DNA of 64,000 bases from Candidatus Acidiferrales bacterium. GTDB lineage: Bacteria > Acidobacteriota > Terriglobia > Acidiferrales > UBA7541. Positions within the stretch are counted from its first letter, which is position 1. Every line of letters begins with the position of its first letter. The DNA is taken from assembly GCA_035943235.1 (NCBI GenBank), contig DASZCH010000129.1, positions 13,229 to 77,228 of the forward strand, written 5' to 3'. Positions 1-64,000 of the stretch are shown here, in pieces. The translations under genes and the position numbers were made by a program. The notes under the pieces were generated by a model, which was given only the letters and a program-made list of their open reading frames with translations, did no database searches and was not told where the DNA came from.

Positions 1-65
1 GTTCTGGATGCATCAGTTACAGGGCGTGAATTCCAAGTTGTTGTTGTGCGCCGACCCGACTCGGC

Positions 66-257
66 TCAGCGCGGAGGTCGGCAAGCTGCTTGGGGATTCC
101 GAGGATGTTCCACATGGAAACTAAAGACGAGAATTCCTGCGTGCCAATCGCATCTTCTCATGCAAGCGACTTGATATGCAGCGGCAAAGCCGTGTTCATT
201 TGGTGCTTGCCAATCGCCGCTCTGCCAAGGCTCCGGGACAGAATCAGGATGGGGCAT
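66..257 (-). pseudogene. Probable decayed remnant of the small nucleotidyltransferase partner gene (paralog of 25827..26378)
   Basis: It starts 14 nt inside the 3' end of the XRE gene 244..939, the same overlap geometry as 25827 vs 25837. Its N-terminus MPHPDSVPEPW resembles MPDETPRAKLPSPW of the intact paralog. Later similarity (LG..I.K...PL.I, GIP....D) appears only in another frame, which is interrupted by a stop. Confidence 0.3.
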
Positions 258-939
258 GAGTCAAGTGTTCGGCGCTGAGGTCCGAAAGCAGATTCCACTG
301 ACGCGCCTCTGGTGTCGGATGCTCTCGCAGCCAATCACGCTCCACTTTGGTCATAGAATCGTGACAATAGGTGTCTTCCTTTACCAAGAGAGATTGCTGG
401 AGCAAGCTCTCTTTCGGTGAAAGATTGTCCGCTCGGCCTTGATCGCTGACTTTCTGTGCCAATTGTCTCGCGAGCGTGACAGTAAACCCGAGGCGATTCT
501 GGCGGTCATGCAACTTGGCGTTTCTCACCAACCAGTTCCAATCGAGGTCGGTGAAGGTGAAGGCCAGCCATGGGAGGCCCTCGACAACGCGCATGTCCAA
601 ATCCGGTTCGTTGAGTGCGGTAAACAGAACTTGCGCCGGGTTGTGCTGCATCCGTCGCACACGATGGAGGTAGGCGAAGCCAGGATAGCCGAGGGCGGCG
701 AGCTCGTCACGCAGCAAGTCATTAGGCGAGGCGGACAGATTCAGCCTATTAGGTAAAGGAAGGGCTGTCGGTGGGACGCTCAGCTTGGTAAGGACGCGCC
801 TCGTCGCCGACCGCGAGAGCCTACGGCGACCGCTCTCAAGCATGGAGAGGTAAGCCTGAGTGATGCCCAGCTTCTTCGCGACCTGCTCCTGAGTCCACCC
901 CTTTTTCCTGCGCGCGTTTCTAAGGTCCTCGCCGGTCAT
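244..939 (-). CDS. XRE-family HTH protein with a ~150-aa uncharacterised C-terminal domain
   Basis: N-terminal HTH: LRNARRKKGWTQEQVAKKLGITQAYLSMLESGRRRLS. Paralog of 25151..25837, sharing motifs GYPGFAY, LPW.A, QN.LGF.V and WNLL.D. Start placed at the internal ATG (937-939), not ORF-track position 999. Confidence 0.85.
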   Translation of the reverse strand: MTGEDLRNARRKKGWTQEQVAKKLGITQAYLSMLESGRRRLSRSATRRVLTKLSVPPTALPLPNRLNLSASPNDLLRDELAALGYPGFAYLHRVRRMQHNPAQVLFTALNEPDLDMRVVEGLPWLAFTFTDLDWNWLVRNAKLHDRQNRLGFTVTLARQLAQKVSDQGRADNLSPKESLLQQSLLVKEDTYCHDSMTKVERDWLREHPTPEARQWNLLSDLSAEHLTHAPS

Positions 940-1121
940 GTTCTTGTGGACGCGTTCCGTCCGACTATGGATTATAACAAAACATGTTATGAAGTTCAAA
1001 GAGTGGTTTAAAACACTATATTTGAAGGCATGGGCTAAGCGAGAATCGCCCTTACTTTCGTCTGGACAAAATATACATTTACTTGTATACTTCCAGACAG
1101 CTTACCGCTATAGTTGCTCAT

Positions 1122-1504
1122 GTGAGCGACGAAACCGAAAAGATCAAGCTCGCGACCGTTGTTTGGGAGGGTGACTCAAGGGAAGTTCTCAAAGCCTTCC
1201 CGGAAGAGGTTACGCAAAACCTGGGGTTTGAGTTATGGCAGCTTCAACAAGGCGAGAGACCCAGAGATTATAGGCCGTTGCCTTCGGTTGGTCCGGGCGT
1301 CTTTGAACTGCGGGATCAAGATGAAAGAGCGCGTGGTATCGGGTCATTTATCTGTCGAGGATCGAAGACGTGATCTATGTTCTCCATTGCTTCGAGAAGA
1401 AAAGTCGCGAGATGCCGAGAAGGGATTTTGAGAAAGCAAAGCAGCGGATCCAAGCCGTGAAGGCGCGATTGGCAGAGGAGAAGAAACGTGAAAAACGCAG
1501 CTAA
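1122..1504 (+). pseudogene. Gp49/DUF891-type HigB-like toxin, frameshifted
   Basis: Frame 0 gives ...VVWEGDSREVLKAFPEEV...GVFELRDQDERA and then runs into junk. The family-typical C-terminus WYRVIYLSRIEDVIYVLHCFEKKSREMPRRDFEKAKQRIQAVKARL continues in the next frame from 1334 to the TAA at 1502-1504. The frame switch lies at about 1329-1336. The GTG start at 1122 is inferred. Confidence 0.75.
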
Positions 1505-1829
1505 CAAACCTACGCATGTAACGCGGGGGAACGTACTCGATGACCTCGGCTTCTCGCCGGAGCATGCGACAGCGCTGAAGTTCAAGGCAGAGCTATACCA
1601 GGCGATTCTGAAGTACTCGGAGAAGTATTCGCAGAGGGAACTGCAAGTGATCCTCGGAGAACCACAGCCGCGTATCAGCGAACTGCTCAACGGGAAGATC
1701 GCGAACAAGAGCGTTGACAAACTGCTTTACTACGCAGGACGCCTGGGCATCGAGGCAAAAGCGAAATTTTCCCAGACGCACAAAGAGGTTGTTGAAAAAG
1801 AGCTTGCGATGGCCGATCTGACGGCCTAG
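1488..1829 (+). CDS. XRE-family HTH antitoxin (HigA-like)
   Basis: Sequence NVLDDLGFSPEHATALKFKAELYQAILKY...SQRELQVILGEPQPRISELLNGK. Its GTG start overlaps the end of the upstream toxin reading frame. Confidence 0.8.
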   Translation: MKNAANKPTHVTRGNVLDDLGFSPEHATALKFKAELYQAILKYSEKYSQRELQVILGEPQPRISELLNGKIANKSVDKLLYYAGRLGIEAKAKFSQTHKEVVEKELAMADLTA

Positions 1830-2037
1830 CTTCCGCTCCGGGAGGCGATGAACTGGCTGCAACCTAACATCGGGTGGATCATGGGGTCAGGACGAAGTTT
1901 GACGTAATCCGCACACCGAGATTTAGACGTGCCAGGGTCGTCGGCTGACGCTACGCCGTGTCTTACGGATGGGGACAACCTCGATCTTTCATCTTCCTCA
2001 GTAGCGGAAGGTTCATTACTTCGGAACGAGAATAGAA

Positions 2038-2370
2038 TCACGCGGTAGCGACAACGCGAAGGTGTCCCTGGCGGCGCGATCGCGGCGCGCGCTTTACGGT
2101 GATTTCAATGTCGCGACCAAGTAGAGTCAGAAAGTGCATGAGCCGTTCAGTCGAGAAGCCCGAAAGCTGACCACGTAAAAGCCGGGAGATTTTTGGTTGA
2201 TCGATCCTCAGTATGTGGGCGGCCCGAGTTTGCGTGAGTCGCCGCATCCGAATGGCCTCGGAAATGCGGATCGCAAGATCGGCTTTTGCGAGACGCTGTT
2301 CGGGGTTGGGCAGGCCGATGTCGGCGAAAACGTTGCCGCTGCCTTCCTCGACCACAATTATCTTCCTCAT
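2038..2370 (-). CDS. XRE-family HTH antitoxin (HigA-like)
   Basis: Sequence NVFADIGLPNPEQRLAKADLAIRISEAI..RRLTQTRAAHILRIDQPKISRLLRGQ. It lies 6 nt downstream of the toxin gene 2377..2763. Confidence 0.8.
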   Translation of the reverse strand: MRKIIVVEEGSGNVFADIGLPNPEQRLAKADLAIRISEAIRMRRLTQTRAAHILRIDQPKISRLLRGQLSGFSTERLMHFLTLLGRDIEITVKRAPRSRRQGHLRVVATA

Positions 2371-2376
2371 TGTCTG

Positions 2377-2763
2377 TTATCCCTTCGGAGCCCCTAGCCA
2401 TCTGGCGTGCTCTTCTTCGGCTCGCTTGAGACGTGACCTGATTAGCTCAATCTCGGGCTTGGGCGTCTTGATTCCAGCCTTTGACTTCTTTTGGAACACG
2501 TGCAAGACATATATGCGACCTGCCAAGCGTACCGTATACACGGCGCGATAAGTATCCCCGGCGTGGTCTCCTATAATCTCCAAAATGCCTGCGCTGCCGA
2601 AGCCCCGCATAGGCTTGGCATCGGCGTGCTTTCCGCCGCGTTGCGCTATGTAGATTGCGTAGCCAATCGCGTCCTTCACGTCTTCTGGAAAGGAAGCGAG
2701 GTCCGCTCTAGTGCTCCCGATCCACACGACCGCCTTGACTCTGGACAATGCCGTCATTTCCAT
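2377..2763 (-). CDS. Gp49/DUF891-type HigB-like toxin (intact)
   Basis: Sequence VVWIGSTRADLASFPEDVKDAIGYAIYIAQRGGKH...YRAVYTVRLAGRIYVLHVFQKKSKAGIKTPK. Same family as the frameshifted gene at 1122..1504. Confidence 0.8.
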   Translation of the reverse strand: MEMTALSRVKAVVWIGSTRADLASFPEDVKDAIGYAIYIAQRGGKHADAKPMRGFGSAGILEIIGDHAGDTYRAVYTVRLAGRIYVLHVFQKKSKAGIKTPKPEIELIRSRLKRAEEEHARWLGAPKG

Positions 2764-3083
2764 ATTATGCCTAAACGAGCATAGGATGCAAGAACTGCTT
2801 CCTGACCGGGCGAATTTAGAGTAACCAGGGTCCTGAATTCACGTATGGAAGGTGTCGGAGCGGAGTTGTTCGGGCAGAGCACCGGAAGCCGATGCGACGC
2901 GCTCTATGGTCAGGGCCCCATAACCTTCAGCCTCTGGCCAGCAGTCGAAAGAGCCCGTTCTCTGCCCTGGCTCAATCTTTGGAGCTGGTAGGCCATTTCG
3001 TTGTTACGCCGTACTTTTGGGTACCGCATTTCAATTGGGCGTTTTGGGCAGGAAATGATGGTTGAACGTCTGCCCTCATTTGG

Positions 3084-3098
3084 GGTAGACTGTCTACC
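3084..3098. promoter_or_regulatory. Perfect 7-1-7 palindrome GGTAGACTGTCTACC abutting the padR-family start codon; candidate autoregulatory operator
   Basis: Read directly from the sequence. The right arm ends 1 nt before the ATG at 3099. Confidence 0.35.
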
Positions 3099-3458
3099 AT
3101 GCCGAGCAACGAAGAAGCAGCCACCAGGCTTGAGCTCATCCAGGGAACACTAGACATGCTGATCCTGCGGACGCTGGTGCTGGGTCCCGCCCACGGACAC
3201 GAGATAGCCAAGCACATTCAGCGGACCACGGACGACGTTTTGCAGGTGGAGCACGGCTCGCTTTACCCGGCGCTCCACCGCCTCAAACGCAGAGGCTGGG
3301 TCAGCGCCAAGTGGGAGACACCCAGGGGCGGTAAGCGCGAATTCAAGTATTACCGGCTCACTTCGGCCGGCAAGAAGCAGCTCCTCGCCGAACACTCCAA
3401 ATGGCGGCAGCTGGTTGCTTCGATTGGTCAGGTGATGGAGCCAGCAAAGGAAGGATGA
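3099..3458 (+). CDS. PadR-family transcriptional regulator
   Basis: Sequence LELIQGTLDMLILRTLVLGPAHGHEIAKHIQ...GSLYPALHRLKRRGWV...EFKYYRLTSAGKK. Confidence 0.9.
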   Translation: MPSNEEAATRLELIQGTLDMLILRTLVLGPAHGHEIAKHIQRTTDDVLQVEHGSLYPALHRLKRRGWVSAKWETPRGGKREFKYYRLTSAGKKQLLAEHSKWRQLVASIGQVMEPAKEG

Positions 3459-3459
3459 A

Positions 3460-6156
3460 ATGGCGATCTGGCGCAGAGTCGAATGGTTGTCCTGGTTTCC
3501 TTGGTATCGTCGCCGGACACGCCATGCTGAACTGGAACGCGAAATGCGCGATCACCTTGAATTGGAAGCTGAAGAACAGCAAGCCGCCGGTCTGTCGGCG
3601 CAAGAGGCGTCTTACGCTGCGCACCGAGCCTTGGGCAACACGCTGAAGATCCAAGAAGATGTGCGTGCGGCATGGGGCTTCCTGTGGCTCGAAACACTCG
3701 CTCAGGACGTCCGCTACGCACTGCGCATGCTGCGCAAGTCTCCGGGATTCACGGTGGTTGCCGTCCTCACTCTCGCCCTCGGCATCGGCGCAAGCACTGC
3801 CGTTTTCAGCTTAGTGGATGCTGTCCTGCTAAAGCCCTTGCCTTTTCCGCATGCCGAAAAAATCGTCTTTCCATGGCGTTTGCCGAAGCGTGGCGTGAAT
3901 CTTGGATTTGCCGTCTATCCCTGGGGCCGGCTCGATTTCTTGTTCTTCTCGCAGCAATCCAGAACCTTTGAAGCTCTGGGCGCTTTCCTGAGTGATTCGT
4001 TCAATCTGACGGACTCAGGCGAGCCGGAGCGGCTGGATGGCCTTCGCGTTTCAGCGGGGTTCTTTCCTTCTCTCGGCGTTTCGCCCGCTTTGGGACGCAC
4101 CTTCACCGATCAGGAAGATCGCCTCGGCAACGAACACGAAGTGATTCTTGGCAGTGCATTGTGGCGGCAAAGATTCGCTTCCAATCCCGAGATTTTGGGT
4201 CACGCCATTGATCTAAACGGCGTTCCCTATATCGTAATCGGCGTGATGCCACCAGGATTTGTTTTTCCCAATTCCCATGAGATGCCCAATGTCTTTACAT
4301 TCGCGCCTCAGACTCAACTGTGGGTTCCTCTCGCCCTCGACCGCCGAAGCACGGCCATTCCGTATGAGTCCGACGAGCTTGCCATCGTCGGCCGCATCAA
4401 ACCTGGCGTCACGATTGCTCAGGCGCAAGCGGACATGGACATAATGGGGAAGCGCCTGGAGAGCGGGAGACGCAATGGAGAAGGATGGTTTAACTCCGCG
4501 GTCACACCGCTCACGCGCCAAGTTGCAGGAAACACTCGCCAACCTCTTTTGCTAATTCTCGCGGCCGTGGGAGTCGTTCTGCTGATTGCGTGTTCCAACG
4601 TTGCGAGCCTTCTTCTCACTCGTTCGCTCAATCGTCAACGCGAATTCACCGTGCGCTCGGCTCTCGGTGCCGGCGCTGCACGTTTGATGCGGCAATTGAT
4701 GACCGAAAGCATCGTCTTGGCGAGCCTGGGCGGAGTAGTTGGAATTTGTTTGGCTGAAGTCATAGTCTACTTCGTGAAGGTTTTCGGTCCTTCTCGTATT
4801 CCGCGTCTTAGCGAAGCCAGTCTCGACATTCGCGTTTTGCTCTTCGCCTTTAGCGTCACTCTCTTCACCGGAGTTCTTTTCGGTTTGGCGCCGGCGCTCA
4901 GTACCACGCGTGAAAATCTTGTGGAATCGCTCAAGGAGGGTGGCCAGCGCGCCGGGTCCAATCTTTCAACTCAGAAAACTCGCAACTCATTTCTTGTTTC
5001 GCAGATTGCTCTCGCGCTCGTTTTGGTTGTCGCCGCCGGGCTTCTAACGCGCACGCTTTATCATCTGCTCGCCGTGAATCCCGGCTTTCGTGGGGAGCAC
5101 TCTCTTACGTTTGAACTTTCCTTGCCGGCCGCAAAGTATTCCGGCCAATCCCACATCGTATCTGTTTATCAAGAGACCCTCCGCAAATTGCGTGCCATTC
5201 CGGGCGTACAGGCGGCCGGAGTTACAGAATTGATTCCGCTCGATGGCGCAACCGAATCCACAGCAATTCGTTTCTCCAACGCCAGACAAGTTACTCCCTC
5301 GAGCCCAGCCTTCGCGAATTACACGATGGTTTCGCCGGGCTACTTTGCCGCTGTGGGAACGCGGATTCTGCACGGCCGCTCATTTCTCGAATCGGATTCA
5401 GCGGATTCTCTTCCTGTCGCAATCATCAGCAGCGCAATGGCTGAAAAGTATTGGCCCGGTCAAGATCCGGTGGGGAAACAAGTCGCGCCCGCGGGTGCGG
5501 CATTTCCGCTTGCCACCATTGTGGGTGTCGTCGCCGACGTCAAGCGTCTTTCGATCCGCGAGTCTCCGCCGCCGGAAATGTATGTGCCGTACACACAAAA
5601 AGTGTGGCCGTCGCTGCTCACGATGGACGTCGTGTTGCGCACGGCACAGGATCCCGGGTCCATCACCGCCAGCGCGCGCAAAGCGATTCACTCGATCGAT
5701 CCGGATTTGCCGCTTTCGAACGTGAGGACGCTTGCGGCCATCGTCTCGAACTCGATGAGTGAGCCGCTGTTCGCGGCGCTGCTCCTCGGAGCATTCGGAG
5801 TGGTAGCGCTGCTGCTCGCCACCATTGGAATGTACGGCGTTATCTCCTACAGTGTGACGCAACGTACGCAAGAAATTGGCCTGCGGATGGCGCTTGGCGC
5901 GCAGCCGCGCAACGTGCTGGAACTCGTCCTTGGCCAGGGTACTCGCCTCGCTATCGTCGGAATTACCGTCGGTCTTGCCGCCGCCTTCGCGACAACGCGT
6001 TTCATGAACGGGTTCCTGTACGGTGTCGGAGCGCTCGACCCGCTCACCTTCCTTGTCGTTTCATTGCTGCTCATGGGCACCGTCCTCCTGGCCTGCTACA
6101 TTCCCGCGCGCCGCGCGATGCGCGTGGATCCAATGGTAGCCCTCCGGTATGAATAA
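3460..6156 (+). CDS. ADOP-family duplicated FtsX/MacB-like ABC transporter permease
   Basis: 898 aa. N-terminus ELEREMRDHLELEAEE...DVRYALRMLRKSPGFTVVAVLTLALGIGA. Two FtsX-type membrane modules. C-terminus YIPARRAMRVDPMVALRYE. Starts 2 nt after the PadR gene. Confidence 0.9.
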   Translation: MAIWRRVEWLSWFPWYRRRTRHAELEREMRDHLELEAEEQQAAGLSAQEASYAAHRALGNTLKIQEDVRAAWGFLWLETLAQDVRYALRMLRKSPGFTVVAVLTLALGIGASTAVFSLVDAVLLKPLPFPHAEKIVFPWRLPKRGVNLGFAVYPWGRLDFLFFSQQSRTFEALGAFLSDSFNLTDSGEPERLDGLRVSAGFFPSLGVSPALGRTFTDQEDRLGNEHEVILGSALWRQRFASNPEILGHAIDLNGVPYIVIGVMPPGFVFPNSHEMPNVFTFAPQTQLWVPLALDRRSTAIPYESDELAIVGRIKPGVTIAQAQADMDIMGKRLESGRRNGEGWFNSAVTPLTRQVAGNTRQPLLLILAAVGVVLLIACSNVASLLLTRSLNRQREFTVRSALGAGAARLMRQLMTESIVLASLGGVVGICLAEVIVYFVKVFGPSRIPRLSEASLDIRVLLFAFSVTLFTGVLFGLAPALSTTRENLVESLKEGGQRAGSNLSTQKTRNSFLVSQIALALVLVVAAGLLTRTLYHLLAVNPGFRGEHSLTFELSLPAAKYSGQSHIVSVYQETLRKLRAIPGVQAAGVTELIPLDGATESTAIRFSNARQVTPSSPAFANYTMVSPGYFAAVGTRILHGRSFLESDSADSLPVAIISSAMAEKYWPGQDPVGKQVAPAGAAFPLATIVGVVADVKRLSIRESPPPEMYVPYTQKVWPSLLTMDVVLRTAQDPGSITASARKAIHSIDPDLPLSNVRTLAAIVSNSMSEPLFAALLLGAFGVVALLLATIGMYGVISYSVTQRTQEIGLRMALGAQPRNVLELVLGQGTRLAIVGITVGLAAAFATTRFMNGFLYGVGALDPLTFLVVSLLLMGTVLLACYIPARRAMRVDPMVALRYE

Positions 6157-6440
6157 ACGCAGAGTACTAAATTCCAACTTAAATACTTTCAAGGAGGAAT
6201 CATCATGAAGGGTTGGCATGTCTTGTGGAGGGCCATCGAGGCAAATTTCAATGCATCGCGTGGTTCGCGAGTGTTTTTGTGGCGTGGCGGAGAATCGATT
6301 GCTCCATTTGCGTAACCGCTACTCCTGCCGTTTTTCGCCTTTTGTTTCGTGCCAGCAATATTGGCAGGCACGACAAACGGATCGTCCCCTTTCCAAAACC
6401 AGTCTCGCATGGAGGCATCATCCATCAGTACGGGCATGGA

Positions 6441-7973
6441 TCAATTTGTGAAACTCAGATGAAATTGTTTAGCGAACGTTCTGAGTTTGCTGGCGCTTTG
6501 TTCGAATGAAGCTAGCGCGACATAGCCATCGGGCCGCACAACATACAGAGCACCGCACTTCAGTCCAGCATCTTTTGTATTATCGCCGAAGGCAAAGGCA
6601 TGGAGAGGCAGGTGAAGTTCGCGACAGGCCGTTTCCAGATCTTTGTCCACCTCGCCGTACACATGTGCTTGCCAATCGAGCGAACGCAAAGGCTCGAAAT
6701 TATCTTCTGCGTGAGATCCCGTCCAGGGAAGACGGTCTCCGCCGTGGACATGGCCGGCAGCTCCCTGGCTAAGCGGACTGTCTGGATAGTGAATGCGCAT
6801 TTGCGAAATCGTGCGAAAGATGGCGTGGCGGCCTAAACTGAAGCGCGTGACGACGCCGAACACCAGAGGCGCGACAATCTTTCTCGTGAATTCGCCTATC
6901 ACTCCTTCGCCAACCAAGCCCGTAAATGCGCGATCGGTCGTGGATACAAGGGACCGTGCAAAGGCGATGCGCTCGGGCTCGTAAGTATTCAGAAGGGACG
7001 GGTCGGCGCGGTTCTGCAGGACGTGCGCTATTTTCCAACCGAGATTGACGGCGTCTCCGATTCCGGTGTTCATGCCCTGACCGCCCGCGGGGCTGTGGAT
7101 GTGGCCTGCATCGCCAACCAGGAACGCACGCCCCACGCGGAATTTGTCGGCGACGCGATGATGGACGCGATAGGTCGAGAACCAATTTACCTGCGCCACC
7201 TTGATATCGAGTAGCGGCTCGACATGGGCGCGCAGGTCCTCAAAGCCAAGGTCCTCGCGGTGCGACAGTTCGGATGGGACGAGGCCGATCAAGCGCTGCA
7301 TTCCACTCGATCGCACCGGAAACATCAACGTGAGAATGTGTTCGCCGAGATTGATATAAAGATCCCGGGAGAACTCGCCCTCGATCTTCACGTCCGCGAC
7401 GTAAAACAGTTGCTCGTAGGTTCCACCGGGAAAACCGACCCGGAGAGTTTCCCGCACACAGCTTCGCGCGCCATCGCAGCCGCAGATATACGCGCTTTCC
7501 GCGTGCTCAACCCGATCTGTATTGTGCTCGATGGTAGCGCGAACACCGTTTTCGCTTTCGGCAAAGCTGGTTAGCTTCGCGCCCCATTCGATTTCACAAC
7601 CAGCATCCTTAAGCTTCCCGATCAAGTACCGTTCATGATCGTCCTGCGGATAAGCGAGGGCGAAGGGATAGGGACTAAGGCCAGCGCCCATGTCCTTGAA
7701 ACTGATGGAGAGAACTTCTCGACTACCACCGGAACTACCCTCCCGTATGTGGGCCGTTTCGGCGATGACGCCTTGGTCGACGACTTCCGCGGCAAGGCCG
7801 TATTGGCCGTAGAATTCGAGTGTGCGCGCCTGAACGACCATTGCACGCGATTGCTCTCCCGGGCCGCTGGCATCAGAAATGAGACGACATGGCACGTTGC
7901 GCCGGATCAGAGCCAGCGCCAAATTTAGTCCGCTCGGGCCAGCGCCAACGATGAGAACGGGAGCCTGTGGCAT
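6441..7973 (-). CDS. FAD-dependent aromatic-ring monooxygenase (PheA/TfdB-like)
   Basis: Motifs VLIVGAGPSGLNLA, CDGARSCVR and GDAGHIHSPAGGQGMNTGIGDAVNLGWK. Start placed at MPQAPV (7973); the ORF-track N-terminal extension looks spurious. Confidence 0.85.
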   Translation of the reverse strand: MPQAPVLIVGAGPSGLNLALALIRRNVPCRLISDASGPGEQSRAMVVQARTLEFYGQYGLAAEVVDQGVIAETAHIREGSSGGSREVLSISFKDMGAGLSPYPFALAYPQDDHERYLIGKLKDAGCEIEWGAKLTSFAESENGVRATIEHNTDRVEHAESAYICGCDGARSCVRETLRVGFPGGTYEQLFYVADVKIEGEFSRDLYINLGEHILTLMFPVRSSGMQRLIGLVPSELSHREDLGFEDLRAHVEPLLDIKVAQVNWFSTYRVHHRVADKFRVGRAFLVGDAGHIHSPAGGQGMNTGIGDAVNLGWKIAHVLQNRADPSLLNTYEPERIAFARSLVSTTDRAFTGLVGEGVIGEFTRKIVAPLVFGVVTRFSLGRHAIFRTISQMRIHYPDSPLSQGAAGHVHGGDRLPWTGSHAEDNFEPLRSLDWQAHVYGEVDKDLETACRELHLPLHAFAFGDNTKDAGLKCGALYVVRPDGYVALASFEQSASKLRTFAKQFHLSFTN

Positions 7974-8492
7974 GGTCTCAACCAACATACGGCAGAGACA
8001 AACAACCTGTCCATAAATTAGGATCTCGGGCACTCGCTCGCCAGATCGCCTACCTTGGGCGCACCGAACCCGACTCCAACAGCTCCTTCTCTTAGTTCTA
8101 ACTGCTAAGGGTTCCAATAAATCGGGGAATCTGGGTTTCGCTCAAAGCCATGATAACTTCGGGGCAGCACAACATGGGAAGCTCCAGTTGCCACAGTGGC
8201 ACTGACTCCGTGTTACCGGAACGAACCGAACCGTCTACCGAACGATGGAAAGGACACAAGAATCGGCGAAACCGCAAATAGAACCCCAGCGCTTATGACT
8301 TCCTTTGAAATGCGGTTTCGTCGTTACGAGCGCGCAAAGTCGAGAAGGGGCTTTCGACGTGTCGCGCACTTCCTTCATCAGGTCACCTTCAATCAACACC
8401 TCACGTCCCTTAACTAGACGCCTGCTGCCGTGTCCCCCACTTGGCCTTCACGGAAAATAATCCTCGGCATCGTTTGTACTTCTCTGTCCGCA

Positions 8493-9962
8493 CTACGGAG
8501 CTCTGTTGTCGTAAGTGGCGGGCAGATTCTTCGGGGCGAAAAAAATTCGCAACGAGTGCTCCGATGCCGGTTCGGTTACCAAGCTGACCATGATCAGGAG
8601 CAAAATACTAACGATTAATCCCGCTTCTACCGGATCAAGTCCCCAGAAATAAGGATGTGCCAGCCGATTCCACGTCAAACATGCGGTGGCTCCGCCAAAC
8701 ATCGAAGCTAGAGCCCCCTCGCGCGTGGCTCGCCTCCAGTTCAGGCCAATGACCACGGGGGCAAAGAAAAAGCTAACTAAAAGCTGCGATGCGAAGATCA
8801 CCACAAAGTTGACAAGGTCCATGCGTCGTAATGCGATGATGACTGGAATAATTCCAAAACACAGGACTGAGAGTCGACCCGCGAGAACTTTCTCTTTTTC
8901 AGTAGCCTGCGGACGGAAAAACTTCACGTAAATATCGTGCGACAGCGCTGAAGCGATTGTAAGCAAAATCGCTCCGCCGGTTCGAGTGAATGTCACCACG
9001 ACAGTAAGTAGTGCCAACATTCCGATCCAGACAGGCAAAATGCTCATCCCCAGCACAGGTGTAGCCAAGTCAGGATCGGGCAGAAAAGGAACGAGCTTCC
9101 GCATCGAAAGCCCAAAGATTAGGACTCCCACAGCAATGATGGCTTGAAATACAAACGAATAGCCAATGGCCAGCCGCGTTACGCGCTTGCTGGAAAGAGA
9201 GTAAATCGCCGAAATCTCGTACGGGGCGCACGCCAGCCCAAGACCGACGGCCAGCGATATGGCGAACAAGTGGCGCGCCGTGAACCAGGATCCTGTTAGG
9301 CGAGAGTCGATTGAATGCAGCGCATATCCCAAAGCATGGAGACCCCCGACCGAGCGCAGTAGAAATGGGACTGCCGTAACGTAAGCACCTATCAGCAAAA
9401 CTGCTTTCAGCATGCCGACATATGCATTGCTGTACATCCCCCCGAGGGTCGTGTAAACGGCGACTGTGGCCGCGACGAGAATGACCGCTTGTGAATATGA
9501 CATACGTGTTATCATACTTATCAGTAGACCGCCTGCTTGATATTGCGCAGAAAGCATAACTGCATAAGCCACCATGATAAGAATCGCGGACACGCCTCGG
9601 AGCGCGAGGCTCTCGAAACGCGCCGCGAAGTAATCTGGCAAAGTGATACCGGCCATCTCACGCATCTTGGGCGCCACGAGAATTGCGGCGATTAACCAGC
9701 CGAACCAAACACTGGTCCACGTCCAAAGAAAACTGATGCCGGAAAAATAATGGAAGCCTACGACTCCGATCGTGGTGCCGGCGCTGATTTGATTGGCCAT
9801 TAAAGTAGCCCCACCGACAATGGGCCCCAAACTCCTTCCGGCAACAAGAAAGCCCGCTTCATCCTTAGTCTTCCGGTAGGTCCACAATCCAATGGCGCAG
9901 ACAACCACCACATATAACCCCGTGATTGCCAGGAACACACGGAGGTGCCAGGAAGGGGTCAC
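8493..9962 (-). CDS. Sodium:solute symporter (SSS family)
   Basis: 489 aa, multi-pass membrane protein. Sequence FLVAGRSLGPIVGGATLMANQISAGTTIGVVG. Confidence 0.85.
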   Translation of the reverse strand: MTPSWHLRVFLAITGLYVVVVCAIGLWTYRKTKDEAGFLVAGRSLGPIVGGATLMANQISAGTTIGVVGFHYFSGISFLWTWTSVWFGWLIAAILVAPKMREMAGITLPDYFAARFESLALRGVSAILIMVAYAVMLSAQYQAGGLLISMITRMSYSQAVILVAATVAVYTTLGGMYSNAYVGMLKAVLLIGAYVTAVPFLLRSVGGLHALGYALHSIDSRLTGSWFTARHLFAISLAVGLGLACAPYEISAIYSLSSKRVTRLAIGYSFVFQAIIAVGVLIFGLSMRKLVPFLPDPDLATPVLGMSILPVWIGMLALLTVVVTFTRTGGAILLTIASALSHDIYVKFFRPQATEKEKVLAGRLSVLCFGIIPVIIALRRMDLVNFVVIFASQLLVSFFFAPVVIGLNWRRATREGALASMFGGATACLTWNRLAHPYFWGLDPVEAGLIVSILLLIMVSLVTEPASEHSLRIFFAPKNLPATYDNRAP

Positions 9963-10007
9963 TTGCGGCGTTCCTCCGAGTTTTCCGCAAATGATCGAGA
10001 GACCATA

Positions 10008-10859
10008 TCAGGCATGAGGAGCAGGCCCGCGAATTTCCGGATCAGACATCGGAGCCGCAGATGCTCGCGCCCATCGAAAATAGAGAACCAGCCACACGAG
10101 TTGAAGCACAAGGAAGGGATATAGCTGTCTTTCTAGAAATGACTGCGTCACCCGATTCGATTGGCCTGCACGACGGGGGAGAGAGACGCCTGCCGGAAAA
10201 TGAAAACGCACGATCGACGGAAGCGCGGGAAAACTGCCAGCCAGTTCGTCGGATCCCTGCACTACTTCCATCTGGGGTAGATAAACTGATCCACCCCGAT
10301 AATCCGCCGGCAAATCTAAGCGAATTGTCGCAATCGTCGCCCCACTCTGATCCGAAGACAGGGGCTGTGCCGGCATTGCGATGGGAATACTAGAGTCCTG
10401 GTTAAACAGTTGAATGGCATAACTAACTGTATAATTCCGGAAATTCCGATCGTCATTTTCCGGCTTCAGTATCAGGGAAATCCAAGGTCCTTTCTTCGAC
10501 ATCGCGTAATCGTTGTTGGCGTCGTCCTCTCGGATCGTCATGCGTTGGATTTCAGCCGAAGAATCAGTCAGTAATTGAAACTTGCTGAAGGCAGGGCCAT
10601 GTATGTGGAAGTACCGCTCCCGAACCACTCCTGTGCCGCCCGGTCGAAGCTCAATATGAACCTCCACAAGAGCGACGGCCGTATCACCGGCTGCGCTCCC
10701 GGTGGCTAAGATTGAAAATATGACTAGGATCATGATCCCTAACGCCGCAAGGGAATGCACGATTCGATGCTTGATATCCCTTCTGTTAGGAGCCGCCGGA
10801 GCGTTTAAACGGATCATTCGAAGCCTAACGGGACACTGTTTTCCGCTATGCCGAAGCAT
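10008..10859 (-). CDS. Hypothetical membrane-anchored protein (one TM near each end)
   Basis: Long ORF in operon position between the aminotransferase and the symporter. No recognisable motif. Start uncertain (10859 or 10817). Confidence 0.45.
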   Translation of the reverse strand: MLRHSGKQCPVRLRMIRLNAPAAPNRRDIKHRIVHSLAALGIMILVIFSILATGSAAGDTAVALVEVHIELRPGGTGVVRERYFHIHGPAFSKFQLLTDSSAEIQRMTIREDDANNDYAMSKKGPWISLILKPENDDRNFRNYTVSYAIQLFNQDSSIPIAMPAQPLSSDQSGATIATIRLDLPADYRGGSVYLPQMEVVQGSDELAGSFPALPSIVRFHFPAGVSLPRRAGQSNRVTQSFLERQLYPFLVLQLVWLVLYFRWARASAAPMSDPEIRGPAPHA

Positions 10860-10871
10860 GATTGAACAGAA

Positions 10872-12191
10872 TTATAGCCGTTGTGACCTGGCAACTGCCT
10901 CTAGACCTGTCCGCATCGCTGCCAACAGAAATTCTGCTTCTGCATCCCCGTGTGCGGCGCTAAGAGCGTGGTGTTGAATGTAATTCGGGGCACAAAGGAC
11001 CCTGTTTTCGGTAAGAGCTCGCACAAACACCTGGTAGGCTTTTGCATCCGACTTCAATATTTCACGGTAGTTCGTCGGCGCAGTTTCGGTGAAATACCAA
11101 TGAAAATGCCCTCCGCCACCGACCATTTTCACGGCTACTCCAAGTGTTTTCGCGATGCCTTCAAACTCCTGACGCATTTGGAGCAGCCGCTCATTTAATC
11201 GACGCACTACGGTTCCATCGGAAATCGTTTCCAATACTGCCGAACACGCGGCCAGCGAAGCTTGATGAGAATTAAAAGTACCAACGAATGCATATCGATT
11301 ACGGGTCGGCCCGTCCGGCGCCATCAGGCTCGCCCGGCCCGCGACGGCAGCAATAATGAAACCATTCCCAAGAGCCTTGCCGAATATTGATAAATCCGGC
11401 GTAACCCCGTAGAACTGTTGGGCGCTGCCTTGGACCAGCCGAAAGCCCGTGAGCAGTTCATCAAAAATGAGCACGATGCCCAGCTCGTGAGTGAGGCGTC
11501 GCAAACTCTGCAGGTAATCTTTCCGAGCTGGAATCCAACCGACGTCAATCATGATTGGCTCCACAACGACCGCAGCAAGACGGTGGGCGTTGCTGCGAAG
11601 GAGAACCTCGGTATTCTCAATATCGTTGAACGGCACGACCAGCGTCGAAGCGACTGCAGCGGGATGCAGTCCGGTCGAACCTGCGACTGACGAGGGACAC
11701 GCGGGGTCGCCACCACTCTCGGCATCGGGAAAGGAGCTTACGAAAACAAAATCGGACCAACCGTGGTAGCTTCCCTCCGGTTTCGCAATGTCGTTCTTGC
11801 CGGTATACGCGCGCGCCATCGATATCGCGTGCATGCTGGCTTCCGTACCCGTGTTCGTAAATCTCACTTGCTCTGCCGTGGATATATGTGTGAGGAATTG
11901 CTCGGCAGCGACAATGCTGAGTTCGCCTTCCAGTCCCGCTCCCAGTCCCGTTTCGATTTGCCGCTGCACCCGCCGCGATACGTCGGGATGTGCATGCCCC
12001 AGCATCACGGCGCCATTACCCATGATGCAATCCAAATACTGATTGCCATCGGCGTCGACAACCCAAGCTCCGTGGGCGCGCGCAAAGTAATGGGGATGAG
12101 GAACACGAACTCGAGAGTCTGAATGAGTTCCTCTTGGTACGATACCGACTCCGCGCTTATAGAGCTTCTCGGATTGATCCACAATTTCCAT
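10872..12191 (-). CDS. Class-III PLP aminotransferase (glutamate-1-semialdehyde aminomutase-like)
   Basis: Motifs TNTGTEA, GSYHGW, FDELLTGFR and SIFGKALGNG (PLP lysine). ATG at 12191 is preceded by AAGGA. Confidence 0.85.
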   Translation of the reverse strand: MEIVDQSEKLYKRGVGIVPRGTHSDSRVRVPHPHYFARAHGAWVVDADGNQYLDCIMGNGAVMLGHAHPDVSRRVQRQIETGLGAGLEGELSIVAAEQFLTHISTAEQVRFTNTGTEASMHAISMARAYTGKNDIAKPEGSYHGWSDFVFVSSFPDAESGGDPACPSSVAGSTGLHPAAVASTLVVPFNDIENTEVLLRSNAHRLAAVVVEPIMIDVGWIPARKDYLQSLRRLTHELGIVLIFDELLTGFRLVQGSAQQFYGVTPDLSIFGKALGNGFIIAAVAGRASLMAPDGPTRNRYAFVGTFNSHQASLAACSAVLETISDGTVVRRLNERLLQMRQEFEGIAKTLGVAVKMVGGGGHFHWYFTETAPTNYREILKSDAKAYQVFVRALTENRVLCAPNYIQHHALSAAHGDAEAEFLLAAMRTGLEAVARSQRL

Positions 12192-12199
12192 GTTGTTCC

Positions 12200-13174
12200 T
12201 TAGGAGTCCCACGATGTTGCTGTGGAAAGATCTCCAACCATAAATGCGTAATCACCGGGATTGACGCGAGACGTGTAATTCCTTGAGAGGACCAGAATGT
12301 TGTTTTCAAAGGGGGTGTAGAGCGTCTCGAGAGTCTCGAATGAGTATGGACTGATAATCTCTGCGAGTTTGTGTTGGCCCAAAAGGATTTCTCCGGGAAT
12401 CAGAGGCCTTTGCGGGACACAGAGCCCTCCCGCACGCGGTCGAATGACCCGGAGTTTGCGCATCAATAATTGCCCAGCAAGCTTTTCGACTTCACCAGAA
12501 AGTGCTCCAATGTAACGGAGCATGTTAATGACACCGCGAACGCTGCGGGAAACATGATCTCTCTGATCCACGTATCCGCCACCTAATTCGACAACAGTTG
12601 TAGGAATCTTTCTCCCCGTAGTAAGACCGGCCGTCGTGCCCGGATAGATCGGGCTCGGCGCATAGAGAAGCTTAGAAAGAAACGCTCGAGAAAGGCCTTC
12701 ATCGTTCAGTAGGTAACAGTAATCCACAAGGGGAAATGTACCCCCGGCATGAAGATCAATGTAATAGTCCAACTTTCCTAGGAACTGTTCGTCGATGGCT
12801 GCAGCCAGTTGTTCGCTGAACCAGCCGTCCCGAACACCAGGGAAAAGGCGATTCAAGTCGAGCATGTCGAGAGGCGTATTTCGTGACAGGCTTTCAAAGG
12901 CCAACGGGTTGGCCACGGGCATTAGCCATAGGCTTCCTGAAAGTGTTGTTGGATCGAGCGAGTTCCACAACTCCTGAACAACTTGTACTCCAACGATCTC
13001 ATCTCCGTGAATTGTTGCAGAAATGCCGATTTTGGGCCCCTCGCGATTGCCTTTCACGACCAAAACAGGCACGGACAGGTTAAAGCCACTTGCAAGTGTT
13101 GCGACCTCAATCGCATGCTGCTCCCGGAATTCTCCATCTTTGGCAATAGGTCTGGTCCTTGCATTCTGGTTCAT
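12200..13174 (-). CDS. Succinylglutamate desuccinylase/aspartoacylase (AstE/AspA) family deacylase
   Basis: Sequence GISATIHGDEIVGVQVVQELW, then ..DLHAGG. Start placed at MNQNART so it does not overlap the IclR gene. Confidence 0.8.
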   Translation of the reverse strand: MNQNARTRPIAKDGEFREQHAIEVATLASGFNLSVPVLVVKGNREGPKIGISATIHGDEIVGVQVVQELWNSLDPTTLSGSLWLMPVANPLAFESLSRNTPLDMLDLNRLFPGVRDGWFSEQLAAAIDEQFLGKLDYYIDLHAGGTFPLVDYCYLLNDEGLSRAFLSKLLYAPSPIYPGTTAGLTTGRKIPTTVVELGGGYVDQRDHVSRSVRGVINMLRYIGALSGEVEKLAGQLLMRKLRVIRPRAGGLCVPQRPLIPGEILLGQHKLAEIISPYSFETLETLYTPFENNILVLSRNYTSRVNPGDYAFMVGDLSTATSWDS

Positions 13175-13208
13175 TGGATTCCTCGCGTTCGCACAACCCG
13201 CTCTTGCT

Positions 13209-13985
13209 CTATGAATCCTGTTCCGGGTACGAATCGCTGAAGCCGACTCCGCTGAGAGCTTTGTGTAGGATTCCCACAATTTCGTGAATTCTCTTGTTCG
13301 TCATTCTTGGCGCCAAAGCCGACACAGAAATTGCCGCCAACATCCCGTTGGCTAATATCAGCGGCACGGCCACACATTTCGCTCCCATCTCCAGTTCCTG
13401 ATCATCAATCGCCATCCCTTGACGGCGAATATTTATAATCTCTTGCCTTATCCTTACGGCATCGGTTAACGTAAATTCTGTTCTCTTTTTCAACTGGGTT
13501 CGGCACAAGTATGTCTCAATGCTTTTCCTGTCGAGCCCGGCAAGAATGGCCTTTCCTGCCGCCGTACAATAAAGCGGAACGCGACGATACTTCGTGAAAA
13601 CTTGTGCGCCATGCTTGCCCTCCACGCGCTCGAGTAGAACTCCCTCAAAGCTTTCTCGGAAAGTGAGAGAGACAGACTCTCCGGTTTGTTCGGCGACTCG
13701 ACGCATCGCTGGCAACAAGCGCTCGGAAAGATTGAATCGGCTCATGACCATGCTTCCGAGGTTAAATAGCTTCAACGTAGCTTGATAGTGTTCCGTATAC
13801 CGGTCCTGGCTAACGAAACCGAGAGCCATCAAGGAACGTAAGAAACGATGTACCGTGCTTGGTGCAAGCCTGAGTGTCCTCGAAATCTGCGCAAGCGGCA
13901 TGGGAGCGTCAGAAAAAGCCAGCAGCTCAAGCAACGCGAATGCACGGGAAACTGAATTGAGCGGAACCAGCTTTTCATTCTCCAT
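13209..13985 (-). CDS. IclR-family transcriptional regulator
   Basis: Sequence SVSRAFALLELLA...MPLAQISRTLRLAPSTVHRFLRSLMALGFV. The C-terminal effector domain is present. Start could also be 14114. Confidence 0.85.
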   Translation of the reverse strand: MENEKLVPLNSVSRAFALLELLAFSDAPMPLAQISRTLRLAPSTVHRFLRSLMALGFVSQDRYTEHYQATLKLFNLGSMVMSRFNLSERLLPAMRRVAEQTGESVSLTFRESFEGVLLERVEGKHGAQVFTKYRRVPLYCTAAGKAILAGLDRKSIETYLCRTQLKKRTEFTLTDAVRIRQEIINIRRQGMAIDDQELEMGAKCVAVPLILANGMLAAISVSALAPRMTNKRIHEIVGILHKALSGVGFSDSYPEQDS

Positions 13986-14149
13986 ATCGCGGTGCGATTC
14001 GCGCTTTAACTTCGCGGCCTGCAATCTATTCGCAGATTTATCCCGATTTGAAATTATCGCGTCCCTGATATCCCCATTTGCGGCTGCTATCGGGGATACT
14101 CGTTCGATTGACAAGCAAATGTTATCCGCAATTCGGGGGCATCTTCATT

Positions 14150-17100
14150 TCAAAAAATATACTTCAGGGCAAATTGAATAATTCTCGGATTACTGACGGT
14201 CGTTGTAATGACGCCAAAAGTGCTTGGCGTTGCGAATTGCGCTGTCGGCTGTCCAAAATTCGGCGTGTTGGTAAGATTGAGAAATTCGGTGCGGAACTCC
14301 AATCTCGACGCTTCAATGACGGGCATCGGAAACGATTTCGCCACCGAAAAATCGAGGTTGTGCTGAGCCGGACCGTTCAGGAAATTTCTCGAACAATTTC
14401 CAAAATCTGTTCCATTGAACAACGGTGTCGGCAGCGCGAATCCCGCGGGGTTCAAGAAGCCGTTGAGGCGGCTCTCGACTGACCCCGAAGTCTCGGCGGG
14501 TAGACCCGTACAATTCGCGAAACCGCTCCGGCCGTAGATGGTACCTGATCGAGAATCTGTTACCGAAAATGGCGATCCAGATTGCAATAACAGAATTCCG
14601 GCCATGGTCCATCCACCAAGAGTCCCGCGCAGGAGTCGATTGGCATCCTTGAAGGCTGGAGAATCGTATACGAAGCTCAACACGTAACGGTGCGTGCGAT
14701 TGTAATCTGCCGGTCCGTATGCCCTATCAGGAAACAATTGATTGCCAGACAAGTTAGAGGCATCAAGAGCCGATAATCCAGCGCCTTGGCTGGATTGTAG
14801 GTCCAGCGCCCTCGACCACGTATAGCTGGATTGGAACTGCAGGCCACGGCTGAATCGCTTGGTCAGTCCAACCTGCAGTGAATTGTAATTTCCATCCTGA
14901 ATTGGTTTCCACTCCGCCACTCCAGAGCTCAATCCCAGGTAGGTCCGCCGACTTTGGACGTTGGCAACGGTCGTTGTTGTCAGGCCATTCACGGGGTTCT
15001 GCGGCGTTGCTATCAATGGTTGGTTATACCCTATGCCGAGAGGAATGCGAGACGACATCGAGCCCACATAGGCAACATCCAGCACAAGATCATTGCGCAG
15101 TTCCGTCTGTACCCCCAATGTGTATTCCTGGGAATAAGGACTCCTGAAATCATTGGGATCGATTGACTGGATCGTAATCGAATCGGTCGGCAGTCGAGGG
15201 ACAAAATCGGGAAACGCAGAGGCGGGCGGCAGAGCGGGATTAAAGGGATTCTGAAACGTCGCCGCCATGTTGGCCACTCCAGACCGAGAAACGGTCAGCG
15301 TAAAGGGCGTATTCTGGACCAACTCCAAAGGATATTGGGCAGAATTCCTCTCGTAATAAATGCCGTAACCGGCGCGCACTACCACTCGTGAGATTCCAAA
15401 TGGGCGCCAAGCCAATCCCAACCTCGGCGCGAAGTCCTTATAGTCTTTTTGCCAGATAGACGTGCCCGGAAGCTTTGTGACACCGTCGGGCACGATCCCG
15501 GGGAAGTTCGACGCCACGAGAAGACCAGTTAGCGTGCCGCCAGCAGGTGGGTTTGGAACCGCTAGCGCCGGATCAAAGTTGCTTAGTCGACCTTGGTTGT
15601 CGCTGGGCGGACCATAGAACTCGTAGCGAACGCCAAGATTGACGGTCAGGGAGCGAGAAACCTTTATGTCATCTTGCACATACCACGACCAGTTGATATA
15701 TCGTTCTCCTTTTTGGAATCGGCCCGCGACCGCCTGAGAAGAACTGACGTTGCTGAAGTTTGAACCGTTCTGGGCAGCGCTCATTCCGAGGAGAAAGTCC
15801 GGGAAAGTCTGAAAAGTAATCTGTCCAAGCGCGCGTGTTTGAAGTTCAGTATTTAGTTGATCCCTTTCAATTTGTCCACCCATCTTCAAGTCATGTCGAC
15901 CTAAATTGTAACTCACGGCGTCCTTGTATATAAAAGTGTCCGTGGCCTCTCTAAAAAGAGGCTGTTGCGTACCCAAGCTGAACAAGCCACTTACACCAAT
16001 CATCGGAATCGGAGCAAGCCCGGTTGGGGGTGTAATGCCGACGTCTGAATTTCCGACCGGCGCGTCGATGACACGCTTGCCGGCAAACCGCACGAAACCG
16101 AAGCTAGCTTGGTTCGTGAAATTAGAACCAAGCGCATAGGTGTGAGACAAAACCAACATTATGTTATGGTCGTTCTCAGATTGCCCGAATCCTGGGAGGT
16201 TCGAGCCTCCCAACGACAAGGCGAAGGGTGCCGATAGCGGGTCGCTCGAGTAAAAGAATCGGCCGCTCACCTCTTGTTTTGAAGTGATGCTGTGATCTAA
16301 ATTGATGCTGTATTGGTTCTCGGCGAATACAGCCGGGATAGAGAACGAAGATTCCCCCACTCCGGTTCCCAGAATCGTCTGGGGAGTGGGAATCAGATAG
16401 TTCCCGTTGGGCAATTTGAATTGAAGGAGTTTGAGTGCGACAGGATTGATGTTCGAGCCATCTGCCGCGACCGCGACGCCACCTTGTTGGCCTGATAGGC
16501 CTCCGAACTCTGCACCTAATGCCGATGCAGAACGATCATCTGTTAGGGGAGGTAGCAAGACAGTGCTGGCGCCGAAAGAAGAGTAGCCATTCCGCTCGCG
16601 TGTCCCTTGATAGGACAAAAAGAAAAACGTTCTATCTTTGCGAATCGGGCCTCCAAAAGTAAAGCCGAACTGATTGTGATCAAGCACAGGCCTAGGTTGC
16701 CCATTCTTGTTGCGAAAGAAGGCATTCGCGTTCAGTGCCGTATTTCGGAAAAATTCCCACGCGTCTCCGTGAAAGCTATTGCCGCCACTCTTACCTACAA
16801 TGTTCACATTTGCGCCGGCGCTCCGGCCTGAACTAGCATCGTACATTCCTGTCTGTACTTTGAACTCTTCAAGTGAATCTGGAGCGGGGATTGCCAAGCC
16901 GACTTGGGGGCCGAAGCCAGCTGCAGAATTCTCGGAGAGATTGTTAGCGTCAACTCCATTGAATTGAAAGTTGTTGTAGCTGGTTCTTATTCCATTGGAT
17001 GATACGTTCTGATTGTTCTTGCCCAGTTGTCCTGCATCTGGCAATTCCACCGCCACTCCGGGCGAAAGCGCCAAAATCTGGGTGAAGTTACGATTCGCCA

Positions 17101-17542
17101 GGGGCAAGTCCGCCATTTCGCGAGCAGTCACTACCCTGCCGAGAGTTGTATCGGTCGTTTGGAGTAAGTCCGGCGTTCCCGATACGCGAATTTCGGAGCT
17201 TGTCGCGCCCACTTCCAGCGCGATGTTGGTCACCGCCGTTTCCGTTACCACCACCACAATACTCGTTATTGTTTTCGTCCGAAATCCAGGCGCCGACACC
17301 GTCACAGTATAATTTCCGGGAGGCAACAGACTGACCTGGTAATCTCCGTCACTACCCGACCGAAGGGTACGGACTAGCTGCGTGCTGGTATTTGTGACCC
17401 CGACCACCGCGCCGACGATCGCGGCACCCGACGGGTCTACAATTGTACCGGTGATCGCACCGGTCCCAGACGTCTGCCCCATCGCACCGCTTCCAACAAA
17501 CAGCAGAATAGCCCACGCGAACAAAACATGTCTTCGACGCAT
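14150..17542 (-). CDS. TonB-dependent receptor with N-terminal CarboxypepD_reg domain
   Basis: Signal peptide MRRRHVLFAWAILLFVGSGAMGQ. Sequence GAITGTIVDPSGAAIVGAVVGVTN...GDYQVSLLPPGNYTVTVSAPGF. ~1100-aa barrel ending ...FALKYIF. Confidence 0.85.
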   Translation of the reverse strand: MRRRHVLFAWAILLFVGSGAMGQTSGTGAITGTIVDPSGAAIVGAVVGVTNTSTQLVRTLRSGSDGDYQVSLLPPGNYTVTVSAPGFRTKTITSIVVVVTETAVTNIALEVGATSSEIRVSGTPDLLQTTDTTLGRVVTAREMADLPLANRNFTQILALSPGVAVELPDAGQLGKNNQNVSSNGIRTSYNNFQFNGVDANNLSENSAAGFGPQVGLAIPAPDSLEEFKVQTGMYDASSGRSAGANVNIVGKSGGNSFHGDAWEFFRNTALNANAFFRNKNGQPRPVLDHNQFGFTFGGPIRKDRTFFFLSYQGTRERNGYSSFGASTVLLPPLTDDRSASALGAEFGGLSGQQGGVAVAADGSNINPVALKLLQFKLPNGNYLIPTPQTILGTGVGESSFSIPAVFAENQYSINLDHSITSKQEVSGRFFYSSDPLSAPFALSLGGSNLPGFGQSENDHNIMLVLSHTYALGSNFTNQASFGFVRFAGKRVIDAPVGNSDVGITPPTGLAPIPMIGVSGLFSLGTQQPLFREATDTFIYKDAVSYNLGRHDLKMGGQIERDQLNTELQTRALGQITFQTFPDFLLGMSAAQNGSNFSNVSSSQAVAGRFQKGERYINWSWYVQDDIKVSRSLTVNLGVRYEFYGPPSDNQGRLSNFDPALAVPNPPAGGTLTGLLVASNFPGIVPDGVTKLPGTSIWQKDYKDFAPRLGLAWRPFGISRVVVRAGYGIYYERNSAQYPLELVQNTPFTLTVSRSGVANMAATFQNPFNPALPPASAFPDFVPRLPTDSITIQSIDPNDFRSPYSQEYTLGVQTELRNDLVLDVAYVGSMSSRIPLGIGYNQPLIATPQNPVNGLTTTTVANVQSRRTYLGLSSGVAEWKPIQDGNYNSLQVGLTKRFSRGLQFQSSYTWSRALDLQSSQGAGLSALDASNLSGNQLFPDRAYGPADYNRTHRYVLSFVYDSPAFKDANRLLRGTLGGWTMAGILLLQSGSPFSVTDSRSGTIYGRSGFANCTGLPAETSGSVESRLNGFLNPAGFALPTPLFNGTDFGNCSRNFLNGPAQHNLDFSVAKSFPMPVIEASRLEFRTEFLNLTNTPNFGQPTAQFATPSTFGVITTTVSNPRIIQFALKYIF

Positions 17543-17716
17543 GTTCCGTATCCTCCGTAATACGCCACGATCAGAACTCAGATACATGAAATGACACTTC
17601 ATTTCTTGCTCTTCGGTGACATCGGTCTCAATCGCTATCGTTTAGATCTGTCTTCCTTCGAGCGCAGGCACAGACCTGCCTGACGCAAGGCCGATCTCTA
17701 TCGGCGGTAAATGTCT

Positions 17717-20700
17717 TCACCGAATCGTCATTGCATTCGCTCGCTTCAAGATATTGTTGACCTCGGGTGCATCTCGGTTCTCAAGCTTTTCAAGCCGACC
17801 CGAAACTCGGGCCAGAGACAGCTTCAATTCGGCGAACTTGGATGTCTGAATTTCCGTTGGAGCCGCGGTGGAGGATTCAAGCGTATACAAGAGAAAAGTA
17901 AGTTGAACTGGCACATTGGGAGGAATACGCCCGCCGTCAAAAGATTTGATGTCGGGGTTAGCGAGAAGACCATGGAGCTCTTCCATCTGCTTCGCAAATA
18001 AATCTACCGATTTTCGTGCTTCCTCGGCGAGAGGAGGAGCCCCTGGCCTTTTCCGGGACTCGAGAGTTGGCATCCAGGACGCCTCGAATGCTTCGAAATT
18101 CTTCTGTTCCTGAATCGACTTTTGGTAGAGATCATACGCATCCATCATGAGCCTGTCGTGCTTGGAGCGATCTAAGGCACTGATGTGAATCTTCGGATCA
18201 TCTACGACTGATAGCTTTGTCGTATCCTGCCGCACACCCAGCGATATCTTGACTGTGTAAGTCCCGGGCTCAACCCTTGGACCGAGTACGGCGTTATAGA
18301 AAAATCCTTCATATGTCGACCATTTTTGTAACTCCGTAGGTTCCACAATGGTGGGATACCGCAGGTCCCAGCCGACGCGATTGATGCCCTGATTGGCCGG
18401 ACCCTCGAGCTCTCGGACGACATTCCCTTTTTCGTCTAGAATGGTGATTTTCACGTGCTGACTCGTTTTAGGCTCGTCCATCAGGCAGTAGTCAATCAGA
18501 GCCTCGGCAGGATTTGGACCAATGTAGACCTGGTTACCGAGGAATCCGTTCGTTTCATCGACTATTCGCCACGCTGTCGAAGGCCGGAGGTTGAATAAGT
18601 GCAGACCAGGGCTGGCCTCGGATTTCAATTCCTCGAGCGGTCGAATGTCGTCGAGAACCCAGAACGAGAGCCCGTAGGAAGCGACTATCAGATCATGTTC
18701 TCTGGGCTGGATTTGGATATCGTGGATGGAAACATTCGGCAGGCCATATCGCAGATGTTTCCAACTGGCACCCTGGTCGAATGAAACGTAGCCTCCAAAC
18801 TCGGTTCCCGCAAACAAGAGCTCCGGGCTATACGGATCCTCGCGAATCACATGAATAATGTTGGGCTCCGCAATACCCTCCTTAATGGGAGTCCAAGACT
18901 GTCCGAAGTCCATGGTTCGGAATGCATAGACGTGATAATCGTTCTTGTTCGACCTGTCAAAGGTTACATATGCAGTCCCTTGAGCAAAATGCGAAGCCTC
19001 GATGCGACCCACCCAGCTACCTTTGGGAACCGGAACATTCTCGACCACGCTCGTCCACGTCTTCCCCCCATCGCGAGTCACGTGCAAAGCTCCGTCGCCG
19101 CTGCCCACCCACAGCAAACTCGCATTGATCGGCGATTCACTGATTGCAGTAAGGATGTCCGAACGGCGAAATCCTGCTACGGATCGACTTCCTTTTCCAA
19201 CCGTCAGATCACCACTGATTTTGGTCCAACTATCGCCCCGATTTGTCGACTTGAAAACAAAGTTCGCACCCACGTACAGAGTCTTATGGTCCTGCGAAGA
19301 AACCACAAATGGAGCATCAAAGGGCCAGCGAAAAGCCGGCTCTCCCGCTGCTGGCTGAGGCTGTAGAGAAGCCGACTCGTGAGTTGACAAGTTGCGCCGG
19401 TATAGAGATCCGCTCTGCGCTTCCGCGTACACGATATTGGAATCGGTCGGATCAGGCGTCGTGTATACGCCATCTCCGAGAAGCAACCGAAACCAATCTT
19501 CGCGCGTAATTCCCCACCGGGACCGGTTTCGACTGGCTCCGCACCAATCTCCGTTGTCTTGCATCCCGCCACAGATGTGATATGGAGTTGCGTTGTCGTA
19601 ACCCAACTCGTAGAACTGGCCGACAGGAAGCGTGTCGACGAACTCCCAGTGGTGCCCCCGGTCGTGCGTGATCCACACTCCCCCGTCATTTCCCGCGATC
19701 ATGAGCCGGGAGTCGCTCGGATCGATCCACATCGAGCGAAAGTCAAAGTGAACGTTTTGAACTATTCCGCCCCACGAAGTCCCGCCCAGGTCCTGGTCGA
19801 ATGTTTTGCCGCCGTTGGCTGAAAAGAACAGGCGCGTGCTAAGAACCCATATCCTCTGGTCGTCATTCGGATCAACGATGATCCGACCGAAGGAACGGTT
19901 CGGGTTGCCCATCTTGACCCACGTCTCTCCCGAGTCTTCACTTCGGAAAATTCCGCCATCTGTGTGCTCGACGCGTGCGTAAATGATGTTTGGATTCTTG
20001 CGATAAACAGCGACGGAGATGTGCGCCGTGTCTCCTCCCTTCTCGTAGGGCAGTCCCCTTGTCAGCTTTTTCCAAGTGGCTCCACTGTCAACCGACTTGT
20101 ACAAAGCACTCTTGCCGCCTCCGCCCGTGAATCCGGGCCCTGAAGTAGTGAGACCGGATTGCGGTCGACGTCCTTCGAATACCGACACGTAGAGCACATT
20201 CGAATGCGCCGGATCGGATGCCATGTCCCAAACGCCCGTGTCGTCATTGATGAACAGTATCTTGGACCATGTTTTGCCTCCATCCGTGGTCTTGAATAGC
20301 CCGCGCTCTTCATTGGGTCCGGATGAATGTCCCAACGCCCCCACATAAACGACGGCGGGATTTTTTGAATCGATGATGATGCCCGTAATGCTTTGCGTGT
20401 CATCGAGTCCCATGTGAGTCCAAGTCGCGCCAGCGTCGGTGGACTTATAAACACCGTTGCCCCAGTTGGACACGGGGCCACCAGTTCCGACCCACACAAC
20501 CGAAGGATTCGAAGCTGCTATAGCGATTTCTCCGATTGCCAAGACCGGTTCTTTCTGGAACACGGGCCGAAAAGTGATCCCGCCATCTGTGGTTTTCCAG
20601 ACACCGCCTGTCGCCGCCCCGCAATAGAAAGTATCAGGATCGCTCGCTACCACCGCCAGCGCTGAAACACGCCCCCCCTGACCTGCGGGACCGATCGGGC

Positions 20701-20890
20701 GGAACGCAAAACCATCCTGAATAGACTGATTGTCGGGTTGCCCGGGATGTGCAAGCTCCGTGGCCTCGATGTTCCGCTCATCAGACGACGGGCTTGTCTG
20801 GCAAAATACGTTCGCCCCGCCGACAAGAACCAAACACAGCGAAAAAAACAACGTGCGAACGATCACTGAACCAGGCGACGCTGCATTCAT
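17717..20890 (-). CDS. Exported BNR/Asp-box repeat (sortilin/VPS10-like) beta-propeller protein
   Basis: Signal peptide, then more than 10 Asp-box motifs (TTDGGITF, STDAGATW, TTDGGKTW, SVDSGATW, SEDSGETW, TRDGGKTW, ...). Paralog of 37343..40537. Confidence 0.85.
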   Translation of the reverse strand: MNAASPGSVIVRTLFFSLCLVLVGGANVFCQTSPSSDERNIEATELAHPGQPDNQSIQDGFAFRPIGPAGQGGRVSALAVVASDPDTFYCGAATGGVWKTTDGGITFRPVFQKEPVLAIGEIAIAASNPSVVWVGTGGPVSNWGNGVYKSTDAGATWTHMGLDDTQSITGIIIDSKNPAVVYVGALGHSSGPNEERGLFKTTDGGKTWSKILFINDDTGVWDMASDPAHSNVLYVSVFEGRRPQSGLTTSGPGFTGGGGKSALYKSVDSGATWKKLTRGLPYEKGGDTAHISVAVYRKNPNIIYARVEHTDGGIFRSEDSGETWVKMGNPNRSFGRIIVDPNDDQRIWVLSTRLFFSANGGKTFDQDLGGTSWGGIVQNVHFDFRSMWIDPSDSRLMIAGNDGGVWITHDRGHHWEFVDTLPVGQFYELGYDNATPYHICGGMQDNGDWCGASRNRSRWGITREDWFRLLLGDGVYTTPDPTDSNIVYAEAQSGSLYRRNLSTHESASLQPQPAAGEPAFRWPFDAPFVVSSQDHKTLYVGANFVFKSTNRGDSWTKISGDLTVGKGSRSVAGFRRSDILTAISESPINASLLWVGSGDGALHVTRDGGKTWTSVVENVPVPKGSWVGRIEASHFAQGTAYVTFDRSNKNDYHVYAFRTMDFGQSWTPIKEGIAEPNIIHVIREDPYSPELLFAGTEFGGYVSFDQGASWKHLRYGLPNVSIHDIQIQPREHDLIVASYGLSFWVLDDIRPLEELKSEASPGLHLFNLRPSTAWRIVDETNGFLGNQVYIGPNPAEALIDYCLMDEPKTSQHVKITILDEKGNVVRELEGPANQGINRVGWDLRYPTIVEPTELQKWSTYEGFFYNAVLGPRVEPGTYTVKISLGVRQDTTKLSVVDDPKIHISALDRSKHDRLMMDAYDLYQKSIQEQKNFEAFEASWMPTLESRKRPGAPPLAEEARKSVDLFAKQMEELHGLLANPDIKSFDGGRIPPNVPVQLTFLLYTLESSTAAPTEIQTSKFAELKLSLARVSGRLEKLENRDAPEVNNILKRANAMTIR

Positions 20891-20986
20891 GTGACTCCCC
20901 CCTTGGCCGAAGTCGACGATTCGTCCATCACGATCAAGGCATGGAACGCGGCCATCAGGATTCGTGGTTCACGCTAATTCCACTAG

Positions 20987-21604
20987 ATGGAATATAATTC
21001 CATTATTAAGCACGAGCTTTATGCGTTCCCGCCGAGCGATTGTCAAGCTCTTTTTGGGACCAATAATTCGACCGCTGATTTCCGTGATGACGAGGCTCAC
21101 CGCCAGATCGAAATTGACGATCGGGTCATGCAGGTTGTGGCGCTCCAAGCTCCCATGGCTGTTGACCTGCGGTTCATCCTTTGCGCCTCGCGGATCAACA
21201 ACGACCTGGAACGCATCGGCGATCAGGCTGTCAACATCGCCCAATCTGCTCTGCGAATTCTTCGTCACCCTCAAGTCAAGCCGTATGTCGATTTGCCCCG
21301 CATGAGCGAGTTAGCGGAGGGCATGGTTCGTGAGAGTCTGAACGCGCTCGTTCATCGCGACGCTGATCTCGCCAAATCTGTATTGCTACGCGACGATGAA
21401 GTCGATCATTTGCGTGATCAGATTTTCCGCGAACTATTGACCTATATGATGGAAAACTCCGCCGTCGTCTTTCCCGCTTTCGAGCTTGTTCTAATCACAA
21501 AAAATCTGGAACGCATCGGGGATCACGCCACGAATATTGCGGAAGACGTTATCTACATGGTGGCCGGTCGTGACGTGCGTCACTTGGCCGCCGACCGCCG
21601 CTGA
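20987..21604 (+). CDS. phoU: PhoU-family phosphate signalling protein, N-terminus atypical or possibly 5'-truncated
   Basis: Two PhoU repeats: LQAPMAVDLRFI...NDLERIGDQAVNIA and ...KNLERIGDHATNIAEDVIYMV. The first ~30 aa do not resemble PhoU helix 1. Confidence 0.75.
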   Translation: MEYNSIIKHELYAFPPSDCQALFGTNNSTADFRDDEAHRQIEIDDRVMQVVALQAPMAVDLRFILCASRINNDLERIGDQAVNIAQSALRILRHPQVKPYVDLPRMSELAEGMVRESLNALVHRDADLAKSVLLRDDEVDHLRDQIFRELLTYMMENSAVVFPAFELVLITKNLERIGDHATNIAEDVIYMVAGRDVRHLAADRR

Positions 21605-22020
21605 GTCCTCAAGCTTGTGGGCAGGCTTTATCCAGAATCTGCATAACGCCTAAATCATATTTCCTGAACGATTGTACGAGCGTATATTCGCGCACCTATG
21701 CGCATGTGGAGAATCATTGCTGCCGGCGCACCGGCCTGACGTTCGGAGCTGGCTTGCAAATCGCCGCCACGCATTTCCACACCAGCAATCACAATGGCAT
21801 CTTTTCAGTACGCATTCCGTTCTGAAATGCTGCCATGCTGCACCGTTCTTCGCGGATTCGACGGGTGGCAATTGCGATGGATATTAGTGAGTATTTGTTC
21901 CCTGTCGCGGGGTCGCGGCTCACTGGAATAACGGTGAGAGCCTTCCAGGGCTCATACCAAAACTAATCCAGAAATCCTTATCGCCGGTCGTGAAGTCGAT
22001 TTTAGCCCTTGACAGGCATT

Positions 22021-22038
22021 AGAGTATGGTCGTACTCT
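22021..22038. promoter_or_regulatory. Candidate TetR operator AGAGTATGGTCGTACTCT, overlapping a putative promoter
   Basis: TTGACA at 22009-22014, an 18-bp spacer, then TACTCT at 22033-22038. The tetR ATG (22045) lies 7 nt downstream, so the mRNA may be leaderless. The same core recurs at 22648..22665. Confidence 0.45.
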
Positions 22039-22044
22039 TATGAC

Positions 22045-22629
22045 ATGCGATACTCGCTCGAACACAAAGCGCAGAACCACGAGAGCATTCTTTCCGTGGC
22101 TGCTCGCTCTTTCCGCGAGCGCGGCGGTGACAGCAGCGGCATCGGGACGGTGATGAAGAAGGTGGGCCTCAAAAAAGGGGGCTTCTACCGGCATTTTAAG
22201 AGCAAGGATGATCTGTTCGTCGAAGCGGTGGCGCGGGCGCTCGACGAGACGGGCAGGGGCATGGTAGAGGTTGCCAAGTCCGCGCCCGAAGGTCAGGCTC
22301 TGCGGGCGATCATCGAACGCTATCTAAGCGCGGGCCACGCCAATTCGCCGGGAACCGGTTGCGTGCGCGCCGCCCTCGGGCCGGAACTTGCACGGAAACC
22401 GGTGGCCGTGCGGAGAAGGATCGAGGCGTTGTTGGAAGCGTATCGTGAGCGGCTACTGCCATTCATGCCTGGTCAGACGCGAGAAGAGAAACTGATGAAG
22501 ATCAGGTTGTTGTTCCCCAGCATGGCGGGAGTGTTGATGATGGCCCGGGTCATTTCGACCCCTGAAAGGCGCGGGCAGATCTTGATGGAGGCGAGGAACT
22601 TCTTTGTAAAGTGCTTCACTGAAGGGTGA
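22045..22629 (+). CDS. TetR/AcrR-family transcriptional regulator
   Basis: Sequence ILSVAARSFRERGGDSSGIGTVMKKVGLKKGGFYRHFKSKDDLFVEAV. Confidence 0.85.
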   Translation: MRYSLEHKAQNHESILSVAARSFRERGGDSSGIGTVMKKVGLKKGGFYRHFKSKDDLFVEAVARALDETGRGMVEVAKSAPEGQALRAIIERYLSAGHANSPGTGCVRAALGPELARKPVAVRRRIEALLEAYRERLLPFMPGQTREEKLMKIRLLFPSMAGVLMMARVISTPERRGQILMEARNFFVKCFTEG

Positions 22630-22640
22630 AAATTTTTTGT

Positions 22641-22670
22641 CCCAAAAGAGTACGGTCGTACTCTTTTGGG
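22641..22670. promoter_or_regulatory. Perfect 14-2-14 palindrome CCCAAAAGAGTACG-GT-CGTACTCTTTTGGG; second copy of the TetR operator core
   Basis: Read directly from the sequence. It lies between the tetR stop (22629) and the start of the downstream gene (22711). Confidence 0.5.
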
Positions 22671-22710
22671 AAAGCTAAACAATGCCAAACTGAATCGAAA
22701 GGATAACCCG

Positions 22711-23463
22711 ATGAAATTCATGATCCTCTTTCTTATGGCAGTGCTTCCCGCGGCGTGCGTAGCGCAATCACAGTCCGGCGGCGCCTCAGGCGTGCCCAGC
22801 GTGGCTATACCTAAACCCAACGCCGTGCTGGTCATTGAAACTCCCAAGAGGGGTGTAACCCCTCAACAGATCATAGCCCTCATAGAAGAAGAGGTTCGGG
22901 CAACTGTGAAGCTCTACCTCGACGGGAAAATCCGCGAGTGGTATTCGCGCGGCGATGGCAAGGGCGTCATCTTCCTGGTCGACGCGAAGACCGAGGACGA
23001 GGCACGAACCATTATGGAAACGCTGCCCCTCGCGAAGGAACAGTTGATCGATCATGAGTACATTCCTGTGGGACCCTTGATGCCATTGAGGACATTGATG
23101 GGCGCGGGACCGCAGACCGGGCGGGCGATCGGGGCGAAACAGATCGCTCCAGAGGATCTACGGAAGCTCGTCGACAAGAACACGAAGACTTTGATTATCG
23201 ATGTCCGGGATCCTGACGCATTCGAGAAAGAAACCATCAAGGGTGCCATCAACATCCCCCTCGTTCAGCTAGAGGCGAAGTTGAGGGACATTCCCAAAGA
23301 CACGACGCTCGTGTTTACCTGCAATACAGGAATCCGAAGCTCGGAGGCTGCGAAGCTCGCCGAACAGGCTGGATTCAAAACCGCCACATTTTGTCCGATC
23401 AATGAGTGGAAGGAAAAGGGGAACCCTACCGAGGCCGGTGTAAGACGGTCAGCTTCACACTGA
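22711..23463 (+). CDS. Exported fusion protein: muconolactone-isomerase-like alpha+beta domain + rhodanese domain
   Basis: Signal peptide MKFMILFLMAVLPAACVAQ. Central domain ...LYLDGKIREWYSRGDGKGVIFLVDAKTEDEARTIMETLPL... C-terminal rhodanese LIIDVRDPDAFEKETIKGAINIP...FTCNTGIRSSEAA, which contains the active-site Cys loop. Confidence 0.75.
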   Translation: MKFMILFLMAVLPAACVAQSQSGGASGVPSVAIPKPNAVLVIETPKRGVTPQQIIALIEEEVRATVKLYLDGKIREWYSRGDGKGVIFLVDAKTEDEARTIMETLPLAKEQLIDHEYIPVGPLMPLRTLMGAGPQTGRAIGAKQIAPEDLRKLVDKNTKTLIIDVRDPDAFEKETIKGAINIPLVQLEAKLRDIPKDTTLVFTCNTGIRSSEAAKLAEQAGFKTATFCPINEWKEKGNPTEAGVRRSASH

Positions 23464-23566
23464 ATTACAAGGACCAAACCAAATCATCCCCGTGGAAGGA
23501 CGAGGCGAAAGTGCAAACGCAAGCTCTGGTTCAAATCCCTCATCGATTCGGCGAAAGGAGGCAGCA

Positions 23567-24280
23567 ATGTCGCTCATCGTCATTGTGATTATGGTCCAGG
23601 CGGTGTCCTCGACGCTGGCCTGGCTCGGCTTCTATGTCGGTATTCGCGCTTTGCCCGGCGCGAGAGCGCGTCAGTCGCGCTGGATCACCGGCTCGGCGGT
23701 GGTTGCCGCCGCATGGCTCGTCGGTGTGTTCCTGCTCGGCGCAGCGGGAAATGACGTGCTGCCTCTGCTCATCCCGATGGCGCTCGTCGCGACGCTGCTC
23801 TTGGGCTATCTCCTGCTGCTGTCGCCGACATTTAGCCGCATCGTCGCCGCCGTGCCGCAGCACTGGCTCATCGGCATCCAGGCCTTCCGTATCCTGGGAG
23901 CCGTATGGCTGGTCCGCTATTTCACGGGTGGGCTGCCCGGCCTCTTCGCGCTGCCGGCCGGCATCGGCGACGTCGCGACCGGGTTGCTCGCGCCCTTCGT
24001 TGCCTACGCGTGGTATAGCGGTAAGCCCTATGCCCGCAGCGCCGCGATCGCGTGGAACCTATTCGGCATGGCCGATCTTATCAATGCCGTGGTGCTAGGG
24101 ACGCTGACCAACGGCGGCCCGGGCGGCATCGTCTTCCCGCTTCTGCTCATTCCGGCCTACGGCGTGCCGCACTCGCTCCTCATCCACTCGTATTCACTGA
24201 TCGGCCTGCTGCGCAAAACATCGCAACAGCCACGGCGCGCAAAGTCAATCCATTACGAAATGAACTCGGCTCGCGCATGA
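23567..24280 (+). CDS. Hypothetical integral membrane protein
   Basis: GGAGG RBS 6 nt upstream of the ATG. Multi-TM. Weakly paralogous to 24378..24890 (FRILG../FRFIGL.., GIGDV../AYGDI..). Confidence 0.6.
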   Translation: MSLIVIVIMVQAVSSTLAWLGFYVGIRALPGARARQSRWITGSAVVAAAWLVGVFLLGAAGNDVLPLLIPMALVATLLLGYLLLLSPTFSRIVAAVPQHWLIGIQAFRILGAVWLVRYFTGGLPGLFALPAGIGDVATGLLAPFVAYAWYSGKPYARSAAIAWNLFGMADLINAVVLGTLTNGGPGGIVFPLLLIPAYGVPHSLLIHSYSLIGLLRKTSQQPRRAKSIHYEMNSARA

Positions 24281-24377
24281 GCGTCACACGCGCCGTGCAG
24301 GATCAATGCGGTTTATTCGGAGAGGCATGGCCATATCAATGGCTGGAATTCTAAACAAGTAAAAAGGAGGGATCACC

Positions 24378-24890
24378 GTGCCACAACAAATGATCTGGTT
24401 TTTCGTGAGTATCGTATTCAGCTTGATCGCATGGGGGATAATCACCGCTCGATATATCTGGCCCCAACTCCGCATGCGGACACGGGCCGATGCTCTGCGG
24501 CCTTTGCTCACCCTGCACAGCTTCCGCTTCATAGGGTTGGCACTCTTGGTTCCCGGCGTGGTGTCACCCGATCTGCCGCGTGCCTTCGCGCATCCAGCGG
24601 CCTATGGGGACATCATCGCGGCGATTCTTGCGTTGCTGTCGCTGCTACTACTCCCCAGTGTGGCTGGCCTTGCCGCGACATGGGTTTTCAGCCTTTGGGG
24701 TACAGCCGATCTCCTCAACGCTTTCTACCAGGCCGCTCACTCTGGAATGTTGGCGGGGCAGTTGGGAGCCGCATACTTCCTCCCGACTGTTATAGTGCCG
24801 CTGCTTTTGATTACGCACGGGCTCGCTTTCCGAATTCTTCTGCAACAGCAACCCCAACCTGCAATGCAAAAGAGCCGGAATCTAGCATGA
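24378..24890 (+). CDS. Hypothetical integral membrane protein
   Basis: AAGGAGG RBS before a GTG start. Multi-TM. Confidence 0.6.
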   Translation: MPQQMIWFFVSIVFSLIAWGIITARYIWPQLRMRTRADALRPLLTLHSFRFIGLALLVPGVVSPDLPRAFAHPAAYGDIIAAILALLSLLLLPSVAGLAATWVFSLWGTADLLNAFYQAAHSGMLAGQLGAAYFLPTVIVPLLLITHGLAFRILLQQQPQPAMQKSRNLA

Positions 24891-24953
24891 GCCTGCGATC
24901 TGCATCACATACAGCACATAAAGCTTAGAGCCACAGTTGGTTGTCACAGATTG

Positions 24954-25124
24954 TCACAGTAGCGGCTGGTAGTATTTGGTGGGGTCCGTCGGCCCTGTGC
25001 CGACCTCGCTGACCAGGCCCTTATCTACCAGCAACTTCAAATCGCGTTGGAGCGTTCTTCTGTTCACTTTCAGTTCCTCTTCGGACGTCGAGGAAGAAGC
25101 CAATGTGATCCCATTGACAAAATA
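24954..25124 (-). pseudogene. C-terminal winged-helix fragment of a larger gene (Fic/AAA-type regulator tail)
   Basis: The frame reads ...[42 protein letters not shown]. It is open for only 56 codons and has no plausible N-terminal domain or start. Confidence 0.4.
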
Positions 25125-25150
25125 TTACAAGTCTGTTATAAATTGGCATT

Positions 25151-25837
25151 ATGAAATCACAGGAACTCAAGCAGGCTCGCCAGCACAGAAGCTGGACGCA
25201 GGAGGCCGCAGCTAGCCGCATGGGGGTAACCCAGACCTATTTGAATCTGCTTGAAAATGGGAAACGGCGGTTGACACCTCGGGTGGTTCGCCGGGCCGTT
25301 TCTGTCTACGGCCTGTCGCCGGAGGTTCTTCCCCTTGAAGAGGATTTTGTGCCAGCCCGGACAACCGATGACCAATTAGTGGAGTGGTTGGCGAGACTCG
25401 AATATCCGGGTTTCGCTTACTTCAAAACGCATACCGCAAGGAAGAACCCTTATGAGGTGCTGCTTACGGCATTGGGACAGACGAGTCTCGATGGCCGCGT
25501 GGCGGAGGCCTTGCCGTGGGTAGCGATGAAGTACGCGCGGCCGGAGACATGGCTGGTTGAGACTGCCCGGAAATTCAATCTTCAAAACAAACTGGGTTTT
25601 GTCGTTAGGCTTGGGCGGCGTGTGGCCGAGAGTCATGGAGACGACACCAGATTGAAGGAACTCGGCAAGCTCGAAGAGATGCTTGAGGAGAGCCGTCTTG
25701 CGAAAGAGGGTTTTTTCTATCGTCCCCCCATGACCGAGAAAGAACGCGAGTGGCTTTCGAAGAATCGAACCGCCGACGCGGTACACTGGAACCTGCTCGC
25801 GGACATGCGGTCGGAACAGCTTTCCTATGCCCGATGA
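25151..25837 (+). CDS. XRE-family HTH protein with uncharacterised C-terminal domain (putative antitoxin/regulator)
   Basis: Sequence LKQARQHRSWTQEAAASRMGVTQTYLNLLENGKRRLT. Its C-terminal domain is shared with 244..939. Confidence 0.85.
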   Translation: MKSQELKQARQHRSWTQEAAASRMGVTQTYLNLLENGKRRLTPRVVRRAVSVYGLSPEVLPLEEDFVPARTTDDQLVEWLARLEYPGFAYFKTHTARKNPYEVLLTALGQTSLDGRVAEALPWVAMKYARPETWLVETARKFNLQNKLGFVVRLGRRVAESHGDDTRLKELGKLEEMLEESRLAKEGFFYRPPMTEKEREWLSKNRTADAVHWNLLADMRSEQLSYAR

Positions 25838-26378
25838 AACGCCCCGCGCTAAGCTCCCTTCACCGTGGAACGACTTCCTCGGAGAGATCGACAAAGCGTT
25901 AGAAAAACCGCTCGAAATCCACTGCATCGGAGGTTTTGCGCTCGTCTACTATTACGGGATTCCGCGCACAACCGGCGATATCCACTACTACACGGCTGTG
26001 CCCGCAGACCTCAATTTAGAAGAAATGACTGGCCATGATTCCGACCTGCATCGCAAGTATAAGATCTATCTTCATCGAGTTACGGTCGCAACTCTGCCTG
26101 AAGGGTACGAAGAGAGACTTTCGGAAATGGCGAGTGGACAGTTCGAACGGCTCAGGCTTCTCGTGCCCGACCCCTACGACTACATTTTGTCGAAGTTGCA
26201 GAGGGCGGGGTTGAAGGATTCCGACGACGCCTTGTATTTATTCCGAACGAGAAGGCTAAAAAGCGAAATCCTTCGAGAGCGGTATCACCGGGAATTGAGG
26301 GATTATCTGATTGGCCCGCTCGAACAGCATGACGGGACTTTGGAGCGCTGGATCGAAATTTTCGAATCAGCGGGTTGA
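25827..26378 (+). CDS. Small nucleotidyltransferase-fold protein (DUF6036-like), putative toxin partner
   Basis: Overlaps the upstream gene by 11 nt. Minimal NTase-like motif IHCIGGFALVYYYGIPRTTGDIHYY (GG..x..GD.H). Confidence 0.65.
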   Translation: MPDETPRAKLPSPWNDFLGEIDKALEKPLEIHCIGGFALVYYYGIPRTTGDIHYYTAVPADLNLEEMTGHDSDLHRKYKIYLHRVTVATLPEGYEERLSEMASGQFERLRLLVPDPYDYILSKLQRAGLKDSDDALYLFRTRRLKSEILRERYHRELRDYLIGPLEQHDGTLERWIEIFESAG

Positions 26379-26580
26379 CCCTGCTCCAAGTTCGGCGCTC
26401 TCGCATGAATCGATGCCAGGAGTCGCGTGACATAGTGCACGACGGAAGGCTACTGGCACTCAGGTAGCACCAGCAAATTATCTGTCCACACGCGATCTGC
26501 GTATGTTTGGACGAATTTGACGCCGTTTCCGTGTTCCTTGTACCTACCCTAGCTTAATTTCCTGCCGAGTCGCGAACGTA

Positions 26581-26850
26581 GGCCACACCTATACGTTTTC
26601 GGTCGATGGTTCAGAGCTTTTCGCCGTCACTGAAGATCAAACGGTTTATCTTCTGAACCTGAGCGAATCGAAGGCGAATTGAGAGTAAGGCCCAAACGAT
26701 TCGCACCCATGGTCACTGCCACATCGAGATTCATGGCCCACTTCTCTTCGGGGGATCGACCTGCGCGTGATTTCCTGTCCATGGGGCATCCTGTTGGGAG
26801 GCCCTGATTCTACCTAACTGCGGTGTCCAGTTTTAGAGGGGTGCACTACA
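26581..26850 (+). repeat. Left copy of a ~260-270 bp direct repeat (partner at 60861..61128)
   Basis: 26593-26850 aligns without gaps to 60871-61128, with 8 mismatches in 258 nt counted by eye. It contains the last ~29 codons of a beta-propeller-like ORF (..FSVDGSELFAVTEDQTVYLLNLSESKAN*) plus 168 nt downstream, and ends sharply at ..GGGGTGCACTACA. Confidence 0.9.
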
Positions 26851-26923
26851 CGAGTGAACCGCGAACTCCTAGTTAAAATTCCGATTTCGGAAGGATGTTG
26901 TGAACCCATACCTCCGATTTCGA

Positions 26924-28492
26924 TTAGAAAGTATATCCCACTCCAAACAGCGGCGAAGCGCTTGATCTGAGCCCACCGTCATCCAGTCTGACAAGAACGT
27001 TGGCAGTAAAAACCAGTCTCGACACCTTGGGAAATGGGCGTGCCTTGAAGCCCATCGACGCGTTCGTAATGTTATAAGACGAGTTCGGGTGGGTTTGCAG
27101 GGAGTTTAGCGTCACTGTAGGGGGGGTTGCGTCCGCAGTACATGTCCCGCAATTTGCAAGAAACTGCTGTGGCGTAACACTTACGGTTTCGGTTCCAAAA
27201 ACCCGCTGTCCGACGATATCAAAATCTCCCGTCAACCATCTAGTTACCCTTGCGTCCGCTCCGGCGGTATAGACGAAATCATTCGGAATGCTCCCTCTTG
27301 TGCCCGTCGTTAGGTCACCCGCGGTAATCGAATTCGTGTTCGTCTCGTAGCCGACAAGCACGTGAGGAGAAATCCGTGCACGGTAGGAAAAGACAAAAAA
27401 CGGCCTGACGCCGTATGATCCGGATCCGAGATAGTTTAAAGCATCGCCAGTCGGAAAACGCACGTCTACACCTACGGCTATACCGGCCCGTTCGCCTTCC
27501 CATGCATTCCACTTCACTCGGGCAACGACATCGCTAATACCGGTCGCCGAATTTTGAGGCACGCTGCCGCTTCCCGTGAAGTTGAAATCCGGAAAAGTAT
27601 GCATCAAGCAGGAGGGATCAAGTCCGGTGACACCAGACGAAGGGCTTGTATTCGGGCAATTCTTGAACAAGTGAAAAAAATAAGGAGCTCCATTGGTATT
27701 CGTCAGGTTTTGGTTATGTACCGTCGCGTCGGAACTCCCCGGAGTAGGTACAATAAATCCGCTGGTACCAGGAACGATCGTGTCCTGAGAAGTCAAATTC
27801 ATGTTGACATCTTCGATGGGAACTACAATTGAGACATCGATGCGATTGGTGAGTCCAAATGTTACATAAGACGTATATTGCTGAACCTTAAGATGGATCG
27901 AATTTACCGTATCTATTCGATCGCGAATAAACCCACAGCCATTTAGATTTTGACCACTCGCGGAATTAATTGAACAGTTTATGGGCGCAAATGGTACAGG
28001 TGGCGAGTTATCACGATCGTCGTCTGTGTGGATAAAAACAGCCGGGAAATTGTGCAGATTTACGCCATCGATTTTGTTGAAATCAAAATACTGATAGCTG
28101 AATCCGACGAATAAGCGATGGCGGCCGACAGTTTCCGCGCGCTCGCCAAGGATCGGGCCCAAACTGTCTGTGCTAGTGACGAACGTTTTGAGAGATGGAT
28201 CGTAAGTGAGACTGAACCCGGACGAGGGAGAGGCGAGCGGTAACAGGTTTGTTTGACGGCCTATGTCCTCCGTCAGAGGCTTTAGCGTAGTCCCGAAGTC
28301 GCTAAGGAAGTGAAACGGATGCCCCCCGACCGGGAACAGAACGCTCTGGAAGGCATTCACTGCGCCATATTCCTGCGGAATCACGCAAGCTAACTTGCTG
28401 CCCGAGTTTGGCATCGAGCAGGGACCCTGCGCGAAGGCACTGGAGTAACCCATAACCGCAAAGAGAATTGAGAAAACGGCGCGCTGCAACAT
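26924..28492 (-). CDS. Putative outer-membrane beta-barrel protein
   Basis: Signal peptide MLQRAVFSILFAVMGYSSAFAQG. Alternating beta-strand pattern. C-terminal ..FGVGYTF. Confidence 0.65.
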   Translation of the reverse strand: MLQRAVFSILFAVMGYSSAFAQGPCSMPNSGSKLACVIPQEYGAVNAFQSVLFPVGGHPFHFLSDFGTTLKPLTEDIGRQTNLLPLASPSSGFSLTYDPSLKTFVTSTDSLGPILGERAETVGRHRLFVGFSYQYFDFNKIDGVNLHNFPAVFIHTDDDRDNSPPVPFAPINCSINSASGQNLNGCGFIRDRIDTVNSIHLKVQQYTSYVTFGLTNRIDVSIVVPIEDVNMNLTSQDTIVPGTSGFIVPTPGSSDATVHNQNLTNTNGAPYFFHLFKNCPNTSPSSGVTGLDPSCLMHTFPDFNFTGSGSVPQNSATGISDVVARVKWNAWEGERAGIAVGVDVRFPTGDALNYLGSGSYGVRPFFVFSYRARISPHVLVGYETNTNSITAGDLTTGTRGSIPNDFVYTAGADARVTRWLTGDFDIVGQRVFGTETVSVTPQQFLANCGTCTADATPPTVTLNSLQTHPNSSYNITNASMGFKARPFPKVSRLVFTANVLVRLDDGGLRSSASPLFGVGYTF

Positions 28493-28704
28493 GGAGTGCT
28501 CCCCTTCAGTGACTGGAAGTGTAGCCGGTCTTGCTCCTTTGTCAAGGCGAGGACATGTTTTCCGAATTTGCGGTGCATATGCCGGGCCAAGACTGTCACG
28601 TCCGCTACGCGACGGGGCTTTCCTCACTCAGAACGAGATGGGGTCACCACTTTGGCGCAAAGATAAAGAATGAGGTGGGCATGCAGTCGATCAACGAACG
28701 TAAT

Positions 28705-31194
28705 CTACCGAACGTCTGTAAGCATCCAAACGCCGTTCTTCTTGACCAGTTGAAACTTCCAGGAGGCCTCTGATTTCTTCGCCGTTTTTCCCGCCTTCGA
28801 AGTGTACTGCTGCTGCGACTCGGCGGAAACTGTAGCTGTCGCTCCGTCTGGACTCACGTTCACAGTTTGATTGACGATTTGCATGGTTATCACGCTTGCG
28901 TCTGCGAACGAACGCTTGTAGCCATCGTACGTCTTTTGAGGAATGGTCGGCCAAACCTGCCTGAGTTCATCGGGATTTCTTTCTTCGAACGCCCGAAAGA
29001 AAGTTTGCACCACAGTGCGAACCGCCGTTTCATCCGCAGCCCTCGTGCCCTGCGTCTCCCGTTTCGCTGGGGGAGGCGGCAAAACGGCGGCTGGAGGTTG
29101 ATTCAATGCGTTCAACTTGGCGGTGATATCACCAACGCATTTTTGCGCTTCGTCGGCGTGAGGTCCGTTCTGTGTGAACGATTGCATGGATTCACGGGCG
29201 GATGCCAGTCCGCTCTTGTCGGTCCCCGCTAGGACCTGCTGACATTTCCGAGAAGCAGCCTGGAAGGCGAGTCCGAACCGCTGCGACTGCGCGCGAGCTT
29301 GGATGTCGGAAATTGACGATTGAATGCTATTGACGTAACTCTGCGCTTCAGCTGACTTGGGGCCTCCGCTATTTACGAGCGCCTGGAATTTGGGCTGCAA
29401 AGCCTTCAGCTGCTGAACGGATGAATCGTCATCACCCTGCTTCAATTGATTGAATTGACTCTCAAGCTGGCTTAGTCGATCCCCTTCGGATTTTTCAATT
29501 TCACCGTTCAACTCGCTCGCATCGCCGCCGCTCTGCTGAAGCTGCGCACTAAATTTTCGGGCTGACTCGATATCACCCTTTTTGAGAGACTGGCGCGCTT
29601 CTGTAAGCTGTTTGCCCTGCTGCTTCAATTTGGGGATGACCTCGGTGAGATACCTTTGGGCGTCCTCGCGGTGCACGCCTCCATCCGGCAATGCCTGCAC
29701 CTGTCTCAACTCAGCCTCGGCTTGTGCGAACTGCTTCGCGCCTATATTGCCGACCGCTTGCTGCCACAGCTGCGCCTCATGCTGTCGAAGCTGTCGAAGC
29801 TGTGCGTTCCTCATCGATTCTTCGATTTGTCCGCGCATTGAATGAAGGGTAGGAGTAAGAGGACCGTTTAAGTTTTCGGCGTCGAGGACCGTCTGGCGAG
29901 CCTTCTCGAGATCGTTGGCCGCTACGAGTTTCTCTGCAGCGACCATTGCATCACGCTGCTTGACCTCCAGCGGATTCGCCGGAGGAAGAACAACCGCGGT
30001 CTTTGTGACGGCGACTTCGGGAACTTTAGGCGGCGGAGTGTGCGGCCAGAGGAAATACTCAGCTGACACGGCAGCGGCTAACAACACGAGCAGGATAAGA
30101 ACGGCAGTGCCCATCGCGGTTTTCGTGCGCCACCAGGGCTCGGGGACGGCCGCAGCAATCTGGGGAGTCGAGCTTGCTGCGGGCGTGGATGGAGTCGACG
30201 GCGGCGCGACCATCATCGGAGCCGTCGGATTCATTGCCATCGACGATGACAGGGCGGCCTCATCGGCTTGATCCTCCACTGCTGTGATTACAATGGTTTT
30301 GCCGGAGCTGAGCTGCCGCGCAAGGCGTTTCAGATCCCCCCGGAGTTCAGCTGCGCTTTGGCACCGCAACTCGCGGTCCTTCTCGAGCGCCTTGTTAATG
30401 ATTTCTTCGAGTTTGCGCGGGACTTCGGGGTTCAAGCGCACGGGAGCAACGGGTGCTCGATTCAGAATCGCGTCGAAGATAACAGCGGACGTTTCGCCGC
30501 GAAAGGGCAGCGCGCCCGTCGCCATTTCGTACAAGACTGCGCCAAAGGAAAACAAATCCGTGCGCGCGTCGAGTTCTTTCCCGCGTGCCTGCTCCGGAGA
30601 CATGTAGGCAACAGTCCCCATAGCCGTGCCCGGGCTGGTCAACTGCTCCTCGGGAACAGGTGCTGTCTCTTTTGTGGTAGTGAAGTCCGATGCTAGCGCG
30701 AGAATCTGGGCTGACCTTGGCTGAGCGGTAAGCTTCGCCAGGCCGAAGTCCAGAATCTTGGCGTGGCCGCGCTGGGTTACGAAAATGTTCGCCGGCTTTA
30801 TGTCCCGGTGGACGATTCCTCGCGAGTGAGCCGCGTCAAGTGCATCAGCCAACTGAACTCCCAAATCCACGATTTGTTCGATGTCCAGGGGCCTGCGTTG
30901 GATCATGTGCTTGAGCGTTTTGCCTTCGAGCAACTCCATGGCAATGAAATGACGGCCGTTTTTTTCGTCGATTTCATAGATCGTGCAGATATTGGGGTGG
31001 TTGAGCGAGGACGCTGCAAATGCTTCCCGCTGAAATCGTTCGCGAGCGGCAGGATCTTTTTCCAATTCTTCCGGAAGGAACTTCAGCGCGACGTGGCGGC
31101 GAAGGTTCAGATCCTCGGCTTCGTAGACAATACCCATGCCGCCGCCACCGAGCGCACTGAGTATGCGGTAATGCGAGACCGTCGTTCCGATCAT
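28705..31194 (-). CDS. Hanks-type Ser/Thr protein kinase with TM segment, long coiled-coil region and C-terminal NTF2/SnoaL-like domain
   Basis: Kinase motifs [31 protein letters not shown] and YMSPEQ. TM segment [15 protein letters not shown]-terminus [24 protein letters not shown]...[17 protein letters not shown]. Confidence 0.9.
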
Positions 31195-31391
31195 GGCGTC
31201 CTTAGCGAGGAATGCCCGGCTGAACTAAGGCCGTAGGCAATAGGAGTCTATGACAGAGGCTGCCAATTTCCAAGATTCGGAATGCGACAATGTGGGCCGC
31301 GCACGCGGCGTATGGGCGGTCATTTACGTATTCCTCTAGAGCGTGCGTCTCGCCGCTCGGCCCACGTCGATTCCGCACGAGTCCGATGGAA

Positions 31392-31553
31392 TCAATCTCC
31401 AGTAGCAGCCCGGCCGTGCAGCGTAAGTAAGCTGGACAATGCCGGACGGGAAACCTGAAGCGCAGCGGCGGCTGCCGTCACTGAGAGGCCGGCAGGGGCG
31501 ATGATCTCCGTGCGAATAAAATCGCTGGGATGAGGGGGGTTCTTCATGGGCAT
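31392..31553 (-). pseudogene. higA: Truncated HigA-type antitoxin (53 codons)
   Basis: MPMKNPPHPSDFIRTEIIAPAGLSVTAAAAALQVSRPALSSLL.. matches the N-terminal two thirds of HigA-family antidote proteins. It then stops early at TGA 31392-31394. Confidence 0.55.
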
Positions 31554-31572
31554 GTTGTTTGCTCCTGTTGTT

Positions 31573-31656
31573 CTAGTGATAGTCTTCCAAATTTAGATCG
31601 CAAATTTCGTGCTCCGCTGTGTCAATGCGAAACGTTAACCGGATTAGTGGTGTGCG
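31573..31656 (-). pseudogene. higB: C-terminal remnant of a HigB (killer protein) toxin
   Basis: The frame reads RTPLIRLTFRIDTAEHEICDLNLEDYH*, the family-typical ..W/LR.TFR......D....DYH end. An in-frame TAG lies immediately upstream, and there is no start codon. Confidence 0.4.
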
Positions 31657-31904
31657 CTAGACTGCCCGGGCAGCGTCCAGGATGCTATGTAATTAAGACT
31701 AACAAGATGATACGCCTCCTCATAGTCTTGATTACGGCGACGGCCTTCGTCTATTGGCTTCTCAGGCGGCGAGCAAAGCAGCAAGGCAAAACGGAAACAT
31801 TTAATGGTTTGTAGCGCAGTCCAGTCTCCTCTTCTCTCGGGGCAGGTGGAAGGGATAGCGTATTCTTATGCGTTGACAAGGAGGTTTTGCTGTATCACTA
31901 TAAA

Positions 31905-31979
31905 GGTACAAACAATAGCTAAATGTAATCCTAAAGAGATACAAACCTCCATAATTAGTCTTTCTATAGAGGTACACAA
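31905..31979 (+). promoter_or_regulatory. Three direct repeats rGrTACAmAm spaced exactly 33 bp apart, upstream of the mobile mystery protein A gene
   Basis: GGTACAAAC at 31905, GATACAAAC at 31938 and GGTACACAA at 31971. AT-rich region with TTGACA at 31873-31878. The last repeat ends 10 nt before the ATG at 31989. Confidence 0.35.
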
Positions 31980-31988
31980 AGAGGCGTT

Positions 31989-32444
31989 ATGAAACCTGAA
32001 TACAGAGAAATGAGACAGCGCCAATTATCGAAAAGCCTCGCGGCATTTGAAGTTGCAAAAAGCAACCCACGCCCACAGCTCGGCTGGCTCCGTGCCATCC
32101 GGGAAGCGTTGGGGCTCACCCTGAATCAAGTAGGCAAGAATTCGCGGACGACACGACAGCGGATCAAGAGTTTCGAGGATGCTGAACGGCAAGATCGGAT
32201 CACGCTTGCTAGCCTTCGCAGGGTTGCTGAGGCTATGGGATGCGAACTTGTCTATGCAATCGTCCCCAAGTCAGGAACCATTGTCGAACTTGCCGAGAAG
32301 GAGGCCCTAAATGAAGCCACAAAGCGGGTACTTGCTGTTGAACACACCATGGCGCTGGAGAACCAAGCCCCAGGAGATGTAAATGAGACAATCGCCGAGG
32401 AAACGAAGCGACTACTTAAACGGCCAAGATCGCGAGCCCGATGA
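31989..32444 (+). CDS. Mobile mystery protein A (XRE-type HTH)
   Basis: Sequence PRPQLGWLRAIREALGLTLNQVGK...RQRIKSFEDAE..DRITLASLRRVAEAMGCELVYAIVPK. Its stop overlaps the downstream start (ATGA). Confidence 0.85.
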   Translation: MKPEYREMRQRQLSKSLAAFEVAKSNPRPQLGWLRAIREALGLTLNQVGKNSRTTRQRIKSFEDAERQDRITLASLRRVAEAMGCELVYAIVPKSGTIVELAEKEALNEATKRVLAVEHTMALENQAPGDVNETIAEETKRLLKRPRSRAR

Positions 32445-33043
32445 TCAACATCTCAAATCTCAATCTGTCACCTGGGAATACACCTCTCGAACCCGACGAA
32501 TTGGCTCAACTAATCCCTAGTCTGGCAACCAAGGGCGAACTCGATGAATGAGAACGAAAAAACATCATCGAAGCACACGAGTGGGCCCTAAATCCCCGAC
32601 GCGTAAAGGCCAGCAATCCATTTACCGAGCCTTATCTTCGTGAACTTCACAGAAGAATGTTTGATCGCACCTGGAAATGGGCTGGTACGTATCGCCATAC
32701 CGAGAAAAACATCGGAGTCCTCGTGCATGAAATCAGAAATCGAATCCCCGCACTCCTTGGAAACATTCGTTATTGGGTGGATCACCAGACCTTCCCTGCA
32801 GACGAGATAGCAATTCGCTTTCATCACGAATTGGTTGGCGTTATTCACCCATTCCCGAACGGAAACGGAAGGCATGCCCGCCTTCACGCCGATGTCATCG
32901 CGGTGAAACTCGAAAGGCCAGAATTTACGTGGGGCCAGAACAGTATCGTGGGCACTGGCCCTGCGCGTGAAGCTTACATAAGAGCCCTACACGCAGCGGA
33001 CAACGGTAACATTCAAGAATTACTAAAGTTCGCTCGCTCTTAA
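32441..33043 (+). pseudogene. Mobile mystery protein B (Fic-domain protein) interrupted by an in-frame TGA
   Basis: The frame from ATG 32441 reads MINISNLNLSPGNTPLEPDELAQLIPSLATKGELDE-TGA(32549-32551)-ERKNIIEAHEWAL...LHRRMFDRTWKWAGTYR...HPFPNGNGRHARL (Fic motif). Family-like sequence is present on both sides of the stop. Confidence 0.8.
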
Positions 33044-33761
33044 CGCAGGAGCCATGTTGGGGCACCATGCATCCATGGGAACAACGCAGTCATAAGCAAA
33101 AGACTTCTCCGTCGCGCACAAGCTAGAAGCGTTCTGAGGAATGCTCGGGGCGGCGGACACAAACCGGATCGTTATCTGGACGCAGTTCAATTATTAAGCA
33201 GAAACCAATGCCGGCGATGGTCAACAGACGAGTGGCGCGTCGTTCGAAATGAAATCGCCCGCTCACTCTGAGGGCAGCCGTAATCCGGCATGTCACTGAG
33301 GTTTAAAACCGCTGTAACAGCGCTGTAACACGGATAACCCAGACGGCAAATTGAGGACCTGGAACCGAGAGATGCTATCGTTGTCTGCCTGCTCCTTTTA
33401 TCTTTTGCGGGATACCTTACGAACGAGGTTCGAATTGAGGACAGTTTTGCACACTAGTTCTCTGAGAGTCCACGTCGAAGCGTGGAGTGCTAGCCCCAAA
33501 GAGCTCCCCCCTCGGCGGTCCGCGTGGCTATTCGTCTGACGGATGCCTTTTATCTATACAATTCATTGGACAGCTAACATTGAAACAGCCAGTATTGCGC
33601 CAGTTTTCGCGTTCCAGCGACCACTTGGGGCAGGGTCGCTCTCAATGGGTTCCTTTTTACGGAAAAAATGGCGGCCGCGCCGGCTTGAGGGCGTAGCGAG
33701 AAGCGGCAAGCTAACGGCGGGGCGGAAGCTCCCCGAAGAATGGCTAGGGAGGAAGACACCA

Positions 33762-36700
33762 ATGAAAACGAATCTGCGAAAGGCCAGTTGGAGGTTGCTC
33801 TTGATGATGGTGGCGGTGTCGGCGGGCTTGGCGATTCCTGCCCGCGGACAGACTAGCCCCTCGACTGGGGCGATTCAGGGCTTGGTGCAAGATCCAAGCG
33901 GTGCAGTTGTTTCTGGCGCTGCGATAGCCCTGGTCAACCCTACCTTGGGTATAAACCGCACAGTTCATTCTGCCTCGGACGGTACCTTCCTGTTCGCTCT
34001 CCTCCAGCCAGGCAGCGGATATGAAATCACGGTTGAGCATTCCGGCTTTCAGAAAGCAAGCGTCTCCAACGTGGCTGTTAACGTTACACAGATCACCGCC
34101 GTTAATGTCCGCTTGGTGGTGGGCAGCGTAACCCAGCAAGTCGTTGTCAGCGGCGCAGCCACTCCCATCCATACATCGGATGCGACGCTCGGCAACACCC
34201 TGACGTCGAGAGTTATTGAGAGCATCCCGCTGCCGACGCGCGATGTTCTGGATATTTTGGCAACGGACGCGGGAGTGGTCTCGCAGTTGACCTCTCCGGC
34301 CGCAACAATCCTGCAGGGCTCGGAGGCCATGTTCGTGGGCGGAAATCGCGCCACATCCAACAACTATATGGTCAACGGGATCGATGCGAACAATTTCGAA
34401 TTCCACACTTTGGCAACAGGGATCGTCCCCATTCCCAACCCGGATGCCGTCGAGGAGTTCCGGACAGAGACCAGTCTGTACGATGCCAGCACAGGATTTA
34501 GTGGCGGGGGCAATATCGTCCTCGTCACGCGGCGCGGCACGAATAAATACCACGGAACGGCATACGAATTTCTGCGCAACACGGATATGAATGCCAATGA
34601 CTTCTTTTTTAATGCCGCCGGAAAGCCGCGTCCAGTCATGCAGCAAAACCAATTTGGATTTTCCATGGGAGGCCCGGTGCCCAAAGCGCCGAACACCTAT
34701 TGGTTTTTCAATTACGAAGGGCAGCGTCAGCGTAACGGTGTCACCGGCGCGGCGACAGGACTGCTTCCCGTGCTCCCCGACGATCGAAGCTCCGCTTCTC
34801 TGGCATCACTCTATAACCTTCCCCAAAACGCCATCGATCCGGTGGCAATCGCCATCCTGAACGCCCCGGGGCCTTACGGCGGGAAACTCTTCCCCAGCGG
34901 TTCAGGCGCGCCACAAGGGGAACTCGGATCATTTGCGTTTTCCTCCCCTGCGCAACTGAATAGCAATCAATACAACGCCCGCATCGATCACAGCTTTGGG
35001 ATCGGTGGCGTAGACAACCAGTTCAGCGTTTCTTACTTCGCGAATCCCGATACGTTCACAAACAGCAGCGGCGCAAACGGAAGCACGATTGGCCAGCCCT
35101 ATCAATACCTTCTCCAAAACGAGACACTCTCAGTTCAGGATACGCAAACGATCCGCCCGGACCTGCTGAACAGCATCAATGTGGGATTCACATACAACAA
35201 ACGGGACATTGGGGCGATCCGCCCGCTGACGCTGAACGATTTTGGAATGACGCGGTTTAATTCTTCGATTATCGACCGGGGCCCCAATTTTTCCTTTTCG
35301 GACCAGATGAATTGCTGCGGCGCTAGCGTTTCTGTGGGTGAGACGCAGCACAACGAATCGCAGGATTTCCGGGATATGCTGTCCTACTCTCATGGCGTGC
35401 ATTTCTTCCGTTTCGGCTTTGAAGCGCGCACCCAGCAGTTCAATTTCGGCTCCCCGCTCGATCCTGGCTCGCTTTTCTTTCAGGGCGGCCTGGCCGATGC
35501 GCTCTACGGCCCGCCGAGCGATCCCAATGCCGATCTTTCCATTCGTGATTTCCTCGTCGGGGCGCCTTTTTTCATCAGCATTGGCAGCGGACTGAACGAT
35601 TTTGAGTACCGCGCCCATGATTTTGGGCTCTTCGGTGAGGACGATTATCACTTGACGAGTCGGCTTACCTTGAATCTTGGTTTGCGCTGGGATTATTTAG
35701 GGAATATCAGCGAGAAGCATGATTTGATCTCGAATTTCGATCCCTCCTTGCTAACCCCGCTGGCCATGCAAACCGGCGGCCCGGGTCTGCAGGACGGATT
35801 CGTGATTCCCTCCGGTGCCCCGAGGTTTGGTACTCCCGGAGTCTCGAAATCCACTTACAACAACCAGCCGCTCAAGGATTTCGAGCCGCGAGTCGGTTTT
35901 GGACTCGACGTGTTGGGGAATGGCCGGCTGGCGCTCCGCGGCGGATTCGGCTTGTATTTCTCTCGGATTGGGCCTTTTGGCCTGCTGCAGAGCATCAGCA
36001 ATCCGCCTTTTGCGCTGAGCACGGCGATTGTCAATACCTCACAGGCACAGATCCTCTCTGATCCGTTCCCCACTCTTCCGCTCCCAAGCCAGTTTCCTAT
36101 CTTCACGCCCTTTCCGCAGCTCACTTCCCTCAACCCTGACGGCTCGCCCAATTTTACGGGTCCACAGTTGAATGTCATTGAGTTGCAGCGCGACGCGCAC
36201 CCGCCGTACACCGAACAGTGGAACCTGACAACGGAATACGAATTCGTTAAGGGCTGGACCATACAGGTCGGCTACATGGGTTCCCACGGCATTCACCTTC
36301 AGGATTTCCAAGGCTTGAACAACGCTCTGCTGCGCAATGCCAACAATCCTGGCCCCTCGGGTCTGGACGTGAATTCCGCGCAGAATCGGGAATCCCGTGT
36401 TCCCTACGCGGGCATCAGCTCGACGGGAATGCTGGCGCTCACGGACGCGGGAGCTTCGAGCTACAACGCTCTGCTTGTCACGCTGAGTCACGAGTTTTCT
36501 CGCGGCCTGTTTCTCAAAGCTGCCTACACCTTTTCGAAAACCATCGACAATGTACAAGCACAGGCAGGTTTCGAACCCACTATCGGTCCAAGCGGAAATC
36601 AATTTCTCCCGCAGCTCAATCGAGGCATCTCCAATTTCGATGTCCCGCATCGCCTGGTGCTCACCTACGTCTACGACATCCCGGGACCCAGAAGCGGATG

Positions 36701-37277
36701 GCAAGCCGCCCTTCTGAATCACTGGACTTTGTCGGGGATCACCACGCTTCAATCCGGCTTCGCGGGAGAAATCGATCAGTTCACCGCGGGAAACTCCCTG
36801 TCGGGAACCGATGGATACGGCATCCTGACACCGGGTTGCGCGCTCGTGAATGGAGGCAATGCAAGCGCCCACACACGCAATTACCTCAATAGCTCTTGCG
36901 TATCGACGACCGCTGCGCTTCTGAGCGGAAGCACGTTCGGCCCGTTGTCTCCCTTCGAGGGACCTGGAAACCAGACCTATACGATCGATCCGAGCAACCC
37001 CGCAGCTATCGGCTATCTGCAAGGCCCATCCACTCGGGGCGCATTTTTTGGCCCGTTCGAGACGCGCTGGGACATGGCCCTGGCCAAAACTATTCCCCTG
37101 CGGGAGCTCGGCGAGCAGGGAAATTTACAGTTCCGCGCCGAAGCCTTCAAAATTTTCAATACACCGATCTTCAGCAATCCGCACAGCGTGGCCGGATTGT
37201 CGAGCTTCGGGAGAATTACCAGCACAATCGACAACACTGGCCGTCAATTGCAGCTGGCGGTTCGGCTGAACTGGTAA
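33762..37277 (+). CDS. TonB-dependent receptor with N-terminal CarboxypepD_reg domain
   Basis: GGGAGGAAG RBS. Signal peptide MKTNLRKASWRLLLMMVAVSAGLAIPARGQ. Sequence GAIQGLVQDPSGAVVSGAAIALVN... Ends ..QLAVRLNW. Paralog of 14150..17542. Confidence 0.85.
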   Translation: MKTNLRKASWRLLLMMVAVSAGLAIPARGQTSPSTGAIQGLVQDPSGAVVSGAAIALVNPTLGINRTVHSASDGTFLFALLQPGSGYEITVEHSGFQKASVSNVAVNVTQITAVNVRLVVGSVTQQVVVSGAATPIHTSDATLGNTLTSRVIESIPLPTRDVLDILATDAGVVSQLTSPAATILQGSEAMFVGGNRATSNNYMVNGIDANNFEFHTLATGIVPIPNPDAVEEFRTETSLYDASTGFSGGGNIVLVTRRGTNKYHGTAYEFLRNTDMNANDFFFNAAGKPRPVMQQNQFGFSMGGPVPKAPNTYWFFNYEGQRQRNGVTGAATGLLPVLPDDRSSASLASLYNLPQNAIDPVAIAILNAPGPYGGKLFPSGSGAPQGELGSFAFSSPAQLNSNQYNARIDHSFGIGGVDNQFSVSYFANPDTFTNSSGANGSTIGQPYQYLLQNETLSVQDTQTIRPDLLNSINVGFTYNKRDIGAIRPLTLNDFGMTRFNSSIIDRGPNFSFSDQMNCCGASVSVGETQHNESQDFRDMLSYSHGVHFFRFGFEARTQQFNFGSPLDPGSLFFQGGLADALYGPPSDPNADLSIRDFLVGAPFFISIGSGLNDFEYRAHDFGLFGEDDYHLTSRLTLNLGLRWDYLGNISEKHDLISNFDPSLLTPLAMQTGGPGLQDGFVIPSGAPRFGTPGVSKSTYNNQPLKDFEPRVGFGLDVLGNGRLALRGGFGLYFSRIGPFGLLQSISNPPFALSTAIVNTSQAQILSDPFPTLPLPSQFPIFTPFPQLTSLNPDGSPNFTGPQLNVIELQRDAHPPYTEQWNLTTEYEFVKGWTIQVGYMGSHGIHLQDFQGLNNALLRNANNPGPSGLDVNSAQNRESRVPYAGISSTGMLALTDAGASSYNALLVTLSHEFSRGLFLKAAYTFSKTIDNVQAQAGFEPTIGPSGNQFLPQLNRGISNFDVPHRLVLTYVYDIPGPRSGWQAALLNHWTLSGITTLQSGFAGEIDQFTAGNSLSGTDGYGILTPGCALVNGGNASAHTRNYLNSSCVSTTAALLSGSTFGPLSPFEGPGNQTYTIDPSNPAAIGYLQGPSTRGAFFGPFETRWDMALAKTIPLRELGEQGNLQFRAEAFKIFNTPIFSNPHSVAGLSSFGRITSTIDNTGRQLQLAVRLNW

Positions 37278-37342
37278 TTGGGTGGGGGAGTGGAGGCACC
37301 GTCGCTCCTTTTTCTTCCTGGCGAGTGAAGGAGATCAAGATC

Positions 37343-40300
37343 ATGACTAAGTGTGTCAACTCAGTGTGTATCGCCTCGTTGGCTCTCACCTGCTTGCTTT
37401 TTGGCGGGGCTTCGCTCGCCGCGCGGACCGTGCCGCCCAATTTTTACGACAGCATGCAGTGGCGCCTCATCGGCCCCTTTCGAGGCGGTCGCGTGGAAGC
37501 GGTGACGGGGATCCCTGGCAATCCGCTCGTCTACTATTTTGGTTCAGTTGCCGGCGGCGTGTGGAAAACGGTGGACGGAGGCCACACGTGGCTGCCGCTG
37601 TTCCAAAAAGAGCCCGTTTCCTCGATTGGCGCCTTAGCTATTGATCCTTCCGATCCGGAGGTAATTTACGTCGGCACCGGAGAGGCCTGCCCTCGTGGCG
37701 ATATGTCCTTCGGCGATGGTGTTTACAAATCTTCGGATGGCGGAAAGACCTGGTCAAACTTGGGCCTGCACGATACACGGCACATTGCCAAGATCATCGT
37801 GGATCCGCGAAACCCGGAGATAATCTATGTCGCTGCGCTCGGCTCAGTGTATGGGCCAAGCGAAGACCGCGGAGTGTTTCGTTCCAATGACGGAGGAAAA
37901 ACCTGGCAAAAAGTGCTTTTCCACGATGCCAGCACGGGGGCCATTGATCTGGCGATGGACCCACACAATCGACATGTACTCTTTGCCGCCCTCTGGCAGG
38001 TTCGACGAAAACCCTGGGATTTTACCAGCGGCGGTCCAGGAAGCGGACTCTACCGCTCAACGGATGGAGGGGATCATTGGACAGAAATTAAAGGCCATGG
38101 TCTTCCTGTCGGCGTGCTCGGCCGGATCGGCGTCAGTGTGGGCGCTCAGTCGAATCGGATTTATGCCATCGTTGAGGCGAAAGATGGCGGCCTTTACCGT
38201 TCCGACGATGGGGGGACAAACTGGAATCGGGTGAACGGAAGCTGGGATTTGCGCGGCCGCCCCTGGTATTACTCCCATATTTTTGCCGATCCCAACCATG
38301 TTGATGAAGTCTATGTCTTTAGTTTCGGGGCGTATCGCTCAGTGGATGGGGGAAAGACGTTTGCTGCGCTTTACACGCCGCACGGAGATTACCACGCACT
38401 GTGGATTGATCCTCGGGACTCCCGGCGGCTGATTGTGGGAAATGATGGCGGTGCCACGATTTCGGTCGATGATGGGACGAGCTGGACTACAGAAGACAAC
38501 CAACCCACGGGCCAGTTCTACCGCGTAGCTACGGACAATCGATTCAACTACTCTCTTTACGGATCCCAGCAAGACCGGGGAACCGTTGCCATCACCACGA
38601 GGAGCGATGAGGCCCTTATTAGTCAGAACGACTGGTTTTCGGTTGGGGGAGGCGAGAGCGGATTTGTTCTGCCTTCGCCTCTCAACTCTGACGTTGTCTA
38701 TGCGGGAAGCCTGTATAGCACGTTCACACGCTTTGACCGAGGCGCCGCGCAATCGCGGGATATCTCACCTTGGCCTCTCAATGAACTGAATCTTCCCGCG
38801 AAAGATGCCCGCTATCGCTTCGGGTGGACTGCTCCGATGCTGATCTCCCCGCATGACCCGCACACCCTGTACATTGGGGCGCAGGTGCTATTCAAGACTC
38901 GGGATGAAGGCAAGACCTGGGATGTCATCAGCCCCGATCTGACGCGAAACGATAAATCGAAGCAGAATTCTGCTGGTGGCCCGATCACCCAGGACAACAC
39001 GACAGTCGAATACTTCGACATGATTTCCACACTCGCGGAGTCCCCGCTCCAATCGGGACTGATCTGGGTGGGAACGGACGATGGATGGATCCAGGTCACA
39101 CGAGATGCCGGTAAAAGCTGGGTAAACGTCACCCCGAAAGGAATGCCGGAATGGAGCCTCGTGAGTATGATCGAGCCGTCTCGCTTTTCTGTCGGTACGG
39201 CCTATGCCGTAGTCGATGACCATCAGCTCAATGACTTTAGGCCGCACGTTTATCGCACTGCCGATTTCGGCCGCACCTGGTTATCTATCACGGAAGGTTT
39301 ACCGGCCAATTCGTACGTGCATACCGTGCGCGAAGATCCAGCGCGGCGAGGCTTGCTTTACGCAGGAACCGAAACCGGAGTGTTTGTCTCTTTCGACGAT
39401 GGGAGTCACTGGCAATCTCTTCAACTGAACCTTCCGACGGTGCCGGTGTATGACGTCATGGTTCACGAAAATGATCTGGCCGTAGCCACGCATGGACGTG
39501 GTTTCTGGGTTCTCGACGACCTAACCCCCTTGCGGCAGGCCGCAGAAGCTTTGGCGAGCACCGGTTTTTATCTCTACCGACCCGAGCCCGCCTATCGCGT
39601 GCGCGGCAATAACTTCTATGCGACCGTCTCTTCGGGTTCGCCCAGCAGCCCTGTGGCGGGACAGAATCCTCCTGCTGGCGCCATACTCGACTACTATCTC
39701 ACGGCACAGCCTCAGACATCCGCCAAGCTTGAGATCGTTGACGATAAAGGAAGAATTGTCCGGGAGTTCGACCTGCATTCGGCTGCGGTCTCGGCAAGCG
39801 GAAAGCAAGTGCTCATCAGTGCAGGCGCTGTGACCCTCGCGGACGGCCAGGAGTATGGGACTGATCCCACAGTGCACCGCGGCCTCAACCGCTTCGTCTG
39901 GGATCTGCTATACCAAGGGAACGAGAGTAGCCCCAGGGGCATGAGAGTCCCCGAGCCGCTGGTAGTACCGGGGAATTACGCGGTGCAACTCACCGTCGAC
40001 GGCAAAACTCAGAAGCAGCCGCTCGTGGTGCGCGAGGATCCTCGGGTCCAGGTTTCTCTCGCAGATCTGCAGGCGCAATTTAACCTGCAGAGCAAGATTG
40101 CCGATCGTTTGCAAGAGGCCGCAGTCGCTGTTGCTGAAATGAAGCAGGTGCGTGGTGAGCTTCTGGCTCTCGGCAAGCGAATGGATGCATTGGGAAGTCC
40201 AGAGAAACTTACGAAAGCCCTCGACAGCGTAGAGAGCAAAACTGAAGATGCGCAAAGATCCATCACAGGCTGGAAGGCGGCGGGCGATGGTTATGCGTTG

Positions 40301-40537
40301 AACTATCCGCCGGCATTAGATGACCAGATCAATTGGCTGTTCATGTTTGCTGGAGCAGGCGATGGAGCACCCGGGCAGCCATTTCTCGATTTGTACGACC
40401 AGCTAAGTCGCGAACTGGCAGCTGACCTGCGCCGCTGGCATGAAATCAAGGCTGCCGATCTTGTTCAGCTCAACGAGTTAATTCGAGAGAACAAGATACC
40501 TGCGATCGGCGCCTTCACTCCTCCACCGAGCCATTAA
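37343..40537 (+). CDS. Exported BNR/Asp-box repeat (sortilin/VPS10-like) beta-propeller protein
   Basis: GAAGGAG RBS. Signal peptide MTKCVNSVCIASLALTCLLFGGASLAA. Asp-boxes TVDGGHTW, SSDGGKTW, SNDGGKTW, STDGGDHW, SDDGGTNW and others. The ORF-track start at 36896 lies inside the upstream gene and was rejected. Confidence 0.85.
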   Translation: MTKCVNSVCIASLALTCLLFGGASLAARTVPPNFYDSMQWRLIGPFRGGRVEAVTGIPGNPLVYYFGSVAGGVWKTVDGGHTWLPLFQKEPVSSIGALAIDPSDPEVIYVGTGEACPRGDMSFGDGVYKSSDGGKTWSNLGLHDTRHIAKIIVDPRNPEIIYVAALGSVYGPSEDRGVFRSNDGGKTWQKVLFHDASTGAIDLAMDPHNRHVLFAALWQVRRKPWDFTSGGPGSGLYRSTDGGDHWTEIKGHGLPVGVLGRIGVSVGAQSNRIYAIVEAKDGGLYRSDDGGTNWNRVNGSWDLRGRPWYYSHIFADPNHVDEVYVFSFGAYRSVDGGKTFAALYTPHGDYHALWIDPRDSRRLIVGNDGGATISVDDGTSWTTEDNQPTGQFYRVATDNRFNYSLYGSQQDRGTVAITTRSDEALISQNDWFSVGGGESGFVLPSPLNSDVVYAGSLYSTFTRFDRGAAQSRDISPWPLNELNLPAKDARYRFGWTAPMLISPHDPHTLYIGAQVLFKTRDEGKTWDVISPDLTRNDKSKQNSAGGPITQDNTTVEYFDMISTLAESPLQSGLIWVGTDDGWIQVTRDAGKSWVNVTPKGMPEWSLVSMIEPSRFSVGTAYAVVDDHQLNDFRPHVYRTADFGRTWLSITEGLPANSYVHTVREDPARRGLLYAGTETGVFVSFDDGSHWQSLQLNLPTVPVYDVMVHENDLAVATHGRGFWVLDDLTPLRQAAEALASTGFYLYRPEPAYRVRGNNFYATVSSGSPSSPVAGQNPPAGAILDYYLTAQPQTSAKLEIVDDKGRIVREFDLHSAAVSASGKQVLISAGAVTLADGQEYGTDPTVHRGLNRFVWDLLYQGNESSPRGMRVPEPLVVPGNYAVQLTVDGKTQKQPLVVREDPRVQVSLADLQAQFNLQSKIADRLQEAAVAVAEMKQVRGELLALGKRMDALGSPEKLTKALDSVESKTEDAQRSITGWKAAGDGYALNYPPALDDQINWLFMFAGAGDGAPGQPFLDLYDQLSRELAADLRRWHEIKAADLVQLNELIRENKIPAIGAFTPPPSH

Positions 40538-40547
40538 CCCGAGCAGC

Positions 40548-41876
40548 TTAGTACGCGAATGGATTATCCGGGAAGGTCAAAACGGGGCGATGCCCTCCGG
40601 CGAGCGCATCGCTGAAATGCAGGAGCCACATACCGATCCCGGAAGCTCCTTGCATATACCCGGTTTGCGCAACCGCAATATCCGGGCGGACCCGGGTTTC
40701 CACCTGCACCCAGCGGTACCGTTTGCCGTCCTCCTCAGCCAGTGCGAGGAGTTGTTCGCCGCCCTTCTTGGCCGCCCTGAACCATCTGCGATCATGAGTG
40801 ACCAGAAAAGCATCGTAGAGAAACTCCGATTCGGCCGCAATCCCGCAGCACATGCTAACGTTATGCCAAACACCTGGAGTGACCGCCTTTGCCGGGCCTC
40901 CGTTGGCTACGACGGCTTCCGCACATTTCTCCACGAGATCCCGCCATTGCCGATCACCAGTCGCCTGGTAGAGTCTATAGAATAGCCGTGCTGTTCCGGC
41001 CGGTCCGTGACACCAGCCCAAGTAAAAAAGATCTTGGTGCTCGCTATCGTGGTAGATCATGCAGTAGCGGTCATTCAGGTCGGCGATGGACAGTAAGTAC
41101 TTCGCGCCAGCAAGCGCCGCATCGAGGAACTTCTTTTGGCCTGTGGCCTGGTACAGCGTAGCTAAGAAATAAGAAACACCGGCCGTGCCGTGCGAGAAAT
41201 TGGGCATCTCCCGAGGATAGCTCGGATCCATCATCCACATCAGGCCGTCTTGTTTTCGCTGAGCGGTCGCGATCAAGAAATCACCGGCGCGCGCCGCGAG
41301 CTGTTTTGCTCCCGGAGCCTGGAGGTGGTCGGCGGCCCAAAGCAGGAAGAGGCCGGTGCCGCTCGAACCCGCGATGATGTCAGTGACATCGTTCCATTTG
41401 GCCCCTGTGGGTGTCATTTGCGCGCGTTTTTCCAGCCAGCGCACGCAAAGGAGAGCGCCGTCGCGATAACGGGTGTCATGCGTAATCAGGTACGCTTCCC
41501 CGAGCGTGAAGCCAGAACCGGCGAGGCCTTCATACAATCCGGTCCCATCTTTCTCGGAAATCGATACAAGAAGAGCGTCAGCTCCCTTCTCGCCCTTTTC
41601 CAGGAAATCCAGGTCCTGCGTGTAGCGATAGGCTTCAAGAAAAAACAGAATTGGACCTGGAGTGCCAGCATACAGCGTAGTGTTAACACTCTCCGGATTT
41701 CGAGGGTCCGCAGGCCAGACGATCCCATTCCCCCTGTTCGAGCCGTTTTCCTCGATCCAGTGCGCCGCCCCAATGGCTGCTCGCTGGTACGCGTCTCGGG
41801 TTCGTCCTCGCGCCCCCCAGGAAATGGAAAGCGCGGCGCAAGCCGCCACTGCTGCAATTCTCAAATGCTTGCTCAT
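40548..41876 (-). CDS. Exported LanC-like (lanthionine synthetase C-like fold) protein, paralog 1
   Basis: N-terminal signal-like segment MSKHLRIAAVAACAALSISWG. LanC-type G-rich repeat motifs GLAGSG, GSSGTG, NFSHGTAG, GWCHGPAG, MCCGIAAE and GASGIG. Confidence 0.7.
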   Translation of the reverse strand: MSKHLRIAAVAACAALSISWGARGRTRDAYQRAAIGAAHWIEENGSNRGNGIVWPADPRNPESVNTTLYAGTPGPILFFLEAYRYTQDLDFLEKGEKGADALLVSISEKDGTGLYEGLAGSGFTLGEAYLITHDTRYRDGALLCVRWLEKRAQMTPTGAKWNDVTDIIAGSSGTGLFLLWAADHLQAPGAKQLAARAGDFLIATAQRKQDGLMWMMDPSYPREMPNFSHGTAGVSYFLATLYQATGQKKFLDAALAGAKYLLSIADLNDRYCMIYHDSEHQDLFYLGWCHGPAGTARLFYRLYQATGDRQWRDLVEKCAEAVVANGGPAKAVTPGVWHNVSMCCGIAAESEFLYDAFLVTHDRRWFRAAKKGGEQLLALAEEDGKRYRWVQVETRVRPDIAVAQTGYMQGASGIGMWLLHFSDALAGGHRPVLTFPDNPFAY

Positions 41877-41928
41877 GGAGTTCGCTCCTCGGCACGAACC
41901 GTTCGGACTTTCTGACCCCGCAGCGTTC

Positions 41929-43326
41929 TCAGTAAGGGAACGGGTTATCAGGAAATCGGATGACAGGCCGGTGTTGTCCGGCGAGCGCGGCGTTGAAATG
42001 CAGCAGCCACATCCCTATCCCCGAGGCCCCCTGCATATAGGACGTTTGCGCAATGGCATAGTCTGGCCGAACGAAAGTTTCGACCTGCACCCAGCGGTAT
42101 TCTCCATCACGCACATCGGCTCTCCGCAGTAAGTCTTCACTGCCTTCTTTGGCCGCCTGGAGCCATTTGCGATCATGCGCAACCAGATAAACATTGTAAA
42201 AAAACTCCGCCTCGCCGGCCGTGCCGTCGCAGATGCTGACGTTGCGCCATACGCCCGGATTCGGGATTTGCTTGGGCTGGCCTTGGCGCCAAACCGTGAG
42301 CGTCCTGGCCGATCCCGATGGTATGGTCGTAAAAGCCTTCTCTGGCCCACCAAAAATCCGTGTGGCTGCCGCGCACTTTTCCACTAATTCCAGCCACTTC
42401 GGCTGTTTTGTAATTTGATAAAGGCGGTAGAAGAGTGCGGCGGTTCCCGCCGGGCCGTGCGCCCAATCGAGATAAAAGAGATGCGTGTTGTGATTGTCAT
42501 GATAGACGAGGAAATACCGATCTGAGGAATTGGCGATCGCGATCAGGTGCCTGGCGCCTTTGCGCGCGGCGTCCAGAAACTCCTTGCGACCGGTGACCTG
42601 ATAAAGCGTAGCCAGAAAATACGCCACTCCAGCCGTGCCGTGACAGAAATTCGGCATCTCGAATGGATAGCTGTTGTCCATCATCCACTTGAGCCCGCCC
42701 CCGGGTTGCGGCTGGCCAAGCCGAATCAGATGTTCACCAACCCGCATGGCCAAGGCACGGGCCTCCACCGCCTGGAGGTGGTCGGCCGCCCAAAGTAGGA
42801 ATAGGCCTGTCCCGCTCGCTCCGCTAATGATATCCGTGACCTCATTCCACTTGCTTCCATCCGCAGTATTCGTCGCCTTCGCCTCAATCCAGTGCAGGCA
42901 CTGCAGCGCACCTTCCCGATACTTGGCATCGCGAGTGATCAAATAGGCCTCGCCCAAGGTGAAACCAGAACCTGCGAGACCAGTGTACAGACCTGTGTCG
43001 TCATTCTTGGAAATGGAGGCGAGGAGCGCATCGGCTCCCTTGCGCGCCTCTTCGAGGTCCGCGCGATTTCCCGTGTAACGGTAGGCCTCCAGGAAAAAGA
43101 GAATCGGGCCGGGAGTGCCGGCGAAGAGAGTTGTATTCATACTCTTGGGGTCTTCGGGATTGGCGGCCCAGACGATTCCCGAATTCTTGGCTGTGCCGTT
43201 CATGCGGAGCCACTGCGCCGCTCCGAGAGCCGCTTTTTCATAAGGGGAGTCCGCAGCTTGCGCGGGAAGAGTGGAAACCATCAGAACGATTAGGAAGACT
43301 GCGACGCCTTGGAGCAGATGTTTCAT
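41929..43326 (-). CDS. Exported LanC-like protein, paralog 2 (degenerate metal-ligand motifs)
   Basis: Signal peptide MKHLLQGVAVFLIVLMVSTLPAQA. Roughly two-thirds identical to paralog 1 by eye. Motifs NFCHGTAG, DWAHGPAG (Cys lost) and ICDGTAGE. Extra ~24-aa insertion TTIPSGSARTLTVWRQGQPKQIPN. Confidence 0.7.
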   Translation of the reverse strand: MKHLLQGVAVFLIVLMVSTLPAQAADSPYEKAALGAAQWLRMNGTAKNSGIVWAANPEDPKSMNTTLFAGTPGPILFFLEAYRYTGNRADLEEARKGADALLASISKNDDTGLYTGLAGSGFTLGEAYLITRDAKYREGALQCLHWIEAKATNTADGSKWNEVTDIISGASGTGLFLLWAADHLQAVEARALAMRVGEHLIRLGQPQPGGGLKWMMDNSYPFEMPNFCHGTAGVAYFLATLYQVTGRKEFLDAARKGARHLIAIANSSDRYFLVYHDNHNTHLFYLDWAHGPAGTAALFYRLYQITKQPKWLELVEKCAAATRIFGGPEKAFTTIPSGSARTLTVWRQGQPKQIPNPGVWRNVSICDGTAGEAEFFYNVYLVAHDRKWLQAAKEGSEDLLRRADVRDGEYRWVQVETFVRPDYAIAQTSYMQGASGIGMWLLHFNAALAGQHRPVIRFPDNPFPY

Positions 43327-43350
43327 TAATCCACCTCCGCTGCACTGCTG

Positions 43351-45516
43351 CTATTTGTGAAAAACCAGCCGGCCGTTCTTGACGACGGCGACGATGTTTC
43401 TCAAGCTCTTGATGGACGCAAGCGGGTCGCCGTGAACGACGATGATATCGGCGCGACGGCCCACTTGGATTGTGCCGAAATCATCTCCTCTGCCCAGCCA
43501 AGAGGCCCCACTCCCAGTCGCCGCTCGGATGATCTGCTCACGAGGAATACCGGCCTGCTCGTAGGCCTCCAGTTCATCAAAGAGGCTGCCGTCGTCGGTG
43601 CCTGCTAAGAGAGGTACTCCCGCGGCCACAGCATTGTGCACGAACTGCGACATCCGTCCGTAGCTCTGCTCCCAAGTGGCAACTTCCTCGAGACTGAGTT
43701 CTTTACGCAGGGAAGGAGCGGGAGACTGGATCGACAAGGTCGGGTCAAAGCCAATTTTCGCCCGCGACATGCTGGCAATCAATTCCTGGGCGCGAGCGCC
43801 GTTGGGATCGATGTTTCGCCAGTCCGCTTGCATTCGCGCGACGAGGTGCCATGCAGCATCGAGAGTGCGGTCAGCTCCTTGCGGCTGGGCGCTCGCGGGA
43901 AGAAATTCCGGCCATACGCGGATGTGGTTGAGACCGTCGATTCCGGCGCCGATGGCTTCGGTCCAGCTCGTCCTCACTCCGATGTGTCCGGTGACCCGCA
44001 GGTGGTCTCGATGCGCAGCCTCGATCACGGCCCTGAGGACTTCCGGCTTCAGCAGAAAGTAAACCTTCAACAGATCCACACCCTGAGCCTTGAGCGAGTC
44101 AACCAGGGGCTTGGCTTGTTCTGCCTGGTTGATCTGGACCGCAACCATCGGATGGTAGGTTCCGAATCCATCAATCAATGGCCCAGCGGTGTAGATGTCC
44201 GGACCCGGCTCGAGACCCAGCGCGATGGCTTCCTTGAAGTTTAAGCTATCCGCCAGATCCGCTCCCGGATCTCGAATGCAAGTAATGCCCCGGGAAAGCA
44301 AGCGGGAGCCGCCAAAAGCGTCCCAGAAATGGTAGTGGTTATCCATCAGGCCGGGAAGAACTGAATCACCTTGCGCATCGAAAACCGGAATGCCGGCAAT
44401 ATCACCGGGGCGGAACGCCCCATGCTGAATCTTGACAATGCGCCCTCCACGAATGAGGACGCTCGCATCAGCAATCGGCGGACGGCCTGTACCATCGATC
44501 AAATGGGCATGGATGACCAGGAGATCGGAGGGCCATTGCGGTGGAACTTGGAACGCCACGTGAAAAGGAATCGGCGCGAGCGCTCCGCTAGAAATATCCA
44601 GGCGGTAGAGTTTGCGGGCTGCGCAAACGATCAGGCTGTTCGCGTCTGGTCCGAACGTGATTTGTTCATCCTGATATGCGCTGCGGAAGACCACTCGAGG
44701 TTTTCCGCCGCCCTCCGCCTGGTCGACACGGATCTCGTCTGCCCCGTTGCCGGTCTCCACGTACGCGACTCGCACTCCATCTCGGCTCCATGCAACGCTC
44801 GTATCGTCGAAGGGAGTGTTTGTAAGGCGGACCGCCCGCGTCTTCTCGACGTCCATCATGTAGAGATTTGCGCCGCCATAAAGCCCCGAGGTCAGAAGCA
44901 GGCGCTTCCCCGAAGGCGACGGCGCAAAAGACCACTCGTGCCACCCGCGAGTCTCGGTAATCTCTTCCGGTGCGCCTCCGCTGGTGGGGATCTTCCAAAT
45001 ATGGGCATCGCCTTGACCATGGCGCACCGTGAAGAAAATGTCGCCCCCCGCAGGGTCATAGGCGATTTGGCCGATCACTCCATCAGTTTCATAAACGACG
45101 GCCCAAGTCCCGACTGGGATATCGTAGACCACCAGATAACTGTGATAGTCCACCTCATGCGAAAACGCCAGAAATGCGCCATCGGGCGACCAAGCAGGGA
45201 AGCGGTCCCACCCGATACCTGATGAAATTAGTTGTCCCGTACCGCCGGCAGCAGGCAAGAGACAGATCCTACCCAGCACGCTGACGGCAATCCGGGTTCC
45301 GTCGGGGGACATGGCCGGGTCTCTCGCGCCATGGTCGACGACCACCGATCCTGGTCCGGCCCAAAGCGGTGGGGCAAAAAAAGCCACAGAGATCACCGAG
45401 AGAACAATCCCGAGAAATCCAGACAGACCGACCGGAAGAAAGCGCAGCCACAAACTCCCGGAATTATCAGAGCCGACGATAGAGCTTGAGCGGGAGCTGC
45501 AGAATTTGGATCTCAC
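43351..45516 (-). CDS. Membrane-anchored/exported TolB-like PD40 beta-propeller fused to a metal-dependent amidohydrolase
   Basis: N-terminal TM segment. PD40 repeats (MSPDGTRIAVS, WSPDGAFLAFS, PSPSGKRLLLTS, WSRDGVRVAYV). Amidohydrolase motifs VLPGLMDNHYHFWD, ..VTGHIG and ..LAGTDDG. Confidence 0.8.
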   Translation of the reverse strand: MRSKFCSSRSSSIVGSDNSGSLWLRFLPVGLSGFLGIVLSVISVAFFAPPLWAGPGSVVVDHGARDPAMSPDGTRIAVSVLGRICLLPAAGGTGQLISSGIGWDRFPAWSPDGAFLAFSHEVDYHSYLVVYDIPVGTWAVVYETDGVIGQIAYDPAGGDIFFTVRHGQGDAHIWKIPTSGGAPEEITETRGWHEWSFAPSPSGKRLLLTSGLYGGANLYMMDVEKTRAVRLTNTPFDDTSVAWSRDGVRVAYVETGNGADEIRVDQAEGGGKPRVVFRSAYQDEQITFGPDANSLIVCAARKLYRLDISSGALAPIPFHVAFQVPPQWPSDLLVIHAHLIDGTGRPPIADASVLIRGGRIVKIQHGAFRPGDIAGIPVFDAQGDSVLPGLMDNHYHFWDAFGGSRLLSRGITCIRDPGADLADSLNFKEAIALGLEPGPDIYTAGPLIDGFGTYHPMVAVQINQAEQAKPLVDSLKAQGVDLLKVYFLLKPEVLRAVIEAAHRDHLRVTGHIGVRTSWTEAIGAGIDGLNHIRVWPEFLPASAQPQGADRTLDAAWHLVARMQADWRNIDPNGARAQELIASMSRAKIGFDPTLSIQSPAPSLRKELSLEEVATWEQSYGRMSQFVHNAVAAGVPLLAGTDDGSLFDELEAYEQAGIPREQIIRAATGSGASWLGRGDDFGTIQVGRRADIIVVHGDPLASIKSLRNIVAVVKNGRLVFHK

Positions 45517-45519
45517 GAC

Positions 45520-45936
45520 CTAGCCTCGGACGACCTGGATGGTGACAGAAACTTCCGCTGTGGGTCGCAGCGACGCAGCCACGCTGCAGTACTTGGCATT
45601 CGAGAGCTCGACTGCTTGCCTCACGGCATCTTCAGAGAGATTTGGGCCTTTCAGGACATGATGGACTCGGATAGTTTCATAAAAGCGAGGAGCTTCCTGA
45701 CGGCGCTCACCTTGAACCTCAATCCGATAGTCGGTTACGTGCTCGCGCTTCTTAGCGAGAATATCGACAACGTCCGAACCCATGCATCCTCCGATCGCGA
45801 GCAGCAGCAACTCGATCGGCGTTGGCGCCGAACTTCTTTCGCTGTTGGTCTCCATAACCAGGGCCTGCCCGCCCGGACCGATCCCCACAAAGAAACCGTT
45901 GCCGCCGTAGTGCACGGTAGCGTTGATCTCTGCCAT
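45520..45936 (-). CDS. OsmC/Ohr-family peroxiredoxin-like protein
   Basis: 138 aa. Sequence ELLLLAIGGCMGSDVV and ...AKYCSVAASL (two conserved Cys). Its stop is 3 nt from the next start. Confidence 0.85.
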   Translation of the reverse strand: MAEINATVHYGGNGFFVGIGPGGQALVMETNSERSSAPTPIELLLLAIGGCMGSDVVDILAKKREHVTDYRIEVQGERRQEAPRFYETIRVHHVLKGPNLSEDAVRQAVELSNAKYCSVAASLRPTAEVSVTIQVVRG

Positions 45937-46097
45937 TCTGCTCTCCTTACCTGATGTTAGGGTTGATGGACGACGTGACGAGCGTATAATGTGGGTTCCT
46001 ACACTAGCTGTCCAATGAATTTGATAGATGAAACCTATGCTTCTTAGGAAACGGTTCGGGCGCGCATCGTAATAGCGGGTGAATCCTCAAGGAGGTT

Positions 46098-47117
46098 TTG
46101 ATGGAGTTGCGCCAGATCGAAATTTTTAAAATGCTTGCCGAGGAACTGAACTTCACGCGAGCCGGCAGAAGGATCCACTGCGTGCAGTCCAACGTGAGTG
46201 TGCAGATACGCTCTCTTGAGAAAGAATTCGGAGTCCAGTTATTTGAGAGATTAGGTCAGAAGGTGCGTCTGACAGCTCAGGGGCAAACGTTCCTACCATA
46301 TGCAGAACGCATTTTACGGTTGATACAGGAAGCCGCCGCAGTCACCAGAGGTGGTGAGAATCCGGCAGGAACTTTGATCATCGGCATGCCGGAATCCGTG
46401 CTCACCTATCGTCTGCCGCCCGTACTTCAAGTCTTTCGGGGGAACTGGCCGCACGTCGAACTGGTCTTTCGCGGAATCAGCTCCCTTGAGCTCATTCCCT
46501 GCTTGGAGCGCGGTGACCTGGATCTCGGGCTGGTCATCGATGATGCGATCCGGATCCCGGGAATTCATGCAGAGGTCTTGTGCAACGAGCCGTTAGTGCT
46601 AACTGTGCAGCCTGGACATCCGCTTTTGCGCGCGCCGATTGTTCAACCCGAGGATCTCGGATCCTATACTTTTCTGCTTACGGACCAGGGTTGCGCTTAT
46701 CGCTCTAAACTTGAGACGGCGCTGGCGCGCGTGCACGTTCGGCCAAGGACGGTCATGGAATTTACAAGCGTTGAAGCGATTAAGCAATGCGCTGCTCTGG
46801 GGATGGGAATCGCCTGTCTGCCCAAGATTGTTGTGGAGCGTGAGCTCGCTAGTAACAAACTGGTTGTTCTTCCAGCAGCGAGTTTCGAACTGACGATGAA
46901 TACGTTGGCGGTCTGGCATCGGGACAAATGGATCTCCCCAGCGATGAAGGCCTTCCTTTCGCTGATCCGGTTGCACCTGGGCAGTGCATCTATTTCTAAT
47001 GTCCCAACAAAAAGTCCGGCGACGGTCATTGACGGACGGAAGCCTGCAGCCGGTGCCGTGGGAAAGAGCTGTGAAGCCCGGATGACTTCTGGGAGACACC
47101 GCGGAGTCGCACCGTAG
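46098..47117 (+). CDS. LysR-family transcriptional regulator (divergent from the osmC operon), with an atypical ~40-aa C-terminal tail
   Basis: Sequence LRQIEIFKMLAEELNFTRAGRRIHCVQSNVSVQIRSLEKEFGVQLFER. The tail SASISNVPTKSPATVIDGRKPAAGAVGKSCEARMTSGRHRGVAP does not resemble LysR family sequence. Confidence 0.85.
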   Translation: MMELRQIEIFKMLAEELNFTRAGRRIHCVQSNVSVQIRSLEKEFGVQLFERLGQKVRLTAQGQTFLPYAERILRLIQEAAAVTRGGENPAGTLIIGMPESVLTYRLPPVLQVFRGNWPHVELVFRGISSLELIPCLERGDLDLGLVIDDAIRIPGIHAEVLCNEPLVLTVQPGHPLLRAPIVQPEDLGSYTFLLTDQGCAYRSKLETALARVHVRPRTVMEFTSVEAIKQCAALGMGIACLPKIVVERELASNKLVVLPAASFELTMNTLAVWHRDKWISPAMKAFLSLIRLHLGSASISNVPTKSPATVIDGRKPAAGAVGKSCEARMTSGRHRGVAP

Positions 47118-47264
47118 CTTTTGCTCGGACATCAGTCCATCGTCTGGTTTCAGGAATACCAACGCGACCCGAGCGGGAAAGACATCCTCGAAACGCTGCT
47201 CACCTATAACCGCGAGGACTGCATAGCCATCAAGTCGGTCGAAGAATGGCTGAGGCAACTCTAG
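47118..47264 (+). pseudogene. C-terminal fragment of a RecB-like/TM0106-type nuclease
   Basis: Directly after the lysR TAG, and in the same frame: LLLGHQSIVWFQEYQRDPSGKDILETLLTYNREDCIAIKSVEEWLRQL*. The YN.EDC.A....WL tail is typical of that family. There is no upstream body. Confidence 0.35.
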
Positions 47265-47381
47265 GTCCTTGGGAGTGTTCGAAAATCCATGGGTTGGGAG
47301 CCCCTAAGCGTCTTTTTTAGCGTTTACATATAACGATAAATATATATTGACAAACGATATGCCCTAAATTAGTGTGAAAGT

Positions 47382-47861
47382 ATGAAAAAAACCTCAACAA
47401 CATTCCTTCAGGTGGTTATTGTGCTCATCGGCGTTGTGGCGCTGGCCATTATGATCCGGTTCCCCTGGACCGAGGGGAGAGCCGCAAACTTGGACCTGTT
47501 GCATATTTACGCTGATCCATTCCTGGCGTATGGGTACCTAGCGTCTATCGCATTTTTTGTTGCCCTGTATCAAGCGTTCAAACTACTCGGATATGTCGGG
47601 CAAAACAAAGCATTCTCTCTCAACTCTGTGAAGGCTTTGAGGACCATAAAATATTGCGCAATTGTACTGAGCATTTTAATTGCGATGGCAGGACTATATA
47701 TAAGGATATTTCATGCTAAAGATGACGATCCGGCGGGTTTTCTTGCCATGTGTATTGTCACTGCCTTTATTTCTATCGTGATCGCCACTGCGGCGGCCGT
47801 GTTTGAAAGGATTCTGCAGAATGCCGTCGATATGAAGTCTGAGAACGACTTAACGGTATAA
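47382..47861 (+). CDS. DUF2975-type membrane protein
   Basis: Four TM segments. AT-rich relative to neighbouring sequence. Canonical pairing with the downstream YozG-like HTH gene. Possible promoter: TTGACA 47347-47352, 17 bp, TAGTGT. Confidence 0.7.
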   Translation: MKKTSTTFLQVVIVLIGVVALAIMIRFPWTEGRAANLDLLHIYADPFLAYGYLASIAFFVALYQAFKLLGYVGQNKAFSLNSVKALRTIKYCAIVLSILIAMAGLYIRIFHAKDDDPAGFLAMCIVTAFISIVIATAAAVFERILQNAVDMKSENDLTV

Positions 47862-47868
47862 ATGCCCC

Positions 47869-48072
47869 ATGGCGATCATCATTAACATCGACGTCATGCT
47901 GGCAAAGCGAAAAATGAGTGTCACCGAGCTTGCCGAGAAAGTCGGCATCACGATGGCAAATATTTCCGTGCTGAAAAACGGGAAGGCAAGGGCGATCCGG
48001 CTATCGACCTTGGAGGCGATTTGCAAGGCGCTTGGTTGTCAGCCCGGAGATATTTTGGAATACAAGAAATAG
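47869..48072 (+). CDS. Small XRE/YozG-like HTH transcriptional regulator
   Basis: Sequence IIINIDVMLAKRKMSVTELAEKVGITMANISVLKNGKARAIRLSTLEAICKALGCQPGDILEY. Confidence 0.85.
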   Translation: MAIIINIDVMLAKRKMSVTELAEKVGITMANISVLKNGKARAIRLSTLEAICKALGCQPGDILEYKK

Positions 48073-48199
48073 GCACTCGGTTGCGCCGGCAAAAATATTG
48101 AGGAACTATATGCAAGGCTACTCTGATTTTTTGAGGGCGTCGGAAATCGTGGTAACCCGACTGTGCACGAAGTGTGCACGAATCGAAGGTTTTGAGGGT

Positions 48200-48350
48200 A
48201 TTGGGGTTAGCTTTTGAGCGAAAGCAGATTCTCCGATTTGTTGTAAACGCTAGCAGTTAAAGTGAGCGAGGCGGCTGTTAGAAGCGACTCGCGCGCTTTG
48301 CAAGAAGGGTCGCACTAGCGATAGAGCGCCTGCCTGCTGAGCAGGTGGTC
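48200..48350 (+). repeat. Imperfect direct repeat flanking the AbiE cassette (copy A)
   Basis: The core ATTGGGGTTAGCTTTTGAGCGAAAGCAGAT (48200-48229) recurs at 50066-50096 with one substitution and a 1-nt indel. Weaker colinear similarity follows (TTGTAAA, TAAAGTGA, GCTGAGCAGGTG). Confidence 0.6.
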
Positions 48351-48377
48351 TCCCATTTCTGAATTTGATTGAAATCT

Positions 48378-49295
48378 TTAGCACCAGGGCCCGCACGGTT
48401 CCCAGCGTTTAGCGAACGGACTGCCGTCGAGCAAAGCCGTTGCGACGGGCGTCAAGAAACGCTTTACGTTTTCGACTACTTCCTTGAGTTCGGTCTTCGT
48501 AACGTATGTCGCGTTTCTGGTACAGAATGCGGTCCACTGCTTCTTCTTATCCGTGTCGTTATAGAACTCGGGTGTGAAAGCGACTGGGGTGCCGGCGGCC
48601 GGTAGCTCAGTTCCGCGTCGCTCGAATGTTTTGCGGATCGCTTCGCCAAGCATTTTGCCGTCGAAATCGAGACTCCGCGAAAGAGCTTCAAGATCATAGA
48701 AGTCTTTCATTCGGCTGTTGGCGATCCCGAGCTTAACTATGGCCTCGAATTTTTCCGCGACAACCGTTTCCTTGGGATAGGTGAGAAGGCGAGGATTGGA
48801 TGCCGCTAGTAGCGTGGGATATTCAGTTTCGATGGGTGGGGGAGTTACGACATCTCCGAATCCGATATCGGTCTGAATCGGAATACGCGCGCGCTCAAGG
48901 TACGCCGTGAATGTCACGCGCACGCCTCCCTAGTCGGCGTCCTCGGTGATGCGCTCGGCTTTGACCGACCCAGCGTCGAAGGTTAAGCCATCAGGTTCAA
49001 CTTCAGTGGCGCAAAGTTCCTTGAAGATCGCCACGAAACGTTCGGGGGAATTGTCGCCCCGTGCGAGGAAATCCGCGTCTCTCGTGGCGCGGTAGGTATG
49101 TTTTGTCCAGAGTTCGAAGAGCAACGCGCCTTTTAGGACGAACGTATTGCGGTGCTTTGAGCGGCTGAGGCGATACAGAATTCTCTCAAGACCGTACTTC
49201 ACGAGAATCAACCCGAAGTCTTCGTTCCGTGAACGAGCCAAGTCGAGCAATTTCTGGCGTACCGAGGCCGCGAGGTTCTTGGGTTCATGCGGCAC
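48378..49295 (-). pseudogene. abiEii: AbiEii/DUF1814 nucleotidyltransferase toxin interrupted by an in-frame TAG
   Basis: The N-terminal part (49295..48933) ends ...KAERITEDAD-TAG(48930-48932). The same frame continues GGVRVTFTAYLERARIPIQTDIGFGDVVTP..., so the two track ORFs (48930..49295 and 48378..48923) are one gene. Confidence 0.8.
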
Positions 49296-49894
49296 TAGAG
49301 CGACTCCAGGTAGGGGCGGATCACTTTCGCAACGCGGCAGACTTTCGCTGCGGCCCAGAGTTGGTCAATGGAAGCCTTCTTGAGCCGTCGAGATTCTTTC
49401 AGAGCCTCGATGGCGACATCGAGTCCGATCTTGTAGCGGAACTTAAAGCAATCAGCGACAGTCTTGGCAGGCGTAAAAACGCGGATGACTCGGCCAGACA
49501 CATGATGTTCAGACGCTCCGAACTGAAGCGCTGGGCCGGACATGCGAACGAATCGAACTGGCGGAGACGAAATTGTGGGAGCCCAGGCTTTGTGGCCGAT
49601 GGCCATCCACACTTCGCGCGGAGATTGGGTAGTGAGGTTGTGAAATCGGAGTGCGGAGAGCAGGCAAATAATGCCTTGGGTGACCTGATACGATGCTTCG
49701 ACAAGCGATGCGTGTTCACTGGGAGAAAATCCCGGTGACGTGTATAGGCCACGTGCAATTTTTTCGAGTTGCCCCTGGCGAGCCAGCCGGGACAGATAGG
49801 TCCGCGGGACGCCGAGCTGAGCTGCATCGGCGGCAGTAATGATCTGGCGTTTGGTGGCCAGATTGCGAAGTTTGTCGGCTTTGGATTTGGGCAT
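49295..49894 (-). CDS. abiEi: AbiEi-type (type IV TA) antitoxin/transcriptional regulator
   Basis: Sequence ITAADAAQLGVPRTYLSRLARQGQLEKIARGLY..., followed by the C-terminal AbiEi domain. Its stop abuts the toxin start. Confidence 0.8.
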   Translation of the reverse strand: MPKSKADKLRNLATKRQIITAADAAQLGVPRTYLSRLARQGQLEKIARGLYTSPGFSPSEHASLVEASYQVTQGIICLLSALRFHNLTTQSPREVWMAIGHKAWAPTISSPPVRFVRMSGPALQFGASEHHVSGRVIRVFTPAKTVADCFKFRYKIGLDVAIEALKESRRLKKASIDQLWAAAKVCRVAKVIRPYLESL

Positions 49895-50065
49895 GCGGAC
49901 GCCTCGACACTACTGTACCAAGTCCTCGGCAGATGTAAACAAGTGCCTAGCAATTGTAGCATACTCATGCCTAGGCATTGTGACATGCCCTCACTGGCAT
50001 CCTGGTCCACAATGGTGACGTTGTGTCGTGTGTCAGAATTGTGTCAAAACCCTATGTGTTTTGGT

Positions 50066-50190
50066 CATTGGGGTTAGCTTTCGAGCGAAAAGCAGATGCC
50101 CCAAGTTATTGTAAAGAAACGATAAAGTGAAGGAAGCAACGGAAAGTTTAGAGAGGTCTCGGCGGCCGCTGAGCAGGTGCTCTACAAGCC
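50066..50190 (+). repeat. Imperfect direct repeat flanking the AbiE cassette (copy B)
   Basis: See 48200..48350. Confidence 0.6.
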
Positions 50191-50292
50191 TGTAAAGATG
50201 CCTTCTCCAAAGCTCCCGCATCCGAAACAAATCCAGCTACTTTGCAGTCGTGACCGAATCCACTGTGAGTTTATCGGCGCTGAGCTTTCCGG

Positions 50293-50589
50293 TCAGCGCG
50301 ACCTTCCGCCAGCGTACTTGTAGAGTTCGGGAGAATGGCCGCTCAGGTTATAAACCTTGTTTCCAACGACTAGCGCATAGCTTTGTCCAGCCTTCACGCA
50401 CATACGCGTGCAATCCGCAGCGCTCATGCCTTTCATGCGGTGGTGCGCCCCGCATACCGCGTCGCTCACAACACCTGTTAGAGTGGCTTCTGTTCCAGCG
50501 CACTGAGCGCGAACGCCGGAGCCGAGAACAGCAAATGCAACTGCCGATGCAAACAGCATTCCTCGTTGTACGTGTCGAGGAATCCTCAT
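50293..50589 (-). CDS. Small exported Cys/His-containing protein at the 3' end of the cus operon; apparent 3' frameshift
   Basis: GGAGGAAGC RBS. Signal peptide MRIPRHVQRGMLFASAVAFAVLGSGVRAQ. Sequence CGAHHRMKGMSAADCTRMC. After ..YKYAGG the protein-like continuation KVALTGKLSADKLTVDSVTTAK* lies in another frame and runs to TAG 50237-50239. Confidence 0.5.
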   Translation of the reverse strand: MRIPRHVQRGMLFASAVAFAVLGSGVRAQCAGTEATLTGVVSDAVCGAHHRMKGMSAADCTRMCVKAGQSYALVVGNKVYNLSGHSPELYKYAGGRSR

Positions 50590-50662
50590 GTTTAGCTTCC
50601 TCCTTTTGTCGCGATAACAGATACAATCAGCACGGCAACCTCGTGCATCTGGCGTTACAGGT

Positions 50663-53600
50663 TCAATCGCCCTTTCCTTCCTGATTGCTTCGGAGGGTGC
50701 CGCGACGCAGAGCACGCTCTTTAAGCTGTGCAAAGAGAATCGGGACAAGAATCATCACAGCAATAGTGGACGTGACCATGCCGCCTACGATTGGCGCGGC
50801 AATCGGCTTCATCACATCGGAACCGATTCCCGTCTCCCAGAGGAGCGGACCGAGGCTCCCGATAACGGCGAAAACGGTCATTAACTTTGGCCTGAGGCGG
50901 AGCACGGCTCCATCAATAGTTGCAGCTTCGATGTCTTCGTGTTTCAGCGGGCTTGCCAAAGCCAAGCGTGCGTTGAGAGTTTCGTGAAGATAAACGATCA
51001 TCACAACCGCTGTTTCGACAGCAATCCCAAATAAATCGATGTAGCCGACCGCAACAGAGACGCTGAAGTTATAGCCCAGTATCACCTGAAGGAGCAGCCC
51101 ACCGATCAAGGCGAAGAAAGCTGGGAAAAATAGCATCGCGGATTCCGCAACGGAATGGAAGGTCATGTAAAGCAGTAAAAAGATCACGAAAAATACGATG
51201 GGCAAGATCAGTTCGAACCGTTTTTTGGCCCTGAGTTCGAATTCATATTCGCCTGCCCATTGGTAGGTGTAGCCCGCTGGCAACGCCAGCTTTTGCCGCA
51301 GCACCTCATCGGCCTTTTGGACGAATCCGCCGTAGTCATTCGTGTTCAGGTCAACGTAAATATAGCCGGTGAGCGCGCCATCTTCGTCGCGGATCATAGC
51401 GGGGCCGCGCGAGAACGAAACGGTTGCAACTTCGGAGACGGGTATTTGCGCGCCTGAGGGCGTGGCAATCAGAACTTGCTGCAACTCTTCGAGATTGTCT
51501 CGGAAATCTCGATTATAGCGGACGTTGATTGGATACCGCTCGCGCCCTTCAATATTTTCAGCGATATCCTCGCCGCCCATGCCCGATTCAACCGCGCGCT
51601 GCACATCGGAAACCGTGAGTCCATAGCGAGCGGCGACTTCGCGGTTGACGGCGACGTTGATGTAGAAGCCTTGAGAAACGCGCTCTGCGAAGATGGACCG
51701 CATTTCCGACAGGCCGGAGAGAATCTGTTGGATTTTCGCGCCAACCTCCTGGATGCCTTCGAGAGAAGGCCCCTGAATCTTCATGCCAAGGGGAGTCTTG
51801 ATCCCGGTTAACTCCATGTCGAGGCGGTTTTCGACCGGCATCGTCCACGTATTTGAAAGTCCTGGGAACTGAAGCTTCGCGTCCATCTGTTGAATTAGCT
51901 TTTCGTACGTCATCCCGTCGGGCCACTGGCTGCGGGGCTTGAGCATAATTGTTGTGTCGTACATGTCGAGAGGTGCGTTGTCCGTCGCGCTGTCGGAGCG
52001 GCCCACGGTTCCGAAGACGCTCTCGACCTCCGGAAACGTCTTGATAATCCTGTCCTGTTCTTCAAGCAGTTGGGATGCTTGGCCAATCGAAATGCCGGGC
52101 AATGCGGTCGGCATATACAGTGCGGAACCTTCGAAGAGCGGCGGCATGAATTGGTTGCCGATCCTCCGTGCAAGCGGGATGGTGAGGGCAAGACAGATGA
52201 GCGCAACAACGATGGTCGTTTTGCGAAAACGAAGGCACGATCTCAAAATCGGAAGGTAAATGGCTTGCGTGATCCGCGAGACCGGATTCTTTGCTTCAGG
52301 CCGAAGCCGTCCTCGGATAAGCAGCGGCATGAGGACGGGCACGAGCGTGATGGCCAGCACGGAAGAGAATGCAATCGCCAGCGTCTTCGTCCACGCGAGC
52401 GGCTTGAACATCCGGCCTTCCTGTGCTTCGAGCAAGAAAATCGGCAAGAACGAAACAACGATAATAACCAGCGAGAAGAAGAGCGCGGGACCCACTTGCT
52501 GCGCAGCCGCAAGCAGGACGCTGCGGCGCTCGCTGCCGCCGATGCGCTGCGCGGCGGCGGAAGCCTCGCTCGTCCGAACTGTCGAACCGTTTTCAGCCTC
52601 GTCAAATCGGAGTTCCTGCTGATTGGGAGCGCGATTCTGCCGTTCGGCCAAACGCCGGTACCCGTTCTCGACCATCACAATAGCGGCGTCCACGAGCACT
52701 CCTATGGCGAGTGCTAGTCCTCCTAGCGACATGATGTTGTTCGATACATGGAGGTAGTACATCGGAATGAAGGACGCAACGACCGCGATCGGTATGGTGA
52801 GAATGGGAATCAAAGCCGAACGGAAATGCCAGAGAAATACGATAATTACCATGCTAACTACTATGGCTTCCTCGATCAGATCGCGTTCCAGCGTGTGAAT
52901 CGAGGCTTCGATCAGACCGGAGCGGTCGTAGCCCGAAACGATCTCGATGCCCTGTGGCAAGGAGCCTTTGATCTGCGCCAGCTTTTGCTTCACTCCGTTG
53001 ATGACCGTGAGGGCGTTCATCCCGTAGCGCATCACAACGATTCCGCCTACGGTTTCTCCGTTCCCATTCCACTCCGCGACGCCTTCTCGAATGTCCGGCC
53101 CAAACGAGACTGTTCCCAAGTCGCGTATCAACACCGCTGTGCCGTTCTTCGTTGCCACAGGAACATCTTCCAGATCGTTGAGCGAGCGAAGATATCCGAG
53201 GCCCCGAATCATGTATTGAGCGCCGCCCAATTCGAGCAATCGTCCGCCAACTTCGTTCGTGCTCGCACGAACGCGCTCGATCACGGTTGAAAGGGGGATG
53301 TTGTAAGCGCGGAGTTTGTCCGGGTCTAAGTTCACCTGATACTGGCGAACGAATCCGCCGATGCTCGCAATTTCGGCCACGCCTGGTACGGTTTCAAGTT
53401 GATATCGCAGGTACCAATCTTGAAGGCTGCGCAAATCCGCCAAGCTGTATTTATGCGTGTGGTCAACCAGAACATATTCGTACACCCAGCCTGCGCCGGT
53501 CGCGTCCGGGCCGATGGCCGGATGTACGCCTCCCGGCAACCGTCCTTGGATTTGCTGCAAGTATTCCAACACCCGCGAGCGCGCCCAATAGAGATCCGTG

Positions 53601-53899
53601 CCGTCCTGAAAAACGACAAAGACGTAGGAATCGCCAAACATCGTTTGGGCCCGCACGGCCTTGACGCGGGGAGCGGCCAAAAACGTAGTAACGAGAGGAT
53701 ACGTTACCTGGTCCTCGATGATATTCGGCGGCTGGCCTGCCCAGTTGGTGTGGATGATTACTTCCACATCGGAGATATCGGGCAGCGCATCCAGCGGAAT
53801 TCTTCGCATAGCCCAAAGCCCGGCAAGTACAAGTAAAGTGACGGCGGTGAACACAAGGAAGGTGTTCCGCGTGCACCACTGGATCAGCCGTGCGATCAC
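50663..53899 (-). CDS. cusA: CusA/CzcA-family heavy-metal efflux RND permease
   Basis: 1078 aa. Sequence MIARLIQWCTRN...PLDALPDISDVEVIIHTNWAGQPPNIIEDQVTYPL...GPDATGAGWVYEYVL. Confidence 0.9.
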   Translation of the reverse strand: MIARLIQWCTRNTFLVFTAVTLLVLAGLWAMRRIPLDALPDISDVEVIIHTNWAGQPPNIIEDQVTYPLVTTFLAAPRVKAVRAQTMFGDSYVFVVFQDGTDLYWARSRVLEYLQQIQGRLPGGVHPAIGPDATGAGWVYEYVLVDHTHKYSLADLRSLQDWYLRYQLETVPGVAEIASIGGFVRQYQVNLDPDKLRAYNIPLSTVIERVRASTNEVGGRLLELGGAQYMIRGLGYLRSLNDLEDVPVATKNGTAVLIRDLGTVSFGPDIREGVAEWNGNGETVGGIVVMRYGMNALTVINGVKQKLAQIKGSLPQGIEIVSGYDRSGLIEASIHTLERDLIEEAIVVSMVIIVFLWHFRSALIPILTIPIAVVASFIPMYYLHVSNNIMSLGGLALAIGVLVDAAIVMVENGYRRLAERQNRAPNQQELRFDEAENGSTVRTSEASAAAQRIGGSERRSVLLAAAQQVGPALFFSLVIIVVSFLPIFLLEAQEGRMFKPLAWTKTLAIAFSSVLAITLVPVLMPLLIRGRLRPEAKNPVSRITQAIYLPILRSCLRFRKTTIVVALICLALTIPLARRIGNQFMPPLFEGSALYMPTALPGISIGQASQLLEEQDRIIKTFPEVESVFGTVGRSDSATDNAPLDMYDTTIMLKPRSQWPDGMTYEKLIQQMDAKLQFPGLSNTWTMPVENRLDMELTGIKTPLGMKIQGPSLEGIQEVGAKIQQILSGLSEMRSIFAERVSQGFYINVAVNREVAARYGLTVSDVQRAVESGMGGEDIAENIEGRERYPINVRYNRDFRDNLEELQQVLIATPSGAQIPVSEVATVSFSRGPAMIRDEDGALTGYIYVDLNTNDYGGFVQKADEVLRQKLALPAGYTYQWAGEYEFELRAKKRFELILPIVFFVIFLLLYMTFHSVAESAMLFFPAFFALIGGLLLQVILGYNFSVSVAVGYIDLFGIAVETAVVMIVYLHETLNARLALASPLKHEDIEAATIDGAVLRLRPKLMTVFAVIGSLGPLLWETGIGSDVMKPIAAPIVGGMVTSTIAVMILVPILFAQLKERALRRGTLRSNQEGKGD

Positions 53900-53900
53900 G

Positions 53901-55460
53901 CTACATCCCTCCGGCTGCGCTGACGCTCAGTTGCTTGCTGCCGATGGTTTTTCCATTCTTCTGGGCAAGGATGGTTACCTGCCATGTTCCCCCGCTTCCA
54001 AGCTGGCCTGATTCCCCGTAATTACCGCCTGCCTTGTCGGTGAGAGTTACAGTCGTGCGCATCGCCGCCATGCCCATCGCCGGCATTGCCGGCATGAAGA
54101 ATGTGACGGTCACTTGCGCACCCGAAACCGGGGAACCGTTCGCGCTCGTTAGCTTCACGCGAAATACATTGCTGCCCTTGTGGGGAGGATTGGGACTGGA
54201 GCTGAATTCGATATTCGTCTGCGGGGCATTTATGGCCGCTGCTGCGCCAGCACCGGGCGGAGGCGGAACGAACGAGCCGAGTGCAGCCTGAAGCTGGCTC
54301 TCCGAATCGATCAGAAAGTTCGCTGAAGTTGCAATGCGCTCGCCCACTTTCAATCCCTTCAGCACGATAAAATCGTCACCCACACGCGCGCCAAGTTCCA
54401 CATCACGAGGGTCCAGATAGCCGTCGTCACGATCCACAAAAGCGATGCTGCGCGTGCCGGACTGCAAAACTCCGCTCGCAGGAATTACCAAGCGGCGGCC
54501 CATCGGAATCCTGAGCGTAACGTTGACAAACATGCCGGGTGTGAGCAAAAGCTCCGGATTCGAAAACACAATTCGCACGTTCGCAGTTCGTGTATTCATG
54601 TCCACGTTGGGATAAATGAAATCCAGGCGGCCATGAAAAGTTCGAACCGGATAGGAATCCACGGTGAGTTCGGCGGGATCGCCAACTTTAATTCTTCCTA
54701 GATCATTCTGGAAAACTTGGGCCTGTACCCAAACGGTTGAGAGATTGGCTATCGTGTAGAGGCGCGTCTCAGGTTGAACCGTCAGGCCGGGGACTGCATT
54801 ACGTTCGGTTACATAGCCGGTTGCTGGAGAATCAATTTCGAGTTCCTGCTGCACACGGCCTGTTGTTTCGAGCCTAGCGATCTCCTTTTGCGGAATGCCC
54901 CATTGGCTGAGCCGTTCAACTGCGGCAGTCACAAGGGATGCAGCACCGGTTGCGACGCCGGGAACCGTGCTGCGCGACACTTCCTGCTGGTTCTGCTTGG
55001 CGACCAGGTACTCGCGCTCAGTCGCCACAAGATCCGGACCGTAAATCGTGAACAATGGCTGCCCTTTGTGGACGTACTGGTAGGCAGCATCGACAAAGAC
55101 GTGCTGGATATAGCCTGAAAACCGCACCTGAACGTAGGCTAACTTTGCCTCGTCCACCGCTACGTTTCCCGTCGTGCTGATTTCGTCAGTTACGGATTCC
55201 CGCTGGACTTGACCGAACTTGACGCCGATGCTTTGCAGCCTTTGCGCCGAGATTTGAACCGGAACCAGGCGTGTCTCCTGCGGAGTCGCTGCGGAGCTTC
55301 CTGAGTTCGAAACGGGCATTTGCGCGGCTGAATCGGCGCTTTGCGCATGAACGGTGGCCTTCGAGTTTGCGGTGCGATAGTGGAGCCAGCCCAATACTAA
55401 AAGCGCGACGAGTGCTGCATTTCCCGCCAAGGCCCGGATGAATCCCGTGTAGGTTTTCAT
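53901..55460 (-). CDS. cusB: Efflux RND periplasmic adaptor (CusB-like) with a C-terminal YtkA/FixH-like Met-rich domain
   Basis: MFP core: VRFSGYIQHVFVD...GQPLFTIYGPDL. C-terminal ~110 aa: NIEFSSSPNPPHKGSNVFRVKLT...VTFFMPAMPAMGMAAMRTTVTL...WQVTILAQKNGK. Confidence 0.85.
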   Translation of the reverse strand: MKTYTGFIRALAGNAALVALLVLGWLHYRTANSKATVHAQSADSAAQMPVSNSGSSAATPQETRLVPVQISAQRLQSIGVKFGQVQRESVTDEISTTGNVAVDEAKLAYVQVRFSGYIQHVFVDAAYQYVHKGQPLFTIYGPDLVATEREYLVAKQNQQEVSRSTVPGVATGAASLVTAAVERLSQWGIPQKEIARLETTGRVQQELEIDSPATGYVTERNAVPGLTVQPETRLYTIANLSTVWVQAQVFQNDLGRIKVGDPAELTVDSYPVRTFHGRLDFIYPNVDMNTRTANVRIVFSNPELLLTPGMFVNVTLRIPMGRRLVIPASGVLQSGTRSIAFVDRDDGYLDPRDVELGARVGDDFIVLKGLKVGERIATSANFLIDSESQLQAALGSFVPPPPGAGAAAAINAPQTNIEFSSSPNPPHKGSNVFRVKLTSANGSPVSGAQVTVTFFMPAMPAMGMAAMRTTVTLTDKAGGNYGESGQLGSGGTWQVTILAQKNGKTIGSKQLSVSAAGGM

Positions 55461-56824
55461 TTCTGCGCTCCTTCATCCTGCAAGTGGATTCCGGTGAGTT
55501 CTCCAATGCGGGCCAGCGCACTCTCACGGTCAGCGAAACTCTGCCAGTACTGCTCGTCCAAATTCAGAACGTCCATAAACGAATTCAAAAGCGTCTGAAA
55601 ATCAGAACGATTGTTCTGGTAGGCGACGATGCCAGCCTGGAATTCGGCCCGCGCTTGCGGAATCAGTCCTTCGCGGTAAATCTTGAGTAGGTCGGCGGTT
55701 TTCTGCGCGGTGTCGTAATCAACCCGAAGCTCCGAGGCAACCTGTTGCGACTGGGCTTCGAGGTCGCTGCGAGAACGATCCAAATCTATTTCGGTCTGCG
55801 CCAGTTCCGCGTGAAGTTTGGCGCGATGAATTGGAAGTGACACTCCGAAAGTAAGCATGTAATAAGCGCGATATTGTTCCGGGTCCGTTCGCTGCCACAT
55901 GTACTGCAAGCTGAAGTCGGGCCGAAAGTCCTTATGAGCTAGATCAACCTGGAGTTTTTCGCGCTGGACTATTTCCTGATCACCGGAAATTTCCGGGTTC
56001 TGCTTTTGTGCCGCCGCCAGAAGTTCCTCAAACGTTTGTGAAAGAGGCGTTTCGGATATTTCGGCTGGCTCGATATCCGGTGAACTCTGCGACCGATTCA
56101 GTAGTTGCTTTAATTGCGCCTGCGCCTTCGCGGCTTCGAGATGTTGCATGGTAATTGTGCGCAGGAGTTTCGTTTGCTCAAGCTGTGCTTGCAAAATATC
56201 TTGCTGGTTGCCCATTCCTGAGCGGTAACGCGCGTCGGCTGCCTTTTCGACCTGCCCCAACAATTGACCGTCGCTCTGAAGAATTCCAAGCGTTTTGGAA
56301 AGATAGACAAGCTGGAAATAGGCTGTCTTGACCCCGGCTAGAACAGAGCGACGGACCGCTTCATATTCTTGTTGTGCGACACCGGCATCGCGCTTCGCAA
56401 TTTCACCCTTGAGTTTGAGCTTTCCGGGATACGGCAGGTCCTGCGAAACGCCGAGGCCGATATAAGCAAAGTTGCTATTTGTGTAGCCAGCGAACGGGCG
56501 CGGGCTGCCGACTGTGAACTCCTGCACCACGGCCTGCGGATCGGGCAAGGCCGAAACCTGCGGTGGTACTTGTTTCGCGGATTCCCAACTCTGGCGTGCT
56601 GCCCGAACTTGCGGGTTATTCCGCTCAGCCTCATTCAACAAACCTTGCAAGGAAACGGTTGTTTCCGGGCGCGAGTCAGTCTGCGCGCTCATGACCTGCT
56701 GAGCCGAGACCGGCTGCTCTTGAGCCAAAATGACCGGAGAGAATGAGAGAGTGGCATATGCGAGGTTGATGATTGGAATCAAAAACAGATAATGAAGCGG
56801 CTTATTGCCGCGCAAGGCGGACAT
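55457..56824 (-). CDS. TolC-family outer membrane efflux factor
   Basis: Two TolC-type repeats (LNEAERNNPQVRAARQSWESAK...; LLAAAQKQNPEISGDQEIVQ...). 4-nt overlap with the adaptor gene. Start at MSALRGNK, with a GGGAGGAAG RBS. Confidence 0.85.
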   Translation of the reverse strand: MSALRGNKPLHYLFLIPIINLAYATLSFSPVILAQEQPVSAQQVMSAQTDSRPETTVSLQGLLNEAERNNPQVRAARQSWESAKQVPPQVSALPDPQAVVQEFTVGSPRPFAGYTNSNFAYIGLGVSQDLPYPGKLKLKGEIAKRDAGVAQQEYEAVRRSVLAGVKTAYFQLVYLSKTLGILQSDGQLLGQVEKAADARYRSGMGNQQDILQAQLEQTKLLRTITMQHLEAAKAQAQLKQLLNRSQSSPDIEPAEISETPLSQTFEELLAAAQKQNPEISGDQEIVQREKLQVDLAHKDFRPDFSLQYMWQRTDPEQYRAYYMLTFGVSLPIHRAKLHAELAQTEIDLDRSRSDLEAQSQQVASELRVDYDTAQKTADLLKIYREGLIPQARAEFQAGIVAYQNNRSDFQTLLNSFMDVLNLDEQYWQSFADRESALARIGELTGIHLQDEGAQK

Positions 56825-56943
56825 TTCTTCCTCCCGAAGAGACCATTGTTGAGCGAAATATTGGACCCGCACTTCGAATGAGAAGGCGCGAATTAGGGAC
56901 ACATACGGCGGGCGTGCGCTGGAGGCACACGCGTAGAGGCGGT

Positions 56944-57294
56944 CTAGATCAGGAGGGAGGAATGAAGGGTGTACAGTTCGGGCGGTGAATGCTGCGGCGC
57001 CGGCACGGTTGGCGAAGGCTCTGGAGCGTAGGCGAGATGCTCCGCGATGGGCGGATACTCAATCGCCGCGACTGCCGGACTGTGTAGCGAAGCGTGGTGA
57101 CCGGGCAACATGGCGCGTGCCTGCGTCGAAACCATGTTCTTGCAGCATCCCTGATTGTGGTTCGCAGGCGTGCAAGGCATAGATTGGCAGCACTGCATCG
57201 CTGCCGGGTCGCCATTGATGGCAGCCATGCACTCGCCGATTTGCAGCGAAGCCAAGGCAAGCATCGCCGCCACGAAGAATAGTCGCTTCACCAT
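56944..57294 (-). CDS. Small exported Cys/His/Met-rich protein heading the cus operon
   Basis: Signal peptide MVKRLFFVAAMLALASLQ. Sequence GECMAAINGDPAAMQCCQSMPCTPANHNQGCCKNM...PGHHASLH. No family recognised. Confidence 0.5.
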   Translation of the reverse strand: MVKRLFFVAAMLALASLQIGECMAAINGDPAAMQCCQSMPCTPANHNQGCCKNMVSTQARAMLPGHHASLHSPAVAAIEYPPIAEHLAYAPEPSPTVPAPQHSPPELYTLHSSLLI

Positions 57295-57628
57295 CGCATC
57301 CACTCTAAGGCCCACCGACTGTGCGGGTCAAGCCGCGCGGTCGTGGGGAATTCGATATGATTACTGAGCGACTTGCCTGATCCACCTCTGCCAGTCTTCG
57401 GGCATTCTTCCTCATTTCCACCCCATCGGCGGCAAGCAATACCTAAAGCAGCTCCCCATCGGATCGACGATTTACGGCAAGCCGCGCAAGTGCGATTTTC
57501 TCGTAATCAATCGCCCGCAGTTCCCCGATGACCTAATCATCGAATGCAAGTGGCAGCAATCCAGAGGCTCAGTTGACAATCCACTGCGCTTGATCTCAGA
57601 AACTTCGCAGTTCGGACGCCGAGTCCGC

Positions 57629-58018
57629 CTAACCCAAGTATTTCTTCAAGGGCTCCCAATACATTCGCGGCCATCCACCGTCAAGGTGGTCACGATGCTC
57701 AGCAGCAAACCCAGAGTGGTCGAGGAAGAGGCGAGTCCCGGAGCCTTGCTTCTGCAGCTCGAATTTGACGATGGAATAGACGCCCTCGGGCCACATCGCG
57801 ACGTGCCACGCCTGGACGATTCGGCGATTAGGTACAAGCTCGATCATTCGCCCCGTAATTTGCCCACCGAAGCATTTGAACGCGCCACCTGCTCCCGGTT
57901 CGATTTCTGCAGGAATACCGCCTGAAAACGCGGAGAACTGCTTCGAATCGGTCAACGCTTCGTAGACTCGCTGAGGGGTGGCCGCAAAATCAACTTCCTG
58001 GTGGATGGGTTCAGACAT
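57629..58018 (-). CDS. SRPBCC/AHSA1-domain protein
   Basis: Sequence IHQEVDFAATPQRVYEALTDSKQFSAFSG...GRMIELVPNRRIVQAW......LFLDHSGF. Start placed at MSEPIHQ. Confidence 0.8.
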   Translation of the reverse strand: MSEPIHQEVDFAATPQRVYEALTDSKQFSAFSGGIPAEIEPGAGGAFKCFGGQITGRMIELVPNRRIVQAWHVAMWPEGVYSIVKFELQKQGSGTRLFLDHSGFAAEHRDHLDGGWPRMYWEPLKKYLG

Positions 58019-58204
58019 TGGCGATCGCTCCGGTTCGCAATTTTGATTTTTGAGTTTGTCTCGACCGCTCCGACTTGGAGAGGCAGTCTGGACAAAGGCG
58101 GTATGATTGGAGCGTATTGCAAGAATATGTTCAAGATCATATTTTAGACTCCAGACTGAAGAACGTACCAGCGTCGCTGAAAGCGTAAGGGAGGCTTTGG
58201 ACTG

Positions 58205-58858
58205 ATGCCCTATCCAAAAGGTCATTACGAGCAGACCAAGCAGAAAATCATCGGAAGCGCTCGACGGTTATTCAATCGCTTCGGATTCGACCGCGTGTCG
58301 GTCAACGCAATCATGAAAGACGCCGGTCTCACGCGCGGAGCGTTCTATAGTTATTTCCGTAGCAAAAGCGATCTCTATGCTGAAGTTTTGGAATGCTTCT
58401 TCACCGATCCGGGTTGGAGCAACTCCTGGAAGGGAGTGCACATTGACTTGAGGGCCGCCGACATCGGGCCTCAGATCGTTCGGGCCTATCTGTCTCGACA
58501 GCATCTAGAGAACGTCGCTAATTCGTGTCCGATGGTTGCGTTGCCAAGCGACGTGGCGCGGAGCGGGCCGAGCGCGAAAAAAGCCTTCGAAAGAGTGCTC
58601 AAAGCGATGGTCCGTATACTAGAGCGCGGCTTGCAAAGCGGAAAACACTCTCGTCACACGGCCGCTCAAGCGGTCGCCGCCTTGTGTGTTGGCGGCATGG
58701 TGACGGCACGCGCCGTCGACGATCACAATTTTGCTGACAAGCTGCGGAAGGCCTCCATGGCTGTCGCGCTAAAACTCGGCGGTTGGGGGAACGGCCCCAA
58801 TTCGAAATCAAATGGATCCAGGCGTGGTGCAAGAGCCGTTAAGGATTTGTCGACATAA
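58205..58858 (+). CDS. TetR/AcrR-family transcriptional regulator
   Basis: Sequence KIIGSARRLFNRFGFDRVSVNAIMKDAGLTRGAFYSYFRSKSDLYAEV. Confidence 0.85.
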   Translation: MPYPKGHYEQTKQKIIGSARRLFNRFGFDRVSVNAIMKDAGLTRGAFYSYFRSKSDLYAEVLECFFTDPGWSNSWKGVHIDLRAADIGPQIVRAYLSRQHLENVANSCPMVALPSDVARSGPSAKKAFERVLKAMVRILERGLQSGKHSRHTAAQAVAALCVGGMVTARAVDDHNFADKLRKASMAVALKLGGWGNGPNSKSNGSRRGARAVKDLST

Positions 58859-59071
58859 CCCAGTGCCGAAGTGACACCTTCCGCGTTGCTGCTGCCATCA
58901 TGGCGAAGTTGCTAGACCATCCGGCAGAGGCGTGGCCTCCTGGCGCTTGAGCCACGTACTACAAATTGATTGTGGGTTGGAGGCGAGAAGGGATCGAATG
59001 ACCATGATAAGGGCGGCGCCAGCTCTGTACGTACCCGTCGCAAGGGCGGCCCGATATTTTATGCATTCGAC

Positions 59072-59797
59072 CTATATTTTTTGTGACGGACTCGACCTGA
59101 GATCGTTTTCGTTGAGCCTCCACCCTCGAACCAGAAGCCAAAGAGGGAGAAGGAGTTCCGTAAAAGAGACAGCAAACAGAAATCCAAGCCGCGCATTCGG
59201 ATAAAAGTAAGGCTGCATCGAATTCACCACCCAAACGAAACCGTCCAGCACGAGTAGTACACCAAGCAGTTTGGGAATGTACCCCGACCGGTAAATCAAA
59301 TAGCCCAGCAGCCCAAGATGAATTCCGAAAATGAACAGACCCCAGCCGTAATTATACGAGTTCAGCAAGAGGAGTACCTGCGCATGCAGAGGGCCTGCTC
59401 CAAAGACTGGCAGATAAACCGGCGAGTGGAGCACCCGGTACACAGTTAGAAGGTTTGATAAAGGCAAAATAGCGAGTGCGGCGTAGATCAAACGAAACCA
59501 AGCGGTGAGCAGTGACAAGGACCTGTTTACCGGCACCAGCAAAACGTACAGCGCCCAGGCAATGACGATGTCAAGAATGTAAGTAACGAGATAGCAGAGA
59601 ATTGCTGCGGCAAAGAGCTGTCCATGACTAGCGATATTCTGTGAAGTTCGTTCGATGTCGCCCGGAATGATTAGCTTTGGCTTGATATAGAACTCGGCAA
59701 TGGCTACAGGCATGAGGAAGTAAGCAATGCCAGCGACGAGCGAGGCCTGGCGAAGGGTAAGGCCGTGATTCGTAGACAGCGGGCTAGGTGAGCTCAT
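59072..59797 (-). CDS. DUF4386-type integral membrane protein
   Basis: Sequence LRQASLVAGIAYFLMPVAIAEFYI.P.LI..GD...T..NI..H..LF...I..YL. 4-nt overlap with the upstream gene. Confidence 0.65.
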   Translation of the reverse strand: MSSPSPLSTNHGLTLRQASLVAGIAYFLMPVAIAEFYIKPKLIIPGDIERTSQNIASHGQLFAAAILCYLVTYILDIVIAWALYVLLVPVNRSLSLLTAWFRLIYAALAILPLSNLLTVYRVLHSPVYLPVFGAGPLHAQVLLLLNSYNYGWGLFIFGIHLGLLGYLIYRSGYIPKLLGVLLVLDGFVWVVNSMQPYFYPNARLGFLFAVSFTELLLPLWLLVRGWRLNENDLRSSPSQKI

Positions 59798-60453
59798 CCT
59801 TCGCTCCTGGACGGCTTTGAAGTGGCCGACCGCACAAACTTCATAAAGTCAGAATCAGCCAGACGAGATGGGTGCACTTCGGAGCCCAAGCCGAAGAACC
59901 GGCAGAAGCTCATGATTAGCGGGCGCCACCGGCCCGGATCGATGTGCGGCCGCGGCCCATCTCCGACGAGCAGCGCTTCGTCCACGTGCAGCCGGACAAT
60001 GTGCACCTCGAAGCAATTGGCCGACACATTCTTCCCGAAGGGCCGCCAATCATGAATGATGGCCTCCATCTGGATGGGACATTCTGCGACACGCGGCGGC
60101 AAAACCTCCAACGAAGCCAGTGGCGTGAATCCCGCAAGCCCGAATTTGTCGCTCTCATACCGATAACCCCAGCTCAGCTTCTTCTCGGGGACTGGGTTCC
60201 TGCCGGTCGTGAGCGCCAAACGATCGACTTGGCTGACCTGGTCCTGGCTAGGCAGATTTATGACGCATTGTCGCGTGCGAATAAGATTCTCGGAAGTTCG
60301 ACCCATCGATCCGAGGCCGAGCATGCAGCTCCAGCCGAGCCACCATGCAGAAGACATGGGCGCAAGGTTCGCGCTGCCGTCTTCATTAATGCTGGAGATA
60401 AGGGCGACGGGAGTCCCGAAGTAGAGGATAGTCGGCTCGATGCTCCTGTGCAT
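59794..60453 (-). CDS. Flavin reductase-like (FMN-binding split-barrel) protein
   Basis: Sequence TPVALISSINEDGSANLAPMSSAWWLG...CVINLPS. Confidence 0.75.
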   Translation of the reverse strand: MHRSIEPTILYFGTPVALISSINEDGSANLAPMSSAWWLGWSCMLGLGSMGRTSENLIRTRQCVINLPSQDQVSQVDRLALTTGRNPVPEKKLSWGYRYESDKFGLAGFTPLASLEVLPPRVAECPIQMEAIIHDWRPFGKNVSANCFEVHIVRLHVDEALLVGDGPRPHIDPGRWRPLIMSFCRFFGLGSEVHPSRLADSDFMKFVRSATSKPSRSEG

Positions 60454-60537
60454 CTCGCCACCTTAGCGGCTATTGACCACAGCAATCTATCCGTTTCTTG
60501 CGCTCAAATTCGGGCCAATCCGCGCCGCCGTCTTTAA

Positions 60538-60960
60538 ATGTGGGTTGTTCGCTCAATCTTCTACTTCGCGAATGTGGATGAGGCCGCCGAGTCCATCCCG
60601 GTTTTTGCGGAGAGGGATAAGCTTCGCTGGGGTCCGGGTAGGGACAGCCATGAGATCGCGACCATTGGGTTGATTGGACATTGCCAAGCAGGGCCTTCAA
60701 GTGCATGGTGCAGGAAAATCACAGGCCGCCTCTTTGGCACCGGGCAGGCCGCATCGGACGCAGGCAAAGAGGTCGCTCTTCGGAATGGCATCGGCACTGT
60801 GCAGATTTATAGTTTGGCTACCGCCAGGCAGATTGAAACCCTCACATTCGGTAAGCCGTTGGCCTATTACACGTTTTCGGCCGATGGTTCAGAGCTTTTC
60901 GCCGTCACTGAAGATCAAACGGTTTATCTTCTGAACCTGAGCGAATCGAAGGCGAATTGA
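60538..60960 (+). pseudogene. Probable 3' remnant of a WD40/beta-propeller-like gene
   Basis: Only the last ~55 aa look protein-like (..GIGTVQIYSLATARQIETLTFGKPLAYYTFSADGSELFAVTEDQTVYLLNLSESKAN*). The 3' end is part of the 260-270 bp repeat. Confidence 0.35.
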
Positions 60961-61128
60961 AAGTAAGGCCCAAACGACTCGCACCCTTGGTCACTGCCAA
61001 ATCGAGATTCATGGCCCACTTCTCTTCGGGGGATCGACCTGCGCGTGATTTCCTGTCCATGGGGCCTCCTGTTGGGCGGCCCTGATTCTACCTAACTGCG
61101 GTGTCCAGTTTTAGAGGGGTGCAATACA
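60861..61128 (+). repeat. Right copy of the ~260-270 bp direct repeat (partner at 26581..26850)
   Basis: See 26581..26850. Ends at ..GGGGTGCAATACA. Confidence 0.9.
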
Positions 61129-61465
61129 TGTGTTTGCATGGCGTGCCCTGTAGTACCCGCTGGCAACCTGTTTCATCTGAGGACGTATGAGAGGTTTGCG
61201 GGTTAATTCCCGAAGTAGCGACAGTGCTGACCGGAAGGCTCGAAGGGATACGAGGCACCAACAGCGTTTAACTTATTCTCAAGTTGGGAGGAGCGAAATT
61301 CCCTGAGAAAAGCTTAGAAAATTGCAACTGCGGCTACCACACAATTCTTCACATCGCGGGTACGAGGATTGCTACACTCCGCGGATGCCCAGAAGAATCG
61401 TAGCGATAGCATTACCCGTGAAGGCGCACACATAAGTCTTCGCGCGGGGCGTTCTTTGATACGTT

Positions 61466-61822
61466 TTATGTTTCCCTCTTGAATGTGACGGTGACACTAG
61501 CTTGGACCCCCGCTTCAGCGATGAACGCGAGTTTACCCTTAGCCGTGAAACCGAGAGAAATTTCAACACTATCGAAACGCACTCCCTTGGGAGCTCTCGT
61601 AAAAGCATTTTCTAGGATCTGTTCGACCTGACCTGACACCTTTTCAAAATCTTTCTTCACATCGCCTACGGACCTGCCGAAAAGTGTCCCCGGTGTATTG
61701 GAACCAAACAGATGCAATTCCACCTCACCGGCCTTCGCGACTGGCTTCTCACCCTGAAAAACAATAATGTCACGATCTTCGATGTTGGCTTTAGGCATCA
61801 TGGATTTCGTTTTACGTTTCAT
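61466..61822 (-). CDS. Trypco1-like (trypsin co-occurring domain 1 / CU044_2847-like) small protein
   Basis: GGAGG RBS 6 nt upstream of ATG 61822. 118 aa. The C-terminal FDSVEISLGFTAKGKLAFIAEAGVQASVTVTFKR matches the family pattern (..EV.VEFG..L....G..I.......V.V.W). Located 29 nt downstream of a trypsin-like protease gene. Confidence 0.65.
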   Translation of the reverse strand: MKRKTKSMMPKANIEDRDIIVFQGEKPVAKAGEVELHLFGSNTPGTLFGRSVGDVKKDFEKVSGQVEQILENAFTRAPKGVRFDSVEISLGFTAKGKLAFIAEAGVQASVTVTFKRET

Positions 61823-61851
61823 CGACCGCCTCCATTTCTTAGGGAAATCTC

Positions 61852-62838
61852 TCAGAGCAGCAGCTCTAGAGCTAATGTTTCGGCAGCTTGCCCCAAGTGC
61901 TGGCAAAAGCCTTCCTGTTGGTCGTTTGCGAGGCTTGTAACACTCCCCATGTAAATGCCCACACCCTCGGCATTAGCGTTGAGAACGAGGCTACCAGAAT
62001 CACCGGGCTTCCCGGGATTCGCTAGAAAGACGCGGAGTGGAATCGTGTAATGTAACGAGCCCCTGCTGGGAGTAACTTCGATGACTTTCGTTTGAAAAAT
62101 TCCCGACTCACGGCCATAAACCTGAACATCAGTCCATTGGGCAATGTGAGTCTGCGCGACAAAATGATGCAAATGAGACGGCAATAGAGTGCGAGGCACT
62201 TGTATCAGAGCTGCATCAATTCCCTCCGGGGCGAGATCTAGGAGTTTACCAAGGCCTTTCGTCAGCGGTACGGGATTGCCTAGAATTCGCTGACCGACCA
62301 CGTGCTTGGCTGTCACCAGCCCTACCTTCTTTTGGAGGCTTGGTTTCAAGCTCCTTGCCCAGCAAGCAGCTGTGCCATTCGCGGGATGGATTTGCGGCAA
62401 TTGGTGAAATTCCCAGCGAGATGGCCTGATAAACGCGGGGAACTGAAGGTTCCCGATCTTCACGCTAAGATCCGTTTGAGGCTCGACAAGAAGAATTTCA
62501 TCAAGTTCCGGGACGCCAGGAGCGGTGTATAGCAAAGCAGCGAAAGCATCCTTTTCATATTCGGGATCCGCGAACCCGTAGGTCACCATCTCTAGACCGG
62601 CTACGCTGCGACCAATTCTTTGCTCTTCGAACGCTTTCTGAAGCGCAATGGTCCATAGGATCGCGCGCTGCTCATCCTCTGACTGCTCTTCAATCTGTTC
62701 TCGCAGACGCGCGTAAAGATCACGGTCGCCGCCAAGCTCCTGCGGAGCTGGCAACCTCGATGGCAGTAGATCCAAGCCTTGGCTTTTTTCAAAGTTCATA
62801 ACAAGCCTCACTACGGGTCGGGTTAGGTTGGACTCCAC
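61852..62838 (-). CDS. Trypsin-like serine protease with an uncharacterised ~150-aa N-terminal region
   Basis: Catalytic triad motifs in the canonical order: GLVTAKHVVG (His), GIDAALIQV (Asp), GKPGDSGSLVL (Ser). Start could also be 62799 (MNFEKSQ). Confidence 0.8.
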   Translation of the reverse strand: MESNLTRPVVRLVMNFEKSQGLDLLPSRLPAPQELGGDRDLYARLREQIEEQSEDEQRAILWTIALQKAFEEQRIGRSVAGLEMVTYGFADPEYEKDAFAALLYTAPGVPELDEILLVEPQTDLSVKIGNLQFPAFIRPSRWEFHQLPQIHPANGTAACWARSLKPSLQKKVGLVTAKHVVGQRILGNPVPLTKGLGKLLDLAPEGIDAALIQVPRTLLPSHLHHFVAQTHIAQWTDVQVYGRESGIFQTKVIEVTPSRGSLHYTIPLRVFLANPGKPGDSGSLVLNANAEGVGIYMGSVTSLANDQQEGFCQHLGQAAETLALELLL

Positions 62839-62904
62839 GCACCTGTTACGAAGGCAACGCCAAACACTCGCTCACGGCAAACGAAATGTATGAACATGTA
62901 CAAA

Positions 62905-62925
62905 GGGCCGCTTTGCGAGCGGCCC
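62905..62925 (-). terminator. Rho-independent terminator after the PilZ gene
   Basis: On the minus strand: GGGCCGCT-CGCAA-AGCGGCCC (8-bp GC stem) followed by TTTG. It lies 21 nt after the PilZ stop. Confidence 0.5.
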
Positions 62926-62945
62926 CCCAGCCCTTTAAGCGGCAT

Positions 62946-63179
62946 TCAGCCGAATGAAGCGCAGCACCTCGCTTCCAGCACGGTGATAGTTGCTTCGTTG
63001 TGGCTAATCGTGAGCCGCACCTCTGTGTCTACCGATAAGGTGCTCATCGTATCCAAATAGCAGCCAACTGTACTCACGTCGGACGTTCGCGCTTTGAGTC
63101 GCGCCTCTGTTCGCACATCAATTAGCTCCGCAGACGCTATTAGAGGGCGTCGCGGAGCGCGTCGGTTTTCCTGTGTCAT
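62946..63179 (-). CDS. PilZ-domain protein (single domain, short)
   Basis: RRAPRRPL (RxxxR) and DVSTVGCYL (D.S..G) motifs. Confidence 0.7.
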   Translation of the reverse strand: MTQENRRAPRRPLIASAELIDVRTEARLKARTSDVSTVGCYLDTMSTLSVDTEVRLTISHNEATITVLEARCCASFG

Positions 63180-63248
63180 TGGCTCTAAGATATAAAGGGT
63201 GAGAAGACTACCATAAAATATAGGGTCTTAATATCACGCCCTTCACGG

Positions 63249-63491
63249 ATGGCGAACAAAGGGCGAACATGTTATCTTCTCGTAGTGATGCTCTCAGATA
63301 CGATGAGCGAGGCCGACTTGCAAAAGCTGACGAATGATCTTGCCCTTCTCAGTCCGTACACGGTGCGCGAGTTCTATCGAGAAAAACTAGAAGCCTGCCG
63401 CTTGCAACCTGGGACGGACAAACTGCCAGCCCCTCGAATAATCCAACAACTTGTCGTAGCGTGGAGACTGCTTAGGAAATGGCAGGCATGA
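63249..63491 (+). CDS. Hypothetical protein
   Basis: ORF only, no recognisable motif. The true start may be the internal MSEADLQK. Confidence 0.3.
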   Translation: MANKGRTCYLLVVMLSDTMSEADLQKLTNDLALLSPYTVREFYREKLEACRLQPGTDKLPAPRIIQQLVVAWRLLRKWQA

Positions 63492-63495
63492 ATCC

Positions 63496-63594
63496 ATGTG
63501 CAACCGCTACCGCTTGACTCACGCTCAACGCTACCTCGCTGAACGCTTCCAGGCATGGGATGACTTTGATGGAGCAGACGCACTTCAACGATGA
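63496..63594 (+). pseudogene. N-terminal fragment of an SOS-response-associated peptidase (SRAP/YedK-like)
   Basis: The ORF begins MCNRYRLTHAQRYLAERF.., which is the SRAP hallmark MC.RY/F.L. It stops after 32 codons, and no RYNIAP-type continuation was found in any frame. Confidence 0.4.
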
Positions 63595-63918
63595 GCGGTG
63601 GCGAAAATTTCGGTCGTCACACAGTGCCCTCTAAGCACAGCCGGATGCCGCTATCGTTTGCGAGTGTCTCGTCTCAGTTGCGATTACTTCTACGGCAGGC
63701 CGAGTCACACTCGAAGTGATTGCGGGATAGCTTCCGGGTAGCCGACAATCTGGGAGTAACTGCGTCGCGGAAGCAGTTCAATTTGTGGCCGACGGCACCC
63801 AAGCCATGCCATCCACGCCCTTCGTGAGCCGAATGGGCTCTTCCAGTTTCCAGGCCTTAAGATTTAGGATCTCTGTGCGCTCGCCTGGGTTTGTCGGTGA
63901 GGACGGAGACGGAAGTAC

Positions 63919-64000
63919 CTACTCGTATCTCAGGGCGACCATGGGATCGACACGCATCGCGCGGCGGGCGGGAACGTAGCAGGCGGCGAGGGCCACGAGA
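63919..64000 (-). CDS. 3' end of a second ADOP/FtsX-family permease (partial, runs off the window)
   Basis: The reverse translation ..LVALAACYVPARRAMRVDPMVALRYE* is nearly identical to the C-terminus of 3460..6156. Confidence 0.8.
   Translation of the reverse strand, partial: LVALAACYVPARRAMRVDPMVALRYE

Follow-up and report, generated by a model that had tools for sequence, protein, structure and literature searches.

Broken toxin genes beside intact partners in an accessory-rich stretch of an uncultured acidobacterial genome: a probable case of toxin-first erosion

Why should several toxin genes in one stretch of bacterial DNA be broken while the regulators beside them are kept? The question is raised by a window of 64,000 nt, the whole stretch analysed here, from Candidatus Acidiferrales bacterium (UBA7541; GCA_035943235.1, contig DASZCH010000129.1, positions 13,229-77,228), a soil acidobacterial metagenome-assembled genome (MAG) in 245 contigs. 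A sequence-only reading of the window had counted five broken modules among about seven, and this count was correct. There are seven toxin-antitoxin (TA)-like pairs, of which five are decayed and two, at 2038..2763 and 25151..26378, are intact. All five decayed modules were located at or near the positions first given, with corrections. The accompanying claim that toxins are broken and regulators kept is true of the Gp49/HigB-like, Fic, and AbiEii pairs, in which a single toxin lesion stands beside a full-length partner, but it does not describe the remaining two of the five, which are deletion remnants (an XRE gene with a DUF6036 stub, and a scrap of higBA). The four HTH partners that had been called full length are so when compared with homologues, at 231, 113, 151, and 199 aa for 244..939, 1488..1829, 31989..32444, and 49295..49894, respectively. 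The modules are spread patchily across the genus: the mobile mystery A/B pair and the XRE gene occur in no sampled relative, abiE occurs in two, and the Gp49 module in four. The XRE/DUF6036 and mobile mystery A/B pairs are TA-like by architecture alone.

The left end of the window carries two Gp49/HTH_37 pairs, one broken and one whole.

1122..1504, plus strand: Gp49/HigB-like toxin pseudogene (PF05973), with a 2-bp CG insertion within GCGCG at 1329-1333
1488..1829, plus strand: HTH_37 antitoxin (Pfam HTH_37), partner of the broken Gp49, 113 aa, intact
2038..2763, minus strand: second Gp49/HTH_37 pair, Gp49 at 2377..2763 and HTH_37 at 2038..2370, both intact

The insertion is the frameshift that had been placed near 1330. 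It leaves 1122..1504 with no uninterrupted reading frame, dividing the pseudogene into a piece in frame 1 (1122..1373) and a piece in frame 3 (ending at 1504), each of which matches PF05973 (24.3 and 43.9 bits; curated cut-off 23.9). When joined, the halves are 94% identical to intact 126-aa proteins, which read ...DERAWYRV... at the lesion site. Nucleotide alignment places AGA GCG TGG at this site in four relatives (G024, G046, G007, and G021), where the extra CG has no counterpart. The adjacent antitoxin gene starts at 1488, overlapping the end of Gp49 at 1504, and its product aligns from end to end with the orthologues of four relatives at 88-95% identity. With the toxin gene upstream, overlapping genes, and products of 126 and 113 aa, the module resembles known type II TA pairs. 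An intact paralogous pair lies 200 nt off (Gp49, PF05973 at 84.5 bits over model positions 2-90/90; HTH_37, 85.2 bits), and there are more elsewhere in the genome. The module differs from known pairs in its frameshifted Gp49 copy.

The second point lesion lies in a pair made up of an HTH gene and a Fic gene.

31989..32444, plus strand: mobile mystery protein A (HTH), 151 aa, intact
32441..33043, plus strand: mobile mystery protein B (Fic domain), interrupted at codon 37 by a nonsense TGA, 32549-32551 (TGG>TGA)

The TGA that had been read at 32549 is present and in frame, and the open frame of the Fic gene is interrupted by it. The match to TIGR02613 nevertheless runs through the stop: the read-through protein scores 227.9 bits against a cut-off of 124.4, covers positions 2-186/186, and keeps the Fic motif HPFPNGNGRHARL, a variant of HxFx(D/E)GNGRxxR with P at the D/E position. 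Mobile mystery protein A matches TIGR02612 with 113.5 bits over positions 3-140/150, the curated cut-off being 122.6. Gene order, the 4-nt overlap, the Fic motif, and the full-length TIGR02613 match liken the module to the TIGR02612/TIGR02613 pair (PADLOC candidate PDC-S04 / SoFic), from which it is set apart by the stop in its B gene and by an A protein that scores just under its cut-off. We found no experiment demonstrating that mobile mystery A/B acts in TA or defence. A contig in ENA from another sample (L025), 99.35% identical, has TGG at the site of the lesion and an intact Fic ORF of 200 aa, adjoining a mobile mystery protein A identical to that of the window. The site is polymorphic in nature, its alleles being the TGA of the window and the TGG of the other sample.

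The third point lesion is found in an abiE cassette flanked by direct repeats.

48378..49295, minus strand: AbiEii toxin (nucleotidyltransferase), interrupted by a nonsense TAG, 48930-48932 (TAC>TAG)
49295..49894, minus strand: AbiEi antitoxin/regulator, 199 aa, intact (PF13338, PADLOC AbiEi)
48162..48351, plus strand: left copy of an imperfect direct repeat of ~190 nt flanking the abiE cassette (repeat search, families D1, D2, and D4)
50029..50183, plus strand: right copy of the same element around the cassette (repeat search)

AbiEi, equal in length to its orthologues, is followed by AbiEii in one operon with a 1-nt overlap (TAGTG). This is the arrangement of the AbiE type IV TA or abortive-infection system, an AbiEi HTH gene and then an overlapping DUF1814 nucleotidyltransferase gene, and the Pfam and PADLOC matches to AbiE are strong; its function here is a predicted one. 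Unlike a working AbiE, the module has an interrupted toxin. The TAG that had been noted at 48930 is in frame and splits AbiEii into pieces of 121 aa and 179/181 aa; PF08843 aligns across the stop (155.8 bits), and PADLOC AbiEii matches fall on each half. The intact orthologues in G022 and G012 have TAC GAA where the window has TAG GGA. The substitutions also make a GGGAGG located 7 nt 5' of an in-frame GTG, which a gene caller took as a start. The repeat copies are spaced ~1867 nt apart, and the element matches many sites in sister genomes.

The two remaining decayed modules have been reduced by deletion, and one of them has an intact paralogue within the window.

244..939, minus strand: XRE-HTH regulator, orphaned by deletion of its DUF6036 partner, full length at 231 aa (Pfam HTH_3/HTH_31)
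219..257, minus strand: N-terminal stub of a DUF6036 (nucleotidyltransferase-fold) gene, 13 codons, remainder deleted
25151..26378, plus strand: paralogous XRE/DUF6036 pair, XRE 228 aa, DUF6036 183 aa, 11-nt overlap, intact
31392..31656, minus strand: higBA scrap, keeping only the final 22 codons of HigB (31576-31641) and, of HigA, the first ~44 (ORF 31392..31553)

Homologues of the orphan XRE protein are 231 aa long. At one homologous locus (L022) the XRE gene is followed, with a 14-nt overlap, by a 191-aa DUF6036 gene; the stub MPHPDSVPEPWQS matches MPHLDLAPEPWRS of that locus, and similarity ends there. Where a decayed nucleotidyltransferase had been read at 66..257, the first 13 codons (219..257) do match DUF6036 but the rest of the ORF is spurious; it overlaps a convergent plus-strand gene whose 3' end is at 124. 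The two-gene XRE/DUF6036 (PF19502) architecture is conserved between the pair at 25151..26378 and L022. PADLOC gave no match for the DUF6036 protein, and we know of no experiment on toxicity or neutralisation in such a pair. As for higBA, 219 bp remain (31424-31642), sharing 94% identity with an intact pair on contig C135 of the same genome, and no further HigB or HigA sequence was found within the window. Unlike known HigB (PF05015)/HigA pairs, this copy is a scrap with no recognisable HigB or HigA domain, identified by its nucleotide identity to the C135 pair. HigB and HigA had rightly been described as truncated, with the HigB tail being 22 codons rather than 27. Because both genes are truncated, the module does not fit a pattern of broken toxin and kept regulator.

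Broken frames of this kind could arise from sequencing or assembly error, or from a chimeric MAG consensus, with the toxins intact in real cells. The MAG does consist of many contigs, and this population reaches only ~2x coverage in other samples. However, an independent Logan assembly of run SRR12418381, probably built from the same reads as the MAG but with a different assembler, is 100% identical over all three point lesions (contigs L026, L024, and L033 for Gp49, Fic, and AbiEii). None of the lesions is a homopolymer error, two being substitutions and one the insertion of a dinucleotide; 120 of the 122 control-domain genes are without a stop, and the long genes of the window, at 829-1244 aa, have open frames. 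The three point lesions are genuine alleles and not assembler artefacts, which makes error a very unlikely source of the broken toxins; the earlier preference for a biological cause over systematic assembly error is upheld by the Logan assembly, the intact TGG allele, and a genome-wide broken rate of only ~1-2%. It is less likely still, to the point of being hard to credit, that the interruptions are decoded, with TGA and TAG read as amino acids or the frameshift programmed so that the toxins are still made. The TGA does fall at a Trp position of relatives and the TAG at a Tyr position, but these are the one-step nonsense mutations expected of TGG and TAC, and three kinds of lesion would require three recoding mechanisms. 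Furthermore, TGA, TAG, and TAA all terminate ordinary genes here, the control genes again being free of internal stops in all but two cases; stops in tblastn comparisons with G016 are of all three kinds and are confined to spurious ORFs and over-extended N-termini; and the extra CG of Gp49 is missing from relatives. Two checks proposed with the first reading were made. Orthologous loci contain intact Gp49 in the four relatives and intact AbiEii in the two named above, and dN/dS is 0.07 for Gp49, 0.10 for AbiEi, and 0.22 for AbiEii, the last being the value between intact orthologues. As relaxed constraint is not seen in any of these three genes, the lesions are recent.

Whether the broken toxins merely reflect a high rate of pseudogenes was a further concern of the first reading. 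Of 122 control-domain genes (Response_reg/ABC_tran matches) only 2 are broken, and ~1-3 possible lesions (about 1%) were seen when 239 orthologues were set against 400 kb of G016, a low genome-wide rate of ~1-2%. Among toxins, 3/17 are broken against 2/122 control genes (Fisher p 0.013), or 5/19 when the two remnants are included (Fisher p 0.0005). The enrichment of toxin breakage over the genomic background is real, but it comes from small numbers, from a window chosen post hoc after the pattern had been noticed, and from a toxin inventory made up of the families searched. Elsewhere in the genome, 14 toxins are intact (PIN, Gp49, HigB, HicA, MazF, HipA, and DUF6036). In sister species (G016, G045, G017, G013, and G007) there are partial, split, or stop-containing copies of AbiEii or Gp49, and decay is therefore not special to this lineage. 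Roughly 10-30% of copies per family are decayed in relatives, and three recent knock-outs in one genome, all on one contig, are above the chance expectation from this fraction. The excess counts against plain erosion, again with small numbers.

The most probable explanation, in our view, is ordinary erosion of horizontally acquired chromosomal TA and abortive-infection modules, present at several stages in one accessory-rich stretch. Any mutation could inactivate a toxin gene harmlessly (in this window, slippage by 2 bp and two nonsense changes), whereas a cell losing the labile antitoxin first would be poisoned by the stable toxin, so that only toxin-first decay would survive to be sequenced. 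The antitoxin or HTH gene would then persist, neutral or mildly useful, until deletions take it. The point-mutated Gp49, Fic, and AbiEii modules would represent an early stage, and the XRE gene with its DUF6036 stub and the higBA scrap a late one. The early three each combine a disrupted toxin, an intact cognate antitoxin, and intact toxins in relatives. Both the mechanism behind the asymmetry between toxin and antitoxin and what the surviving regulators now do, if anything, are matters of inference. Published work holds that antitoxin-first loss kills cells and hence that only toxin-first TA decay is observed (PMC13617665, PMC7167474), with counts of 185 for toxin only, 186 for both, and 8 for antitoxin only (PMC13617665). 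Decay proceeds through nonsense mutation or deletion (PMC7167474), and that of ccdO157 was described by Mine et al. 2009, as cited in PMC7167474. The window resembles the two-step erosion of chromosomal type II TA (Belot et al., Mol Biol Evol 2026, PMC13617665), in which toxin ORFs are hit by point mutation or truncation beside an intact antitoxin, both genes later become remnants, the modules lie in patchy high-turnover regions, and relatives have intact copies. It differs in its host (there Photorhabdus or E. coli, here an uncultured acidobacterial MAG) and in including the putative modules AbiE (type IV/Abi-like), a Fic pair, and the uncharacterised XRE/DUF6036. Full-length antitoxin or HTH genes beside dead or missing toxins also recall orphan antitoxins seen as anti-addiction modules or remnants (reviewed in PMC7354431); unlike solo antitoxins, each still has its dead toxin visible and is thus the remnant of a cognate pair. 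The pattern of toxin-first TA decay is already known, and this is no new system.

Positive selection offers a different account, in which null alleles of costly toxins or Abi effectors swept and selection retained the antitoxin/HTH genes for anti-addiction, immunity, or regulation. Recent, independent knock-outs of three unrelated toxins in one genome with their partners intact would suit it, as would the enrichment over background (p about 0.01-0.0005) and an XRE gene of the same family on another metagenome contig (L020) that has independently lost its DUF6036 partner. Even so, we consider it unlikely. The other 14 toxins of the genome are intact, a near-identical strain still has the intact Fic allele, decay in sister species is comparable, and the asymmetry is predicted by known TA-decay logic without selection for loss; the earlier suggestion of selection in this lineage against active toxins finds no support. 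The lesions are also so young that selection on the orphaned antitoxins cannot be measured. We are similarly doubtful of a broader proposal, in which the loss of AbiEii, Fic, and Gp49 was due to a selective episode and not to drift, leaving the HTH partners as immunity or anti-addiction genes, and, separately, the XRE (~230 aa)/DUF6036 pairs may be an uncharacterised AbiE-like TA or defence family.

The significance of ordinary erosion at this locus is modest, and it opens no new question. For annotation, the three toxins should be called pseudogenes and excluded from counts of active defence or TA systems. The TGA and TGG alleles of the Fic gene form a natural pair that could be used to test the toxicity of mobile mystery protein B. 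Toxin-first erosion, documented mainly in Enterobacteria, would extend to uncultured Acidobacteriota and would cover AbiE- and Fic-type modules as well.

Five of the seven TA-like modules in the window are decayed, three through point lesions in the toxin gene and two by deletion, and the observation that toxins here are broken while regulators are mostly kept is confirmed with corrections. The count of five among about seven, made from the sequence alone, holds, and two further pairs that were absent from that list are intact:

2038..2763, Gp49/HTH_37 pair, intact
25151..26378, XRE/DUF6036 pair, paralogous, intact

A broken toxin beside a retained regulator is found for Gp49, Fic and AbiEii but not for higBA, where a scrap survives and both genes are cut. 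The source MAG, in which the window is C129:13229-77228, is made up of 245 contigs totaling 3.82 Mb (57.4% GC, completeness 94.6%, contamination 0.55%), and its nearest named protein relatives are 'Candidatus Acidiferrales' (Acidobacteriota) MAGs.

The Gp49/HigB-like toxin is split between two reading frames. Its N-terminal part, ending ...GVFELRDQDERA, lies in the frame of 1122, while the remainder, WYRVIYLSRIEDVIYVLHCFEKKS..., continues in a different frame up to the stop at 1502-1504, and both halves match PF05973. Intact homologues are 126 aa long, at most 94% identical, and contain an ungapped DERAWYRV. In a nucleotide alignment the window reads AGA GCG CG TGG against AGA GCG TGG in four sister genomes, and because none of the four has the extra CG, the frameshift, previously placed near 1330, is a 2-bp duplication within the GCGCG run at 1329-1333. 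The HTH_37 antitoxin that overlaps the toxin gene (1488..1829) has its full length, as had been claimed, with orthologues that are 88-95% identical.

The Fic ORF (32441..33043) is a single frame whose sole stop is the TGA at 32549-32551. Its read-through product aligns with TIGR02613, 'mobile mystery protein B', from position 2 to the last of the model's 186 (227.9 bits) with the Fic motif kept, and the HTH gene upstream is 'mobile mystery protein A' (MobA). A contig from another sample (ENA ERZ25416450), 99.35% identical to the window over 1.5 kb, encodes the same MobA, residue for residue, and an uninterrupted Fic protein of 200 aa. Position 32551 is G in this contig versus A in the window (TGG versus TGA), and just one further difference, a synonymous one, is present within the gene. 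The TGA is thus a null allele that is natural, recent and segregating. A PADLOC search with the Fic protein gives candidate-level matches only.

The AbiEii ORF (48378..49295) is also one frame, with a sole TAG at 48930-48932. Two relatives, G022 (91% nucleotide identity) and G012 (89%), have intact orthologues of 305 aa that read TAC GAA (Tyr-Glu) versus TAG GGA in the window, which bears out the proposed nonsense lesion. The AbiEi partner, said to be full length, is intact at 199 aa in all three genomes. A metagenome pattern search around the lesion returned a distant homologue with Tyr-Glu intact as its sole match, and nothing at strain level. The two substitutions making the TAG also give rise to a GGGAGG that precedes an in-frame GTG by 7 nt (48917-48935, reverse strand); the gene caller of the Logan record begins a 179-aa C-terminal AbiEii fragment, a predicted translation, at that GTG. 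Imperfect direct repeats of about 190 nt flank the cassette (48162-48351 and 50029-50183). Pieces of the repeat match many loci in sister genomes, the element being widespread in the genus, and no tRNA or Rfam family was found at either copy; this may be an intergenic repeat present throughout the genus, at which small cassettes insert or recombine.

The other two modules are deletion remnants. In homologues of the 231-aa XRE protein a 191-aa DUF6036 (PF19502) gene comes next, with the same 14-nt overlap, and 13 codons of it (219..257) are left in the window. The NTase thought to have decayed at 66..257 is therefore real as far as this stub goes, but the rest of that 63-codon ORF, which overlaps the end of a convergent gene, is unrelated sequence. 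On an unrelated farmland metagenome contig (L020, 1193-1310), DUF6036 is independently truncated after 36 codons, behind a 79%-identical XRE gene. The DUF6036 protein has no PADLOC match. The higBA survivor is 219 bp (31424-31642) made up of the last 22 HigB codons, the spacer and about 44 HigA codons, and shares 94% identity with a complete higBA pair on C135, another contig of this genome. Both genes are cut, as the sequence-only reading had it, although 22 rather than 27 HigB codons remain. The window contains no other HigB or HigA part, and a simple split of higB by an inserted mobAB cassette is unsupported. On C135 (7.5 kb), about 1.6 kb from the intact higBA, lies a copy, at 97% identity, of the HTH_26 gene found in the window at 47869..48072 (region 47862-48099). 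Because copies of higBA and HTH_26 occur on both C135 and the window's contig, C129, the two contigs have parts of a duplicated or mobile segment in common. Elsewhere in the genome (C111:78679-78738), 20 residues that are 85% identical to the C135 HigA C-terminus may be another higA scrap.

Assembly error had been offered as the alternative to a biological cause. Independent assemblies were recovered by exact-protein look-up of the products of neighboring intact genes in public assemblies, and Logan contigs (SRR12418381, built with a different assembler) match the window at 100% identity across the frameshift (L026), the TGA (L024) and the TAG (L033). The lesions are two substitutions and one dinucleotide insertion, with no homopolymer errors among them, and the biological reading is supported. 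Stop-codon reassignment and programmed frameshifting at the lesions were rejected. A genome-wide scan for in-frame stops by codon usage on either side gave 980 candidates and no discrimination. The proposed comparison of orthologous loci (intact Gp49 in four sister genomes, AbiEii in G022 and G012), extended to dN/dS of toxins and antitoxin, reveals no trace of relaxed constraint in the broken toxins. Values are 0.07 at a dS of 0.36 for Gp49, 0.22 for AbiEii in all pairwise comparisons with or without the window copy, and 0.10 for AbiEi. Unique AbiEii codons, synonymous to nonsynonymous, number 19/16 on the window branch and 19/10 and 19/18 on the two intact branches. As no relaxation is seen, all three knock-outs are young when set against species divergence.

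A high genome-wide pseudogene rate would also make five broken toxins of about seven unremarkable, and the rate is low. Two of 74 Response_reg matches in the same genome are broken, both resembling real remnants on inspection, as are none of 48 ABC_tran matches. A tblastn search of 320 ORFs (400 kb of the relative G016) against the genome gave 239 orthologue-like matches with at most 1-3 plausible lesions, and coding-like ORFs 150 or more codons long account for 78% of the genome. Pseudogenes are thus not abundant in it. Many internal stops in the tblastn matches were discarded, all arising from over-extended N-termini or spurious antisense ORFs in crude gene calls. The two receiver domains, C151:55209-55442 and C163:411-665, are the only broken genes among the 122 control-domain matches; their N-termini are gone, they contain premature stops or scrambled stretches, and they look like genuine pseudogenes.

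Toxin inventory of the genome, limited to the families searched
Intact toxins (14): Gp49 x3, PIN x4, HigB x2, DUF6036 x1, HicA x1, MazF x1, HipA x2
Point-broken toxins (3): Gp49, Fic, AbiEii
Deletion remnants (2): DUF6036 stub, higBA scrap

ParE/RelE was not found in the genome. With the control families as reference, Fisher tests yield p = 0.013 for the point lesions and 0.0005 with the remnants added, on small, post-hoc numbers. The window also has at least one non-TA lesion, in a small secreted-protein gene after an efflux operon (50293..50590, reverse strand), whose last 22 codons, KVALTGKLSADKLTVDSVTTAK, are out of frame with the rest and match the C-terminus of a paralogue on C114; it looks like a non-TA pseudogene or a C-terminal variant. 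The apparent frameshift is near 50303 (gene region 50237-50590, reverse strand), and a Logan contig has the same sequence. At 63496-63594 a 32-codon ORF, MCNRYRLTHAQRYLAERF..., resembles the SRAP/YedK N-terminus before a stop and was probably left behind by a further deletion. On C129 (L018, 4629-4979), some 8.3 kb upstream of the window, a MazF/PemK-like ORF matches Pfam model positions 37-108 of 109 only; with an unrelated N-terminus and no visible upstream antitoxin gene, it may be an orphan toxin that has lost its own N-terminus. Six small ORFs in a row (64-137 aa; 38057-40255, reverse strand) have low coding scores and no Pfam matches.

In 31 genomes of the genus there are 11 AbiEii matches, of which about 3-4 are incomplete or contain a stop (G016, G045, G017), and about 33 Gp49 loci, several of them partial or split. 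One Gp49 homologue (G013:C15:99528-99792) falls into two Pfam half-matches, an independent frameshift-like lesion. Since AbiEii and Gp49 are also decayed in sister species, toxin decay is not special to this lineage. Of the explanations proposed, a biological cause stands, but lineage-specific selection against active toxins is not supported. No sampled relative was found to have the MobAB pair or the XRE gene; two have abiE and four have this Gp49 module, with a different context each time; the TA-like modules here are accessory, high-turnover loci.

Toxin-first erosion is an already known phenomenon. Belot et al. (Mol Biol Evol 2026, PMC13617665) report toxin-only pseudogenization in 185 copies, of both genes in 186 and of the antitoxin only in 8. 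Decay via nonsense mutations and deletions is described by Fraikin et al. (PMC7167474) and, as cited there, by Mine et al. 2009, and orphan antitoxins are considered remnants or possible anti-addiction genes (review, PMC7354431). The window pattern fits the published model of chromosomal TA erosion, with the three point lesions as early stages and the two scraps as late ones. If a cell that loses its antitoxin before the toxin dies, only toxin-first paths would be observed, and the asymmetry would need no selection against toxins.

Follow-up and report, generated by a model that had tools for sequence, protein, structure and literature searches.

The window, a stretch of 64,000 nucleotides from a contig of Candidatus Acidiferrales bacterium, contains two co-directional, overlapping genes, here called A and B, preceded by a promoter-like element and an inverted repeat. 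The two open reading frames, encoding 228 and 183 residues, and their 11-nt overlap are as the sequence-only reading had described them. The locus comprises the following features:

25097..26416, + strand: two-gene cassette (promoter, A and B), the span of DNA homology to locus L004 (93%)
25114..25142, + strand: promoter-like element, with TTGACA at 25114–25119, a 17-nt spacer and TATAAA at 25137–25142
25123..25140, + strand: inverted repeat TATTACA-agtc-TGTTATA, putative operator for A, overlapping the −10 hexamer
25151..25837, + strand: gene A, 228 aa, with an XRE helix-turn-helix (HTH) at residues 4–60 followed by an all-α C-terminal domain of ~160 residues; putative autorepressor/antitoxin
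25827..25837, + strand: A/B overlap of 11 nt, ATGCCCGATGA, joining the stop of A with the start of B; the modal geometry of the family
25827..26378, + strand: gene B, 183 aa, a DUF6036 nucleotidyltransferase (NTase); compact AbiEii/MenT-like putative toxin, carrying D53H in the window copy
25983..25985, + strand: CAC codon encoding His53, which takes the place of the second catalytic Asp in the DhD motif; likely inactivating

The block of homology shared with relatives consists of the promoter, A and B only. Its 5′ edge, compared across 18 relatives, falls between about 25097 and 25114, and the flanks differ from genome to genome, suggesting that the cassette is mobile. It is common in soil Acidobacteriota, and its distribution is patchy and often multi-copy, with two copies in one instance on a single contig (L012 and L013). 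In the window, it sits among ordinary chromosomal genes of housekeeping type, and its surroundings are not a defence island. Both genes show purifying selection against close relatives (dN/dS 0.12–0.24), indicating that A and B are real genes. The overlap between them, conserved and out-of-frame at 8–23 nt, measures 11 nt in 37 of 63 loci and 14 nt, the second most common length, in 11 of 63; in the window, the 11-nt overlap is predicted to couple translation of B to that of A. The locus thus displays the generic architecture of a type II-style toxin–antitoxin (TA) operon, comprising small co-directional genes that overlap, a DNA-binding partner encoded first, a promoter palindrome and patchy, mobile spread.

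The start codon of A lies 8 nt past the −10 hexamer, so that its mRNA would be leaderless or nearly so. A strict consensus promoter scan made no call at this position, owing to the A at position 6 of the −10, and the assignment therefore rests on conservation across genomes: 46 of 55 pattern-matching relatives have a similar layout, with a −10 ending 9–10 nt ahead of the start codon. We describe the element as promoter-like because it resembles the consensus and promoters of this phylum are poorly characterised. Among 108 non-redundant upstream regions, a perfect 7/7 repeat was present within 45 nt of the start codon in 52 and a 6/7 repeat in 42, compared with 2 and 9, respectively, in distal control regions and 0 and 26 in shuffled sequences. 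The arms also vary in a compensatory manner (TATAACA/TGTTATA, TATTACA/TGTAATA, TATCACA/TGTGATA and TATAGCA/TGCTATA). This conserved 7+7 repeat over the −10, together with its compensatory variants, points to autorepression by A through the palindrome.

Residues 4–60 of A match the Pfam models HTH_31 (2e-14) and HTH_3 (3.6e-13), as expected for the XRE (Cro/C1) family, and the fold search fitted this HTH to SinR, C.AhdI, HipB and the 434 repressor over ~55–60 residues with an rmsd of 1–2 Å. The remainder of the protein (residues ~65–228) gave no match in Pfam, NCBIfam or PADLOC, in agreement with the earlier description of an XRE HTH followed by a domain of ~150 residues bearing no recognised motif. 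Nor was this C-terminal domain matched by Pfam in 89 family members; its profile retrieved only chance-level matches among PDB sequences, and a fold search of the full-length AF2 model against PDB and BFVD returned HTH matches only (TMq about 0.25). The model (pLDDT 87) places eight helices in the stretch from residue 73 to 217 and has no strands. The domain family comprises 745 clusters at 50% identity, with R116, Q145, N146 and R206 as the only invariant or near-invariant polar residues across its breadth, and is a family without earlier description. Two candidate identities for this domain were rejected. A likeness to the AbiEi C-terminal domain, a comparison that the sequence-only reading had proposed, was ruled out by the all-helical secondary structure, by the fold search and by the absence of AbiEi Pfam matches. 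A HEPN-like toxin, to which RRVAESH and R206-x5-H212 in the window protein might point, was discarded, as both are unconserved in A′ (a paralogue described below) and in the wider family.

B carries IGGFALVYYYGIPRTTGDIHYY and matches Pfam DUF6036 (PF19502) over residues 30–155 with 42.0 bits (cut-off 23.6, E 1.1e-10). The DUF6036 gathering threshold was passed by all 44 of the 44 relatives tested, and public annotation names relatives of B ‘DUF6036 family nucleotidyltransferase’. The AF2 model (pLDDT 89.6) consists of an α/β core and four C-terminal helices; residues 14–113, comprising a helix, a strand, the GG turn and a mixed sheet, adopt the α/β core fold of NTases. The top Foldseek neighbours are all NTase-fold proteins, with weak E-values. 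The proposal that B is a minimal NTase therefore held for the enzyme class, through the DUF6036 match and the α/β core, and the lack of an NTase profile hit that would have counted against it was not observed. The term ‘minimal’ did not hold: B is two-lobed and, at the level of motifs, is similar to the short MenT1-type AbiEii/DUF1814 toxins.

Twelve positions are conserved among 151 relatives of B (G35, G36, R47, T49, D51, D53, D118, K123, R126, K/R130, D131 and D134), and the motifs GG-x14-D, R47-x-T49-x-D51-h-D53, K123-L-x-R126 and K/R130-D131-x-x-D134 are near-invariant. Specifically, R47, located four residues ahead of D51, is kept in 149 and T49 in 150 of the 151, while K123 occurs in 146, R126 in 149, K/R130 in 130, D131 in 147 and D134 in 147. 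PADLOC and NCBIfam searches matched nothing in A or B beyond the HTH of A, and no relatives of B were detected on the viral contigs searched. A literature search returned no paper mentioning DUF6036 or PF19502, none on an XRE protein with an NTase in Acidobacteria, and none on NetFlax with a nucleotidyltransferase.

The family has the metal-binding pol-β NTase motif hG[G/S]-x(9-13+)-D-h-D in the form GG-x14-D51-h-D53, whereas the window copy reads D51-I-H53 and lacks the second carboxylate. Position 53 is D in 149 of the 151 relatives, E in one and gapped in one; the His that the sequence-only reading had noticed at the second acidic position is thus genuine and abnormal for the family. Twelve close relatives read GAC where the window reads CAC, a single G-to-C change, and DID is present in 12/12 other members read from the 90% cluster of window B. 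Among about 150 relatives, D53H was found only in the window genome. In AbiEii, the substitutions D69A and D69E, equivalent to position 53 of B, abolish toxicity (PMC3985639). By this analogy, D53H likely inactivates window B, which is predicted to be non-toxic.

At the motif level, B resembles the short MenT1-type toxins of the AbiEii/DUF1814 group. The hallmarks of DUF1814 are a longer spacing between motifs I and II, an Arg in motif II (AbiEii R63...D67hD69), a Lys in motif III and +DxxD in motif IV (PMC3985639); the motif II Arg and the +DxxD motif IV are DUF1814-specific and absent from other pol-β NTases (Dy et al. 2014, PMC3985639). B shows a motif I/II spacing of 14 residues with R47 within motif II, a motif III Lys with hydrophobic neighbours (S-K123-L-x-R126, KLxAaxxR-like) and a +DxxD motif IV. 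B and AbiEii thus have R-x-T-x-D-h-D in common, as well as the Lys of motif III and the +DxxD of motif IV. The phospho-acceptors AbiEii T65, MenT1 T39 and MenT3 S78 are situated two residues ahead of the first catalytic Asp (PMC11375011; bioRxiv 10.64898/2026.01.19.700257), the position that T49 occupies in B, and T49 aligns with MenT1 T39.

Comparisons of whole profiles and folds gave weaker similarity. The search of B against Pfam AbiEii (PF08843), which the sequence-only reading had also suggested, gave no match at E ≤ 1; of 44 relatives, 10 showed sub-threshold matches, the best at 7.6e-5 and 13.7 bits against a cut-off of 22.5, covering motif I/II only. Foldseek placed JHP933 (E 0.018, TM 0.45), MenT1 (E 0.15, TM 0.45) and the AbiEi C-terminal domain among the top neighbours of B, all of them weak; the AbiEi structure 6y8q is among the fold neighbours of B and not of A. 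A broad profile of B retrieved MenT1 (8an4) as its sole match among PDB sequences (E 0.86), with T49/D51 placed onto T39/D41, and a narrow profile retrieved none. Using hhalign, the B profile aligned motifs III/IV with those of the AbiEii encoded elsewhere in the window, at E 0.26 for the single sequence and E 0.11 for a 34-sequence profile, neither of which is significant.

MenT1, from MenAT1 of Mycobacterium tuberculosis (MenA1–MenT1, Rv0078B/Rv0078A; 8an4/8an5), is an NTase toxin of just ~190 aa that has two lobes and combines a β-sheet core with a four-helix bundle (PMC10435456). The model of B has the same two-lobed build; its PR-x-T-x-D-h-D aligns with MenT1 T39/D41, its K123 corresponds to K137 and its acidic motif IV (D131/D134) to D152. 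In both systems, the toxin gene, putatively B here, lies downstream of the antitoxin gene. MenA1 is a 7.4 kDa protein without a DNA-binding domain or autoregulation (PMC11375011), unlike A, a putative XRE repressor of 228 residues with a conserved operator. In addition, B belongs to Pfam DUF6036 rather than to AbiEii/DUF1814, and its similarity to MenT1 is weak, as the above E-value and TM score indicate. AbiE (AbiEi–AbiEii, Streptococcus agalactiae) and MenAT3/4 (COG5340–DUF1814) are likewise bicistronic with the NTase toxin gene downstream. AbiEi resembles A in its two-domain build: its N-terminal part binds inverted repeats in the promoter and so represses its own operon, and its C-terminal part provides the antitoxin activity. 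However, AbiEi combines a winged HTH (AbiEi_4/COG5340) with an α/β C-terminal domain, whereas A combines an XRE HTH with an all-α domain; A matched XRE-type HTH models only, and neither the winged HTH models AbiEi_4 and AbiEi_3_N nor the AbiEi C-terminal domain. The toxins also differ in length, with about 300 residues in AbiEii and 183 in B.

A canonical AbiE module is present elsewhere in the window:

48378..49295: AbiEii, canonical and pseudogenised, split by a stop
49295..49894: AbiEi of the same module, AbiEi_4 match at 2.3e-14

This module is genuine but pseudogenised and clearly represents a family other than that of A and B. Its broken AbiEii is in line with the toxin decay that had been remarked on for other modules of the window.

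Conservation of the pair was surveyed in 80 species-level genomes, with the C-terminal domain of A as the search seed, and in 80 metagenome loci, with B as the seed. An intact B lies directly downstream of A on the same strand in 63 of the 80 genomes, or ~68 when five cases missed only by the start-codon script are included. Among the B-seeded loci, a full A is located upstream in 68, a contig edge intervenes in nine and A is damaged in three, while none lacks A despite having room for it; an A gene precedes B in 71 of the 71 loci with room. Synteny is therefore tight in both directions (~68/80 and 71/71), and the separation of the two genes in other genomes, which the sequence-only reading had named as evidence against a functional pair, was not found.

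Loss within the pair is asymmetric. B is deleted or broken beside an intact A in about 12 of the 80 genomes. In L030 and L055, the catalytic core has been cleanly excised from within the gene; other lesions include truncations (L002, L021 and the partner of A′ in the window) and stops or frameshifts (L008, L035, L074). A damaged A with an apparently intact B was observed in 2 of 71 loci (L119, L137); a potent toxin would not be expected in this setting, barring assembly errors or silencing of B by other means. The frequent loss of B with A intact, and the absence of B without an A gene, fit a role of A as antitoxin and of B as toxin.

The window also holds a second, incomplete copy of the cassette:

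224..257, − strand: remnant of B′ comprising its initial 11 codons (MPHPDSVPEPW), overlapping A′ by 14 nt; deletion breakpoint at 223/224
244..939, − strand: gene A′, 231 aa, paralogue of A and now an orphan, HTH_3 match at 8e-13
971..999, − strand: promoter-like element of A′ as read from sequence, with TTGAAC at 994–999 and TATAAT at 971–976
985–991 and 973–979, − strand: inverted repeat of A′, CATAACA/TGTTATA, of the operator type found in the family survey

Full-length alignment of A′ with A gives 40% identity (E 4e-59), which bears out the earlier designation of A′ as a paralogue; the overlap geometry of the two pairs, which had been taken as equal, differs, being 14 nt at A′ rather than 11. 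On its own, MPHPDSVPEPW does not match the B profile significantly. Nevertheless, the intact NTase of L082, the closest relative of A′ (79% nucleotide identity), begins with the identical 11 residues, and DNA homology of the A′ region to four to five independent relatives (L036, L044, L082, L021 and L071) stops exactly at 224. A deletion or rearrangement thus cut B′ short after about codon 11. Positions 1..300 retain no NTase similarity and no frameshifted NTase remnant in any frame, and the remainder of B′ was not found elsewhere in the window. The partner frame at 66..257 (− strand) accordingly keeps only the NTase start, as proposed, through a deletion and not through the gradual decay that had been suggested.

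We consider it probable that this bicistronic locus is an autonomous cassette of the toxin–antitoxin type that spreads horizontally, with A as antitoxin and repressor and B as a MenT-like toxin. A would act as a dimeric XRE-family repressor that binds the 18-bp palindrome TATnACA-N4-6-TGTnATA over its own −10 and shuts off the operon, while its novel all-helical C-terminal domain would neutralise the product of B. B, translationally coupled to A by the 11-nt overlap, would be a compact DUF6036 NTase with the active-site layout of AbiEii/MenT and, by analogy with these toxins, may add nucleotides to tRNA 3′ ends and thereby block translation. The most specific, and speculative, suggestion is that, in the manner of type VII systems, A binds B and causes it to phosphorylate its own T49, based on the invariant Thr of B at the position of AbiEii T65 and MenT1 T39. 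We regard as doubtful, if conceivable, the broader proposition that the C-terminal domain of A constitutes a new antitoxin family, an independently evolved means of switching off MenT/AbiEii-type toxins via Thr49 auto-phosphorylation, and that DUF6036 is an unrecognised minimal tRNA-targeting branch abundant in soil Acidobacteriota and Rokubacteria. In the window genome, one copy carries D53H and the other has its NTase deleted; both are predicted to be degenerate, with the presumed toxin activity lost, so that A and A′ would persist as regulators or antitoxins without a partner.

Many XRE repressors bind a ligand through their C-terminal domain, and B could instead be a non-toxic accessory enzyme that would modify small molecules such as antibiotics (in the manner of ANT(2″)/Lnu-type enzymes) or another cellular target, with A as a ligand-sensing repressor whose C-terminal domain binds the inducer. 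The Foldseek neighbours of B do include ANT(2″) (4xje, E 0.38), LinB (3jyy, E 0.87) and ANT(6), all two-lobed and of similar size, but JHP933 and MenT1 match B better than the ANT and Lnu enzymes do, and B has the motif II Arg, the +DxxD motif IV and the Thr at the phospho-acceptor position that are specific to DUF1814 toxins. A resistance gene of this kind would also account for the frequent loss of B, for the mobility of the cassette and for the two loci that tolerate an intact B beside a broken A. We nonetheless consider it unlikely: B never occurs without an A gene in the 71 informative loci, the conserved out-of-frame overlap of 8–23 nt implies the stoichiometric co-translation typical of TA pairs, and an active-site substitution together with repeated, precise deletions of B while A is kept is the usual pattern of TA decay. 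A reversed polarity, with the C-terminal domain of A as toxin and B as an MNT-like antitoxin that inactivates A by nucleotidylation, is highly improbable. In its favour, HEPN toxins are neutralised by MNT-type NTases, HEPN–MNT is likewise a two-gene module with a pol-β-fold NTase, and A ends in a purely helical bundle. However, the NTase of HEPN–MNT is a minimal antitoxin encoded first, with a partner bearing an Rx4-6H RNase motif, whereas B is encoded second and, with 183 residues and a helical lobe, is larger than minimal MNTs; no R...H pair is conserved across the C-terminal domain family of A, including H212. If A were the toxin, cells with an intact A beside a deleted or broken B, as in about 12 genomes and in the second copy of the window, should not survive; moreover, its HTH and the operator assign A the part of regulator and antitoxin.

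The same pair might alternatively serve abortive-infection phage defence rather than purely selfish addiction or stabilisation, with the C-terminal domain of A sensing infection and releasing B. The founding AbiE system of the toxin family confers phage resistance as well as plasmid stabilisation (PMC3985639); the mobile cassette is patchily distributed and frequently present in several copies, and the window carries a canonical AbiE module besides. On the other hand, PADLOC matched nothing beyond the HTH, no relatives were found on the viral contigs searched, and the neighbours are housekeeping-type genes instead of a defence island. We judge such a function improbable for the family, and in the window genome the predicted inactivation of both copies would leave no defence role possible.

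For the biology of the window genome, the finding is an ordinary one, as both copies resemble decayed selfish modules. For the family, Pfam describes DUF6036 as a ‘nucleotidyltransferase of unknown function’, and its obligatory pairing with an XRE protein carrying a novel domain, the operator and the toxin-like decay are newly documented here. If the toxin–antitoxin reading is true, DUF6036 would gain a function as a compact AbiEii/MenT-type toxin, and a previously unmodelled protein domain, the C-terminal domain of A, would be defined as its antitoxin. This would extend the recent proposal that diverse, unrelated partners silence such NTases at one active-site Thr/Ser, and would carry it into abundant, mostly uncultured soil phyla remote from the pathogens in which the mechanism was established. 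The family also provides natural controls, since its many precise toxin deletions and D53H place putatively toxic and non-toxic alleles at hand, and the compensatory operator variants offer a neat system for studying repressor–operator co-evolution.

The A and B open reading frames, encoding an XRE-HTH protein and its downstream nucleotidyltransferase (NTase), lie where the sequence-only reading had placed them and overlap by 11 nt (ATGCCCGATGA). The paralogy it claimed between A and A′ also holds along the full length of A′.

Features of the two cassette copies and of the canonical AbiE module
25114–25119 and 25137–25142, + strand: TTGACA and TATAAA with a 17-nt spacer, promoter-like element of A (sequence reading)
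25123–25140, + strand: inverted repeat TATTACA-agtc-TGTTATA overlapping the −10, putative operator
25151..25837, + strand: gene A, ORF of 228 aa
25827..26378, + strand: gene B, ORF of 183 aa
244..939, − strand: paralogue A′, 40% identity to A, full length, E 4e-59
971–999, − strand: promoter-like element and inverted repeat of A′, arranged as in A (sequence reading)
49295..49894, − strand: AbiEi of the canonical AbiE module, intact, Pfam AbiEi_4 2.3e-14
48930..49295 and 48378..48923, − strand: AbiEii of the same module, split by an in-frame stop

The XRE-type HTH of A spans residues 4–60 (Pfam HTH_31, 2e-14; HTH_3, 3.6e-13). B contains the motif IGGFALVYYYGIPRTTGDIHYY and matched Pfam DUF6036 ("nucleotidyltransferase of unknown function") with 42 bits against a curated threshold of 23.6, in agreement with its proposed NTase-like nature; searches of NCBIfam, PADLOC and PDB sequences with B returned no matches. 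Both genes showed dN/dS values of 0.12–0.24 against close relatives, indicating genuine genes under constraint.

Metagenomes and MAGs contain hundreds of relatives of each protein. Most come from "Candidatus Acidoferrales/Acidiferrales" and other Acidobacteriota, and their annotation goes no further than "XRE-family regulator" (A) or "DUF6036" (B). An exhaustive search using the C-terminal domain of A alone as HMM query yielded 745 clusters at 50% identity, most of them proteins of ~225–235 aa combining the HTH with an A-type C-domain. The pairing seen in the window recurs across this family. Among 80 species-level genome loci seeded with the C-domain of A, 63 carried an intact B-type gene directly downstream on the same strand, and 5 more had a B overlooked solely by the start-codon script; the overlap was 11 nt in 37 loci and 14 nt in 11, with 8, 17, 20 or 23 nt in most others. 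Reciprocally, 80 metagenome loci seeded with B showed a full A upstream in 68 cases, a contig end in 9 and a damaged A in 3, and none with room for A had B without it. One database protein, P0295 (283 aa), runs from an A-type C-domain directly into a B-type NTase N-terminus (...PWDAFLKDLD...CIGGFVVTQFYG...) and represents a natural fusion or, alternatively, a gene call frameshifted across the overlap.

The window and its nearest relatives share DNA homology only over ~25097..26416 (promoter, A and B) and the flanks vary from genome to genome, so the pair is a discrete mobile 1.3-kb cassette. Its neighbors in the window are ordinary genes (PhoU, TetR, rhodanese, membrane proteins, Ser/Thr kinase). 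Abutting the upstream edge, a 49-aa ORF (24954..25103, − strand) resembles a C-terminal piece of a winged-HTH regulator (weak HTH_11/TrmB matches), possibly left over from a gene that the cassette disrupted on arrival. Elsewhere, ~160 nt at 50029..50189, 135–295 nt upstream of the AbiEi gene, share 89% identity with positions 3526..3686 of a relative's locus (L004), just upstream of its XRE-NTase cassette; a similar upstream flank can be seen in several other close relatives. This repeat may represent a small mobile element or a hot-spot for recombination or insertion; the window as a whole gave no tRNA or Rfam match. The A-seeded loci come from several classes of Acidobacteriota, from Rokubacteria/Methylomirabilota, several of whose loci look genuine, and from a few differently labeled MAGs that may be mis-binned; those labeled Saccharimonadales, Patescibacteria, Clostridia or Glassbacteria (L009, L044, L055, L063) may reflect binning artefacts or real horizontal spread. 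Two intact copies ~80 kb apart on one acidobacterial contig (CAVUDA010000034.1; L012, 207–216 kb, and L013, 289–298 kb) indicate that carrying more than one copy, as the window does, is not unusual.

The start codon of A lies 8 nt past TATAAA. Of 55 relatives matching the pattern, 46 share this layout, their −10 ending 9–10 nt ahead of the start codon, which suggests a leaderless or near-leaderless transcript. Because the −10 of A ends in A, a strict consensus scan left the promoter uncalled. We surveyed the inverted repeat in 108 non-redundant upstream regions: 52 had a perfect (7/7) repeat and 42 a 6/7 repeat no more than 45 nt from the start codon, versus 2 and 9 in distal control regions and 0 and 26 in shuffles. 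Arm variants were compensatory (TATAACA/TGTTATA, TATTACA/TGTAATA, TATCACA/TGTGATA, TATAGCA/TGCTATA), the pattern expected where a dimeric repressor and its operator co-evolve.

The AlphaFold model of B, which is confident (pLDDT 89.6), comprises an α/β NTase core (residues 14–113) followed by four helices (116–180), a predicted two-lobed build like that of the toxin MenT1 (PMC10435456). Foldseek against the PDB gave weak matches throughout, the best being JHP933 (E 0.018, TM 0.45), the AbiEi C-domain, MenT1 (E 0.15, TM 0.45) and ANT(2''). A broad B profile reached a single PDB chain, MenT1 (8an4), at a weak E of 0.86; sub-threshold Pfam AbiEii matches occurred in 10 of 44 B relatives, and profile-profile comparison with a 34-sequence AbiEii alignment was not significant (E 0.11), with the correct motifs aligned. 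Because the family HMM and global comparisons fall below significance, we did not assign B to AbiEii/MenT.

The stronger evidence lies at motif level. Near-invariant in 151 B relatives are G35, G36, R47, T49, D51, D53, D118, K123, R126, K/R130, D131 and D134. AbiEii/DUF1814 proteins are marked by hG[G/S]-x15-DhD, spaced longer than the canonical motif, by an Arg inside motif II (R63...D67-h-D69) missing from other pol-β enzymes, by a motif III Lys and by a family-specific motif IV, +DxxD (Dy et al., PMC3985639). The counterparts in B are GG-x14-D, R47-x-T49-x-D51-h-D53, K123-L-x-R126 and K/R130-D131-x-x-D134. MenT1 (T39), MenT3 (S78) and AbiEii (T65) carry, two residues before the first Asp, a phospho-acceptor through which their antitoxins switch them off (PMC11375011; bioRxiv 10.64898/2026.01.19.700257); the residue at this position in B is T49, shared by 150 of 151 relatives, and the 8an4 alignment (E 0.86) sets T49 on T39 and D51 on D41. 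We therefore read DUF6036 as a probable compact relative of the AbiEii/MenT toxins.

The ~165 residues of A beyond the HTH matched nothing in Pfam, NCBIfam or PADLOC. The model (pLDDT 87) places eight helices (within residues 73–217) and no strands after a five-helix XRE domain. Searching the PDB and BFVD by fold matched the HTH only, a C-domain profile found no PDB sequence, and none of 89 diverse members had a Pfam match on this domain. Y85, P100, R116, L121-P122-W123, Q145-N146, L148-G149, R206 and W213 are conserved across the wide A family. A HEPN identity was ruled out, as Rx4-6H is not conserved across the family. Nor does it correspond to the AbiEi C-domain, since the modeled domain is all-α. 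It is an undescribed domain.

Both cassette copies in the window are degenerate. In copy 1, the His noted at the second acidic position of B is confirmed as D53H, a single G-to-C change at 25983; the codon is GAC in 12 close relatives, and D53 is kept by 149 of 151 relatives, by every one of the 76 B-seeded metagenome loci that yielded the motif (78 were scanned) and by all 12 further members read from its 90% cluster. At the equivalent AbiEii position, even the conservative D69E abolishes toxicity (PMC3985639). In copy 2, the first 11 NTase codons remain, as reported (MPHPDSVPEPW, the same residues as in the intact L082 partner), and the rest has been lost, with an abrupt end rather than the decay proposed: homology to five relatives stops exactly at 224. 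Toxin decay elsewhere in the window was borne out by the split AbiEii, whose relatives (87–89% identical) are one 305-aa PF08843 protein; it is a toxin pseudogene beside an intact antitoxin, a fate like that of the cassette copies. Adjoining the orphan A′ is a further small pair, a Gp49/DUF891 (HigB/RelE-like) ORF barely over the Pfam threshold (1083..1373, + strand) and then an HTH_37/XRE protein (1488..1829, + strand), suggesting that toxin-antitoxin modules cluster at this end of the window.

We consider the cassette to be probably a toxin-antitoxin system, in which A would repress its own operon and neutralize B, a MenT/AbiEii-like NTase that would act on tRNA; more speculatively, neutralization might proceed through induced auto-phosphorylation of B at T49. 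The DNA-binding protein encoded first, the putative operator and the pattern of loss point to A as regulator and antitoxin. With A intact, B showed several kinds of loss or damage. In L002, the nearest relative of A, B is deleted beyond its first few codons and homology runs only as far as 25843; L030 and L055 carry internal deletions that span the catalytic core; L021 has a truncated B; frameshifts or stops break the gene in L008, L035 and L074 (some long-read MAGs carry indel errors); and L009, L023, L054 and L067 have no B at all. In L104 both genes were wrecked. The opposite, damaged A with intact B, was seen at 2 of 71 loci. A toxin left on its own is harmful, whereas a lone antitoxin does no harm, and this asymmetry argues against a reversed, HEPN-MNT-like polarity, which we consider highly improbable.

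The main rival, that A responds to a ligand as a repressor and B is a non-toxic accessory NTase under its control, for example an antibiotic-modifying enzyme, seems to us unlikely, though less so than reversed polarity; it draws on weak ANT and Lnu fold matches of B and on two loci that keep an intact B next to a damaged A. In these metagenome loci, L119 (A ~637..1281) and L137 (A ~2214..3008), A is broken by stops or frameshifts and B is apparently intact with DID kept; unless they are assembly errors, they conflict with B as a potent toxin. The pair may serve phage defense or be purely selfish; against defense stand the lack of PADLOC matches beyond the HTH of A, the lack of defense-island context and the absence of relatives from the viral contigs searched.

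The literature searched held no mention of DUF6036 or PF19502, and the MenT/AbiE literature searched describes MazE-like, COG4861 and COG5340 antitoxins, with no XRE partner bearing an A-type domain. The presumed toxin chemistry and operon logic are already known; the undescribed, putative antitoxin domain and the minimal toxin scaffold are new. Although conceptually unsurprising, the cassette merits testing at the bench by a group working on toxin-antitoxin systems; the modules in this genome are relics.

Follow-up and report, generated by a model that had tools for sequence, protein, structure and literature searches.

The 64,000-nt stretch of DNA analysed here (the window) encodes two exported LanC-like proteins that, with a probability of roughly 40%, belong to a LysR-controlled regulon for peptide uptake and degradation, made up of two convergent operons, in which they would handle thioether or dehydroalanine links. 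Open reading frames and Pfam domains were surveyed across the large ORFs of the whole window (Table 1). Four minus-strand genes, for an OsmC-family protein, a PD40-amidohydrolase, and LanC-like paralogs 2 and 1, are tightly spaced, with gaps of 3 nt (amidohydrolase/OsmC), 24 nt (paralog 2/amidohydrolase), and 52 nt (between the paralogs), and lie divergent to a LysR gene, which confirms the ORFs and spacing given in an earlier sequence-only reading. That reading drew the unit too small, however, and missed a convergent operon with a matching promoter/operator box that encodes a TonB-dependent-receptor-like protein (TBDR) and a Sortilin/BNR protein.

Table 1. Features of the convergent operons and the divergent regulator gene, with positions in the window
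Feature	Position	Strand	Evidence or remark
Promoter/operator box B	33548..33576	+	TTTTATCTATACAATTCATTGGACAGCTA; second copy of the OsmC-operon box
TonB-dependent-receptor-like outer-membrane protein (TBDR)	33762..37277	+	Pfam OMP_b-brl_4 3.5e-159, CarboxypepD_reg 6e-16
Exported Sortilin-Vps10/BNR beta-propeller protein, 1064 aa	37343..40537	+	Pfam Sortilin-Vps10 2.7e-27, BNR
LanC-like paralog 1 (P1-type), 442 aa	40548..41876	-	Pfam LANC_like 2e-38
LanC-like paralog 2 (P2-type), 465 aa	41929..43326	-	Pfam LANC_like 1.6e-35
Exported TolB/tricorn-like propeller plus amidohydrolase, 721 aa	43351..45516	-	Pfam PD40, Amidohydro_1, DPPIV_N
Cytoplasmic OsmC-family protein, YhfA subgroup, 138 aa	45520..45936	-	Pfam OsmC 1.8e-18
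Promoter/operator box A	46005..46033	-	TTTCATCTATCAAATTCATTGGACAGCTA; promoter-like, block kept in six loci
Divergent LysR-type regulator, 338 aa from ATG at 46101	46101..47117	+	Pfam HTH_1 7e-20, LysR_substrate 1e-54

The 29-nt box, which includes a -35 element, has only two copies in the 64 kb, upstream of the OsmC gene and of the TBDR gene; a search of the window for its 19-mer, with as many as 3 mismatches allowed, found 2 copies against 0.01 expected by chance. Box A has a -35 element TGGACA (46014-46009) and a -10 element CATTAT (45991-45986), and box B, about 190 nt upstream of the TBDR start, has a -35 element TTGGACA and, after 17 nt, CAGTAT. Exact degenerate matches to the box lie upstream of OsmC in nine loci, and the second box is also found upstream of the TBDR gene in four other genomes (L001/L009, L013, L014, and L015). 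This recurrence of paired boxes in the window and in relatives suggests that the two convergent operons form one regulon, and the position of the box makes it a putative LysR binding site. The ATAG-N7-CTAT dyad noted earlier (46024-46038) is present, but a 4+4 dyad is close to chance level in a 160-nt spacer. Its left arm varies among relatives (ATAG, ATGG, or ATTG); the dyad lies inside an approximately 50-nt block conserved in six loci, and box A contains half of it.

The TBDR reading frame opens at 33543, with the likely start (MKTNLRK) at 33762, and the orthologue in L001 has 1171 aa. Of 14 close loci, 8 have a TBDR gene adjacent to their LanC-like genes or in the same operon as these. The Sortilin/BNR gene follows 65 nt 3' of the TBDR gene and converges on paralog 1 across a 10-nt gap; its product has only distant BNR propellers as PDB matches, and the gene is co-located with a TBDR gene in every variant locus. 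Such pairs are common in this genome (the window has two), which inflates the probability of chance adjacency but leaves the shared box unaffected. In one relative (L006), a single strand carries the genes for TBDR, PALP, PD40-amidohydrolase, LanC-like, Sortilin, and OsmC proteins, and no gap between them exceeds 151 nt. Another (L020) has an S41/PDZ peptidase gene between the TBDR and amidohydrolase genes, and a Blastocatellia locus (L050) carries, on one strand, genes for an amino-acid permease, an S15 X-Pro dipeptidyl peptidase, an amidohydrolase, a Sortilin, and a LanC-like protein. Together, the shared box, the single operon of L006, and the peptidases of the variant loci favour a role in uptake and catabolism over one in envelope repair. 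The arrangement recalls the SusC/SusD-type loci with which Bacteroidota utilise polysaccharides, which likewise combine an outer-membrane transporter and an exported partner with periplasmic degradative enzymes and a local regulator, although here the partner is a Sortilin/BNR propeller, the enzymes are peptidase and amino-acid enzymes rather than CAZymes, and the host belongs to the Acidobacteriota, so that the likeness is an analogy only.

Both LanC-like ORFs match the LANC_like profile (Pfam cut-off, 23.2 bits), and structure prediction with Foldseek identified both as genuine LanC folds. The AF2 model of paralog 1 (pLDDT 94.1) matches LanCL2, GCR2, CuvL, MadC, LanCL1, and NisC at TM 0.61 to 0.68, and that of paralog 2 (pLDDT 91.3) matches CuvL, LanCL, and NisC. 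The signal-like N-termini described for both paralogs are present, and such N-termini occur in 104 of 110 family members; fusions to the extracellular CARDB domain also speak for export. The family is large and uncharacterised, comprises at least 690 clusters (50% identity), and consists mostly of standalone LanC-like proteins with a signal peptide; about 94% of it carries the CCG set. The motifs of paralog 1 are those first quoted, GWCHGPAG and MCCGIAAE, together with FSHGTAG, and they predict a CCG-type Zn(Cys)3 site (C289, C343, and C344), an acid/base residue H229 paired with D166, and a second His (H290). Among 139 family representatives, the zinc cysteines are retained in 129 to 131, H229 in 134, D166 in 129, and H290 in 131. 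The statement that neither paralog has the canonical zinc set applies to paralog 2, which lacks zinc cysteines, but goes too far for paralog 1, whose Cys/Cys-Cys set is the family norm and a recognised ProcM-type "CCG" zinc site (PMC10783134); we therefore rejected the idea that paralog 1 is degenerate. Given the fold, the conserved Cys3, His, and Asp residues, and the known nature of the CCG site, paralog 1 looks catalytically competent in its sequence and model. A Zn(Cys)3 site is unusual in the oxidising periplasm, and these cysteines could form disulfides instead. In LanC enzymes, the roles of zinc, His, and second His, as well as the retro-Michael reaction, are established (PMC9934072), and paralog 1 is most likely a thia-Michael catalyst that would add a thiol onto a dehydro residue or, in reverse, open thioether (lanthionine-type) links.

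ProcM-type cyclase domains share the Cys/Cys-Cys ligands and the catalytic His with paralog 1 and most of its family, and the class IV synthetase CuvL (PDB 8CAR), with QCCGLAG in the alignment, ranks with the best matches in both sequence and fold. These domains, however, are C-terminal parts of cytoplasmic multi-domain synthetases with leader-bearing precursors, whereas the LanC-like proteins here are standalone and exported, are just 15 to 19% identical to them, and lack a neighbouring gene for a dehydratase, kinase, or precursor. The eukaryotic LanCL1 and LanCL2, among the top Foldseek matches, are likewise standalone LanC folds of about 400 residues with the second His of WCHG (LanCL1 His277), and we count their intermolecular logic, as opposed to RiPP tailoring, as a further likeness. 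They differ in that they are found in the cytosol, bind zinc through Cys-Cys-His, and add glutathione to dehydroamino acids of proteins, whereas the proteins here are exported, have a Cys3 site or no zinc ligands, and would belong to a TonB-dependent uptake regulon; the TM-scores are only 0.6 to 0.7.

The quoted motifs of paralog 2 (DWAHGPAG and ICDGTAGE) also stand, alongside FCHGTAG, and its insertion is present, although 23 rather than 24 residues long, as a beta-hairpin at about residues 342-355. The protein has other residues in place of the zinc cysteines (DWAHG; ICDG) and has gained aspartates, but it keeps the catalytic His-Asp dyad. On these residues and on its lineage-specific changes (S228C, C272F, C289A, C344D, and R395F), paralog 2 is a member of a conserved derived lineage. 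A comparable ligand loss is seen in the class III LanKC cyclase domains (ThurKC and PneKC), which are Foldseek matches of paralog 2 and are metal-independent and functional without zinc ligands (PMC11330476). These domains lack the conventional His-Asp residues as well and are fused to lyase and kinase domains, whereas paralog 2 is a standalone, exported protein in which His-Asp is retained and the Asp substitutions and the hairpin are present. In L014 and L015, the P2 type is the sole LanC-like gene, so thiol-zinc chemistry cannot be the essential step of the regulon. Paralog 2 probably performs a metal-independent related step or binds substrate.

The conclusion that this is not a lanthipeptide cluster was upheld. 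When the large ORFs of the 64-kb window were scanned with Pfam, no LanB, LanM, LanT, or LanP was found. No lanthipeptide precursor gene was found either, and the intergenic gaps leave no space for one. The sole Ser/Thr kinase of the window (28705-31194) has no LanC domain, and the paralogs are exported, whereas lanthipeptides are cyclised in the cytoplasm. An alternative is a cryptic pathway for a lanthipeptide or another RiPP, with its dehydratase and precursor elsewhere in the genome. It would accord with the good scores of the domains against LanL and LanM cyclase models and with surveys in which some of the unclassified LanC-like genes are suggested as possible members of unknown RiPP classes (PMC7268733). 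We regard it as highly improbable, since no such genes lie within the 64 kb or in the 10-kb flanks of the fetched loci examined, Sec-type signals are incompatible with cytoplasmic leader-guided cyclisation, and the partner genes serve uptake and catabolism.

The amidohydrolase has intact metal ligands (H394, H396, K484, H511, H531, and D641, all conserved) and is, by its residues, a predicted binuclear-metal enzyme of the peptidase type. Its nearest solved structures are the L-Arg carboxypeptidase Cc2672, a Xaa-Pro dipeptidase, and ochratoxinase; these cog1228 peptidases (including Sgx9260-type prolidases) share the HxH, Lys, His, His, and Asp ligands, whereas the protein here is exported and fused to an N-terminal TolB/tricorn-like propeller. 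Its N-terminus is long and hydrophobic; because homologues bear ordinary cleavable signals, export is sound but the proposed membrane anchoring is uncertain. The peptidase-like character of this enzyme, together with the S41/PDZ and S15 peptidases and the permease of relatives, argues for a peptide rather than a glycan context. This bears on the proposal that the LanC-like proteins are not thia-Michael enzymes here but periplasmic binding proteins or chaperones, or else carbohydrate-active enzymes of the six-hairpin type, and that the locus, with the "glycosyl hydrolase"-like Sortilin/BNR propeller at its centre, serves to use glycans or glycopeptides. Weak Pfam matches to GH127, GH88, GH76, and C5-epimerase (the same fold clan), fusions of homologues to a partial GH29 fucosidase (one) or to the extracellular CARDB domain (others), a below-cut-off match of the Sortilin/BNR protein to the NCBIfam F510_1955 family glycosylhydrolase, and the two Asp residues conserved in P2 where the metal site used to be speak for it. 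It is nevertheless improbable: LANC_like scores about 100 bits above any GH match, Foldseek puts LanC/LanCL first, with sugar epimerases and GH76 well below and GH127 outside the top 50, the LanC catalytic residues are conserved throughout the family, and the neighbours are peptidases and amino-acid enzymes, with no canonical CAZyme seen.

The OsmC-family protein has no signal peptide and matches NCBIfam PRK10738 (105 bits); its best PDB match is 1ML8 (6e-23; labelled "hypothetical protein (crp region)"), which we take to be E. coli YhfA. The protein is nearer to this structure than to Ohr or OsmC proper, and database matches in the YhfA subgroup bear only hypothetical or OsmC family names. 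The gene is present in L006, L009, L010, L013, L014, and L015, and the divergent LysR position is kept in the last five of these. The LysR frame opens at 46098, with the likely ATG behind AAGGAGG, and its best NCBIfam matches are the catabolic regulators PtrR, GltC, and YeiE, all below cut-off, while OxyR scores just 98 bits. The suggested tie to oxidative stress through OsmC and LysR is therefore weak. It had supported envelope defence, in which the exported LanC-like proteins would quench periplasmic electrophiles by adding a thiol, with dehydroamino-acid antibiotics (lanthipeptides and thiopeptides) or damaged envelope proteins as possible targets, comparable to eukaryotic LanCL with glutathione. 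Export itself, the standalone, LanCL1-like architecture with its second His, the two cysteines (Cys51 and Cys117) of the OsmC-family protein that heads the operon, and the link between a Cys3 zinc site and high, promiscuous reactivity in ProcM (PMC10783134) are in keeping with such a role. We consider it unlikely, because the OsmC protein is cytoplasmic and YhfA-type, the regulator resembles catabolic ones, and the neighbouring genes include neither an exporter nor a periplasmic system that would donate thiols. Consumption is also the better fit for genes that are co-regulated with an outer-membrane importer and linked to those for peptidases, an amino-acid permease, and a catabolic PLP lyase.

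The gene for this PLP lyase, of the D-cysteine-desulfhydrase (DcyD/CuyA) family, comes immediately after the CCG-type genes of L013, L016-L019, L021, L059, and L089, shares an operon with them in L006, and lies 6 to 7 kb away in L045; it was never found in P2-only loci, and neither a PLP lyase nor an inner-membrane transporter occurs in the window itself. LanC addition yields a D-configured centre, which fits a D-specific lyase. E. coli DcyD cleaves DL-lanthionine with a Km of 0.11 mM (PMC4048297 Table 1). In the uptake and degradation reading, the TBDR and its exported Sortilin/BNR partner would capture a peptide-like substrate and import it across the outer membrane, and the propeller-gated amidohydrolase (carboxypeptidase/dipeptidase type) would cut peptide bonds in the periplasm. 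Both LanC-like proteins would treat residues that ordinary peptidases cannot, such as dehydroalanine, dehydrobutyrine, or derived cross-links: paralog 1 through thia-Michael chemistry in either direction, using Zn(Cys)3, the His-Asp pair, and the LanCL1-like second His, and paralog 2, with Asp/Ala for the zinc cysteines and the acid/base pair kept, through its metal-independent or binding role. In relatives, the cytoplasmic lyase may finish S-substituted D-cysteine or lanthionine, and the YhfA-type protein would be a conserved cytoplasmic member of the regulon. The folds, motifs, export signals, gene linkage, and shared promoter box behind this reading were observed, whereas its substrate class, the reaction direction, and the individual protein roles are inferred.

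The gene association is conserved in relatives but is confined to a subclade of Acidiferrales/Terriglobia. Outside it, the contexts of LanC-like genes are unrelated (in Blastocatellia, for example, the gene lies within PrkA-DUF444-SpoVR ... geranylgeranyl-reductase synteny, and L090 and L091 have no evident partner gene beside it), which suggests that the general role of the family may not depend on TonB uptake. Our literature search found no publication about LanC-like proteins that bacteria export, and the largest LanC survey set aside 3052 "unclassified" LanC-like proteins (PMC7268733). If the reading proposed here is true, the LanC fold would serve in peptide import and breakdown rather than in antibiotic making, a job that has not been described for it.

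The four minus-strand genes are packed as tightly as a sequence-only reading had described (gaps of 52, 24, and 3 nt), and every domain call made in it was upheld by Pfam. Both LanC-like open reading frames contain the motifs quoted for them, and their scores clear the curated cut-off of the Pfam LANC_like model (PF05147; 23.2 bits). The LysR gene is divergent from the OsmC operon, an arrangement that is conserved in related loci.

Positions and characteristics of the features in the window (P1 and P2, LanC-like paralogs; TBDR, TonB-dependent-receptor-like gene)
Feature	Position	Strand	Characteristics
Region with second TBDR and Sortilin/BNR pair	8493-20890	-	
Second TBDR	14150-17602	-	
Second Sortilin/BNR	17717-20890	-	
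Ser/Thr protein kinase	28705-31194	-	829 aa; C-terminal SnoaL_4-like domain
Box B	33548-33576	+	~190 nt upstream of TBDR start; -35/-10 spacing as in box A
LanC-like 1 (P1)	40548-41876	-	442 aa; LANC_like 2e-38, 132.3 bits (Pfam)
LanC-like 2 (P2)	41929-43326	-	465 aa; LANC_like 1.6e-35, 122.8 bits (Pfam)
Propeller-amidohydrolase	43351-45516	-	721 aa; Amidohydro_1 and PD40 (Pfam)
OsmC-family protein	45520-45936	-	138 aa; OsmC (Pfam)
Box A (core TTTCATCTATCAAATTCATTGGACAGCTA)	46005-46033	-	overlaps -35 of OsmC operon
ATAG-N7-CTAT dyad	46024-46038		
Divergent LysR	likely ATG at 46101	+	AAGGAGG ahead of start; HTH_1 and LysR_substrate (Pfam)
Flank beyond LysR	47382-49894		synteny with 89%-identical relative ends
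AbiEi/AbiEii pair	48378-49894	-	probably a disrupted type IV toxin-antitoxin pair
AbiEii toxin (split)	48930-49295 and 48378-48923	-	
AbiEi antitoxin	49295-49894	-	

The AF2 models of P1 and P2 (pLDDT 94.1 and 91.3, respectively) show the double (alpha/alpha) barrel fold of LanC proteins in Foldseek comparisons, with LanCL2, Arabidopsis GCR2, CuvL, MadC, LanCL1, ThurKC, LicM2, and NisC as the best matches (TM scores of 0.6 to 0.7 and identities of 13 to 19%; E values of 1e-8 to 1e-11 for LanCL1/2, GCR2, CuvL, MadC, and NisC). CuvL is a class IV synthetase and MadC a class I cyclase. Since LanC and LanCL proteins take the top structural ranks at such low identity, the models identify P1 and P2 as genuine but divergent LanC-fold proteins. 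Sugar epimerases, GH76, and GH88 also appear among the structural matches and rank below the LanC and LanCL proteins; a non-LanC role of the paralogs, e.g., in binding or carbohydrate chemistry, seems improbable to us. A GH127-like Cys-zinc glycosidase, an idea that came from the CC motif and faint Pfam hits, was rejected because P1 scores below the GH127 cut-off of 24.9 bits (21.5 bits), P2 scores at it with no single stretch passing (25.0 bits), and GH127 is absent from the Foldseek top 50 of both proteins. The zinc site of GH127 beta-L-arabinofuranosidase is Cys3-Glu.

A search of 5.8 billion proteins recovered more than 2,500 relatives, whose annotations go no further than "lanthionine synthetase LanC family protein" or "lantibiotic modifying enzyme," and an exhaustive profile search yielded 690 clusters (50% identity) at an E value of ≤1e-30 and 4,871 at ≤1e-10. 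Relatives were present in 428 genomes in a scan of 185,579 species genomes, and their hosts are soil and sediment Acidobacteriota together with some Planctomycetota. Nearly all members are standalone proteins of 430 to 480 residues, with rare fusions to CARDB, an HZS-alpha middle domain, or a partial GH29 fucosidase domain. The signal-peptide-like N termini first noticed on the two paralogs extend to the family, which is predicted to be exported because 104 of 110 full-length members begin with a signal-like hydrophobic segment. A lipoprotein signal in P1 (VAAC) was dismissed in favour of an ordinary Sec signal as the likelier one, since the 89%-identical orthologue does not keep the Cys. We found no literature on exported bacterial LanC-like proteins, and the largest genomic survey left 3,052 "unclassified" LanC-like proteins unanalysed (PMC7268733). 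One 2.4-kb contig binned as Bradyrhizobium (L011; NZ_JBAVCF010000520.1) carries a P2 and P1 pair whose P1-type gene is 74 to 76% identical to that of the window. Several loci labelled "uncultured Clostridia/Eubacteriales" (L024, L028, L037, L046, and others) carry LanC-like genes ∼45 to 52% identical to P1, as the Acidobacteriota MAGs do. Mistakes of binning or taxonomy in public MAGs probably account for both kinds of label.

In the 64-kb window, Pfam scanning of the large open reading frames revealed no LanB, LanM, LanT, or LanP, as had been stated for the vicinity of the operon, and no DUF4135; the flanks of the related loci examined contained no dehydratase or precursor, and the intergenic gaps of the operon are too small to leave room for a precursor gene. 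P1 and P2 consist of the LanC domain alone and align with the LanM model TIGR03897 only at model positions 587 to 932 (136 bits; cut-off, 304). A lanthipeptide cluster, already doubted in the sequence-only reading, was therefore rejected, with neither dehydratase nor precursor in the window and with signal peptides on the cyclase-like proteins. A cryptic RiPP pathway around these LanC folds is likewise highly improbable. The Ser/Thr protein kinase is the only such kinase found in the window, and it is not LanL or LanKC because it has no LanC domain.

The canonical zinc ligands, Cys and Cys-His, occur in neither P1 nor P2, as originally observed, but the ligand set of P1 is itself a known one. 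P1 has Cys289, Cys343, and Cys344 (MCCG, the CCG variant), which are kept in 129 to 131 of 139 diverse family representatives, along with His229 (134/139), Asp166 (129/139), and His290 (131/139); the canonical His is found at position 344 in a single representative of the 139. By alignment, P1 is a typical member of its family. In ProcM-like synthetases, CCG provides three zinc-binding residues and has been linked to promiscuity (PMC10783134), and CuvL likewise has CCG in the sequence alignment; the earlier statement that denied P1 a functional ligand set therefore goes too far, since P1 carries a known variant that is probably more reactive. His229, which is present with Asp166 in both P1-type and P2-type sequences, aligns with the acid/base His of LanCL1 (His219; HG motif of LanCL) and NisC (His212), and His290 aligns with His277 of LanCL1 in the WCHG motif common to both. 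Cys272 of P1 is shared by all close P1-type sequences, and every P2-type sequence has Phe in its place. This Cys was considered as a fourth zinc ligand and set aside as a core ligand because only 40 of the 139 family representatives have it; in the close sequences it may be an additional ligand, part of a disulfide, or a redox switch.

At the zinc-ligand positions P2 has Ala289, Cys366, and Asp367, and 14 of 122 close homologues make up the P2-type lineage. Throughout this lineage, S228C, C272F, C289A, C344D, and R395F are invariant, accompanied by replacement of Gly by Asp two positions ahead of the lost Cys (DWAHG) and by a conserved insertion just ahead of the third motif, which forms a beta-hairpin in the AF2 model and counts 23 residues, not the 24 first reported. 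The last Cys is also lost (xGDG) in half of the lineage, and His229, Asp166, His290, Tyr285, His276, Asn339, and Glu393 are retained. P2-type genes were found only in the LysR/OsmC operon context and are the sole LanC-like gene there in two loci (L014 and L015), which argues that P2 is a conserved, functional derivative devoid of zinc ligands and not a decaying copy. Of the features that define ProcM-type synthetases, P1 shares CCG, which P2 does not, but has none of the others (an N-terminal LanM dehydratase and cognate precursors). Class III cyclase domains are zinc-free (PMC11330476), and P2 resembles them in lacking zinc ligands but retains the His-Asp pair. Eukaryotic LanCL proteins, standalone and intermolecular in action, are the closest functional analogy, although they differ from P1 and P2 in compartment, ligands, and context.

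The relative with the 89%-identical orthologue has the same gene order, including a convergent operon of TBDR and Sortilin-Vps10/BNR genes. In a 57%-identical relative (L006), TBDR, pyridoxal phosphate (PLP) enzyme, PD40-amidohydrolase, LanC-like, Sortilin, and OsmC genes follow each other on one strand with short gaps, adjoining a GntR regulator. Among 14 close loci, 8 have TBDR and Sortilin genes within 10 kb, 5 have the amidohydrolase gene, and 5 have OsmC and LysR, as called by tblastn with a 40% coverage filter, which under-calls partners, complemented by de novo clustering of open reading frames. The linkage is conserved in one subclade, but other clades carry the gene in unrelated contexts. 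For example, 11 loci of Blastocatellia and related bacteria (among L023 to L060; L035, positions 7686 to 14431) hold a CCG-type gene in fixed synteny, in the order PrkA, DUF444, SpoVR, an S1/P1-nuclease-like or VIT/VWA gene, LanC-like, geranylgeranyl-reductase-family flavoprotein, MFS, and CopD-like; this neighbourhood was read as probable synteny of the clade, made up of housekeeping genes that have no relation to each other, and not as functional linkage. Gene order shared with the 89%-identical relative stops directly after LysR (L001, 1720 to 4333; L002/L003, 157 to 1050). Integrase and transposase genes follow in the relative, and a DUF2975 membrane protein and the AbiE pair follow in the window, so that this side of the locus has the look of variable or mobile DNA.

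A block of ∼50 nt in the LysR-OsmC spacer is conserved in six loci and holds a sigma-70-like promoter of the OsmC operon (-35 TTGGACA, 17 nt, CATTAT). The core of box A has one other match in the window, box B, against a chance expectation of 0.01, and both boxes are similarly arranged in L001/L009, L013, L014, and L015. From this common two-box arrangement, the two convergent operons are predicted to be one conserved regulon. The divergent LysR would be its obvious candidate regulator, and its features (HTH_1 and substrate domains, divergent orientation, and a conserved block over the -35 as candidate operator) fit the LysR-type class. The ATAG-N7-CTAT dyad pointed out earlier is present, but taken by itself it does not exceed chance expectation; statistically weak and with a left arm that is not conserved, it was discarded as the LysR box, and the conserved feature is instead the 29-nt box overlapping the -35. 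The best scores of LysR are to catabolic regulators, with NCBIfam PtrR at 179 bits and OxyR at 98 bits and no equivalog threshold reached. An OxyR-like redox regulator was thus rejected, because the OxyR score is so low and all scores lie below the cut-offs, leaving no redox signature. The cytoplasmic OsmC protein has Cys51 and Cys117 and best matches PRK10738 (105 bits; cut-off, 138) and PDB 1ML8, which we take to be E. coli YhfA; its earlier description as OsmC/Ohr-like agrees with Pfam at the family level, and its best matches place it closer to YhfA than to Ohr or OsmC proper. The proposed tie to oxidative stress through LysR and OsmC is weakened by the low OxyR score and this affiliation, and envelope electrophile defence, the function that the sequence-only reading suggested for these genes, is possible but unlikely.

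The best-supported reading, at a probability of about 0.4, is a LysR-controlled regulon for outer-membrane uptake and periplasmic degradation of peptide-like substrates. Its observed parts are the folds, motifs, export signals, linkage, and shared box. The TBDR and Sortilin-like propeller would bring the substrate in, the propeller-amidohydrolase would cut peptide bonds, and the exported LanC-like proteins would act on dehydroalanine-type residues or cross-links derived from them, P1 through zinc-thiolate chemistry and P2 as a metal-independent variant of that chemistry or as a binding partner. A D-specific C-S lyase would finish sulfur amino acid breakdown in relatives. What we infer is which substrate is used, in which direction the reaction runs, and what each protein does.

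The binuclear ligands of the amidohydrolase (H394, H396, K484, H511, H531, and D641) are conserved in nine homologues and follow the cog1228 binuclear peptidase pattern of HxH, carboxylated Lys, two His, and Asp. Its nearest PDB entries are Cc2672 L-arginine carboxypeptidase, Xaa-Pro dipeptidases, and ochratoxinase, and its N-terminal half resembles the propellers of TolB, tricorn, and DPP-IV; propellers of tricorn and DPP-IV-type peptidases gate peptide access. A variant locus (L020) adds an S41/PDZ peptidase, and in a Blastocatellia locus (L050) an amino acid permease and an S15 X-Pro dipeptidyl peptidase adjoin the amidohydrolase, Sortilin, and LanC-like genes. The second TBDR and Sortilin/BNR pair of the window adjoins an IclR regulator, an AstE/AspA-type deacylase, a class-III aminotransferase, and a sodium:solute symporter, and further pairs occur in L004, L006, L010, L013 to L015, L017, L020, and L050. 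This recurrence in the window and in many relatives' loci suggests that the pair is a generic module by which acidobacteria take up peptide- or amino acid-type substrates; our search found no relevant literature on the pairing. Unlike in a SusC/SusD locus, the partner is Sortilin-Vps10/BNR and not a SusD-family lipoprotein, and the neighbours are peptidase-type enzymes and not CAZymes.

The lyase is a cytoplasmic PLP enzyme of the D-cysteine desulfhydrase/D-cysteate sulfo-lyase/ACC-deaminase family. Its gene directly follows CCG-type genes in L013, L016 to L019 (in L016 at 11423 to 12544), L021, L059, and L089, across at least five flanking contexts, shares the operon in L006, and lies 6 to 7 kb from the LanC-like gene in L045; among the loci examined, it was never seen with P2-only loci. 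The LanC addition step yields a D-configured centre. E. coli D-cysteine desulfhydrase cleaves DL-lanthionine with a Km of 0.11 mM (PMC4048297, Table 1), and LanC enzymes run the retro-Michael as well as the forward reaction (PMC9934072). A further reading, which we consider a long shot, would make the exported LanC-like proteins catabolic lyases that run LanC chemistry in reverse on dehydroalanine-derived cross-links of imported peptides, whether these come from lanthipeptides, aged protein, or the protein of necromass. Opening of thioether (lanthionine) links would fall to the Zn(Cys)3 paralog, the D-cysteine-desulfhydrase-family lyase would finish free lanthionine, and amine-type links such as lysinoalanine would be opened through acid-assisted elimination by the paralog that has Asp and no zinc, with the TBDR and Sortilin-like proteins as an unrecognised acidobacterial peptide-uptake module analogous to SusC/SusD.

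Against the uptake and degradation regulon stand its restriction to a single subclade, the absence of the PLP lyase gene from the window, and the Cys3 zinc site, which is unusual in the periplasm; moreover, the regulon can manage with the zinc-less paralog alone. The system is nonetheless real, conserved, and uncharacterised, and the function inferred for it is a testable hypothesis.

The LanC fold serves in cytoplasmic lantibiotic ring building in bacteria and in glutathione addition to damaged proteins in eukaryotes. The large secreted Cys3-type family described here, with at least 690 clusters at 50% identity, points to a third setting, in one clade of which the secreted proteins are predicted to be tied into a regulon for TonB-dependent uptake and degradation of peptides. 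The recurrent TBDR and Sortilin-like pairing may represent a general module for uptake in this phylum, in which the ways of acquiring nutrients are poorly understood. If the LanC-like proteins act on thioether or dehydroalanine links, they would open a path for the catabolism or detoxification of lanthipeptides and cross-linked necromass protein, with a bearing on soil carbon, nitrogen, and sulfur turnover; they would also exemplify a LanC active site remodelled in nature from zinc to carboxylate and supply reagents to open or install thioether links extracellularly.
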